From positions 1-36,369 of IMG/VR virus record IMGVR_UViG_3300032232_001056: a stretch of 36,369 nt of DNA; one strand, written 5' to 3'. The translations under genes were made by a program, and so were the position numbers. Below the pieces are notes generated by a model, which searched no databases, was not told the DNA's origin, and worked only from the letters and a program-made list of their open reading frames with translations. Below are positions 1-36,369 of the stretch, one piece after another (the first letter of the stretch is position 1; each line of letters opens with the position of its first letter). Origin of the DNA: a virus (lineage: Duplodnaviria > Caudoviricetes).

Positions 1-123
1 GCTAAAAATGGACCGCAAGGCATACTTTGTTCTCGTTGCCACCCTTATGCAGATGGGTATATTCAATTACCGCGTTTTGGCGATATTGGTTTTGAGATCG
101 CAACAAAAATAAAGGTTGGTGAA
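1..123. repeat. 123-bp terminal direct repeat (copy 1), circular-assembly overlap
   Basis: Bases 1-123 are identical to 36247-36369; the ORF starting at 36181 continues into TAA at 124-126. Confidence 0.95.
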
Positions 124-125
124 TA

Positions 126-401
126 ATGTCCTATACACTCACGGAACTTATTGAAAAATTAGAGGAATTAGTAGAGGAATATCCGGATCTGGCGGATCAG
201 AAAGTCAATATGGCTTTCCAGGAGAACTATCCGCTAGCCGGTTTGATCACTTCGGTGACCGTAATTGAGGACGATGAAGACTCAGATTGCGAATGTCCGT
301 CCACAAAATTATGCGACGAATGCCCTAAACCGAAGCTTTGGATCGGAATTCAGGATAACTACAACACTCCATACGCGCCAAAAGAGGCATGGAATGACTG
401 A
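126..401 (+). CDS. acidic hypothetical phage protein
   Basis: 91 aa ORF; TAATG coupling to the upstream wrap-around ORF; Cys cluster CECPSTKLCDEC. Confidence 0.8.
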   Translation: MSYTLTELIEKLEELVEEYPDLADQKVNMAFQENYPLAGLITSVTVIEDDEDSDCECPSTKLCDECPKPKLWIGIQDNYNTPYAPKEAWND

Positions 402-618
402 TCCTCTTGTAAGAGTTCTCAAAGATGCCCACAAGGATCTGAAACGAGCTATCGATGACGTTGAAAAACGTAAAAAAGACTTCTTAGAAATCTTGCTTAT
501 TGCCAGAAATAAGGAGGGTTGGACCTATCAAGAGATTGCCGATGTCCTCGGTATCTCCACGTCCAGGGTTCAACAGTTGGTTCGTCAGGCCCAGGGTAAG
601 AAAAGATCCAATAGATGA
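394..618 (+). CDS. sigma70 region-4-like HTH DNA-binding protein
   Basis: Start moved to ATG 394; GWTYQEIADVLGISTSRVQQLV helix-turn-helix. Confidence 0.8.
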   Translation: MTDPLVRVLKDAHKDLKRAIDDVEKRKKDFLEILLIARNKEGWTYQEIADVLGISTSRVQQLVRQAQGKKRSNR

Positions 619-1046
619 GGCTTGAATGGCCGGAATATGCGTTGGCTTTAGCTGACGTTGCTGCGCTGAGAAGCGAGGATCCCTGGCTCAAGGTTGGTGC
701 TGTAGTTCTTCGACCGGATAATTCGGTTGCAAGTATTGGCTATAACGGCGCTCCTTCTGGGATCCAAATCGATTGGGACGATCGGGAAGCTAGACGCCCG
801 TTCGTGATCCACGCTGAAGTAAACGCTCTGAGATATACAACTCCGGTCGAGGTTCGTGATGGCTTGATTGCCATTACGCATCGACCTTGCCAGGCTTGTA
901 TTCCTCTTATAGCTGCCTATGGGATCCGCCGGGTTTTCTTCGGTGTTTCTCTTGATCCGCAGGTGTATTCTGAGGATCTGCTTGATAACATTGCTGGTCA
1001 ACTCGATGTCAAAGTCGTGAACATTCCGAGGGGGAAAAATGCTTAA
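615..1046 (+). CDS. dCMP deaminase
   Basis: RSED..KVGAVV, GYNG, HAEVNAL and PCQAC zinc-deaminase motifs. Confidence 0.92.
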   Translation: MRLEWPEYALALADVAALRSEDPWLKVGAVVLRPDNSVASIGYNGAPSGIQIDWDDREARRPFVIHAEVNALRYTTPVEVRDGLIAITHRPCQACIPLIAAYGIRRVFFGVSLDPQVYSEDLLDNIAGQLDVKVVNIPRGKNA

Positions 1047-1488
1047 TCTCATATTCGAGCGCCAAAAGAAGCTTCAGGAGGAGTCATTTGGCATCGATTT
1101 TACGGATCTTTCTGATGAGGAAAGATCGCAATTCATTAAAGATATGGTCCTGGCTGCCACCGATGAGCTACACGAGGCACTTGCCGAAGTCGGTTGGAAA
1201 CCCTGGGCGACGTCTCGACACATAAATCGTGAAGCTTTTGTTGGCGAATTGGTCGATGTCCTTCACTTTATTGTCAATTTATGGCTAGCTGTAGGCGCAA
1301 CTCCGGAGGAAGTGGAGCAGCGTTATCAAGAGAAAGCTGAAAAGAACGCTAAACGTCAGAAGGAAGGATACGACGGCGTTTGGGGTAAATGTCCATCTTG
1401 TAAGCGTGCCTTTGACGATGCCGGAGTTATGTGCTCCGTTTCAGAAGGTTGCGAATATGATGACGGCTTTCCGAAAGAGGATTGCTGA
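1039..1488 (+). CDS. dimeric dUTPase/MazG-fold dNTP pyrophosphatase (possible dCTPase)
   Basis: DELHEALAEVGWKPW and ELVDVLHF motifs, K..KN..RQ..GY; C-terminal Cys cluster. Confidence 0.85.
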   Translation: MLNLIFERQKKLQEESFGIDFTDLSDEERSQFIKDMVLAATDELHEALAEVGWKPWATSRHINREAFVGELVDVLHFIVNLWLAVGATPEEVEQRYQEKAEKNAKRQKEGYDGVWGKCPSCKRAFDDAGVMCSVSEGCEYDDGFPKEDC

Positions 1489-1961
1489 TGATCACGATCC
1501 TAGAAGGTGTTGACGGCGTAGGCAAGTCAAGCCACGCAGCCTGGTTAGCTAAAGAGCAAAATGCCAAGATTCTTCACGCTGGTATCCCGCAGCATTCTCA
1601 TTGGTTTGAGGAATATATCAAGCCTTTAATGCAGCTTCCGGAGGATCAGAACGTGATCCTGGATCGCTGGCACCTGGGCGAAGCGATTTGGCCCTTCGTG
1701 TTTAACCGCAAATCACTCTTTCCACGTCCGGAATCATTCAAACTTTGCGACAATACCTTGCAAGAGCTAGGCGCTAAAGTGATTCTTATCTATCGCGACG
1801 CGGATTCTATTTCAAGCACTTTAATGCTTCGCGGCGAACAGGATCAGATCGAGACGGTTATCAAGGCCCAAGATATGTATTTTGATCTGGCTGCCACTAT
1901 GGATCATATTCAAGTGGTTAATTCCAACGATCTTCAGAGGGAGTTACCGCATGTACATTAA
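1488..1961 (+). CDS. dNMP (thymidylate-like) kinase
   Basis: P-loop ILEGVDGVGKSS and ILDRWH motif; TGATG coupling. Confidence 0.85.
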   Translation: MITILEGVDGVGKSSHAAWLAKEQNAKILHAGIPQHSHWFEEYIKPLMQLPEDQNVILDRWHLGEAIWPFVFNRKSLFPRPESFKLCDNTLQELGAKVILIYRDADSISSTLMLRGEQDQIETVIKAQDMYFDLAATMDHIQVVNSNDLQRELPHVH

Positions 1962-2787
1962 ACTAGACACGCCTTCTGAGGTGGTTGAGGTAGCTATTGG
2001 CACCTGTATCAGTCACGGATCGCCGACAACTCCTCGCGGTCAGTCCACTTTGGAAGTAAATAACGTCACCTTTGAGATCCAAAGACCCTGGTTGATGCCT
2101 TTTGACGTCAAATATAGGGATATGAAACCTTTTATTGGCGCGGTCGAAGCTCTTCAGCTGGTTGGAATGACCACAGCGCCGGAGTTGGTTATCTCCGGAT
2201 CTAAAGTCTTTGGAAACTACCTGGACGGCGGCATCTTTCACGGCGCTTATGGTCCAAGAATCTATGGACGACTTCAGCCTTTGGTTGATCTGCTTAAATC
2301 AGATCCGGATTCACGTCAGGCTGTCTTAACCATATTTGACTCTCGTCAGGATCTGGGAGCAAACGTAAAAGATGTTCCTTGTACCCTGGCGCTTCAGTTC
2401 TTTGTTCGCGACGATAAGCTCTGCATGAGAACAACCATGAGATCCAACGACGTTTGGCTAGGTTTGCCATACGATTTGGTTCAATTTACGGCGCTTCAGG
2501 GAGCTATTGCCGCAGCTTTGGGCATTGAAATGGGTTGGTATGCCCATTCCGTAGGATCGTTGCACCTATACGCAAGGGATATGGAGCAGGCGGAACAGAT
2601 CCAGGCAAGCTATGACCAAAACTGGGACTATGAACCACTTTGGTCACGAGATACAATTGAGCTTATCTCCGGCACGGCTAGAGGAATTCTCTATGGTTGG
2701 CAGGCTAATATGTATCTTGCCGGTTTGACCAAGTTTGAAACCTGGTTAGAGAATGCAGTTTTCCAGGCACGAGAACGGATTATATGA
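1951..2787 (+). CDS. thymidylate-synthase-fold enzyme, dCMP hydroxymethylase/methylase type
   Basis: AYGPR, DSRQAV, catalytic DVPC, MRSNDVWLGLPYD (Asp where dUMP-specific ThyA has Asn), SLHLY; start ATG 1951. Confidence 0.85.
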   Translation: MYIKLDTPSEVVEVAIGTCISHGSPTTPRGQSTLEVNNVTFEIQRPWLMPFDVKYRDMKPFIGAVEALQLVGMTTAPELVISGSKVFGNYLDGGIFHGAYGPRIYGRLQPLVDLLKSDPDSRQAVLTIFDSRQDLGANVKDVPCTLALQFFVRDDKLCMRTTMRSNDVWLGLPYDLVQFTALQGAIAAALGIEMGWYAHSVGSLHLYARDMEQAEQIQASYDQNWDYEPLWSRDTIELISGTARGILYGWQANMYLAGLTKFETWLENAVFQARERII

Positions 2788-3140
2788 GTCAACACCGTAA
2801 GCATCGAGGATACGCAACTCAGCGGATCTTAGCTGAGTTCTTGCAAGAGAACGGGTTTCCTTATGCTGAATCCACTGGTGCAGGACGCTCGGGTACCGAC
2901 GTCACTGGCACTATCGGGATTGATTGGGAAGTAAAGGCTCGGCGTGGGTTTCCCGTCGTTGAAACGATGGAGCAACTTAGCGATCGGGCAAAAGAAGGTT
3001 TAGTTGGAATCGCTGTACTCAGGCCCGATGGTTGGGGTCCAGCGAAGATAGCTGATTGGCCGGCAATCGTACCTTTGAGCGTCATTGTGAAGCTCTTGCG
3101 AGAAGTCGGTTATGGAGATCCAATCGAAGGGGAAAAATAA
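2784..3140 (+). CDS. Holliday-junction resolvase, PD-(D/E)XK type
   Basis: KHRG...GRSGTDVTG..IDWEVKAR motif. Confidence 0.75.
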   Translation: MSQHRKHRGYATQRILAEFLQENGFPYAESTGAGRSGTDVTGTIGIDWEVKARRGFPVVETMEQLSDRAKEGLVGIAVLRPDGWGPAKIADWPAIVPLSVIVKLLREVGYGDPIEGEK

Positions 3141-3898
3141 TGGCATCACCAGCTTTGGCGGTTACTGTTGGTACTGGTCGTGGATACGTTCACCCAGTTA
3201 CCCAAGTTACCGTTCCATCAGTAACGACAATACTTCAGGTATTGGATAAGCCGGCGCTTCCGCGTTGGGCAGCAAAATCTGTGGCAGAATTTGCCGCAGC
3301 TAATAAGAGTTCGTGGGTTAATCTTCCGGACGATGCAGCGATCGACTTGTTAAAAGGATCTCCCTGGAGAACACGCGATCGCGCGGCAGAAGCCGGAACT
3401 AATGCTCACGAATACTGTGAAGCTTTGCTAAATGGGGAAGTTAGCATTGATTCACCGTTTGATCCGCCTGGTTTAGGTGAAGCAGCAAAGAACCTTCGAG
3501 GGATTCTTAAAGCTGTTCAACCTCAACCACTCTCGATCGAAGGAACGGTGTGGTCGCATAAATACGGCTACGCCGGTTCCTTCGACGGGATTCATATCAT
3601 CGATGGAGTAGTAACTCTTGTGGATCTGAAAACGTCCACCGGAGTTTACTCTGATTACTCGATCCAGCTTGCAGCATATAAGTATGCTGAAGTGATCCTG
3701 AAACCGGACGGAACGGAAGTACCGGTTCCTCCCATCGAAAAATGCCAGATCTGGCATGCACCCAAAGAAGGATCATGGAGCGTCGTTGAAATGGACGTTA
3801 CCGAGGCCGAGTTTGGCGTGTTTCTAGCGGCGCTTGAAGTATTCAAGTGGAAGACGGAACGCTCGAAGCAAGTCATGGGCAAAAAGATCCGTTCATAG
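3140..3898 (+). CDS. PD-(D/E)XK exonuclease (Cas4/RecB-like)
   Basis: PSVTTIL, GTNAH, YAGSFDG, VDLKTS, QLAAY; start ATG 3140 after GAAGGGG. Confidence 0.85.
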   Translation: MASPALAVTVGTGRGYVHPVTQVTVPSVTTILQVLDKPALPRWAAKSVAEFAAANKSSWVNLPDDAAIDLLKGSPWRTRDRAAEAGTNAHEYCEALLNGEVSIDSPFDPPGLGEAAKNLRGILKAVQPQPLSIEGTVWSHKYGYAGSFDGIHIIDGVVTLVDLKTSTGVYSDYSIQLAAYKYAEVILKPDGTEVPVPPIEKCQIWHAPKEGSWSVVEMDVTEAEFGVFLAALEVFKWKTERSKQVMGKKIRS

Positions 3899-3940
3899 CT
3901 TTGCAAAAGCAAAAACAAACAACTAATCGAAGGGAAAACC

Positions 3941-4447
3941 ATGTTCGAACAACCAAAATCGGGCGGCGGGTTTTTTAAGCCAGCCGACCACCAGGGACAC
4001 TTAGTCCTTTTCACTGCAGTAAAGACATCAGCGCGTCGTTATGACGAGCTACGCAAGGGAGAAATCGATGAATTCATCGTCGACTTCGTCGATCTCGACG
4101 GAGACCAGCAAGTCCAAACCGATGTCAAAGTCGGACACGTTGGAATCACCAACAAGCTATCTGTTGGATCAAAGAACGTCCTTGCGCGAGTTGGGACCGT
4201 CGACACCGGAAAAGGAAACCCAGCCTGGGTCCTCAACAATTTCCAAGATGCTGACGTTGCTCGCGCTCAGGCGTGGGTCGAAGCTCAAGCGCAAAAGGCT
4301 TTTGCTCAACCTGCTGCTGCAGCCGTTCCTGCAGCGGCGCCGGTAAGTCCTTCGGCACAATCCGCGGTTACAGGGGGTATGTCTCAGGAGCAAATTGCAT
4401 TACTTATGCAGCAGCTCGGAGCCACACCGGTAACGCCGAAGTTCTAA
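3941..4447 (+). CDS. putative single-stranded DNA-binding/annealing protein
   Basis: Follows the exonuclease; beta-rich N-terminus, GKGNPAWVL, Ala/Pro-rich tail ending in PKF. Confidence 0.55.
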   Translation: MFEQPKSGGGFFKPADHQGHLVLFTAVKTSARRYDELRKGEIDEFIVDFVDLDGDQQVQTDVKVGHVGITNKLSVGSKNVLARVGTVDTGKGNPAWVLNNFQDADVARAQAWVEAQAQKAFAQPAAAAVPAAAPVSPSAQSAVTGGMSQEQIALLMQQLGATPVTPKF

Positions 4448-4454
4448 CCAAATC

Positions 4455-4501
4455 GATGCGTTCAGGATCGGTGACACCTTTCCACTGATCCTGAACGCAT
4501 C
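4455..4501 (+). terminator. 19-bp stem-loop after the SSB-like gene
   Basis: GATGCGTTCAGGATCGGTG / CACTGATCCTGAACGCATC with one G-U pair; 9-nt loop; no U-tract. Confidence 0.6.
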
Positions 4502-4521
4502 ACTTATCCTGAGGGGGAAAT

Positions 4522-4674
4522 ATGTTTGAATTTATATTTGGAATGTTTATATCTTTCCTATTGATCCGGTTGATCAATAGGTTTTCACTAACTCGTCCAA
4601 TCAAGATCGACACAAGCGAAATGGAGGCACTAGAAAAGCTCGGTCAAGCAATCGAAAGAAAGAGAGAACGATGA
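4522..4674 (+). CDS. small membrane-anchored protein (50 aa, not in ORF track)
   Basis: GAGGGGG RBS; MFEFIFGMFISFLLIRL...; ATGA overlap with next gene. Confidence 0.7.
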   Translation: MFEFIFGMFISFLLIRLINRFSLTRPIKIDTSEMEALEKLGQAIERKRER

Positions 4675-5108
4675 AGATACACGTCAATATCCGATTTGTG
4701 GCTACATTAGCGATAGCATCGCTGATCTTCTACGCAGTAGGAGTAAGTCACGCTGAAGACATAAAGCAAGAAAATTCATCGCTTGAGTACATCAAAGCGA
4801 CAACTGCAAGCTTCCAGGTAAATGAGGCTCGTTACTTAGCTTTTCAGCTATTAACAAGCAAGCAATTCGAATGCCTGGACTATGTGTTAACGCGCGAATC
4901 TCATTGGAACTCAAAGGCTAAAAACCCTAATAGTTCAGCAAAGGGAATCGGGCAATTACTAAACGAAACATATCGCAACATTGGTATGAAGCATTCGACG
5001 GATAGTCGAGCGCAACTCATAGCAACGCTTGCATACATAAGCCGGTGGTACGGATCAGCGGGCCCATGTGGAGCAAAAGCTCACTGGTTAAAACATAAGT
5101 GGTATTAG
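4671..5108 (+). CDS. secreted lytic transglycosylase (SLT/lysozyme-like)
   Basis: Signal peptide; RESHWN..AKNPNSSAKGIGQLL; YI..WYG..CGA..HW....WY. Confidence 0.8.
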   Translation: MKIHVNIRFVATLAIASLIFYAVGVSHAEDIKQENSSLEYIKATTASFQVNEARYLAFQLLTSKQFECLDYVLTRESHWNSKAKNPNSSAKGIGQLLNETYRNIGMKHSTDSRAQLIATLAYISRWYGSAGPCGAKAHWLKHKWY

Positions 5109-5119
5109 GGAAGGATCAA

Positions 5120-5239
5120 ATGAAAAAGATTAGTATTCTTACGGGGTGGAACTGGAACGGTTTTGGGATTGGATTTCACTTTGATAAGTGGCATTTCTCC
5201 CTGGATCTAGGGTTTGCCTGGATCTCGTTCGAGTGGTAA
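5120..5239 (+). CDS. 39-aa Trp/Phe/Gly-rich peptide (not in ORF track)
   Basis: GGAAGGA RBS; MKKISILTGWNWNGFGIGFHFDKWHFSLDLGFAWISFEW fills the gap between genes. Confidence 0.6.
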   Translation: MKKISILTGWNWNGFGIGFHFDKWHFSLDLGFAWISFEW

Positions 5240-5242
5240 GTA

Positions 5243-5410
5243 ATGCCAACGTACGATTTCAAATGTAATTCTTGCGGAATTACCGTCGAAGTCACCCGGA
5301 GCGTAGAGGAAGAATCTGTGCCCCGGTGTGACTGCGGCGAGATGATGTCTAAGATGTTTTCGGCACCGGGTATAGTTTTCAAGGGAACGGGTTGGGGAGG
5401 AAAGCCATGA
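5243..5410 (+). CDS. FmdB-family zinc-ribbon protein (55 aa, not in ORF track)
   Basis: MPTYDFKCNSCG...PRCDCG...FSAPGIVFKGTGWGGKP. Confidence 0.85.
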   Translation: MPTYDFKCNSCGITVEVTRSVEEESVPRCDCGEMMSKMFSAPGIVFKGTGWGGKP

Positions 5411-5688
5411 GTATCGATTGGTCAACAGTTAGAGCATGCAAAGATTGTTGTGACATACGTAAAGCTACGGATCTAGAAATAAATAAGTACATCGAGGATC
5501 ACGTTTCGCATGATGATGAAATTTGGTACTGCGGTGGTTGCCGGAACTCACAGAACGAGTGGGTAATTGGAGATATGCTTTGGGACATTGAAAATGAATT
5601 TCTAGTGACACCCTGTTGTCATACGGAAGCTGCAGCAGCGCTCAATAGCTACGATCCAACGGCGTACAGAACGAAGAGTAAAAGATGA
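5407..5688 (+). CDS. Cys-rich hypothetical protein
   Basis: ATGA overlap with the FmdB-like gene; CKDC, CGGC and TPCC motifs. Confidence 0.7.
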   Translation: MSIDWSTVRACKDCCDIRKATDLEINKYIEDHVSHDDEIWYCGGCRNSQNEWVIGDMLWDIENEFLVTPCCHTEAAAALNSYDPTAYRTKSKR

Positions 5689-5783
5689 GTAAATGTACGC
5701 GCTGTGAGGAAGAAATAGAAGAAGATACTGGAATTCGATTACTGGACTGGATTCTTTGCGAAATTTGTTACGGCGATATTTAA
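5685..5783 (+). CDS. 32-aa zinc-finger peptide (not in ORF track)
   Basis: MSKCTRCEEE...LCEICYGDI; ATGA overlap. Confidence 0.6.
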   Translation: MSKCTRCEEEIEEDTGIRLLDWILCEICYGDI

Positions 5784-5808
5784 TTAAAATTGTTTGAAAG
5801 GGGAAAAC

Positions 5809-7974
5809 ATGAATCCAGCTGAAGAAGTAGTAGTAATGGGTCCTTACGAAAGATCCGCCAAAGAGTATAGAGCATTAGGTTGGCTTGACGTATTGCCATT
5901 ACCGGCAGGTAAGAAAAGCCACCCGCCAACAGGATTTACGGGAAAGAGATTTGCACATGTATCTCCCGACGATAATCAGATCCAGAACTGGATCAAGAAT
6001 AAGGGTCTTGGAAATATAGCTTTGCGCATGCCTGCCAACGTGCTCGGGATTGACGTTGACGCGTATGGAGACAAAGCCGGATCTGAAACCTTGACACGAG
6101 CCATAGCAAGTTTTGGCCCGCTGCCAGATACATGGAGAGTTACCTCTCGCGATGACGGCACGAGCGGAATTAGATTTTATAGAGTTCCGGAGGGTCTTCA
6201 GTGGCCCAATCAAGTTGGCCCTGGTATTGAAACGATCCACCGAGGTCATCGATATGCCGTAGTTTGGCCCAGCCTTCACCCTGAGGGAAGAGTTTACCGT
6301 TGGATCGGTCCGGATAACATGACGGCAATCGGCACCGGACCATCTCCTATGATCCTTCCTGAGCTACCTTCCACTTGGGTTCAAGGACTTACTCACGGTC
6401 AAGCTGCCACGGCAGCCACCGAACGGTCTGATGCGAACGCTGAAGAAATGGCTGTCGCATTTGCCGAATGGTGTACGCCGGGTAATCCTTGCTCTCTAGT
6501 AAATAGAAAGATTGACGATTTATCCGAAGCTTTATCGGGTCGATTAGGATCACGACACGATGCGGTGCGAGATCTTATGCTAAGCTTATTGCGGCTTGGT
6601 CAAACCGGTCACGCTGGAGTGGATTATGCGCTTCAGAAGACAGGTCGAGATTTTACGATGGTTGTCGGGGCTGATCGAGGAACCGTCACAGCGGATCTTG
6701 AATGGCGTCGTATGTTACTCGGCGGTATCTCTATTATCCTGGCTAATCTTCACTCACACGAGATTTGTCATGGCAAGGATTGCGACGGCAAGCTAAAGGG
6801 CATGGAGTTCAACGTAACTGAATTCCTAGCGACACCACCTCCGAGCGGTATTTCAGATCCTGAATCAGACGATGAAGAAGTATCCATTTACGCTGATCTG
6901 TCATGGTTACTCACGGGTAATGCTCCGGTTATTGATCCTCCGACTTGGATCACTAGATCCGATGGAGCTTCACTCTTCTATCAGGGACGTATTAACGGCG
7001 TGTTTGGTGATCCGGAAACGGCTAAATCCTGGCTAGCTATGTGCGCTGTGGTCGAGGGACTTCAGAAGGGCCGCAAAGCGGTTTATCTGGACGTGGATCA
7101 CAACGGATCTGGAGAAATAGCTACACGCCTTATCTCTCTTGGTGCTCCGGTAGCTTTTGTGGCTAATCCTGAGTATTTTAGGATCGCAGAACCAGAAGAC
7201 ATCATCGGACTGAGAGCTTTTATTCATGATATGCTTGAATGGAAACCGGAGATAGCGGTCGTAGATTCCCTGGGTGAAATTGTGCCCATGTTAGGTCTTA
7301 AGTCCACCGATAACGACGATATTACTAAAGCGATTCGAGCTATCTGCAAGCCTTTGGCTCACGTGATCGGCGCTTGCGTTATTACGATTGACCACTTGCC
7401 GAAGGGCGTTGATGCCAGATCCTCCGGTTATGCGATCGGCGGCACGGCTAAGAAACGTGCGGTCGACGGATCATATTTATCAGCTGAGGTTCTATTGGCA
7501 CCGGCGCCTGGTAAGCTAGGCAAGATCAGCCTTTCCATTGAGAAGGATCGTAACGGAGGACTTAGATCCGCCTCTCCTGGTAAGCATGCCGGAACGTTCG
7601 TCCTAGATTCAACGGAAGAGGGCCGAACCAAATGGCATATAGAAATGCCCACACTTTCCCACGATGGCAAGATGCGACCAACTCTTCTCATGGAAAGGTC
7701 GTCCAGATTTGTCATCGAATGGATCGGTGAAGATGCTCCGACCCGAAACGAGATAGTGAAGGGCGTAAAAGGCAAAGATTCAGCCGTGGGTCTAGCTATC
7801 GACGTTCTCGTTGAGGAAGGTTATCTATCCGAGACAAAAGACGGCGAGTCTAAAAATTCAGCCCGTCGCTTTACTTCGATCAAGGCGTATTCAAGCGCCG
7901 ATGATCCTTTATCCGATAATAACAAATCGTTATTTACTCAACCAGGGGGAAGAAATGACTTATACTTCGATTGA
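5809..7974 (+). CDS. bifunctional primase-polymerase fused to AAA/RecA-like helicase
   Basis: N-terminal LPLP..KK.P, GNIAL, GIDVD, VVWPSLHPEG; Walker A-like GDPETAKS, Walker B VVDS, IDH; C-terminal winged helix; start ATG 5809. Confidence 0.88.
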   Translation: MNPAEEVVVMGPYERSAKEYRALGWLDVLPLPAGKKSHPPTGFTGKRFAHVSPDDNQIQNWIKNKGLGNIALRMPANVLGIDVDAYGDKAGSETLTRAIASFGPLPDTWRVTSRDDGTSGIRFYRVPEGLQWPNQVGPGIETIHRGHRYAVVWPSLHPEGRVYRWIGPDNMTAIGTGPSPMILPELPSTWVQGLTHGQAATAATERSDANAEEMAVAFAEWCTPGNPCSLVNRKIDDLSEALSGRLGSRHDAVRDLMLSLLRLGQTGHAGVDYALQKTGRDFTMVVGADRGTVTADLEWRRMLLGGISIILANLHSHEICHGKDCDGKLKGMEFNVTEFLATPPPSGISDPESDDEEVSIYADLSWLLTGNAPVIDPPTWITRSDGASLFYQGRINGVFGDPETAKSWLAMCAVVEGLQKGRKAVYLDVDHNGSGEIATRLISLGAPVAFVANPEYFRIAEPEDIIGLRAFIHDMLEWKPEIAVVDSLGEIVPMLGLKSTDNDDITKAIRAICKPLAHVIGACVITIDHLPKGVDARSSGYAIGGTAKKRAVDGSYLSAEVLLAPAPGKLGKISLSIEKDRNGGLRSASPGKHAGTFVLDSTEEGRTKWHIEMPTLSHDGKMRPTLLMERSSRFVIEWIGEDAPTRNEIVKGVKGKDSAVGLAIDVLVEEGYLSETKDGESKNSARRFTSIKAYSSADDPLSDNNKSLFTQPGGRNDLYFD

Positions 7975-9100
7975 TTGCCAATCGTTCGCAGGTGGATTTA
8001 CGCTAGGAAATAAGCTAGCAGGATTCGAAATCATCGGAAAGCGTGAAGCTACCGGAGGGTTTGGAGTACCGGCGGTAGAAGGTAACAAAAAGTTACTTGG
8101 CGACTTCAGCATAGAAGCTGGCGCTCCAGATACTTGGACGCCTCTTAAGGCTGATCTAGTGTTCGGAAATCCTCCTTGCTCAGGCTTCTCGAACCGATCC
8201 AGTATGGTCCGAGGACTAGACGAGAACGGAGAGATCCAGAGAGTTCAGTACACCGGATACGCAGCGGCGCCTAACCAATGCATGTGGGATCTGATCGAAT
8301 ACGCTGCCAAGTGTGATCCGGAGATTGTTATCTTTGAATCTGTCCAGGGCGCCTATAACAAGGGCCGAGACCTCATGCAGGATCTAAGAAATAGCCTTGA
8401 GATGAAAACCGGCAGCCAATACCACCTTTATCATGTTCTTCATGATGTAGCTAAGCTAGGTGGAGCTCAGGAACGCAAGAGATATTTCTGGGTTGCTGCC
8501 AGGATCAAGTTCGGAGTCGATCCGGTCGAGATCAGCCCTACTACGGTCAAAGATCGCATCGGTGACCTTGAGAACGTTGCTCTAGGATCGATGAACGGTC
8601 ACCAGATCGAGGATACTCCCCGAGGTCGTCGGGTAACTGAGCTAGCGTCCAAAGTGGAATGGAAAGCGAACGAGGTATCAGGAGACGTGTATCGACGGGC
8701 CCTGGATCTTGGTGCTGATCTTGAACTTTGGGACGAGGATCTAAAGAGCGATAAGGGTATTACCCAATTTGCTCCAAAGAGACTGAGCTACGACACCCCT
8801 TCAAATGTCCTTGCCGGAGATGCCCTTTGGCGTCAGGTTCACCCAACTTTGCCCCGGACTTTGACACACCGGGAAGTTGCTCGGCTGTCCGGGTTCCCCG
8901 ATGATTGGGACTGTGAGCCGTATCAGGATCGTAAAGCTAATGCTTACTGGTGGGGAAAAGGGATCTGTATTGAAGCCGGAAAGTGGATCTCAACTGCGGC
9001 TTACGATGCCATTTCGGGCCAACCTCAAGCTTACCAGGGTGAGATTATTGGTGATCGAGAGAGCCTTATTGACTTCAGCAAGGCTAAAAAAAATGGATAA
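7955..9100 (+). CDS. C5-cytosine DNA methyltransferase-fold enzyme with atypical cofactor motifs
   Basis: Motif IV GNPPCSGFS, VI IFESV, VIII QERKR, IX RTLTHREVARLSGFPDDW; motif I DCQSFAGGF and motif X WGKGI are non-canonical; GGGGGA RBS before ATG 7955. Confidence 0.85.
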   Translation: MTYTSIDCQSFAGGFTLGNKLAGFEIIGKREATGGFGVPAVEGNKKLLGDFSIEAGAPDTWTPLKADLVFGNPPCSGFSNRSSMVRGLDENGEIQRVQYTGYAAAPNQCMWDLIEYAAKCDPEIVIFESVQGAYNKGRDLMQDLRNSLEMKTGSQYHLYHVLHDVAKLGGAQERKRYFWVAARIKFGVDPVEISPTTVKDRIGDLENVALGSMNGHQIEDTPRGRRVTELASKVEWKANEVSGDVYRRALDLGADLELWDEDLKSDKGITQFAPKRLSYDTPSNVLAGDALWRQVHPTLPRTLTHREVARLSGFPDDWDCEPYQDRKANAYWWGKGICIEAGKWISTAAYDAISGQPQAYQGEIIGDRESLIDFSKAKKNG

Positions 9101-9350
9101 ATTTAACACTTGTACTGATTGCGGAAGGTTAAATCTTGGTCTTTGGCGTTGCAATTGCACCCAAAACGGCTCAGTTCCTCCCACTCCTCCCAGTTCCTCC
9201 CAAGTTCCTCCCAGCCTAACCTCTGATGACCCAAAAAGAGGTTCCTCCCGTTCCTCCCGTTCCTCCTTAAGAGGAGGAACGGAGAGGGAGGAATCTCTTG
9301 GATCAGACAATTCAATAAATACCAAAAGCTCCTCCCAGGATCTTAGATGA
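9093..9350 (+). CDS. hypothetical protein overlapping the iteron-like repeats
   Basis: ATG 9093 overlaps the MTase end; CTDC..CNC then Ser/Pro low complexity; ATGA coupling to 9347. Confidence 0.45.
   Translation: MDKFNTCTDCGRLNLGLWRCNCTQNGSVPPTPPSSSQVPPSLTSDDPKRGSSRSSRSSLRGGTEREESLGSDNSINTKSSSQDLR
9174..9336. repeat. (G)TTCCTCCC iteron-like array, candidate replication origin
   Basis: About 8 direct TCCTCC(C) copies plus inverted GGAGGAA copies; perfect 11-bp inverted repeat 9257-9267/9272-9282. Confidence 0.65.
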
Positions 9351-9658
9351 GTCAAACCTTCATTGACACGGCGCTAGAAGAAGCAATGTGCGCGAAATGT
9401 GATGCATCGCTTTGGGCAGGTCATTCCGGGGGATTCTTAGTTAAGCTCGATAGAATTCTGTTATCTAAGTTCGATGAGCTTCAGATCCAACTCGGCGGAG
9501 GATCGACCTACCGTTTGGAAACGACAAGCAAGGGCACCATTGCTAAGCATCGCAGCCTTTTGGATCTGCGGTCCGGAATCAATAAAACCCAACCTTTGAT
9601 CGTGTCCTTGCATGTCTGCAAAGAAAGCGATATTAAAGATGCGAAGCTCCCGTTCTGA
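9347..9658 (+). CDS. hypothetical protein, probable Zn-binding
   Basis: CAKC near N-terminus, HVC near C-terminus. Confidence 0.7.
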   Translation: MSQTFIDTALEEAMCAKCDASLWAGHSGGFLVKLDRILLSKFDELQIQLGGGSTYRLETTSKGTIAKHRSLLDLRSGINKTQPLIVSLHVCKESDIKDAKLPF

Positions 9659-9662
9659 GTTA

Positions 9663-10250
9663 ATGGCGACATTGATTGATGATGTTGCTCGACTTGTGAA
9701 AGCTTATATTCATGAGGAACCTCTTGACAACGGTAAGACGCATACGTCGAGGCACGAGGGCCTGCTTCAGCAGCTTTGGGTGGAGATAAACGAGTCTACA
9801 CCTGCACCTGATCCTGAAGGGTCTTCTAGGTCAATTTCGGCCCGATCTAAGCCGCCGTTGAGCGAAGAGCTTTTGGGATATTTGATTCAAGGTCAAAAGC
9901 TAGCGATCTCCCTGGTCATGATGTCCGGAGGTAAGCTATCCAGTAATACGGCTGAGAATTTCTGGCAGCTTCCAAACCTCATGATTAACGCGACCGATGA
10001 GCTCGTGGATCACGTCTCCGGACAGATAGCTTACTACCGGAATCAACTGGAATTGACCCTCACCTGGAAAGAGAAACCAAGAACGGTCTCAGGAGCTTGC
10101 CCAATGTGCGGCATGAAGCACGCGATTGTCATTCAAATGGATCGACATGGACCGATCTCGGCTAAATGCGTTAAATGTCGAGCTGAGTGGGATAAGACCA
10201 AGCTTGGGATCCTGGCAGGATCTTTAAAGTACGAAACACCGGAAAGGTAG
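9663..10250 (+). CDS. hypothetical protein with C-terminal Zn ribbon (possible late-gene regulator)
   Basis: SKPP motif, CPMC...CVKC; last gene before the late intergenic gap; regulatory role is positional inference. Confidence 0.6.
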   Translation: MATLIDDVARLVKAYIHEEPLDNGKTHTSRHEGLLQQLWVEINESTPAPDPEGSSRSISARSKPPLSEELLGYLIQGQKLAISLVMMSGGKLSSNTAENFWQLPNLMINATDELVDHVSGQIAYYRNQLELTLTWKEKPRTVSGACPMCGMKHAIVIQMDRHGPISAKCVKCRAEWDKTKLGILAGSLKYETPER

Positions 10251-10263
10251 CCCGTATCAGATA

Positions 10264-10292
10264 TGGCGAAATTAGTACAAACATGGTATAAA
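10264..10292 (+). promoter_or_regulatory. candidate late promoter
   Basis: TGGCGA-N17-TATAAA with TG at the extended -10 position, in the gap before the packaging module. Confidence 0.35.
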
Positions 10293-10333
10293 TATCCCCG
10301 GCGAGTTGTTTCTAAATTAAGGTGGACTCTAGA

Positions 10334-10936
10334 ATGACAACTCTCATAGCTTACCAGGGTGACGGATATTGTGTCATCGCAGCTGATTCACAAACAAGCT
10401 GGGGAAATCTAAAAGCGAATTGTTCTCCAATGGGAAAAATTGCTGTTAATGGAAAGTTTCTCATTGCTGCAGCTGGAACTGTTCGTGGAATGAATATTAT
10501 TCAACACGCATTTATACCACCGGCGATTCGGAATAAAGATCTGGATCGATACATGGTGAGATCATTTATACCAGCGTTACGTAGAGAATTTATTTTAGCT
10601 GGTTATGATATGAAAGACGGCGGAGAAATTGCTTCGCATGATAATGATTTTATTATTGCTGTTAATGGTACGCTTTATTTTATAGATGAAGTTTATGGAA
10701 TAGAACGCAATAAAGAAAATCTTCATGTTAGTGGTACCGGACGTCAGCTTGCATTAGGAGCTGCAGTTGCTCTTGGTATTGATGAATCAGAAGATTATGA
10801 ACAAGTTGTTGATACGCTTGTACAAGCTGTTGAGACAGCAATTAAATTTGATATTTACTCAGGCGATGAAGTACAGATCGCGGTGCAGTTTGCTGATGGC
10901 AAGATCCTTATGACTACATTAAACGAAGATGAATAA
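10334..10936 (+). CDS. HslV/proteasome-beta-like Ntn threonine protease
   Basis: M-T-T-LIA N-terminus, IAADSQ, GKI, SGTG...ALGA, DIYSG. Confidence 0.8.
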   Translation: MTTLIAYQGDGYCVIAADSQTSWGNLKANCSPMGKIAVNGKFLIAAAGTVRGMNIIQHAFIPPAIRNKDLDRYMVRSFIPALRREFILAGYDMKDGGEIASHDNDFIIAVNGTLYFIDEVYGIERNKENLHVSGTGRQLALGAAVALGIDESEDYEQVVDTLVQAVETAIKFDIYSGDEVQIAVQFADGKILMTTLNEDE

Positions 10937-11252
10937 ACCTTGTTTAGATTGTGGTCGTCCTAATCCATTTAGTAGATGTAGTGATTGCGCAAAGAAAAGA
11001 TTGATAGCTAATCCTCCTAAATATCGTGGTACTACACATGAAAGAGGATACGGGGCTGCCTGGCAGAAGCTAAGGCGTTTAATATTAGACCGGGATGCTT
11101 GGATCTGTTATCTATGCAATAAGAAGTTAAGCGGATCAGATGCAACAGTGGATCACATCATTCCATTGAGTGTAGATAGAAGCCGATCCTTAGATCCTAC
11201 AAACTTGGCAGCGTGTTGCCGGGCATGTAACAGCAAAAAGCAACATAAGTAA
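10929..11252 (+). CDS. HNH endonuclease (terminase-associated)
   Basis: RGYG..W..LR..IL.RD..ICYLC, TVDHIIP, NL...CRACNSKK. Confidence 0.92.
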   Translation: MNKPCLDCGRPNPFSRCSDCAKKRLIANPPKYRGTTHERGYGAAWQKLRRLILDRDAWICYLCNKKLSGSDATVDHIIPLSVDRSRSLDPTNLAACCRACNSKKQHK

Positions 11253-11360
11253 AGAGATATGTTTCCATTTTTTCTAGGTAGCATACCATGACCCCCCGCC
11301 CAAGCTGTCTTCGAGCATGCTCAAAACTACGAAATGGGCTTTTCAGGTTAGGATTTAGAT

Positions 11361-11819
11361 ATGGGACGACCGCCAAAACCAGCAGAAATTAAACGCGTGA
11401 CCGGTCGCACGCCTGGACATGATTCGGGTGGGCGACCGTTACCTGAGCTCGCCAATATTACGATCCTTTCAATGGCGGATCAAACTCCGGAAGCTCCATC
11501 GATGCTCGGAGATGAAGGAAAGATTTTTTGGACTAGGATCTGGGATAACGCCATAACCTGGCTTTCTCCTAGTTCGGATCTCAGCGCGATCGAGAATGCA
11601 GCCAGATTAGCCGATGCCGTATCAGCTGCCAGAACTAAATATATGGCGACTCTTGAGTCGGCAGACGGACGAGCATACGTTCAAATAAACAAAGCATTCA
11701 CTGATGCCCTTGCCTCGCTTGGGTTCGATCCAGTGTCACGCTCGCGACTAGGGGTAGCAGAGGTAAAACGTGTCAGCGCAATCGACCAACTCCTCCAAAA
11801 GAGGCAACAAAGAAATTAA
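11361..11819 (+). CDS. terS: terminase small subunit
   Basis: MGRPPKP N-terminus, LGFDPVSRSRLGV; immediately upstream of terL. Confidence 0.88.
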   Translation: MGRPPKPAEIKRVTGRTPGHDSGGRPLPELANITILSMADQTPEAPSMLGDEGKIFWTRIWDNAITWLSPSSDLSAIENAARLADAVSAARTKYMATLESADGRAYVQINKAFTDALASLGFDPVSRSRLGVAEVKRVSAIDQLLQKRQQRN

Positions 11820-13368
11820 AGGGTGGCCGCCGCGCTACCTATCTCCACTTACGCCAAACGAAATGAAGAAGAGTCGTGGCGATAACATTATTGACTTTAG
11901 TGAAGCTTTATGTTCAATCACTAAGGATTCAGTAGCTGGCGCTGCCGGTGAGCCGTTAATCTTTCGTGGTTGGCAAAAGCAATTAACCAAAGGTTTGTTT
12001 GCTGAAAAGGCAGATGGATCACTAAAGCATAAAGTTGGTTTAATTGGATTACCCCGCAAGAATGGAAAGTCCGCTTGGCTTTCAGCTCTTGCACTTGAAC
12101 ATTTAGTTCTTGGTCCTAACGGTGGTGAGACTTACTCCTGCGCAGCGGAAAAAGAACAAGCAAAAATTGTGTTTGGTACAGCTAAACGCATGGTTGAGAT
12201 GCAGCCTGAACTTTCAGAAATTCTCGATGTATATCGAGATGCAATCTATAACCCAAAGACCGGATCGGTCTATCGGGCGCTCTCAGCTGAAGCATTCTCA
12301 AAAGAAGGTTTGTCACCAACGTTTATTGCGTTTGACGAACTTCACGCGCAACCTAATCGCGAACTGTGGGACGTAATGTCTCTCGCGATGGGTGCGCGTC
12401 GAGAACCTCTCATGGTAGCAATTACGACCGCAGGAGTCAAATCAGATTCGACGGGTAAAGACTCTATTTGCTACCAGCTTTATGAGTATGGGAAGCGGGT
12501 CGTCAGTGGAGAAGTTGTCGACCCGACTTTCTTCTTTGCCTGGTGGGAAGCTAATCCGGATCTGGATTACAGAGAGATCGAAGCTTGGGAACAATCAAAC
12601 CCAGGGTTTGGAGATATTGTCGCTAAAGACGATTTTGCTTCTGCGATTCTTAGAACACCTGAAGCTGAATTCAAGACAAAGCGTCTGAACGTATGGACAG
12701 CCACCTCGGATACTTGGTTGCCTCACGGATCATGGGACGCATGTTATACGGATCGTAAACTTGAACCGGGAACTAAAGTTGTTCTTGGATTTGACGGATC
12801 TTTTAACGGCGACTGCACGGTTGTAGTAGCAGTAACCTGCGAAGAAGTCCCGCATATCGTTCCGCTTAATGTCTGGGAAAAACCAGAAGAAGCCGGAGCT
12901 GATTGGCAAGTTCCAATTCTTGATGTTGAAGAAGCGGTACGCCAAGCTTGTAGAAATTACGAAGTAGTTGAAATTGCTTGCGACCCTTATCGATGGGCCC
13001 GAACATTTCAAGTACTTGAAGAAGAAGGTTTGCCGGTTGTAGTATTCCCGCAAACAGCTTCACGTATGACACCAGCAACAACAAGATTTTATGAAGCAGT
13101 TGTAAACAAGAGTGTTACCCACGAGGGCGATCCAACTATGGCGCGTCACGTTGGTAATGCAACACTAAGAGTTGATCAACGCGGAACGCGTTTGGCAAAA
13201 GAAAAGCCAGGATCAACTCGCAGGATTGACTTAGCGGTATCCGCTGTTATGGCACTTGAACGTGCTGTGTGGTGGTTCTCGCAAGGAAACTTTTTACCAG
13301 CCGTATTTGATCTAATGAGTATTGGGGAGCAGAATGAAAATCAAGATTTCGCTGGATTTGATAACTAA
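11770..13368 (+). CDS. terL: terminase large subunit
   Basis: PRKNGKS Walker A, FDELH Walker B, ITTAG, LGFDGS nuclease motif, RIDLAV. Confidence 0.95.
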   Translation: MSAQSTNSSKRGNKEIKGWPPRYLSPLTPNEMKKSRGDNIIDFSEALCSITKDSVAGAAGEPLIFRGWQKQLTKGLFAEKADGSLKHKVGLIGLPRKNGKSAWLSALALEHLVLGPNGGETYSCAAEKEQAKIVFGTAKRMVEMQPELSEILDVYRDAIYNPKTGSVYRALSAEAFSKEGLSPTFIAFDELHAQPNRELWDVMSLAMGARREPLMVAITTAGVKSDSTGKDSICYQLYEYGKRVVSGEVVDPTFFFAWWEANPDLDYREIEAWEQSNPGFGDIVAKDDFASAILRTPEAEFKTKRLNVWTATSDTWLPHGSWDACYTDRKLEPGTKVVLGFDGSFNGDCTVVVAVTCEEVPHIVPLNVWEKPEEAGADWQVPILDVEEAVRQACRNYEVVEIACDPYRWARTFQVLEEEGLPVVVFPQTASRMTPATTRFYEAVVNKSVTHEGDPTMARHVGNATLRVDQRGTRLAKEKPGSTRRIDLAVSAVMALERAVWWFSQGNFLPAVFDLMSIGEQNENQDFAGFDN

Positions 13369-13510
13369 CGTTATCGAAATTATTGGCGCCGGGTTTATAG
13401 TAGCCGGAATCGGAGTCATGTTTGGTGCCGGACCTTGCTTACTTGCAACCGGTATTGGAATTATTACGCTGTCATATTTCGCATCGCTAGGATCGGTGGT
13501 TAATAAATAA
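13334..13510 (+). CDS. small two-TM membrane protein
   Basis: Hydrophobic 58 aa between terL and portal; GGGGAG RBS. Confidence 0.7.
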   Translation: MKIKISLDLITNVIEIIGAGFIVAGIGVMFGAGPCLLATGIGIITLSYFASLGSVVNK

Positions 13511-14724
13511 TGAGTCTCATACGCCGTGGAGTCGTGGGTCGTTACCCGCAATTTAACAACTATGTAGCACCACTGTCTCAACTCTACGGACAGACAAACA
13601 TTACAAGTGCCGCCGGAGAACGCATCGATGAGTGGACTGCTCTTGGAGTTTCAGCTGTTCTAGGATCTGTTTCATTACTAGCGGACACCATTGCATCAAT
13701 GCCACTTAAGCAATACAAGATGGTTAAGGGCAAAAGAGTTCCGGTAGAACTATCTGATGTACTAAAAAATCCAGATCCTGAATCAAATACCTTTGAGCTT
13801 ATTCACCAAATGGTATTCTCTTGTGCTCTTCACGGTAATGCTTATATTCATATTGACCGCAATCGCAGCGGAAATATGATTGGTTTAGTTCCTTTGCACC
13901 CTTATCAGATGCAAGTTCTTCCAACTGGAGATCAAGTTGGACGTAAGTATCTGCACCTTGGAAACGCGCTTGACTCTCAGGATCTGATTCACATGCGTTG
14001 GCTAACACCTCCACAATCTTTGGTTGGTGTTTCTCCCATGATCCAGAATAGAAATCTTATTGGTATTGCAATGGCTATGGATCGCCACATTTCACAATTT
14101 TACGGAGAAGGTGCAACACCTTCTTCAGTTCTTGAGACGGATCAGAAGCTTACTTTAGATCAGGCTCGAACAATTCAAGGAACTTTTGAAGCTACTCACC
14201 GTCGTCATCGTCGCGTAGCGGTACTTACAGACGGATTAAAGTGGAAGCCAATTACATCTTCTGCTGCAGATCAGCAAATGATTGAAACTCGCGAGCAACT
14301 CATTAGAGATATTGCTCGCGTATTTCGTATTCCTTCGCACCTTATTCTTGCTTCAGGAGATAACCAGACATACCAGAACGTTGAACAAGCTTCATTGAAC
14401 TTCCTTCAACACACAATCGCGCCGTGGCTTTGCCGCGTAGAAGATGCGTTAAGTCGTATTCTTCCTGACGGCACTGACGTTGCGTTTGATACTTCAATCC
14501 TTCTTCGCACTGATGCAATGACTCGTGCTGAAGTTGGAAAGATCCTGGTATCAACTGGTCTACGCTCACCAAACGAATTACGTCAACAAGACGGATTTGA
14601 GCCTTACAGTGGTGGAGATGTCTTTAACCAGGCATTCCAGGGAACACTTACAACCGGTCCAGATACAGCTCCACTTGGTACTGATTCAGATACTTCAGTA
14701 CCGGTTATGGGAGTCGTTGAATAA
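13510..14724 (+). CDS. HK97-family portal protein
   Basis: IASMPL, LHGNAY, GVSP, IARVFRIP, NVEQ, SPNELR. Confidence 0.95.
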   Translation: MSLIRRGVVGRYPQFNNYVAPLSQLYGQTNITSAAGERIDEWTALGVSAVLGSVSLLADTIASMPLKQYKMVKGKRVPVELSDVLKNPDPESNTFELIHQMVFSCALHGNAYIHIDRNRSGNMIGLVPLHPYQMQVLPTGDQVGRKYLHLGNALDSQDLIHMRWLTPPQSLVGVSPMIQNRNLIGIAMAMDRHISQFYGEGATPSSVLETDQKLTLDQARTIQGTFEATHRRHRRVAVLTDGLKWKPITSSAADQQMIETREQLIRDIARVFRIPSHLILASGDNQTYQNVEQASLNFLQHTIAPWLCRVEDALSRILPDGTDVAFDTSILLRTDAMTRAEVGKILVSTGLRSPNELRQQDGFEPYSGGDVFNQAFQGTLTTGPDTAPLGTDSDTSVPVMGVVE

Positions 14725-16121
14725 TGTCTGAAACATATCGCGTACCTAAGATAGTTCTTGAAGAGGGAATTAAAAATCCTGCAATGACTCTTGAAGAAGT
14801 TGTTCAATTACGTGATTCTTGGGAAGGTCCCGAGGGTCGCGAGTGGGCAATGAATATCTGCAAAAATATTACACGCGATGCTCTTATCGTTTCTCAAAAG
14901 TACAAGGAGACAAACATGGCGGCAGCCGATATGGAAACACCGGATCTTGCGGAGGAGTTAAAAGAACTTCTAGCTGATGTTGTTTCTTTTTACTTCAAAG
15001 CTCACGGTGCACACTGGAACGTGATGGGAACTGACTTCAGCGAATATCACGGACTCTTTGAAGAAATTTACTCTGATGCTTATTCAAGCGTCGATCCAAT
15101 TGCAGAAAATATTCGTAAGCTTGGAAAGCCTGCACCATTTCAACTAGCGGCTTTTGCTGCGATGAGTGAGATTCCGCAGGATCTTGCAATCATTACTGAT
15201 GCTCGTGCTCTTGCTATGGATATTCTTTCTGCAAATGATATGATTATTGAAGAGCTTTCAGAGGTATTTGCTTGCGCTACAATGCATAATCAGCAAGGAA
15301 TTGCAAACTTTTTAGCCGATCGTATTGACTCTCATCAGAAGTGGAAGTGGCAATTATCATCTTCTCTTGGTGTAGATGTAGTAAATCCAGATCCAGAAGT
15401 TATGCCGGAAAGCCCTATTGAGGATCTTAACGAGCCTGCTGCAGACTGGATTGCTCCAGAAACTATGGCGCGAGGATCAGAAACATCAGAAAAAATTGAA
15501 ATTACCTCCGAGGAGATAACAGTGATTGAAGATCGTAAGACTGCTATGGCTTCAGCGGAACGCATCACAATGCATGCTGAGGTTCGCGCCGTAGATACTG
15601 AAGATGGATCGCTTAAGGTTGGCGGATACGCTGCAACATTTAACCAGGAAGCAACCGGTCTTCAATTCCGTGAAGTTATTGCTCAAGGAGCTTTTACTCG
15701 CACGCTTCAGACTGATAATCCGGTCTTTTTACTTGTAAATCACAATATGGACGACCTACCATTGGCATCAACTCAGTCCGGAACGCTTCGTTTGGCCCAG
15801 GATAAAGTTGGTTTGTACATGGAAGCATCTCTTGATCCTGCAAACCCACGCGCTCAAGAACTAGCTTCGGCTGTTCGTCGCGGTGACGTTGACAAGATGA
15901 GCTTTGCATTTACGGTTGCTCAAGATGGAGAAACTCGCGAAGAAGGTCTTCGTACTCTTACGGATCTGGATCTTTACGAAGTTTCTGTTGTAACTTGGCC
16001 CGCATACGATTCAACAACCGTTGGAATGCGATCAGCTCAGGATCAGGATCTTGAAATCAAAAAGCAAAAGCTTGCTTTGAAAGTAAAACAATATTCCCTA
16101 CGTTCTAAGCGTAAGGGTTAA
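14724..16121 (+). CDS. Dps/ferritin-like domain fused to HK97 prohead protease
   Basis: Dps signature HGAHWNVMG.DF..YH.LFEE.Y......D.IAE (about 14940-15370); protease motifs GYAATFN, LVNHN, MSFAF, LYEVSVVTWPAY (about 15580-16040). Confidence 0.9.
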   Translation: MSETYRVPKIVLEEGIKNPAMTLEEVVQLRDSWEGPEGREWAMNICKNITRDALIVSQKYKETNMAAADMETPDLAEELKELLADVVSFYFKAHGAHWNVMGTDFSEYHGLFEEIYSDAYSSVDPIAENIRKLGKPAPFQLAAFAAMSEIPQDLAIITDARALAMDILSANDMIIEELSEVFACATMHNQQGIANFLADRIDSHQKWKWQLSSSLGVDVVNPDPEVMPESPIEDLNEPAADWIAPETMARGSETSEKIEITSEEITVIEDRKTAMASAERITMHAEVRAVDTEDGSLKVGGYAATFNQEATGLQFREVIAQGAFTRTLQTDNPVFLLVNHNMDDLPLASTQSGTLRLAQDKVGLYMEASLDPANPRAQELASAVRRGDVDKMSFAFTVAQDGETREEGLRTLTDLDLYEVSVVTWPAYDSTTVGMRSAQDQDLEIKKQKLALKVKQYSLRSKRKG

Positions 16122-16172
16122 TCCTCGGCGCGTCCGCCCCGACGATCTCACACAACAATAGAAAGGGTCAAA

Positions 16173-17519
16173 ATGACTCTATCCGCAAAGCTCATCGAGC
16201 AGCGCGACGCTCTTGTTGCCGAGGTTGAAACAACCCTCGCAGCAGAAGACGTTACCGCAGAAGCTCTTGATGCAGCGTCAGCAAAGCAAGAAGATATTGC
16301 TAAGCTTGACGAGCGCATCGCAACAGCAGCAGCAAACGAAAAGCGCACAGCTGAACTTGCAGAATCACGCAAGGAATCAAATGTGAAGCCTTTTGCAGGA
16401 TCTGCAACAATCACACGTGAAGCAATGACATACGACCGTGATGGACGTAACTCATTTGTTAAGGACATGATCAACGCGACACTTCGCAATGATTCAGATT
16501 CTTGGTCACGTTTGCACCGTCACCAGGCTGAAGTTGCAATTGAAACTCGCGACATCAACCGTACAGACGGAACTGGTGGAGATTTTGTTCCACCTATTTA
16601 CCTCACAAACGAATACGCAGAGTTTGCTCGTGCAGCTCGCGTAACAGCTGATCTTCTTACTGGCATGGCTCTTCCTGCTGGCACAGATTCGATCAACATT
16701 CCCCAGATCTCAACTGGTACACTTTCAGCGTTCCAGTCATCTGATAACTCAGCGACAACAACTCGCGACCTTGTAACTTCAACAGTTACAGCTCCAGTTC
16801 GTACCATCTCAGGTTACGAGAACGTATCGATCCAGCTCGTTGAGCAGTCACCACTTTCTGGTGGACTTGATCGTATGATCTTCGGCGATCTCATGAAGGA
16901 TTACGCACTTCAGCTTAACACAGCTGTTGTTGGTGCAGGCGATGGAACATCAGGAACACTTAAGGGTCTTATTACTCTTGGTGCTGATACAACAAACGGT
17001 ATCCCAACAACTTGGACAGAAACAACACCAACAGCTAACGGCGGTTTGACTGCTATGGCTAAGGCAATTTCTAAGGTTGTTACAAACCGTTACCAGGACG
17101 TAGAAGCGATCGTAATGCATCCTTCAACATGGTACTGGTTCATGTCACAGGTTGACTCACAGTCACGTCCACTTGTTGTACCAGTTGCAGCAGGTCCATT
17201 CAACGCTAATGGCGTTATTGACGCACCAGGCGCATCAAAGGGTCTTGTAGGAACAATGCATGGCGTAAAGGTTTACGTTGATGCAACACTTCCAAAGAAC
17301 TACGGCGCATCAACAAACCAATCTCCAATCTTGGTTGGTAAGTTCTCAGACAGCTACTTGTTCGAATCAGGCGTTAAGACACGCGTGCTTCCAGATGTCC
17401 TTTCAGCGAACTTGACTGTTCGTTTCCAGGTCTACGGATACACAGCTCTTGCACACCGCTTCAACAAGTCTGTATCTGCAATTACAGGTACAGGTACTGT
17501 TGCACCTTCAGGCTACTAA
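16173..17519 (+). CDS. major capsid protein, HK97 fold
   Basis: N-terminal coiled-coil delta domain, GGDFVPP, G.GTSG.LKG, IVMHP..W; follows the protease. Confidence 0.93.
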   Translation: MTLSAKLIEQRDALVAEVETTLAAEDVTAEALDAASAKQEDIAKLDERIATAAANEKRTAELAESRKESNVKPFAGSATITREAMTYDRDGRNSFVKDMINATLRNDSDSWSRLHRHQAEVAIETRDINRTDGTGGDFVPPIYLTNEYAEFARAARVTADLLTGMALPAGTDSINIPQISTGTLSAFQSSDNSATTTRDLVTSTVTAPVRTISGYENVSIQLVEQSPLSGGLDRMIFGDLMKDYALQLNTAVVGAGDGTSGTLKGLITLGADTTNGIPTTWTETTPTANGGLTAMAKAISKVVTNRYQDVEAIVMHPSTWYWFMSQVDSQSRPLVVPVAAGPFNANGVIDAPGASKGLVGTMHGVKVYVDATLPKNYGASTNQSPILVGKFSDSYLFESGVKTRVLPDVLSANLTVRFQVYGYTALAHRFNKSVSAITGTGTVAPSGY

Positions 17520-17531
17520 TTAGTCTAGCTT

Positions 17532-17567
17532 TGGCGCTGATCCTGTCTTCGGATAGGATCAGCGCCA
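17532..17567 (+). terminator. 16-bp hairpin with cUUCGg tetraloop after the capsid gene
   Basis: TGGCGCTGATCCTGTC-TTCG-GATAGGATCAGCGCCA. Confidence 0.75.
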
Positions 17568-17592
17568 CAAGCGCAATACTTAAGGGGAAGTT

Positions 17593-17739
17593 ATGCAATC
17601 AATATTTTTAGAAGCTTTGATTACAGCTCGCGATTTAGTCCAAAAAAAGGGATTAGATGCGCTAGAAGCACTGATTAAAGAACATGAATTAGGCATTATC
17701 GAGACAACTGCGATCCTTCCGGAGGTTGAAACTCGATGA
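17593..17739 (+). CDS. 48-aa hypothetical protein (not in ORF track)
   Basis: AAGGGGAAG RBS; MQSIFLEAL...PEVETR; ATGA overlap with the GT gene. Confidence 0.65.
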   Translation: MQSIFLEALITARDLVQKKGLDALEALIKEHELGIIETTAILPEVETR

Positions 17740-18446
17740 AAAATAAAGACAAAATAGCCATCGGAATGGTTAACGATGGATCTATAAATGCTAATTTAGT
17801 GGTTGATTTACTGCAAATTAGAGGCAAAAGAACTGAAAGATTTGACTGTTTTATACAAGTTTCTAACATTGGATTACTCACAAGATCTAGAAACTTGCTT
17901 GTAAAGAACTTTTTGGAGCAATCAAACGCAGCTTGGTTGCTTATGATGGACTCCGATGAGCGTTTAGAGTTAGAAACTTGGGATAAACTAGTTTCTGCAG
18001 CTCATGAGAAGGATCGTCCGGTGATTTCTGCGCTAGTTTTTGCAGCTTTCTTTGATGATGATGTATCTTTACGCCCTGTACCTACCATTTATCGTGATCT
18101 TCCCGGATCTGGTTTGCAAGCTATTGATGATTATCCAATAAATGAGGTAATTAAGATTGATGCTGCCGGAACAGGCTGTTTATTGATCCATAGATCCGTT
18201 TTATTAGAGTTACAAGCCAAAGCAACTGAAAACCAGGGTAAAGACTGGGCTTGGTTTGTTGATGGAGCTATTGGTGGGCGCTGGTTTGGCGAAGATTTAC
18301 TATTTAGTAAGCGTCTTGGATCGCTAGGAATACCGATCCACGCGCACACCGGCGCGATATGTGCCCATAATAAGACTTTTTGGTTAGATCAGAGGCATCA
18401 CAAACTATTTCGTGATGCTGCTATTGATAGTAAAGCATCAGATTAG
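17736..18446 (+). CDS. GT-A fold (family 2-like) glycosyltransferase
   Basis: RN.LV..FL, WLLMMDSD (DxD), AGTGCLLIHR, GEDL.F. Confidence 0.85.
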   Translation: MKNKDKIAIGMVNDGSINANLVVDLLQIRGKRTERFDCFIQVSNIGLLTRSRNLLVKNFLEQSNAAWLLMMDSDERLELETWDKLVSAAHEKDRPVISALVFAAFFDDDVSLRPVPTIYRDLPGSGLQAIDDYPINEVIKIDAAGTGCLLIHRSVLLELQAKATENQGKDWAWFVDGAIGGRWFGEDLLFSKRLGSLGIPIHAHTGAICAHNKTFWLDQRHHKLFRDAAIDSKASD

Positions 18447-18475
18447 TCGTTACCCCCTGGCGACTAATCTGATGC
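18435..18475 (+). terminator. 15-bp perfect hairpin with C-rich loop
   Basis: GCATCAGATTAGTCG / CGACTAATCTGATGC around TTACCCCCTGG; no U-tract. Confidence 0.55.
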
Positions 18476-18495
18476 CCTAAATTAAAGGAGAATAC

Positions 18496-22581
<4,086 letters not shown>

Positions 22582-22591
22582 CGCTAAAGAA

Positions 22592-22744
22592 ATGGAAAAT
22601 GAAATGACAGAAGAAATATTGACTGCTGCGCAACTTAAAAGAATTGCAGTTGCTGAAGCAGCGAAAGCCGCTAAGGCATCAGGCAAAGCAAAGTTAGAAG
22701 CACTTGGTCTAACGAATGAAGAAGTAGAAGCATTGTTTAACTAA
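22592..22744 (+). CDS. small fibre-associated (chaperone-like) protein
   Basis: KASGKAKLEALGLTNEEVEAL C-terminus, directly after the fibre gene; start 22592 or 22604. Confidence 0.65.
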   Translation: MENEMTEEILTAAQLKRIAVAEAAKAAKASGKAKLEALGLTNEEVEALFN

Positions 22745-22763
22745 CGCAAAAGGAGAACGGGCA

Positions 22764-23072
22764 ATGGAACTAACAGCTGAAGAATTAGCAGCATTGACAC
22801 CTGATGAGCAGGCTGTTTATGCCGAGTATCTTGCTGAAACTAAGATTGCTACCGAGAAATTAGAAAAGCATTTTGTTGGTTTGCAAGCTAGCGTTGATCT
22901 TATCAACTCTCTTGTTGCGTCGAGTGATAAATCAGAGAAAACACTCGACAGGATCACGCGCAACTATAAGCACATTGAGATCATGCTTGCACAGGATTAC
23001 ATTGCAAATGATCCGAGAGATAAGACTGTATTTCTCGATGCAGTAATCTTGGCTAAATCAGCTTTGAATTAG
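22764..23072 (+). CDS. hypothetical protein
   Basis: 102 aa helical ORF with AAGGAG RBS. Confidence 0.75.
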   Translation: MELTAEELAALTPDEQAVYAEYLAETKIATEKLEKHFVGLQASVDLINSLVASSDKSEKTLDRITRNYKHIEIMLAQDYIANDPRDKTVFLDAVILAKSALN

Positions 23073-23095
23073 TAATATCAATACATGGGGGAAAG

Positions 23096-24148
23096 ATGAA
23101 GATCGCTATTTATACCATTGCATTAAATGAGGCAAGCTTTATTGAGCGCTGGTACAAAAGCGCTAAAGATGCAGATTATCTTCTTATAGCCGATACAGGA
23201 TCAACGGATCTTACCGTCAAATATGCCCAAAATCTAGGGATAAATGTGATCCGGATTGGTGTTAAACCTTGGCGCTTTGATGATGCCAGAAACGCGGCTT
23301 TGGCGGCTCTTCCGCTCGATATAGATTATTGCATAGCTTTAGATATGGACGAGGAACTTCAACCTGGCTGGCGTCAGGAATTGGAAGCTTTAGGATCTGA
23401 AATCACTCGTCCCAGATATAAGTACATTTGGTCATGGAATCCCGACGGATCGCCTGGTCTCAGCTACGGAGGGGACAAGATCCATTCACGATCTGGGTAT
23501 CGCTGGAAGCACCCGGTTCATGAGGTCCTGACATATCAGGGGGCTGAAATTCAAGGCTGGACAAAGCTGGAAATTCATCATCACCCAGATGATACAAAAT
23601 CCAGAGGTCAATACTTTCCTCTTCTACGGTTGGCTGTTTCAGAGGATCTAGAAGACGATCGAAATGCCTTTTATTATGCTCGTGAGCTATTTTTTAACAA
23701 TTATTATACAGAAGCCACTAAAGAATTTTTGCGGCATCTAGCCCTCCCACGAGCGGTATGGAAACCGGAACGAGCCGCATCGATGAGATACTTGGCAAAA
23801 ATGGACGAATCAAATCGTGAATCCTGGTTAATGAAAGCTATTGCAGAATCTCCTAATAGCCGCGAACCTCGCGTGGATCTTGCTGAGCATTATTACACCA
23901 AAGAATTATGGCTTGATTGCCACACGGCGGCAAAATCAGCCCTTCGCATTACACAACAACCGCTGGAATATCTTGTAGAATCGGAAGCCTGGGGATACCT
24001 GCCTCACGATTTGATCGCGATTTCAGCGTATCGTCTTGAAAAATATGAAGAAGCTATTGAGCATGGTCGTAAAGCGGCTGAGTTTGCTCCCTGGATCGAT
24101 CGGTTAAAGACCAATCTTGAATATTACGAAGGAGCTATAAGTGAGTAA
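23096..24148 (+). CDS. GT2 glycosyltransferase with C-terminal TPR repeats
   Basis: IALNE, ADTGSTD, FDDARN, LDMDE, HPVHE, FYYAREL and TPR-like helices. Confidence 0.9.
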   Translation: MKIAIYTIALNEASFIERWYKSAKDADYLLIADTGSTDLTVKYAQNLGINVIRIGVKPWRFDDARNAALAALPLDIDYCIALDMDEELQPGWRQELEALGSEITRPRYKYIWSWNPDGSPGLSYGGDKIHSRSGYRWKHPVHEVLTYQGAEIQGWTKLEIHHHPDDTKSRGQYFPLLRLAVSEDLEDDRNAFYYARELFFNNYYTEATKEFLRHLALPRAVWKPERAASMRYLAKMDESNRESWLMKAIAESPNSREPRVDLAEHYYTKELWLDCHTAAKSALRITQQPLEYLVESEAWGYLPHDLIAISAYRLEKYEEAIEHGRKAAEFAPWIDRLKTNLEYYEGAISE

Positions 24149-24338
24149 CACTGGATCTCCTGCGGTTCCTTCTACAATAATGAAACCCCGCATTTCTACT
24201 TATGACGGAGAATATCATTATATTTACAACCAACCAAACGTTATCTATAACCAACCTTTGGTCATTTACAACTATTACACAAACCGAGGCGATATGTTAA
24301 CTCGAACAATTTCTGGTCCAATTATGAGAGGTAGATAA
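24141..24338 (+). CDS. small hypothetical protein with IYNQP repeats
   Basis: YIYNQPNVIYNQPLVIYNY; coupled to both neighbours. Confidence 0.6.
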   Translation: MSNTGSPAVPSTIMKPRISTYDGEYHYIYNQPNVIYNQPLVIYNYYTNRGDMLTRTISGPIMRGR

Positions 24339-25183
24339 TGGCTGTTTATGATCTTGGTGATGTCGCGGCCCTTGGAGTTACGATCCTTAATGCAGCTGGA
24401 AATCCAGCTAATGCCACAACTGTCGTAGCTACCGTTGCCGCTCCTGATGGAACTACTAGTACTCCTACCGTTACTAATTCCGGTACTGGTCTTTATGATA
24501 TTGCTTATACACCAACGCAATATGGTCGTTATACGATCCGTTGGGTTGCTACCGGTACTAATGCAAGCGCTTATGCTGATGAGTTTACCGTTAGAGATTT
24601 TTTAGCATTAGGTGTTGTTTCCTTTGATGAAGTTAAAGCTCATCTTAACATTGCAACAAGTAATACAAATAACGATGAAGAAATTCGACGCTTTATTGAT
24701 GCCGCAACGGATCTAGCTGAGAACTACGTTGGCTGTATTCTTGGTCGTCAAACCTTTGCTAACGAAATGTATGATGGAAACGTAGAGCACTTACGCCTTC
24801 GTAATCCTCGCGCCATGACAATTTCAAGCGTCTACGAGAATGGGCTTCTCCTCCAGTCTACGGATTACGTTCTTGATCCTACGGGTCAACGTTTATATCG
24901 CGTGACTACCGGAGCGATCTCATCTCCAAGTTACTTTGGAATCTGGGCACCAGGAGCGAACAACATTGTTGTAAGCTACGTTGCTGGGTTTATCAATCCT
25001 CCGGCAACTATTCGCCAGGGTGTTCTTGAAATTATTCGTCACCTGTGGCAAACACAGCGCGGATCTGCGAGCGTAATGGGAAGAGTTCAAACCGGAGATG
25101 ACTTTTATCCATCTTCAACATTCTCGCTTCCACGCCGCGCTATGGAACTCCTTGATCCTGCGAGCCTTCCTGGACTTGCATAA
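24338..25183 (+). CDS. head-tail adaptor (gp6-like) with N-terminal Ig-like domain
   Basis: EVKAHLNI..D.EI..FI.AA...AE.Y; PATIRQGVL..IRHLW; N-terminal PDGT..GTGLY...GRY..RW. Confidence 0.8.
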   Translation: MAVYDLGDVAALGVTILNAAGNPANATTVVATVAAPDGTTSTPTVTNSGTGLYDIAYTPTQYGRYTIRWVATGTNASAYADEFTVRDFLALGVVSFDEVKAHLNIATSNTNNDEEIRRFIDAATDLAENYVGCILGRQTFANEMYDGNVEHLRLRNPRAMTISSVYENGLLLQSTDYVLDPTGQRLYRVTTGAISSPSYFGIWAPGANNIVVSYVAGFINPPATIRQGVLEIIRHLWQTQRGSASVMGRVQTGDDFYPSSTFSLPRRAMELLDPASLPGLA

Positions 25184-25641
25184 TGGCAACAACCGCGCTG
25201 CCAAATCTTATTGATGCTGTAGTTGCAACACTTAGAGCCGCATCAAGCTTATCTGGTGTAACTATTTACGACGGTATTGAAATTGATTCTTCAGATCCTA
25301 CAAACTGGATCTCTATCGGTCACGATGGCGGAGAAGATGGTGAAGTAGTTGTCGCAAACGTTCGCAACGAATACAAAGCACTTGGCGCAAAGTCAATGTT
25401 TGAAGATGGATTTTTGAACTGTACTCTTGTTTCCTGGACCGGAGATACCAGTCTTTCAGCCTGTCGGGTAAGTGCTTACGCATTACTTGATGCAGTCGAT
25501 ACTGTGATTCGAACCGATCCTTCTTTTGGCGGCGTAGTGTTGTATTGCGGACTTGAAAGTAACTCGCCTTCATATCTGCAAACTAACCAGGGCGCAGGAA
25601 TTCAAATTAACTTTACAATAGCTTACCGAGCAAAAACATAA
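25183..25641 (+). CDS. tail terminator/completion protein
   Basis: Position; VTIYDG, RTDPSFGG motifs. Confidence 0.6.
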   Translation: MATTALPNLIDAVVATLRAASSLSGVTIYDGIEIDSSDPTNWISIGHDGGEDGEVVVANVRNEYKALGAKSMFEDGFLNCTLVSWTGDTSLSACRVSAYALLDAVDTVIRTDPSFGGVVLYCGLESNSPSYLQTNQGAGIQINFTIAYRAKT

Positions 25642-25650
25642 GGAGCAAGA

Positions 25651-25854
25651 ATGGCAAAAATCAAGAACATATCACCACTTGGTGATCTGTTTATCCCTAG
25701 TCTTGGACTAGAGGTAAAAGCAGGAGCATCAGTTGATGTTTCAGATGAAGCAGCTGCTTCGCTCCTTGAACAATCAGACAATTGGACTGCGGCGGATCGT
25801 GCTGCAGCTTCAGTAAACCCATCTACGCCGGACCAACCGGCAGAAGCCAACTAG
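25651..25854 (+). CDS. small hypothetical virion-module protein
   Basis: 67 aa; AAGGAG RBS; between terminator and tail tube genes. Confidence 0.7.
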   Translation: MAKIKNISPLGDLFIPSLGLEVKAGASVDVSDEAAASLLEQSDNWTAADRAAASVNPSTPDQPAEAN

Positions 25855-25863
25855 GAGACAACT

Positions 25864-26811
25864 ATGGCAATTGGTTCCGGTATTGGTTCGTCCTTTGGTA
25901 TTGCCACAGAGACAACCTTCAACACTGGCGTAACCGTAAGTCGCTTTTATGAATTTACTTCAGAAAGCACTAACTACAATAAGAATGCATCTGTCGGTAT
26001 GGGTTTACGTGCCGGTGGCTTGCTTCCTCGCTCGCAGCGTCGCGTTATTACAACATTCGATGCAACAGGAAACCTCGTTATGGATCTTCCAACACGTGGT
26101 CTTGGTTTGATCCTTGCTCATGGCATGGGTTCATTCCCCACAAAATCAGGCAGCTCATTTACATTTACTCTTGGTGATGTTTATGGCAAGTCATTTACAT
26201 CTCAAATCGGTGTTCCACAATACGGTGGAACTGTTACACCAAAGACTCTTACAGGTTGCAAGGTGTCAAGCTTTGAGTTGACAGCTAGTACTGGCGAAAT
26301 TGCTACAGGTACATTTGCGATTGATGCAGCGGGTCTAACTACCTCAACATCTCTTGCAACTCCTTCTTACTCGCTCAATGGATCTGTTTTCCACTTTGCT
26401 CAAGGTGCAATTACTGTTGATGGATCTGCAGTCGCCAATATTAAGTCGTTTAATCTTTCAGTAGATAACACTCTTAAGACTGATCGTTACAATCTTGGAT
26501 CTTCTGGAGCTAAGGCTGAGCAAGTTATCAACGGCTTCCGTAAGGTTACAGGATCTGTAACAGCGGAATTCACTGATACAACGCTTCTTGCTAAGTTCCT
26601 TGCGGATACAACAACAGCGCTTTCGTTGACTCTTACAGCGAGCGGAACTGAAGCTCTTCAGATTACTGTTTCGGCCGTTAAGTTTGATGGCGCAGCTCCT
26701 CAGGTAGCGGGCCCAGAAGTTATTGACGTTGAGTTCTCGTTTGAGGCTTACGATAATGGATCTGATGCTCCGTTAACAATTGTTTACACAACACCTGATA
26801 CATCACTTTAA
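25864..26811 (+). CDS. major tail tube protein
   Basis: MAIGSG...GIATETTF, GCKVSSFEL, R.VTGSVTAEF; Ser/Thr/Gly-rich beta protein at the tube position. Confidence 0.8.
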   Translation: MAIGSGIGSSFGIATETTFNTGVTVSRFYEFTSESTNYNKNASVGMGLRAGGLLPRSQRRVITTFDATGNLVMDLPTRGLGLILAHGMGSFPTKSGSSFTFTLGDVYGKSFTSQIGVPQYGGTVTPKTLTGCKVSSFELTASTGEIATGTFAIDAAGLTTSTSLATPSYSLNGSVFHFAQGAITVDGSAVANIKSFNLSVDNTLKTDRYNLGSSGAKAEQVINGFRKVTGSVTAEFTDTTLLAKFLADTTTALSLTLTASGTEALQITVSAVKFDGAAPQVAGPEVIDVEFSFEAYDNGSDAPLTIVYTTPDTSL

Positions 26812-27362
26812 TGGCAAAAGACGCTTTCTTTCTTACTAGCGATGATCTATCTAAGCTCTACAAGGCAACCCGCAATGTTGACAAGGATCTAACAAAGAAC
26901 TTAAGAAAGCGTATTACAAAAATTGCAGCACCGATCCTTAGCGAAGTTAAGCAAGCCGCTCTCGATATTCCTTCTAATAAGGGGGAAACTGAGATCGCTG
27001 CCAGGGGGCAAGCTAGTCTTGGTCTTCGTCAAGGTATCGCCGCGGCAGCTGAAACAAAGATCAATCCAAACAAAAGTGGATCTTTTGTTGTCCGAATTAA
27101 AATATCCGGCACGAAATTCAGAGCTAAAACAGGCAAATATGGAAGTCTTCCCCGTAAAATGGAAGGCTTGAGTAAAAAGCCTTGGCGTCACCCGGTCTTC
27201 CCGGATAAGGGAGCAACCGGAGGAACCTGGAAAGGAACTTGGGCGTCGCAAGAAAAACACCCGTTTTTGTTGCCGACAGTTCTAAAACATAAACCACAAG
27301 TAAGAGAAGAAGTACTAAAAGCTTTCATCGACACTCTCGATGATATGCAAGTCATTCTATAA
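26811..27362 (+). CDS. HK97 gp10-like neck/tail protein
   Basis: Basic protein with WRHPVF and HPFLLP motifs. Confidence 0.6.
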   Translation: MAKDAFFLTSDDLSKLYKATRNVDKDLTKNLRKRITKIAAPILSEVKQAALDIPSNKGETEIAARGQASLGLRQGIAAAAETKINPNKSGSFVVRIKISGTKFRAKTGKYGSLPRKMEGLSKKPWRHPVFPDKGATGGTWKGTWASQEKHPFLLPTVLKHKPQVREEVLKAFIDTLDDMQVIL

Positions 27363-27373
27363 TAGGGGGAAAA

Positions 27374-27682
27374 ATGCCACTCATCGTTAAAGGCAAGTCA
27401 TATTCATTGCCATCAGAAGGATCTGAAAAGGCTCCAACAGGTAGAGAAATTGTTGAGATTGAAAGCTATTTTAATCTCGACGGTTTGATCCTGCTAACAG
27501 CGCTTTCCCAGGATAAGCCACCGCTGGGATATACAAAGACAAAAGGAATGTACGCTTTAGCCTGGATCGCTTTAACGCGTGCAGGAGAAGTTCTTTCTCT
27601 TGAAGATGTATTAAATGATTATGCTCTTGATGACTTTGATTTTCAGGAGGAAGAAGTAAAAAAACAAGAGGCCGAAGGCTAA
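27374..27682 (+). CDS. tail assembly chaperone (G form)
   Basis: Upstream of tape measure; acidic end followed by an A7 slippery run. Confidence 0.75.
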   Translation: MPLIVKGKSYSLPSEGSEKAPTGREIVEIESYFNLDGLILLTALSQDKPPLGYTKTKGMYALAWIALTRAGEVLSLEDVLNDYALDDFDFQEEEVKKQEAEG

Positions 27683-27828
27683 GAGACGGCGGAGCCAGAG
27701 GTTTCATATACAAAAATATGGCAATCATTTGCCATACGTATCCAGGTATTACGCCGCTTAATATCTGGGATATAGAATTTGAGTTATTAAAAGAATTAGT
27801 TCGTGCAATAGAAACGTCTAACGACTAG
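27658..27828 (+). CDS. -1 frameshift extension of the tail assembly chaperone (GT form)
   Basis: A AAA AAA at 27658-27664; -1 frame is open to TAG 27826-27828 and encodes ...HTYPGITPLNIWDIEFELL... Confidence 0.7.
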   Translation, partial: KKTRGRRLRDGGARGFIYKNMAIICHTYPGITPLNIWDIEFELLKELVRAIETSND

Positions 27829-27837
27829 GAGTTAAAC

Positions 27838-29274
27838 ATGGGTTTTCGCGATTATTCAGTTGGCGTAAACCTCATTGGTCGCGACATTTCCGCTTCTAAG
27901 GCACTTAATAAACTTGGTTGGGTAGCAAAATCAACCGGAGATAAACTTGAATCAGCATCTAAGAAAGCTAATTATGTTCTTGGAGCTATGACTGGTGCTG
28001 CGGTTTTATTTGCTAAAGCAGCGGCAGAAGATGAACGATCCTCAATTAAGCTTGCTGCAACTCTTAAAACAGTTGCTAATGCTGGAGATACTCAGATTGC
28101 CGCTGTTGAAAAGTTTATTAACAAGGCTTCCATCTGGTCCGCAACAGCTGACGATGATATTCGTCCAGCGTTTGATCGCTTAGTTAGATCCACAAAGAAC
28201 GTTGGAGAAGCTCAAAAGCTTACAACTCTTGCGCTTGAAATTGCTAAGCAAAAGGGATTACCGGTTGTTCAGGTTGCTAATGCTCTTGCGAAGGCGCATG
28301 ATGGAAACGTTGGTGCTTTAAAAAAGCTTGGCATTGCTGTTAAATCTGGAGCCAAGTCTCAAGACGTTTATGCAACAAAGATGAAGGTTGTTAACGGTCA
28401 ACTTACAAGCGTTCAAGTTAAAGTTGGTAAGACCGGTAAAGAAATGGTCAAATTTGACGACATCATTAAACAGGTTGGTAAAGACTTCAAAGGATCGATT
28501 GCAGCACAAAGCGAAACAGCGGCATTTAAGTTTGAAAAGTTTAAGATCGTCCTGGGTGAGACTCAGGAAACTCTTGGATATATGCTTCTTCCATATCTTA
28601 ATGATCTTTCTGATTGGTTAGTAAAGATTGCTCCATTTGTTGAAAAGCACAAGGAAGCAATTAAGAAATGGGCAATTGCTATTGTAAGCGTTGCTATCGC
28701 AGTTAAAACTGTTAACGCTGCATATAAAACATTTATGGCACTTCAAGGTATTGGAGCTATCGTAAAGCTCATTGCAATTTGGGCTGGATTTGGTACCACG
28801 GTTGCGGTAGCGGGTACTGAAATGGCTGCAGCCGGAGTTGCTGTTAACGTCGCCTGGGCTCCTTTCCTTCTTACTGTAGCCGCGATCGCTGCCGCGTTTG
28901 TTGGAATTAACCTTGTACTAAATAAGATTAAAAAGAATCGTGAAGCTTTACTTAACGATCCTAATAAAATTCCATCATGGAGTACTCAATCTAATAAACT
29001 TGATTTTCTTGCCGGTCGTGAGACCTTTATGAGTGCAGCGCCAAAGCACGCTAAGGGCGGAATTGTGACTAAACCTCACTTTGGTTGGATTGGCGAAGCG
29101 GGTCCAGAAGCTATTATTCCTTTGAGTAAGTCTGGAATGTTTGGCGGAGTTACTGTTATCAACCATATTCAAGGATCGGTTGTTGCGGAAAAGGATCTAG
29201 CTCTTAAGATCCGTAATGACATCGCTCAACTTATGCGTCGTAAAGGTCTTAATCCAGCAATTCTGGGGGTTTAA
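27838..29274 (+). CDS. tape measure protein (short, 478 aa)
   Basis: Ala/Lys-rich helical protein, DDIRPAF..L, hydrophobic segments, AKGGIV...IGEAGPEAIIPL. Confidence 0.88.
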   Translation: MGFRDYSVGVNLIGRDISASKALNKLGWVAKSTGDKLESASKKANYVLGAMTGAAVLFAKAAAEDERSSIKLAATLKTVANAGDTQIAAVEKFINKASIWSATADDDIRPAFDRLVRSTKNVGEAQKLTTLALEIAKQKGLPVVQVANALAKAHDGNVGALKKLGIAVKSGAKSQDVYATKMKVVNGQLTSVQVKVGKTGKEMVKFDDIIKQVGKDFKGSIAAQSETAAFKFEKFKIVLGETQETLGYMLLPYLNDLSDWLVKIAPFVEKHKEAIKKWAIAIVSVAIAVKTVNAAYKTFMALQGIGAIVKLIAIWAGFGTTVAVAGTEMAAAGVAVNVAWAPFLLTVAAIAAAFVGINLVLNKIKKNREALLNDPNKIPSWSTQSNKLDFLAGRETFMSAAPKHAKGGIVTKPHFGWIGEAGPEAIIPLSKSGMFGGVTVINHIQGSVVAEKDLALKIRNDIAQLMRRKGLNPAILGV

Positions 29275-29277
29275 TCA

Positions 29278-30426
29278 ATGGGTGCTTTTGACGGTACTAA
29301 TGGTCCTACACTCAAGATTCAGTTCTATTTTAACGGTACATATACCGACGTTCCTACAACCGATCTAAGATCCGTGGATCTCAACCGAGGTCGTACTCGC
29401 CAGGATCAGCGTATGGAACCCGGTCAAATGATTATTACTTTTGACAATCGCTCAGGCAACTATGATCCGGATAACCTCTCTGGACCTTGGGTATCTGGTG
29501 GCGTTACTGCGCTTCGTGCGGATCTTCGGGCCCGTCTTGTCGCTACTTGGTCTGGAACAAACTACGTTCTTTACGTTGGTTATCTTGAAACAACTAAACT
29601 TGATGCCGGCTTTGATGCCACAGCTACTATGACCTTTGTTGATGGTATCTCAGTATTAGGACGATATACAGCTCCAGGGTTTAAAACCGCCTCTTATAGT
29701 GGCGAGACCACTTCAACTCGCGTTGGTCGTATGTTGACTTACGCTGGTTGGGGCACCGGATCTTCCTGGCGATCCTTAACCGGATCGGTAACTCTCGCTG
29801 GAACGGTCCAGGGTGGTCCAATTATGGACATTATTAACCAGTGCGAAGATGCTGAAGCTGGTTGTTTCTATATGTCACGAACCGGCGTAGCTACACTTGT
29901 TAATTTACAAAACAAGTTTTCACGTCCAACGCAGCTTTCCTTTAATGATTCTCGTGCAGCCAATACGGTTGAATATAACAACATTGATGAGAATCCCGGT
30001 ATTTATTCATTTACCAATGCGGCTCTTGTTAACTATGCTCCAAGTGGAGTTAAAGGCAAGCAGCAACTCTGGAAGAATCAACCTCAGGTTACAAAGTACG
30101 GTCTAAAAATCAGACAGTTTGATACCTATATTTTACGCGATGCGGTTGCCAAAAAGCTTGCCCAGTACTACGCAACGTTTACTAAAGCACCAAAAACTCT
30201 TGTTCAGAGCATTGACTTTACGGCGTTGGCACTCGGAGCGTTATATCCGGACTTCTTAGAAACAGAACTTCAGGATCTTTGTATTGTAAAGCGCACAACG
30301 GTTGACGGTCGAAATCTAACGTTTAATCTAGTTATTGAGGGTTTTCGCTATAAAATCACACCTGATACTTGGGACGTGACTTACTACACGGGTCCAATTT
30401 CAGCCACGAAAGTAATTCTTCCTTAA
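29278..30426 (+). CDS. minor tail / baseplate hub protein
   Basis: RGR....R.EPG...FDNRSG.YDP.N; E.T..RVGRML; follows tape measure. Confidence 0.75.
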   Translation: MGAFDGTNGPTLKIQFYFNGTYTDVPTTDLRSVDLNRGRTRQDQRMEPGQMIITFDNRSGNYDPDNLSGPWVSGGVTALRADLRARLVATWSGTNYVLYVGYLETTKLDAGFDATATMTFVDGISVLGRYTAPGFKTASYSGETTSTRVGRMLTYAGWGTGSSWRSLTGSVTLAGTVQGGPIMDIINQCEDAEAGCFYMSRTGVATLVNLQNKFSRPTQLSFNDSRAANTVEYNNIDENPGIYSFTNAALVNYAPSGVKGKQQLWKNQPQVTKYGLKIRQFDTYILRDAVAKKLAQYYATFTKAPKTLVQSIDFTALALGALYPDFLETELQDLCIVKRTTVDGRNLTFNLVIEGFRYKITPDTWDVTYYTGPISATKVILP

Positions 30427-30436
30427 GGGGTGAACA

Positions 30437-32365
30437 ATGCCAATATCGCCACAGATCACAATTACTCCAGAGGATCTTGATTACAAGAGCTTTGACATCA
30501 CCGCTGTTTCTTATACATCAAGCACAGCAACATACACGGCGGTTGGTCATACGTTTGCTTCTGGAACTATTGTTTCGGTTACTGGAATTGTTCCAGATGG
30601 TTACAACGGATCGTTTGAAATTACCTCAATTGCAACTAATACTTTTACAGTTGCCAATACAACTAACGCTGCGGTAACGACTGCTACTGGTAATGCTTAC
30701 TGGGCTGATAACACAGAGTATTCTTATGAGACCAATGATTATGCTTATCAAGCGGATAGCGCTGACGTAACAACTTTAATCGACTCAAACGCAACCGTTG
30801 CAAACGCTGCTGCTGAAGCTGCTCAAGCTCAAGCAACAGCGGATCTTGCTGCTGCTGACGCTGCATTTGCTTTAACTGCTGCGGGTAATGCTCAAACAAC
30901 TGCTGATGGCAAAAACAAAATTTATCGACAAGGAACAGCTCCATCTGGATCTTTAGTTGCCGGCGATCTTTGGTATGACACAAGCACTGGTAACAAGCCC
31001 TATCGTTACAGCGGATCTGCTTGGGTTTCAGTTCAAGATGATTCAATTGCAACAGCTTTAAGTACAGCTAACGCCGCTCAAAGTACAGCTAACGGCAAGA
31101 ATAAAATTACTTATTCAACAACAACTCCAGGATCAACAGCTAATACAGCTGGAGATCTTTGGTGGCAATACTCCGGTGGCAATGTTATTGCCCAATGGAC
31201 TGGAGCTGGCGGAACTTCTTGGACTTCAAATACCCTGGCAAGCGCTGTTATTGCAAGCATTGATGCCGGTAAGATTACTGCTGGAACAATCAGCGTTGCA
31301 ATCTCGCTTGAGGCTGCGACGATTACCGGTGGATCTATTAACATCGGATCTGGAGTATTCCAGGTATCTTCTGCTGGAGCTGTAACAATCACTTCTGGAT
31401 CGATTAACATTAACAGCAGTACATTTATTCTTTCTTCTGCTGGTAAATTAACTTGTTCTGATGTGGTTATTACCGGCGGAACTTTAACTATTGGTACTAA
31501 GTTTTCTGTAAGCAACACGGGAGTTCTGACTGCTTCTGGCGGACAATTTACTGGAAAAATTATAGCTGATTCTGGCTGGATTGGTTCAGAAACCGGAGGC
31601 TGGAATTTTACTTCTACTGGATACTTAAAAAGTTATGATAGTTCAACTATTTTTTATCCAACATCTTCAGCAAGCGCTTACGCAATTATTACCGACAGAA
31701 TAATTTCAAGTGCTGGTATTCAGTCTTCTGCAACAATATCAACTACCGGAAATGCTCGCGTTTCAGCTCAAGGTACTACTTCAAATCGTTGTGAGTTTAA
31801 TTATTACAACACAATTAACCTTCAGTCTATTACTGGTGGCTACGGTGTTGATTCTGATTGGTCACCTAACTCTGACAATACGTACGATCTAGGACTTGCG
31901 ACAAGCAATGGTGCAAGTACAAACCGCCGCTGGCGCAGACTGTATTCAAACAATACAACCATCAGCACATCTGATTATCGTCTAAAGACTGACGTAACGG
32001 ATTCACCGCTTGGTTTAAGTTTTATTGAATCCTTACGTCCTGTTAGTTACAAATGGATTGTGGGCAAGCAAGAAGTTGTTAAAGATGCAGATGGAAACGG
32101 AATTGTTATTGGGCAAGATCCTTTAGGAAAACCTATCTTTGAAATGGCGTCTACGCCTGGGCAGAGACTTCATTACGGATTTATAGCTCAGGAAGTTAAA
32201 ACAGCTCTTGATGCCTCCGGCGTAGAAGATTTTGCTGGTTGGGTTCAAGATGATCTATCAAATCCTGATTCAACACAATCGCTTTCATACGAGCAATTCA
32301 TAGCTCCGTTGGTTAAGGCTGTTCAAGAACTTACGGATCGTGTAAAACAACTAGAGGGGAAATAA
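30437..32365 (+). CDS. tail fibre/spike with C-terminal intramolecular chaperone (peptidase S74-like)
   Basis: TADGKNKI and GDLW repeats, IDAGKITAGTI, then SDYRLK...LRPVSY...GFIAQEV...LVKAVQEL coiled coil. Confidence 0.85.
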   Translation: MPISPQITITPEDLDYKSFDITAVSYTSSTATYTAVGHTFASGTIVSVTGIVPDGYNGSFEITSIATNTFTVANTTNAAVTTATGNAYWADNTEYSYETNDYAYQADSADVTTLIDSNATVANAAAEAAQAQATADLAAADAAFALTAAGNAQTTADGKNKIYRQGTAPSGSLVAGDLWYDTSTGNKPYRYSGSAWVSVQDDSIATALSTANAAQSTANGKNKITYSTTTPGSTANTAGDLWWQYSGGNVIAQWTGAGGTSWTSNTLASAVIASIDAGKITAGTISVAISLEAATITGGSINIGSGVFQVSSAGAVTITSGSININSSTFILSSAGKLTCSDVVITGGTLTIGTKFSVSNTGVLTASGGQFTGKIIADSGWIGSETGGWNFTSTGYLKSYDSSTIFYPTSSASAYAIITDRIISSAGIQSSATISTTGNARVSAQGTTSNRCEFNYYNTINLQSITGGYGVDSDWSPNSDNTYDLGLATSNGASTNRRWRRLYSNNTTISTSDYRLKTDVTDSPLGLSFIESLRPVSYKWIVGKQEVVKDADGNGIVIGQDPLGKPIFEMASTPGQRLHYGFIAQEVKTALDASGVEDFAGWVQDDLSNPDSTQSLSYEQFIAPLVKAVQELTDRVKQLEGK

Positions 32366-32518
32366 ATGCCATATCATGTAGGAGAACCTAATTCATACGG
32401 ATGCAAAGGTTTTCCTGTAATAAAAGATGATGACAATACAGTAATGGGTTGTCATACAACAAAACAAGATGCAATAAATCAATTAAAAGCTTTATATGCA
32501 AACGAGGGGAAATAAATG
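32354..32518 (+). repeat. 15-bp direct repeats GAGGGGAAATAAATG flanking the 49-aa gene
   Basis: Copies at 32354-32368 and 32504-32518, exactly 150 bp apart. Confidence 0.85.
32366..32515 (+). CDS. 49-aa protein with GC..GCH motif (not in ORF track)
   Basis: MPYHVGEPNSYGCKGFPVIKDDDNTVMGCHTTKQDAINQLKALYANEGK; GAGGGG RBS. Confidence 0.75.
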   Translation: MPYHVGEPNSYGCKGFPVIKDDDNTVMGCHTTKQDAINQLKALYANEGK

Positions 32519-32644
32519 GAAACGCAAGTAGAAATATCAGACGTTCTCAAGTACTTACGAGAGATGGTCGCAAATCAAGCACAAGAGATTGCAGTTCTTA
32601 AAGCAACTCTTGCACAACAAGAAAAATCAATCACTAACTCATAA
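32516..32644 (+). CDS. 42-aa coiled-coil protein (not in ORF track)
   Basis: METQVEISDVLKYLREMVANQAQEIAVLKA...; GAGGGG RBS. Confidence 0.7.
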   Translation: METQVEISDVLKYLREMVANQAQEIAVLKATLAQQEKSITNS

Positions 32645-32660
32645 CCCGAAAGGGCGCCAA

Positions 32661-32915
32661 ATGTCATCAGACGTAGCCACTGTTATTTATTCTTATTTCT
32701 TTATAGCGGTATCTTTGCTGACCGGTATTGGATTTGTAGCTAAACATTCAATACGCAAGCACACCGAAGAACTTAAGGTTAAACTTAACAGGATTGAATA
32801 CGCTCTTTACAACGATGGCAAGACTGGTCTCATCAATAAGGTGGATCAGCTTATTGAAAATCAACAGTGTATCCGGATCGATGTTGAGATCCTAAAATCA
32901 AAGGCTGAAGAATGA
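32661..32915 (+). CDS. single-TM membrane protein of the lysis module
   Basis: Start ATG 32661; N-terminal TM, LYNDGKTGL..KVD coiled coil; overlaps endolysin. Confidence 0.7.
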   Translation: MSSDVATVIYSYFFIAVSLLTGIGFVAKHSIRKHTEELKVKLNRIEYALYNDGKTGLINKVDQLIENQQCIRIDVEILKSKAEE

Positions 32916-33412
32916 GTCAACGTAATCAATTTATTATGGCTGCCAGAGCTGAGATCGGTACTGTAGAAGGGCCCAAAGACAATGAAACAAAGTATGGCGC
33001 GTTTACTAAAGCTAACTTTGCTCCTTGGTGTGGGTCTTTTGTTATGTGGTGCGCTCATCAGGTTGGTCTTAAGATCCCAAATGTCGTAAGTACGACAACC
33101 GGAGCTAGCAAATTTCAAGGCACCGGAGCTTGGTCTAATGCGGAAACTGCAAAGCCAAAGCCAGGCGATCTAGCCTTCTTTGACTTTGCTGAAGGCGGTA
33201 ATCCAGTGGATCACGTAGGTATTGTTGTCAAAGACAACGGAGATGGAACTGTTACTACGATCGAAGGTAATACTTCTGGAGACGCAAAAAAGTCGACTTC
33301 AGAACGCAACGGGGGAGAAGTAGCTCAAAAGATCAGAGCATATAAGGCTAATAACAAAAAGAAATTAAAGCCTTTTATTGTTGGCTTCGGATCACCGAAG
33401 TTCAAGGACTAG
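32912..33412 (+). CDS. CHAP-domain endolysin
   Basis: PWCGSFV.W, PGDL.FF, DHVGIV, TIEGNT. Confidence 0.9.
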   Translation: MSQRNQFIMAARAEIGTVEGPKDNETKYGAFTKANFAPWCGSFVMWCAHQVGLKIPNVVSTTTGASKFQGTGAWSNAETAKPKPGDLAFFDFAEGGNPVDHVGIVVKDNGDGTVTTIEGNTSGDAKKSTSERNGGEVAQKIRAYKANNKKKLKPFIVGFGSPKFKD

Positions 33413-33420
33413 GAGAACCC

Positions 33421-33618
33421 ATGAATAAAGATAAAGCCATTGCTGTTGTTATGACCTACGCTCGCGCTGCTGTTCCTTCCGTCCTGGCAATGTATGCCGG
33501 AGGAATTACAGATCCTAAAGTGTTGGCGTATGCCTTCATTTCCGCCTTCATCGCTCCACTCTGGAAGGCTATTGATCCTAAAGCCACCGAGTTTGGGAAG
33601 AATTCGACGAATAAGTAA
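33421..33618 (+). CDS. holin-like membrane protein
   Basis: Two hydrophobic segments, P..KAIDP....FG; directly after endolysin. Confidence 0.7.
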   Translation: MNKDKAIAVVMTYARAAVPSVLAMYAGGITDPKVLAYAFISAFIAPLWKAIDPKATEFGKNSTNK

Positions 33619-34020
33619 ATGTCTGAAGAAACGAAGCGCTGCTTTGATTGCGGGAAAGTCAAGTCCTTAGACAACTTTCCTCGCGACGCAAGGCGGCCCG
33701 ACGGACGAAGAGAGGTTTGCGGAGAATGCCGCAGCGCTCATCGCCGGGCTATCAAGTCTGCAGATTATGACCAGATCCTGATCGATCAGGATCATAAATG
33801 CGGCATTTGTAAAGTCCATATTGACGAGTACCCTAGAAAGTTCAGCGTGGATCACAACCACGAGGATTACTCAATCCGAGGGCTACTTTGCGGAAACTGC
33901 AACGTAGCTATCGGTATGTTCGGTGAGGATATTGAGTTCCTAAAGTCAGCTATAGGGTATCTTATGCATCACAAAACAACAATAATCCAGGGGGAAACAT
34001 GGACAGAGACGGAATCTTAG
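33619..34020 (+). CDS. endonuclease VII-family nuclease
   Basis: CFDC..K....F, CGEC, Q...CGIC, VDHNH...IRGLLC.NCN..IG. Confidence 0.88.
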   Translation: MSEETKRCFDCGKVKSLDNFPRDARRPDGRREVCGECRSAHRRAIKSADYDQILIDQDHKCGICKVHIDEYPRKFSVDHNHEDYSIRGLLCGNCNVAIGMFGEDIEFLKSAIGYLMHHKTTIIQGETWTETES

Positions 34021-34262
34021 GCGAGGCATCGCAGTTAATTTACGGAGATCGGCAAGATGATTACGGATCTCCGGAGGACAATTTTGGTCGCATGGCTAAA
34101 TTGTGGAGCGTAGTCCTAGGAATTGAAGTAGAAATGTGGCAAGTTGCCCTGTGTATGAACCAGGTAAAGGTTGCCAGATTAGTAAATCAGCCAGCTAAGG
34201 TGGACGGCTGGATCGATGGAGCGGCTTATATGGCGCTCGGCGGTGAATTAGCCACTGAATAA
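33999..34262 (+). CDS. DUF6378-like protein (nucleotide-pyrophosphatase-like fold)
   Basis: GDRQ.DYGSP.DNF.R.A.LWS, KVAR, DGW.D.AAY. Confidence 0.75.
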   Translation: MDRDGILGEASQLIYGDRQDDYGSPEDNFGRMAKLWSVVLGIEVEMWQVALCMNQVKVARLVNQPAKVDGWIDGAAYMALGGELATE

Positions 34263-34268
34263 TTAAGA

Positions 34269-34340
34269 AAGCCTGCTCGCGCAGTTGATCCTGGAAACCC
34301 CTTCTTCCAGTAGATCCTACGCGAGCAGGCTTCTTTTTTT
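34269..34340. terminator. long bidirectional intrinsic terminator between convergent operons
   Basis: AAGCCTGCTCGCG/CGCGAGCAGGCTT stem, inner CTGGAA/TTCCAG stem, downstream T-tract and upstream A-rich tract. Confidence 0.85.
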
Positions 34341-34491
34341 ATTTGGAAGAGTAATACTCCTCCAATTGGCGTTGACGGGCACGCTCGCATGCCCAATTAA
34401 AGATCCTCCACAGGATCACCGGGACCGTATAAACAGTAGTAAAGACCAAAAATAGGAAAGTCCAGGATTCTAAAGGCGTCATTGGGAACAT
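34339..34491 (-). CDS. 50-aa membrane protein (not in ORF track)
   Basis: MFPMTPLESWTFLFLVFTTVYTVPVILWRIF...; TAATG coupling. Confidence 0.65.
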   Translation of the reverse strand: MFPMTPLESWTFLFLVFTTVYTVPVILWRIFNWACERARQRQLEEYYSSK

Positions 34492-34640
34492 TATTTTTCT
34501 CCATTCTTTTTGTATAGCTCAACGAGAACTTCTCTTTGAGCGCGTTTACGATCCTGGATCGCCGGAAAGAGCCTTAATTCACGGATTTCAAGATCCAATT
34601 TGGCAATTCTCATGACAATAAGACGTTGATTTTCGTTCAT
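34491..34640 (-). CDS. 49-aa hypothetical protein (not in ORF track)
   Basis: MNENQRLIVMRIAKLDLEIREL...; ATGA coupling to the upstream gene. Confidence 0.65.
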   Translation of the reverse strand: MNENQRLIVMRIAKLDLEIRELRLFPAIQDRKRAQREVLVELYKKNGEK

Positions 34641-34837
34641 GATGCGTCAGATTTACCTTTCTCTAGGAACTTGTAATAGTCAAAATTGCTATTTACCAGG
34701 GCAATCTGATCCGCAATGATGGTTGTAGCCAGATCCACGGCAAGTTCCGGAGTATAAAGTCCGGATTCTTGAACGCAATGCTTAGCTAAACTTAAAGCTC
34801 CGGCAATCAATTCGTAGTCTTTTTTGGTCATAGCCAT
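34637..34837 (-). CDS. hypothetical protein
   Basis: MTKKDYELIA...N.NFD..KF pattern; part of the coupled leftward operon. Confidence 0.75.
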   Translation of the reverse strand: MAMTKKDYELIAGALSLAKHCVQESGLYTPELAVDLATTIIADQIALVNSNFDYYKFLEKGKSDAS

Positions 34838-34839
34838 GT

Positions 34840-35337
34840 TTATGCACCAACCTTCATTAAAAGCGCGTCAACGCGAACATATTTCTGGATCGAAGAGTCC
34901 CAAACTTCCGCTGTTGGAAGTTGGTTTACAATGGAGTAAAGCGCATTCGTGTCTGCAATTGTCGCATTTTTCAATTTATATTGTTCGACGTTTGGTAATC
35001 CTGGGTAAATCTCGTCGCCAACAACACGAACAACAATAGATTTCTTGGAATCTTTATTGTTTTCAGAAATTTCAATAATCAATTCCACTGCCATTTCTTC
35101 AGAATTTTCGTCATTCTTATGACGTTCAGTCCAATGTCCTTCGCAGTTTTCTAAGAACCATTCGCGAAGACGCACAATTTCTGAATCTTGATCGTCGATC
35201 CAACTGATCCATAGTGATCCGCCGTTACCCTGATCCTCAACAGTAGCAATTCGCTTTCCGTCACGGTAAAGAGTTCCAGTTAGTGCAACTCCATTATGAG
35301 TTGAAAGCTTCTTGATGTTTTTCATTTCGTATGTCAT
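34840..35337 (-). CDS. hypothetical early protein
   Basis: GAAGGG RBS; LYRDGKRIA.VEDQGNGG motif; first gene of the leftward operon. Confidence 0.8.
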   Translation of the reverse strand: MTYEMKNIKKLSTHNGVALTGTLYRDGKRIATVEDQGNGGSLWISWIDDQDSEIVRLREWFLENCEGHWTERHKNDENSEEMAVELIIEISENNKDSKKSIVVRVVGDEIYPGLPNVEQYKLKNATIADTNALYSIVNQLPTAEVWDSSIQKYVRVDALLMKVGA

Positions 35338-35390
35338 TTGTCTTACCCTTCTGTATATCCACCGGGCCCGTCGCCCGGTTTCATAGGATC

Positions 35391-35419
35391 ATTCTACTCC
35401 CGTGGAGTAGGAAAAGCAC
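35391..35419 (-). promoter_or_regulatory. leftward sigma70-type promoter overlapped by a palindrome
   Basis: On the - strand GTGCTT-N17-TAGAAT; CTACTCC-cgt-GGAGTAG inverted repeat at 35394-35410. Confidence 0.55.
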
Positions 35420-35443
35420 AGTATAGATAAGTATGTTTCTTAG

Positions 35444-35466
35444 AGGGGGGGGAGCCCCCCTATTTT
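35444..35466 (+). other. G/C homopolymer hairpin between the divergent promoters
   Basis: AGGGGGG-GGAG-CCCCCCT followed by ATTTT. Confidence 0.5.
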
Positions 35467-35492
35467 GAACGTAAAATTTAGATCCAGGATAC

Positions 35493-35522
35493 TTCCCTTT
35501 AACTAATCCCTGGGTATAGAAT
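35493..35522 (+). promoter_or_regulatory. rightward early promoter
   Basis: TAGAAT -10 at 35517-35522, weak -35; GAAGGGGT RBS and ATG 35569 downstream. Confidence 0.5.
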
Positions 35523-35568
35523 AAGGACATCGATCCGGACGAACGGGAAGGATCGAGAAGGGGTAAAA

Positions 35569-35733
35569 ATGTTAAAAGTAGGAATGGCAGTAGAAGTTAC
35601 TCATATCAATGGAACTGAAATTGGTGGCATTGAATCAATTAACTATAAGACAGGAAAAGTTCTTGTAGCTTTTGGTACAGGATCATCATTAAACTTTTGT
35701 AACTTTAACATCAATCAAGTAAAGGCGCTCTAA
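35569..35733 (+). CDS. 54-aa SH3/KOW-like small protein (not in ORF track)
   Basis: MLKVGMAVEV...G.IESIN..TGKVLVAF; strong RBS; TAATG coupling. Confidence 0.7.
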   Translation: MLKVGMAVEVTHINGTEIGGIESINYKTGKVLVAFGTGSSLNFCNFNINQVKAL

Positions 35734-36023
35734 TGTCAACATCACGCCGCGTTCGAGTAACTCTTGAAAATAATGAATATGTCCTGGTTCCAAAGTATTT
35801 AGTCAAAGATATGGTTGGAATTGACGAATATGGAAATCCAATTGTCCGTGAAACTGAAGCGCCATTTGCTGGAAAGTTGATTGGATACACAAATTGCTGC
35901 GGATCTTCCGCAAAAGGTTGCGATGGATATATTGGCTGCCGTGATTGTTATCGCGAAGTCGAGTCATATCTTGGCGCTCCAATGTCTGAATCTCACGTCT
36001 ATTTGAAAGTGAAGGCAGCATAA
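35733..36023 (+). CDS. hypothetical protein with Cys motifs
   Basis: TNCCG..AKG...YIGCRDCY. Confidence 0.75.
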   Translation: MSTSRRVRVTLENNEYVLVPKYLVKDMVGIDEYGNPIVRETEAPFAGKLIGYTNCCGSSAKGCDGYIGCRDCYREVESYLGAPMSESHVYLKVKAA

Positions 36024-36181
36024 TGACCACAAAAGAAGAAGCTTTGAAGTTGTACGACGAAGGAATTCCCACAATGATTGAGGATCGTTTTTTACGATCC
36101 ATGTTAAATGGTCATCGTTGGGGTTGGCATCAAACTTTATTCATGATGTGTCCGGCGTGTGAACGTCAGGCGGCGTCATAA
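36023..36181 (+). CDS. 52-aa hypothetical protein (not in ORF track)
   Basis: MTTKEEALKLYDEG...H..GWH....MCPACE; TAATG coupling on both sides. Confidence 0.7.
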   Translation: MTTKEEALKLYDEGIPTMIEDRFLRSMLNGHRWGWHQTLFMMCPACERQAAS

Positions 36182-36369
36182 TGAGCGATTATTCACAACA
36201 AATAATTGTCTGCGAGTCTTGTAAAAATACAATGATGAAAAGCACTGCTAAAAATGGACCGCAAGGCATACTTTGTTCTCGTTGCCACCCTTATGCAGAT
36301 GGGTATATTCAATTACCGCGTTTTGGCGATATTGGTTTTGAGATCGCAACAAAAATAAAGGTTGGTGAA
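36181..36369 (+). CDS. 63-aa Zn-finger protein spanning the circular junction (stop at 124-126)
   Basis: MSDYSQQIIVCESC...LCSRC...KVGE, then TAA supplied by bases 124-126. Confidence 0.75.
   Translation, partial: MSDYSQQIIVCESCKNTMMKSTAKNGPQGILCSRCHPYADGYIQLPRFGDIGFEIATKIKVGE
36247..36369. repeat. 123-bp terminal direct repeat (copy 2)
   Basis: Identical to 1-123. Confidence 0.95.

Follow-up and report, generated by a model that had tools for sequence, protein, structure and literature searches.

A genome-wide excess of GGATC in a phage predicted to contain 5-hydroxymethylcytosine and its possible link to a methyltransferase look-alike

Introduction

Short sites are normally purged from phage genomes, and the few excesses that have been reported, e.g., in cluster B3 mycobacteriophages, are unexplained. 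What could lead a phage to fill its genome with one such word instead? The question is raised by the stretch of DNA analysed here as a whole (hereafter the window; 36,369 nt), for which a preliminary description had claimed a genome-wide over-representation of GATC, mostly in the asymmetric form GGATC/GATCC.

The window is a complete phage genome of 36 kb in which positions 36247-36369 repeat the first 123 bases, and the record (G000) is classed as complete with direct terminal repeats. The DNA datasets carrying this phage are labelled freshwater or lake, with no RNA dataset among the matches listed, and no close DNA match to bases 1-24000 was obtained from cultured phages. Its host probably belongs to the Actinobacteria, because three relatives encode WhiB and because of the cultured homologues of an enzyme described below; terminase and enzyme scans of genome contigs gave nothing useful on host identity.

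Results

The hand counts of the preliminary description proved exact, with 17 GATC in positions 1-1200 (13 of them in GGATC/GATCC context) and 16 in positions 8101-8760 (10 in that context), and the whole genome holds 361 GATC where base composition predicts 139. First-order Markov ratios overstated GATC in phages with only a thymidylate synthase (TS), so expected values were taken instead from 200 shuffles of synonymous codons within each of 48 genes, which preserve the protein and thereby imply a dipeptide-preserving shuffle as well. Genes contain 336 GATC vs. 193 in the shuffles (z 15) and 245 GGATC/GATCC vs. 107 (z 18). With observed/expected ratios remaining well above 1, codon use alone is insufficient, as had been argued, and a codon-use or Markov artefact is rejected as the source of the excess.

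The excess is raised in all three reading frames and in both orientations (163 vs. 65 and 82 vs. 42 in codon shuffles), in agreement with the earlier remark on different frames, and it obeys a flank rule. While HGGATCD is found 227 times vs. 79, HGATCD, i.e., GATC flanked by neither 5' G nor 3' C, occurs as often as expected (94 vs. 92), GGGATC is not raised either (8 vs. 11), and the palindrome GGATCC, rightly described as scarce, occurs only at 677, 760, 922 and 10207 (4 vs. 8 expected). The excess is therefore wholly one of H-GGATC-D, and the original claim holds for GGATC/GATCC but not for GATC as such. GGATC occurs over twice as often as the proteins of the phage require:

1..36246, no strand assigned: H-GGATC-D sites, genome-wide; 267 GGATC/GATCC matches (170 + 97, of which 4 are common to both in GGATCC), with gaps of 135 bp on average

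Spacing between these sites is near-random (CV of gaps 0.98), with a slight tendency to evenness relative to a constraint-aware null (p 0.002 in the window; p 0.04-0.96 in five relatives). A chi-like or evenly spaced signal was not apparent, with no one-strand polarity, no lattice spacing and only this mild evenness.

The 2,462 nt of non-coding DNA contain 22 sites where about 4 are expected, and the reported presence of GGATC/GATCC in non-coding hairpins was confirmed for three terminator-like structures:

4455..4501, + strand: terminator-like hairpin following the 3941-4447 gene; GGATC pairs with GATCC in its stem
17532..17567, + strand: terminator-like hairpin following the gene for the major capsid protein; stem holds a GATCC/GGATC pair
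34258..34343, + strand: terminator-like hairpin between convergent gene blocks; two GATCC

The hairpin matching 4455-4501 has no site in 5/5 relatives. At 17532-17567, the stem pair is replaced by other, still paired, bases in the relatives G016, G012 and G001, while sites in the hairpin at 34258-34343 are also present in G016, G017 and L177 and in neither G012 nor G001.

At wobble sites, all five motif positions are favoured, A:T pairs included (A3 103/120 vs. 59; T4 74/77 vs. 52; C5 58/77 vs. 22); a C-specific mutational protection is rejected because the A:T positions are favoured too. Where the amino acid is the same, GGATC is the top-retained of 412 5-mers tested against G016 (73/100, expected 45) and of 335 words against G017 (60/83, expected 36), and it comes first against G012 as well; against G001, G002 or G011 it is not top-retained. 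Synonymous preference at every position and best retention against three relatives make the sites themselves look selected. The positive selection postulated in the preliminary description is thus supported by codon shuffles, retention and wobble positions as well as by the loss of sites in L177 described below.

A group of linked genes suggests how the DNA of this phage may be built:

615..1046, + strand: dCMP deaminase (PHROG 174, PF00383)
1039..1488, + strand: all-alpha dUTPase/dCTPase-like (MazG-type) pyrophosphatase (PHROG 18650, PF08761), probably specific for dCTP
1488..1961, + strand: dNMP (thymidylate-type) kinase (PHROG 761, weak PF02223)
1951..2787, + strand: thymidylate-synthase homologue, predicted 5-hydroxymethyl-dCMP synthase (D141 = L143D, D175 = N177D, D167 = D169 kept)

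Synthases of 5-hydroxymethyl-dCMP are marked by N177D together with L143D/E and a retained D169, while D169N marks 5-hydroxy-dCMP synthases (PMC13326640, PMC8670742). The TS homologue carries these T4/MilA-type signature residues, with kinase, pyrophosphatase and deaminase linked to it at 615-2787; D141, D167 and D175 are invariant in 40/40 aligned homologues, and the best PDB match is the CMP 5-hydroxymethylase MilA (E 3e-25). Based on this signature, we predict that the window DNA is built with 5-hydroxymethylcytosine (5hmC, hmC). Two glycosyltransferases are located among the virion genes, away from the hmC module.

Restriction avoidance was scored over 128 sites resisted by 5hmC-containing T4gt DNA (PMC7653180 Table S1). 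Nine module phages avoid 12-26 of them and eight module-less relatives 37-68, without overlap; the window avoids 18/128. T4gt DNA is Dam-methylated as well (and MboI and DpnII cut the 5mC DNA of Xp12; PMC7653180), so that its resistance to AlwI, MboI and DpnII is no evidence of hmC protection.

The same genome encodes an unusual relative of C5-cytosine methyltransferases (C5-MTases):

7955..9100, + strand: lysine-type C5-cytosine-methyltransferase look-alike, predicted GGATC-acting enzyme (PF00145)

This enzyme scores 75 bits with PF00145 (cut-off 22), and its structure model (pLDDT 91) has M.HaeIII as best fold match. Counting residues from the Thr after Met, it keeps C74, E127, R173 and R175, i.e., the catalytic PC, motif VI Glu and motif VIII RxR of C5-MTases along with their fold, and its family conserves them (C74 and E127 in 170/172 rows; R173 and R175 in 169/172). 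The SAM-binding motif I FxGxG and the motif X Asn are absent from it: Q8, F10 and K334 (the latter in 167/172 rows) stand in place of the Phe and Gly of motif I and the Asn of motif X (HaeIII F7, G9 and the Asn of GNA), and TIGR00675 yields 42 bits, below its cut-off of 101. These replacements alter the predicted cofactor pocket, which now centres on a lysine.

All TS matches in enzyme loci (16/16) are of the dCMP type, the ESM Atlas returned viral C5-methylase clusters only, and no mycobacteriophage is among the tblastn matches listed for the enzyme (60 of 68). Cultured phages with a member of the family include the Gordonia phages Forza and GMA2, the Micrococcus phage Kurnik and DSL-LC01. 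C5-MTases are able to couple thiols to 5hmC (PMC7176277) and can dehydroxymethylate 5hmC without SAM (PMC11347137). In the literature searched, mostly without subscription papers, we found no paper on the lysine-type family or on GGATC excess. Profile searches of the window found no Dam, N4/N6 methylase or CmoA, and PF02086, PF01555 and PF05869 were each found in 0/5 genomes. Dam-type GATC enrichment is rejected on two grounds, i.e., no adenine methylase gene was found in these searches and the excess is not flank-independent.

In a quick tree of 61 dereplicated enzymes, a starred clade of 14 rows contains 10 loci with GGATC at 1.7-2.3x (z 4-20), as against 2/47 outside it that reach 1.75x. 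These 10 loci span 43-57% GC, two TS types and terminases that are 37-100% identical; the clade members without excess are G033 (1.1x), L242 (1.0x) and L261 (0.9x), well placed, plus the long-branch L047. As the excess follows the enzyme gene across related phages, GGATC is likely the target of the enzyme, with the qualification that the subclade is confounded with habitat or host and its lineages are not independent.

A multispecific methylase or GGNCC protection was rejected because CCGG (165/102), CCWGG (91/55) and AGCT (242/184) are raised in the window but not across the subclade, where CCWGG exceeds 1.3x in 5/10 loci and AGCT in 4/10. The apparent GGCC rule amounts to loss of WGGCCW, and a general CC (CCD) modification is unsupported, with CCA, CCG and CCT at 0.88-1.06 in the subclade. 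Also rejected were a transcription cost in the capsid gene, whose low density of sites follows from its amino acids (2 vs. 1.1), and an amino-acid imprint, which is weak and present in controls as well.

Natural loss of the enzyme gene permits closer comparisons. L177, the sister of G016 (100/100 on four module genes), lacks the gene at the syntenic place, and over 10 genes, sites common to the window and G016 are absent from L177 20 times and the reverse is seen twice (p 0.002 in a Fisher test with control 5-mers; with G017 19 vs. 4, p 0.018). The corresponding comparison for enzyme-less G001 gives 58 vs. 1. After removal of three overlapping ORFs, L177 has 15 private sites and G016 has 18, so the L177 branch was not neutral throughout. 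G012 is complete and has the hmC module without the enzyme, yet shows GGATC at 1.8x, retains shared sites (40/58 vs. 19) and gains new ones; reading GGATC as the target of the enzyme must therefore assume very recent gene loss in this phage. Module-less G022 has other GATC purged (9 vs. 74) while keeping GGATCA (35 vs. 19), a pattern suggestive of a factor on the host side. Across the module-less G022, G023, G004 and G018, GGATC is at 0.84-1.0 and other GATC at 0.13-0.52, and fourteen module-less records have GGATC at 0.44-1.15.

Discussion

Starting from the computed excess, flank rule, site retention, hmC signature, altered pocket and link between excess and subclade, we propose that GGATC is the target of the look-alike enzyme on hmC DNA and that the marked sites protect the genome, a reading that might about equally well prove right or wrong. 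Among the three reasons offered in the preliminary description (modification targets, protein-binding sites or decoys), modification targets is the best supported. The TS-like enzyme, kinase, pyrophosphatase and deaminase would load hmC into DNA in T4 fashion. The look-alike enzyme would then flip the hmC in GGATC/GATCC, with Cys74 attacking C6, and, without SAM, a small and probably anionic nucleophile bound by Lys334/Lys28/Arg29 might take the place of the hydroxyl. This would place a second, probably protective mark on hmC DNA, and H-GGATC-D sites would have accumulated through synonymous and non-coding change as the target of the phage's own enzyme. The benefit may be greater the more densely the sites are placed (here about one every 135 bp), e.g., if, speculatively, a host nuclease attacking hmC DNA were blocked or tied up; against a protective mark, sparse marks would leave most hmC unhidden. 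More tentatively, and with the balance tilting against it, virus-only methylase look-alikes may carry out an undescribed, SAM-independent and sequence-specific reaction on hmC DNA that yields a new base at GGATC, with genes and terminator stems rewritten to multiply the target and the word excess revealing enzyme specificity.

A host system, i.e., a GGATC methylase or phosphorothioate at GATC, might instead tag GGATC as self, so that phages gain by more taggable sites and the enzyme gene merely travels with the same hosts or strips hydroxymethyl so that the host can mark. We consider this rather unlikely, although G012 keeps the excess without the enzyme and module-less G022, G023, G004 and G018 spare GGATC while purging other GATC: sites decay in the enzyme-less close kin L177 and G001, the excess tracks the enzyme tree across different phage backbones, the fourteen module-less records reach only the ratios given above, and no host emerged from the terminase and enzyme scans. 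There may also be no fitness benefit at all if mark-directed repair or conversion bias restores or creates GGATC, with the phage enzyme supplying the mark, a mutational drive comparable to the HIP1 model of cyanobacteria. Such a drive predicts retention at all positions and gains by all substitution types, as seen, along with near-random spacing and decay after gene loss. It is nonetheless unlikely, given that a scan of 51 ORFs revealed neither a Vsr-like nor a glycosylase partner, that the T-variants GGATT and GAATC are not consistently depleted in the window (1.04 and 0.84), and that paired terminator-stem changes and the mild evenness fit selection somewhat better.

The lysine aligns with Arg350 of CmoX and with engineered M.MpeI N374K (PMC12783734), the ribose-binding Glu is kept, and WGGCCW is still purged, as if hmC cover were incomplete; all this would suit an enzyme, CmoX-like or an ordinary orphan methylase, that alkylates leftover unmodified C at GGATC with SAM or carboxy-SAM in an only partly hmC genome. 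That reading is quite improbable in view of a genome without CmoA, NPPC plus Lys rather than SPPC plus Arg, the replaced motif I Phe and Gly, and a family found alongside dCMP hydroxymethylases, which would already have occupied C5. Very improbably, the excess might be a by-product, in that hmC lifts restriction pressure and avoidance of the neighbours GGATG (5 vs. 54 in the window) and GGATCC pushes sequence into GGATC. While hmC phages do relax avoidance generally, the ~50 lost GGATG fall short of the 135-150 or so additional sites, neither GGATA (1.21) nor GGATT (1.04) is raised, and the idea is largely refuted by G031, with excess and no GGATG loss, and G001, with hmC genes and no excess.

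Here, the flank rule of the GGATC excess is sharp, a candidate enzyme is encoded by the very genome that shows the excess, and natural loss of the gene serves as a control. Both the motif predicted as target and the test by gene loss are new. As far as we could find, hmC-containing GGATC is the first concrete prediction of a substrate for this widespread family of enzymes, whose cofactor pocket is rebuilt; if true, it would add a new way of hypermodifying DNA and might provide a sequence-specific means of labelling 5hmC.

Cluster B3 mycobacteriophages have an excess of GATC/GGATCC (PMC4841201), and the likeness to such phages drawn in the preliminary description turned out to be loose. In both cases, words containing GATC are in unexplained excess throughout the genome of a known or probable actinobacterial phage, but B3 phages favour the palindrome GGATCC (27 vs. 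9 in the first 20 kb of Phaedrus) that is excluded in the window; this part of Phaedrus has PAPS-reductase-like and ParB-like genes instead, and mycobacteriophages are missing from the enzyme matches listed. Orphan Dam/C5 methyltransferases of phages are alike in being phage-encoded enzymes that shield a short site, whereas the window has no Dam or N4/N6 methylase, an asymmetric motif and altered SAM-binding motifs.

CmoX, the C5-carboxymethyltransferase of Synechococcus phage S-B43 (PDB 8YF3), acts at GC on unmodified C and is recognized by an SPPC motif and an Arg at the HhaI N304 position (PMC12783734). The window enzyme shares with CmoX and engineered M.MpeI N374K the C5-MTase fold and a basic residue in place of the motif X Asn. 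It differs from CmoX in having Lys instead of Arg, NPPC instead of SPPC, a rebuilt motif I and coupling to hm-dCMP synthesis, and it is accompanied by neither CmoA nor CmoY (for the Cx-SAM synthase CmoA, TIGR00740 matched 0/1 genome at E<=1 in a search of the phage genome). With the T4/MilA-type hmC pathway, the window has in common a dCMP-type TS with Asp at 143 and 177, a kinase, pyrophosphatase and deaminase in one operon, and relaxed avoidance of C-containing restriction sites. Known second-step modifications of 5hmC are T4 glucosylation and carbamoylation (PMC8670742); unlike these systems, the window has no DNA glycosyl- or carbamoyltransferase beside the module, and its second-step candidate has the fold of a C5-MTase and an apparent target of 5 bp, a word over-represented in the genome itself.

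A complete phage genome with a predicted hydroxymethylation gene set

The window spans an entire circular phage genome (terminal overlap of 123 bases) with siphovirus-like head and tail genes, a prim-pol, and an exonuclease. WhiB genes in three relatives and cultured homologues in phages of Gordonia, Micrococcus, and Actinomycetia suggest an actinobacterial host, and sequencing runs matching the window are labeled freshwater or lake. The following features are discussed here:

615-2787, genes for a dCMP deaminase, all-alpha pyrophosphatase, kinase, and thymidylate synthase (TS) homologue (the 5-hydroxymethylcytosine or hmC module)
7955-9100 (+), lysine-type enzyme resembling C5-cytosine methyltransferases
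9170-9300, non-coding-looking TTCCTCCC-type direct repeats facing an inverted purine-rich copy just 3' of prim-pol, kept in 6/6 relatives with or without the enzyme; possibly a replication origin
14724-16121, fusion of a prohead protease and a ferritin-like (Dps-like) domain
17736-24148, two glycosyltransferases either side of a 1361-aa collagen-repeat protein in the virion gene region, suggesting virion glycosylation

The nearest solved structure to the TS homologue is MilA. Asp141, Asp167, and Asp175 of the homologue are invariant (40/40 homologues) and fit the residue rules that, in the available parts of PMC13326640 and PMC8670742, separate 5-hydroxymethyl-dCMP, thymidylate, and 5-hydroxy-dCMP synthases; we therefore predict from sequence a 5-hydroxymethyl-dCMP synthase rather than either of the others.

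Restriction-site avoidance was compared between nine phages with the module and eight module-less relatives, using the 128 resistant and 14 cleavable sites on T4gt DNA found in the accessible portion of PMC7653180 and a threshold of more than twofold. Module phages avoid 12-26 of the resistant sites and module-less relatives 37-68 (p 0.0006, with lineages that are not independent). Both groups avoid the cleavable sites. Purged from the window are GGATG (5 vs 54), GATATC, TTATAA, and ATTAAT, words at which T4gt DNA is cleaved according to the same source. WGGCCW is likewise purged although hmC genes are present. Four other hmC phages (G031, G032, G034, and G035) have nearly lost A/T-only 4-mers (TTAA, ATAT, or AATT), and GTAC is nearly gone from several of them; cytosine modification gives such words little or no protection. 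GGATG/CATCC loss is seen in several hmC-module phages including the window and is absent from module-less relatives. FokI-type enzymes would cut the DNA of both groups; the purge could reflect an hmC-dependent nuclease.

GGATC is over-represented and maintained

The preliminary description had reported a genome-wide GATC excess, and its hand counts, including four GGATCC sites, were exact on recount. The window holds 361 GATC (139 expected by base composition), and the excess persists beyond codon use (336 vs 193 when the synonymous codons of 48 genes are shuffled 200 times). GATC is the top 4-mer and GGATC/GATCC the top 5-mer (245 vs 107) in this null, raised in every frame and either orientation. 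The claim needs narrowing, since the whole excess is H-GGATC-D, i.e., GGATC without preceding G or following C (227 vs 79), and GATC lacking flanking G/C is ordinary (94 vs 92). GGATCC is indeed scarce (4 vs 8), and GGGATC stands at 8 vs 11. Non-coding DNA holds 22 sites where about 4 are expected. Gaps between sites are close to random (CV 0.98) and a little more regular than in a null drawn from 628 achievable positions (p 0.002; five relatives, p 0.04-0.96). The GGATC excess is real.

When four letters of the motif are in place and the remaining one falls at a freely varying wobble position, the completing base is preferred at all five motif positions (69/201 vs 36, 48/84 vs 20, 103/120 vs 59, 74/77 vs 52, and 58/77 vs 22 for positions 1-5). 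Among 5-mers at same-amino-acid positions, GGATC ranks first in retention against the relatives G016 (of 412 words), G017 (of 335), and G012 (of 271), and is unremarkable against G001, G002, and G011. Site differences from G001 comprise transitions and transversions at each motif position, and a GATCC/GGATC pair in a terminator-like stem 3' of the capsid gene is replaced by other, still paired, bases in three relatives. The pattern fits selection that maintains these sites as sites; mark-directed repair bias is a possible alternative.

A lysine-type relative of C5 methyltransferases

The structure model of the enzyme has a C5 methyltransferase fold (pLDDT 91; best match M.HaeIII). Across 172 family rows, the residues that attack cytosine are conserved and Lys28 and Arg29 hardly vary, but other residues stand in place of the Phe and Gly of motif I, and the Asn of motif X has become Lys in 167. 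CmoX has Arg at this Asn position and requires carboxy-SAM, as far as the available text of PMC12783734 goes. Searches of the window phage for CmoA, Dam, and N4/N6 methylases found none. All 16 TS hits within enzyme loci are dCMP-type, from two lineages; among the first 51 loci, 44 have the pyrophosphatase and 49 a clear enzyme homologue.

The same codon-shuffle null was applied to 127 genomes and loci (those below 9 kb left out) and to metagenome loci of at least 4.5 kb, and 110 enzyme carriers, dereplicated to 61, were placed on a quick IQ-TREE tree. In one starred 14-row clade, ten loci show GGATC at 1.7-2.3x (z 4-20) while varying in GC (43-57%), TS type, and terminase; G033, L242, L261, and long-branch L047 show no excess. 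The 47 rows outside range over 0.7-1.9x (two at 1.75 or above), and 14 related records without TS or enzyme hit, several incomplete, over 0.44-1.15.

Enzyme target or host mark

Locus L177, sister of G016 on module genes, lacks the enzyme, with prim-pol joined directly to the downstream element. Twenty sites that the window has in common with G016 are missing from it, against 2 in the reverse direction (p 0.002 against control 5-mers; 19 vs 4 using G017; 20/45 vs 2/27 across 10 genes with three overlapping ORFs removed), and the same comparison for enzyme-less G001 gives 58 vs 1. On this comparative support, GGATC is probably the target of the enzyme. A host-side mark at GGATC nevertheless stays a serious rival because of several results, including the GGATG purge. 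The complete G012 genome has GGATC at 1.8x with no PF00145 match; its rate of loss for shared sites is below that for control words (0.53 vs 0.69), and it holds 58 private sites. Private sites in L177 number 15, vs 18 in G016. G033 has the enzyme, yet favors CGATC; a low-GC TS-only clade without it over-represents AGATCT/AGATCA about twofold; L200, also without it, has GATC at 1.7x; and module-less G022 has purged other GATC and kept GGATCA. Enzyme and host could also act together, with the enzyme exposing sites that a host system then marks.

In the temperate relative G022, two ORFs (L150:7432-8663) make up a canonical C5 methylase, and its purge of GATC spares GGATCA/GGATCG. The hmC phage G002, whose clade over-represents AGATCT/AGATCA, has four genes of no clear family between kinase and pyrophosphatase (L133:2829-6039; one weak PALP match), possibly a different hypermodification set.

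With the enzyme as the agent, the phage would replicate with hmC in its DNA and the enzyme would modify hmC inside H-GGATC-D without SAM. The advantage would grow with site density and probably lie in resistance to a host nuclease for which hmC by itself is no barrier. In the accessible parts of the respective papers, C5 methyltransferases can couple thiols onto 5hmC (PMC7176277) or strip its hydroxymethyl group SAM-free (PMC11347137), and MboI and DpnII cut 5mC DNA (PMC7653180), which may make GATC a point of vulnerability in genomes with modified cytosine. We give this explanation as a whole (target, chemistry, and benefit) an even chance, since we infer the chemistry and benefit and the target link is comparative.

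Comparison with known systems

We found no description of the enzyme family or the GGATC motif in open papers. The enzyme falls outside the canonical C5 methylases and, although it resembles CmoX in one residue, outside CmoX systems; the enrichment in the window is not of Dam type, nor does it follow the B3 mycobacteriophage pattern as far as the available part of PMC4841201 describes it. In Phaedrus, a B3 phage with an excess of GGATCC, L332:73-2040 holds ParB-like and PAPS-reductase-like genes, a possible separate enzyme behind that excess. The link between motif and enzyme is directly testable, and the system would work like the two-step hypermodification of T4.

Follow-up and report, generated by a model that had tools for sequence, protein, structure and literature searches.

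Why does a phage predicted to replace its cytosine carry an enzyme with the fold of a C5-methyltransferase (MTase), and which reaction might this enzyme catalyse? The question is raised by a 36,369-nucleotide stretch of Caudoviricetes DNA (IMG/VR record IMGVR_UViG_3300032232_001056), which was analysed at its full length and is called the window. The source environment of the phage is freshwater. The original prediction linked three signals: a four-gene cluster for a C5-substituted dC nucleotide, a C5-MTase-fold protein with altered SAM-contacting motifs, and an enrichment of GATC and GGATC. The features of the window are as follows.

615..1046, + strand: predicted dCMP/dCTP deaminase homolog (PF00383, E 7e-16; phrog_174)
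1039..1488, + strand: all-alpha dUTPase_2-fold pyrophosphatase, predicted dCTPase/dUTPase (PF08761, E 7e-13)
1488..1961, + strand: dNMP-kinase-like protein, ATG at 1488 (phrog_761, E 1e-5; weak sub-threshold match to PF02223)
1951..2787, + strand: TS homolog, predicted dCMP 5-hydroxymethylase with D141, C144 and D175 (PF00303; MilA best PDB match)
5809..7974, + strand: primase-polymerase/helicase (PF09250), with the MTase-like gene directly behind it
7955..9100, + strand: C5-MTase-fold protein with a rebuilt cofactor pocket (PF00145; AlphaFold model; residue alignment)
1..36369, no strand: GATC/GGATC excess and relaxed avoidance of C-containing palindromes (site counts, codon shuffles)

The gene cluster and the MTase-like protein

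All four homologs of the predicted cluster were found at 615-2787. In the TS homolog, D141 occupies the position of ThyA L143, D175 occupies that of ThyA N177, and C144 is present. Thus, it has the Asp at N177 and the acid at L143 of a T4-type 5hm-dCTP pathway; the L143D/N177D rule for the specificity of TS homologs is given in PMC13326640 (section 24). A plain dTMP synthase or 5mC synthase was ruled out because both diagnostic residues disagree. The top PDB match was the CMP hydroxymethylase MilA (E 3e-25). Related enzyme-bearing phages have, instead of the MilA-like TS, an enzyme resembling T4 gp42 (1B49, E 2e-71), so that two unrelated types of hydroxymethylase swap beside one MTase-like clade. 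However, 5-hydroxy-dCMP is an alternative product of Asp/Asp(Glu) TS homologs (PMC13326640), and this counts against the 5hmC reading. On these sequence features, genes 615-2787 are predicted to form a T4-like pathway that makes 5hm-dCTP. Syntenic sister phages have the four genes but not the MTase-like enzyme; the pathway thus operates by itself and is of the known T4-like kind. No donor-making gene was found in the window.

The AlphaFold model of the protein at 7955-9100 had a pLDDT of 93, and its top PDB fold match was M.HaeIII. The fold and the catalytic PC, E and RxR elements of a SAM-dependent C5-MTase are intact, with C75 (position 8177), E128, R174 and R176. In contrast, the motif I FxGxG and the motif X Asn of such enzymes are lost. 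The FxG of motif I is replaced by Q9-S-F11 (Q9 at 7979, F11 at 7985; in full, Q-S-F-A-G), the ENV motif is ESV (E128, S129), and the GN of motif X is G-K335 (8957), in which K335 takes the M.HhaI N304 position. S76 directly follows C75, and E31 lies at the ribose-binding position. The predicted combination of intact catalytic and altered SAM-contacting motifs was thus borne out, and the altered pocket is conserved over 150 representatives. The Gly position of motif I is Leu, Phe or Tyr in 138 of 140 aligned representatives (Gly is retained in one), the Q82 position is Ser or Ala in 138/142, and the N304 position is Lys, Gln or Arg in 149 representatives (Asn in 0/149). The catalytic Cys is present in 141/142, and the Glu and both Arg residues in 150/150. 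All of 52 family-1 proteins share E31, and the motif III region is unconserved in the clade.

Distribution of the enzyme and its link to the pathway

The clade is a large viral group of about 600 clusters at 50% identity (E <= 1e-30). It is almost absent from prokaryote genomes (one locus in a GTDB scan), and an atlas search gave PF00145 clusters only. Cultured carriers are the Gordonia phages GMA2, Forza and GodonK, the Micrococcus phage Kurnik and DSL-LC01; phage G, S-TIM5 and XG4 are more distant. Six of 18 long members are fused to class I methyltransferase domains. A distant family 2 adjoins T4-type hydroxymethylases and is also found in phage G and S-TIM5-like phages. Families 1 and 2 are linked by shared residues and by hhalign (98.7%, E 2e-16), and phage G gp301 was the best viral match in the fold search with the window enzyme (TM 0.76). 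The tree of the two families contained no canonical outgroup among the loci, so their common origin is outside its reach. The S-TIM5-like members adjoin a TS that has Asp177; its 143 position holds Cys, so it is not a typical hydroxymethylase. We found no characterisation of this enzyme group in the literature searched; PMC8845596, PMC10452541 and 10.1101/2022.10.31.513813 offered nothing relevant.

As predicted, the clade co-occurs with Asp-type TS homologs. A TS homolog was present in all 22 near-complete enzyme-bearing contigs, in 41 of the 50 enzyme-bearing contigs overall and in 10/10 isolated enzyme-bearing phages, and every TS homolog read in such carriers was Asp/Asp (41/41). Many TS-bearing syntenic sisters do not have the enzyme; for example, the gene is cleanly missing behind the prim-pol in G001, G020 and L345. 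The link between enzyme and pathway is one-way, as expected for a downstream enzyme.

In 61 of 81 related loci, a dUTPase_2-fold gene precedes the MTase-like gene by no more than 700 bp; the window lacks this arrangement. In small phages, the enzyme alternates with amino-acid-transferase-like second-step cassettes: HhH-like plus PALP or HMUDK_hel genes were found in 0/5 whole enzyme-bearing genomes, and no cassette-bearing genome or locus had the enzyme. This exclusivity is not general because large relatives combine the enzyme with other hypermodifier-like genes, namely a GT-like family in 53/84 loci (GT by resemblance only) and ADDT plus HMUDK in 9/84. The GT-like family F8 had no match in the PDB. 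The two glycosyltransferase-like genes of the window (17736, 23096) were rejected as DNA modifiers; the first also occurs in TS-less sisters, and neither is counted as part of the system.

GATC excess and palindrome avoidance

Base composition predicts 139 GATC sites for the window; it contains 361, with 11-29 in each full 2-kb bin, and 267 GGATC sites on both strands. When synonymous codons were shuffled in 41 genes, GATC stood at 323 versus 186.5 +/- 9.1 (z 15) and GGATC at 235 versus 104 +/- 7.6 (z 17). The strong enrichment was therefore confirmed, and the shuffles rule out a codon or amino-acid artefact. Palindromic GATC hexamers were unenriched by the same measure (GGATCC, 4 versus 7.6; AGATCT, 7 versus 14.2), and GGATG was nearly missing from the genes (5 versus 55.5). 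A T:G-repair signature was rejected as the cause of the GATC excess because GGATT (0.96) and GGATA (0.98) are not depleted. The loss of GGATG is not a footprint of the enzyme, since G050 has the enzyme without the loss and L345 and L403 have the loss without the enzyme; we read it as host restriction.

Seven small enzyme-bearing lineages had a median GATC ratio of 1.75, compared with 1.28 for 11 TS-only lineages (p 0.0008, kinship ignored). The GATC ratios given here include G100 in the TS-only group and also cover four GATC-poor genomes. The ratios of TS-only L345 (1.60) and L403 (1.76) reach those of some enzyme-bearing phages. Pipefish stands at 1.71, and none of these genes occurs in the 30 kb of it that were read. 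In large enzyme-bearing relatives, the median was 1.34 (n=41), near TM4 (1.45) and L5 (1.21), and GATC was depleted in 4/41. GATC as a universal target of the clade is thereby ruled out. Of the predicted link between the three signals, the tie of the enzyme to the TS pathway stands. In contrast, the GATC excess is not shared system-wide: the expected company of clade and high GATC was found in the small-phage subclade, whereas large relatives are at the actinophage background.

We also compared 37 six-base palindromes with internal RC with their codon-shuffle expectation in 21 genomes or loci. These palindromes were at 0.81-1.11 of expectation in 14/14 TS-bearing genomes or loci, versus 0.39-0.66 in six of seven TS-less sisters and 0.90 in the remaining one. 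C-free palindromes were below 1 in 20/21. Pathway-bearing phages no longer avoid C-containing palindromes; TS-less sisters do (six of the seven tested).

Candidate reactions and known systems

From the observed gene content, residues, fold, one-way co-occurrence and genomic signatures, we infer the chemical steps, the nucleophile and the target site as follows. Our leading, still tentative, proposal is that genes 615-2787 supply 5hmC in place of C and that, in a SAM-independent second step, the protein at 7955-9100 couples a small nucleophile to this 5hmC. By making 5-hydroxymethyl-dCTP and removing dCTP, the pathway would substitute 5hmC for C in the phage DNA. The enzyme would flip the base (E128, R174, R176), C75 would attack C6 of 5hmC, and the 5-hydroxymethyl OH would be lost to leave an exocyclic methylene, to which a thiol or amine of host origin held in the rebuilt pocket would be added. 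F11 may fill the SAM site, S76 may make room at C5 and K335 may bind an acid group. GATC is probably the favoured target in this small-phage lineage. To our knowledge, SAM-free action of C5-MTases on 5hmC has been seen only as a side reaction in vitro. The in vitro coupling of cysteamine to 5hmC by M.SssI (PMC7176277) is a precedent for nucleophile coupling by the window enzyme. The proposal is also favoured by the signs of an hmC pathway (TS residues, interchanged hydroxymethylases, relaxed palindrome avoidance), the one-way dependence, the conserved pocket, the alternation with other cassettes and the GATC ratio of the small phages. Against it count the other hypermodifier-like genes carried along with the enzyme in large relatives, the lack of a donor-making gene in the window, the TS beside the S-TIM5-like members, and the GATC ratios of the large relatives, of L345 and L403, and of Pipefish. 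In broader terms, we consider it somewhat probable that a widespread phage-only superfamily has turned the C5-MTase fold into an in vivo, SAM-free editor of C5-substituted DNA, which couples host thiols or amines to 5hmC or delivers C1 from a folate or nucleotide donor. The product would be a base not described so far, at sites (GATC, for example) that selection on the genome has multiplied.

The main rival to nucleophile coupling, which we regard as rather unlikely, is that, after replication, hydroxymethyl or another C1 unit is added by the enzyme to leftover C from a non-SAM donor (such as formaldehyde, methylene-THF or hm-dCMP), so that the replacement of C becomes complete. The frequent upstream dCTPase-like gene would then pair two C-exclusion functions, and the coexistence of the enzyme with every kind of hypermodifier would fit. 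C5-MTases add aldehydes to C without SAM, as the title of Liutkeviciute 2009 indicates. Moreover, S-TIM54 has a family-2 member and an alpha-glucosyltransferase without an Asp/Asp TS, and its relative S-TIM5 is reportedly modified only at C after purines. However, such an enzyme should also occur without a dCMP-type TS, and no case of this kind turned up in family 1 (22 near-complete contigs) or in family 2 (44 loci that include 5 kb of upstream sequence). The alternation with amino-acid-transferase-like cassettes would also be left unexplained.

An adenosyl-sulfonium cofactor, carboxy-SAM as in CmoX or plain SAM, might still be used on residual C. DNMT3A has Arg at the N304 position and uses SAM. 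The invariant ribose-binding E31 and K335 itself, which compares with CmoX R350 and the engineered M.MpeI N374K (PMC12783734), favour this idea. Nevertheless, we consider it improbable: CmoX retains the Phe that stacks on adenine as well as the Asp of motif III, whereas in the present clade Gln replaces this Phe, and Phe or Leu replaces the next Gly. No CmoA or CmoY was found among the 29 window proteins scanned (all but a few small ORFs) or the recurring neighbour families scanned, and an enzyme of this type would not need a hydroxymethylase.

It is quite improbable that the enzyme is a weapon which, like T4 Alc or DenA/DenB, attacks plain-C host DNA by trapping or deamination while 5hmC protects the phage, with a host-driven GATC excess. 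SAM-site mutants of C5-MTases deaminate C, and a weapon accounts for the one-way dependence, the pairing with the dCTPase gene and the persistence of members in genomes with almost no GATC. It leaves unexplained why the Q82 position carries a small residue and the N304 position a conserved Lys/Gln, and it accounts neither for the class I methyltransferase fusions nor for the alternation with transferase cassettes. An eraser that strips hydroxymethyl from 5hmC at some sites to evade modification-dependent nucleases would require no cofactor, and it would suit a phage such as S-TIM5, which has an alpha-GT and in which reportedly only some of the C is protected. We nevertheless consider it improbable; against it, avoidance of YC-only palindromes is no stronger when the enzyme is present (0.72-0.98 in five genomes) than in bare TS-only genomes (0.58-0.92, n=4).

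Among known systems, the T4 pre-replicative 5hmC pathway comprises the dCMP hydroxymethylase gp42, the kinase gp1, the dCTPase/dUTPase gp56 and the deaminase Cd. The window has the same four predicted functions with Asp at both specificity positions, and close relatives have a true gp42 homolog. In contrast to T4, the window synthase is MilA-like, the genome is siphovirus-like and of 36 kb, no replicative polymerase was seen in the window beyond the prim-pol, and no alpha/beta-glucosyltransferase lies beside the cluster. M.HaeIII and M.HhaI share the fold and the catalytic Cys, Glu, Arg and Arg with the enzyme, whereas its clade has replaced FxGxG, Q82, ENV and the motif X Asn in a conserved manner. 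The cytosine carboxymethyltransferase CmoX of cyanophage S-B43 (PMC12783734) is likewise a phage protein of the C5-MTase fold whose N304 position holds a basic residue, and its product is, as proposed for the window enzyme, not a methylated base. However, CmoX depends on CmoA, modifies plain C, occurs together with CmoA/CmoY and has retained the SAM-type contacts to adenine, whereas the present clade has lost the motif I Phe and Gly and travels with dCMP-type TS homologs. The window enzyme has the basic residue as K335, where the filter in PMC12783734 asks for Arg, and has NPPC instead of SPPC and Gln instead of the adenine-binding Phe; its profile match to 8YF3 (E 3e-10) is weaker than that to M.HaeIII. 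As for the C5-MT, TET (5mYOX) and GT cluster, the window and neighbour-family scans gave no TET-like dioxygenase match.

We found no report in the literature consulted of a C5-MTase fold as a 5hmC/5hmU hypermodifier. Cultured carriers and natural sister pairs with and without the enzyme make the question directly testable. If the proposal is true, a natural SAM-free family would be a new enzyme class in phage DNA hypermodification, probably with new bases, and could yield a cofactor-free, sequence-directed tool for 5hmC labelling or editing. The post-replicative hypermodifiers (glycosyltransferases, carbamoyltransferase, and 5-HMUDK with amino acid:DNA transferases) share with the enzyme a one-way dependence on a hydroxymethyl nucleotide and occupy the same slot in small sister phages; however, they use an activated donor, whereas the enzyme would activate the base covalently.

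Predicted 5hmC pathway of the window

The window, a 36.4 kb tailed-phage record, carries genes for terminase, portal, capsid, tail, CHAP endolysin and prim-pol. Its relatives by terminase are IMG/VR contigs of 31-37 kb, and the run index places the record in freshwater and lake metagenomes. Because the nearest isolated phages with its modification genes infect Actinobacteria, we infer an actinobacterial host. The four-gene cluster of the original prediction (615-2787) and the enzyme are as follows.

615-1046, deaminase
1039-1488, dUTPase_2-fold protein (pyrophosphatase)
1488-1961, kinase-like protein
1951-2787, thymidylate synthase (TS) homolog
7955-9100, C5-MTase-fold enzyme (AlphaFold pLDDT 93)

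In the accessible part of PMC13326640, Asp at two positions marks 5hm-dCMP synthases, with the caution that 5-hydroxy-dCMP synthases have the same signature; methyltransferases are not mentioned in that part. The TS homolog of the window has Asp at both positions, and its best PDB match is MilA. Small phages that share 50-61% enzyme identity with the window use a T4 gp42 homolog in place of the TS homolog, which favours hydroxymethyl as the product group. C-modified contigs typically pair a deaminase with an adjacent dCMP-type TS, according to the available portion of 10.1101/2024.12.05.627091. Thus, the four genes are predicted from sequence to form a T4-like 5hmC pathway, a kind of pathway already known.

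The genomes bear the mark expected of this pathway, namely relaxed avoidance of C-containing palindromes. For the 37 six-base palindromes with internal RC, every one of the 14 TS-bearing genomes or loci had an observed/expected ratio of 0.81-1.11, against 0.39-0.66 in six of seven TS-less sisters; C-free palindromes were avoided in both groups.

Elsewhere in the window, a ferritin-like domain is fused N-terminally of the prohead protease (14724-16121), a DUF6378 protein close to the genome end (33999-34262) is a candidate for a link to nucleotide modification, and a long, terminator-like inverted repeat, spotted by eye, follows an SSB-like gene (4454-4500).

The enzyme clade and its dependence on modified cytosine

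The C5-MTase fold, with intact catalytic and altered SAM motifs, was confirmed by the model and by alignment of the best 150 representatives. The catalytic Cys is kept in 141/142 and the Glu, Arg and Arg in 150/150. In motif I, Phe is replaced and the following Gly is Leu, Phe or Tyr in 138/140; the Q82 position (M.HhaI numbering) is Ser or Ala in 138/142, and the N304 position is Lys (98), Gln (50) or Arg (1). In engineered M.HhaI, Q82A plus N304A enlarges the pocket. The enzyme is not a decayed methylase: the base-activating residues are kept and the cofactor side is rebuilt in these representatives. At E <= 1e-10, 689 proteins match the enzyme, and the profile search gave 604 clusters at E <= 1e-30; the GTDB scan of prokaryote genomes gave one locus. 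The enzyme belongs to a conserved viral clade. A separate class I methyltransferase domain is fused to 6 of 18 long members, and the member P0253 has an intein with a LAGLIDADG domain ahead of the catalytic Cys.

Of the 81 enzyme loci, we took the 50 with longer contigs and searched each contig in full for a TS homolog. It was found on 41 of 50, including 22/22 near-complete contigs, and was Asp/Asp in 41/41. All ten isolated phages with a clear enzyme member also carry it, and the pyrophosphatase gene lies directly upstream of the enzyme in 61/81 loci. However, among 49 terminase-relative contigs, five have the TS and only two of these have the enzyme (two weak MTase matches excluded). In three relatives (G001, G020 and L345), the four genes are present and the enzyme is cleanly missing behind prim-pol. 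Thus, the proposed co-occurrence holds in one direction: the enzyme depends on modified-cytosine genes, and TS-only sisters exist.

In other small phages, the enzyme slot holds an HhH-like plus PALP cassette or an HMUDK_hel protein (HhH is our own label, without a Pfam match). Neither occurred together with the enzyme in the small-phage genomes examined, where most cassette loci are partial contigs. Large relatives carry the enzyme plus GT-like, sugar-nucleotide, ADDT and HMUDK genes, so the exclusivity of the slot does not extend to them. Enzyme-clade phages L062, L067, L069, L070 and L076 carry ADDT and 5-HMUDK genes, which were described for thymidine hypermodification; where the TS was read in such a case (G082, G083), it is Asp/Asp, dCMP-type. 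The cassette (L358:10420-13331; also G004, G100 and G102) comprises a 332 aa unknown, a 350 aa HhH-like and a PALP-like protein within the hm-dCMP cluster, and is likely to perform amino-acid hypermodification of cytosine. AGATC is about 2.2-fold enriched in the L357-L392 group. L403, a small phage that encodes a dCMP hydroxymethylase of the T4 type, also has a stand-alone HMUDK helical-domain protein (PF18723; L403:14263-15189).

A distant second family (motifs PLIGG, CPCAGLS, ENAP and CQNVP) was found in loci retrieved by T4-type hydroxymethylase. When this family was used as the query, each of the 44 loci that extend at least 5 kb upstream encoded a T4-type TS carrying the equivalent of Asp177, a count that is partly circular because the search seeds came from T4-type-hydroxymethylase loci. 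Members also occur in S-TIM5-like cyanophages and in Pseudoalteromonas XG4. Another is gp301 of phage G, which is the top viral hit when the model of the window enzyme is compared by fold. The S-TIM5-like phages are an awkward case: their sole TS has Asp177 but Cys143. The annotated ThyA of S-TIM54 (L309:12114-12956) has Asp at the N177 and Cys at the L143 position, kept in 10 related loci, and is predicted to act on dCMP. S-TIM54 has an alpha-glucosyltransferase (accessible text of PMC10087341).

GATC and other short motifs

The enrichment noted earlier is present in the window: GATC is at 2.6 times the base-composition expectation and 1.73 times a synonymous-codon null (z 15), and GGATC at 2.26 times that null (z 17). 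The GATC excess goes with the enzyme in small phages only, as the codon-null ratios indicate.

GATC ratio to the synonymous-codon null
Small enzyme-bearing lineages: 1.60-1.98, median 1.75, n=7
TS-only phages: 0-1.76, median 1.28, n=11
TS-less small phages: 0.47-1.36, n=7
Large enzyme-bearing phages: median 1.34, n=41; 4 below 0.5
Syntenic pair: window 1.77, G001 1.01
Comparison phages: TM4 1.45, L5 1.21, phiC31 0.96, Pipefish 1.71

The first two groups differ at p 0.0008, with kin not independent, and GATC is top of 136 four-mers in six of seven small enzyme-bearing lineages. GATC has about even odds of being the enzyme's target, in this subclade only; a host effect could also produce the excess. 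GATC and GGATCC excess in B3 mycobacteriophages is published without explanation by a window-type system (accessible part of PMC4841201). In Pipefish, a GATC-rich B3 phage, ParB-like and PAPS-reductase genes at the left end (L418:1-2822) are candidate causes of the GGATCC excess.

GGATG/CATCC is nearly missing from the whole window (6 versus 79 expected), as in several sister phages. This suggests a host nuclease, presumably of the FokI type, that C modification fails to block.

Possible reaction of the enzyme

Because the catalytic residues are retained, the enzyme would still flip the cytosine ring and attack C6. The one-way dependence implies that dC modified at C5 is required, either for its substrate or for its purpose. 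We rank first, tentatively, coupling of a nucleophile to 5hmC, which has in vitro precedent (PMC7176277, as far as its accessible text goes). Second, with perhaps one chance in a few, the enzyme may be a C1 writer acting on leftover C. S-TIM5 DNA is reportedly modified only at C after purines and, if right, this favours such a writer. Use of SAM or Cx-SAM is improbable, and the closed SAM motif makes SAM-derived methyl transfer unlikely. An anti-host weapon against C-DNA is about as improbable, and an eraser is the least probable.

Literature searches of the accessible text found no study of the enzyme clade. The contigs may be named in supplements to bioRxiv preprints, and Iyer 2013 may have noted such gene neighbourhoods. 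The original interpretation thus stands in part: the pathway is of the known 5hmC kind, the enzyme's dependence is one-way and the GATC link is confined to the small-phage subclade. By sequence comparison, a known 5hmC pathway appears to be joined by a widespread C5-MTase-fold enzyme that is cofactor-rewired, uncharacterised and dependent on the pathway, and this combination has a good chance of representing new chemistry.
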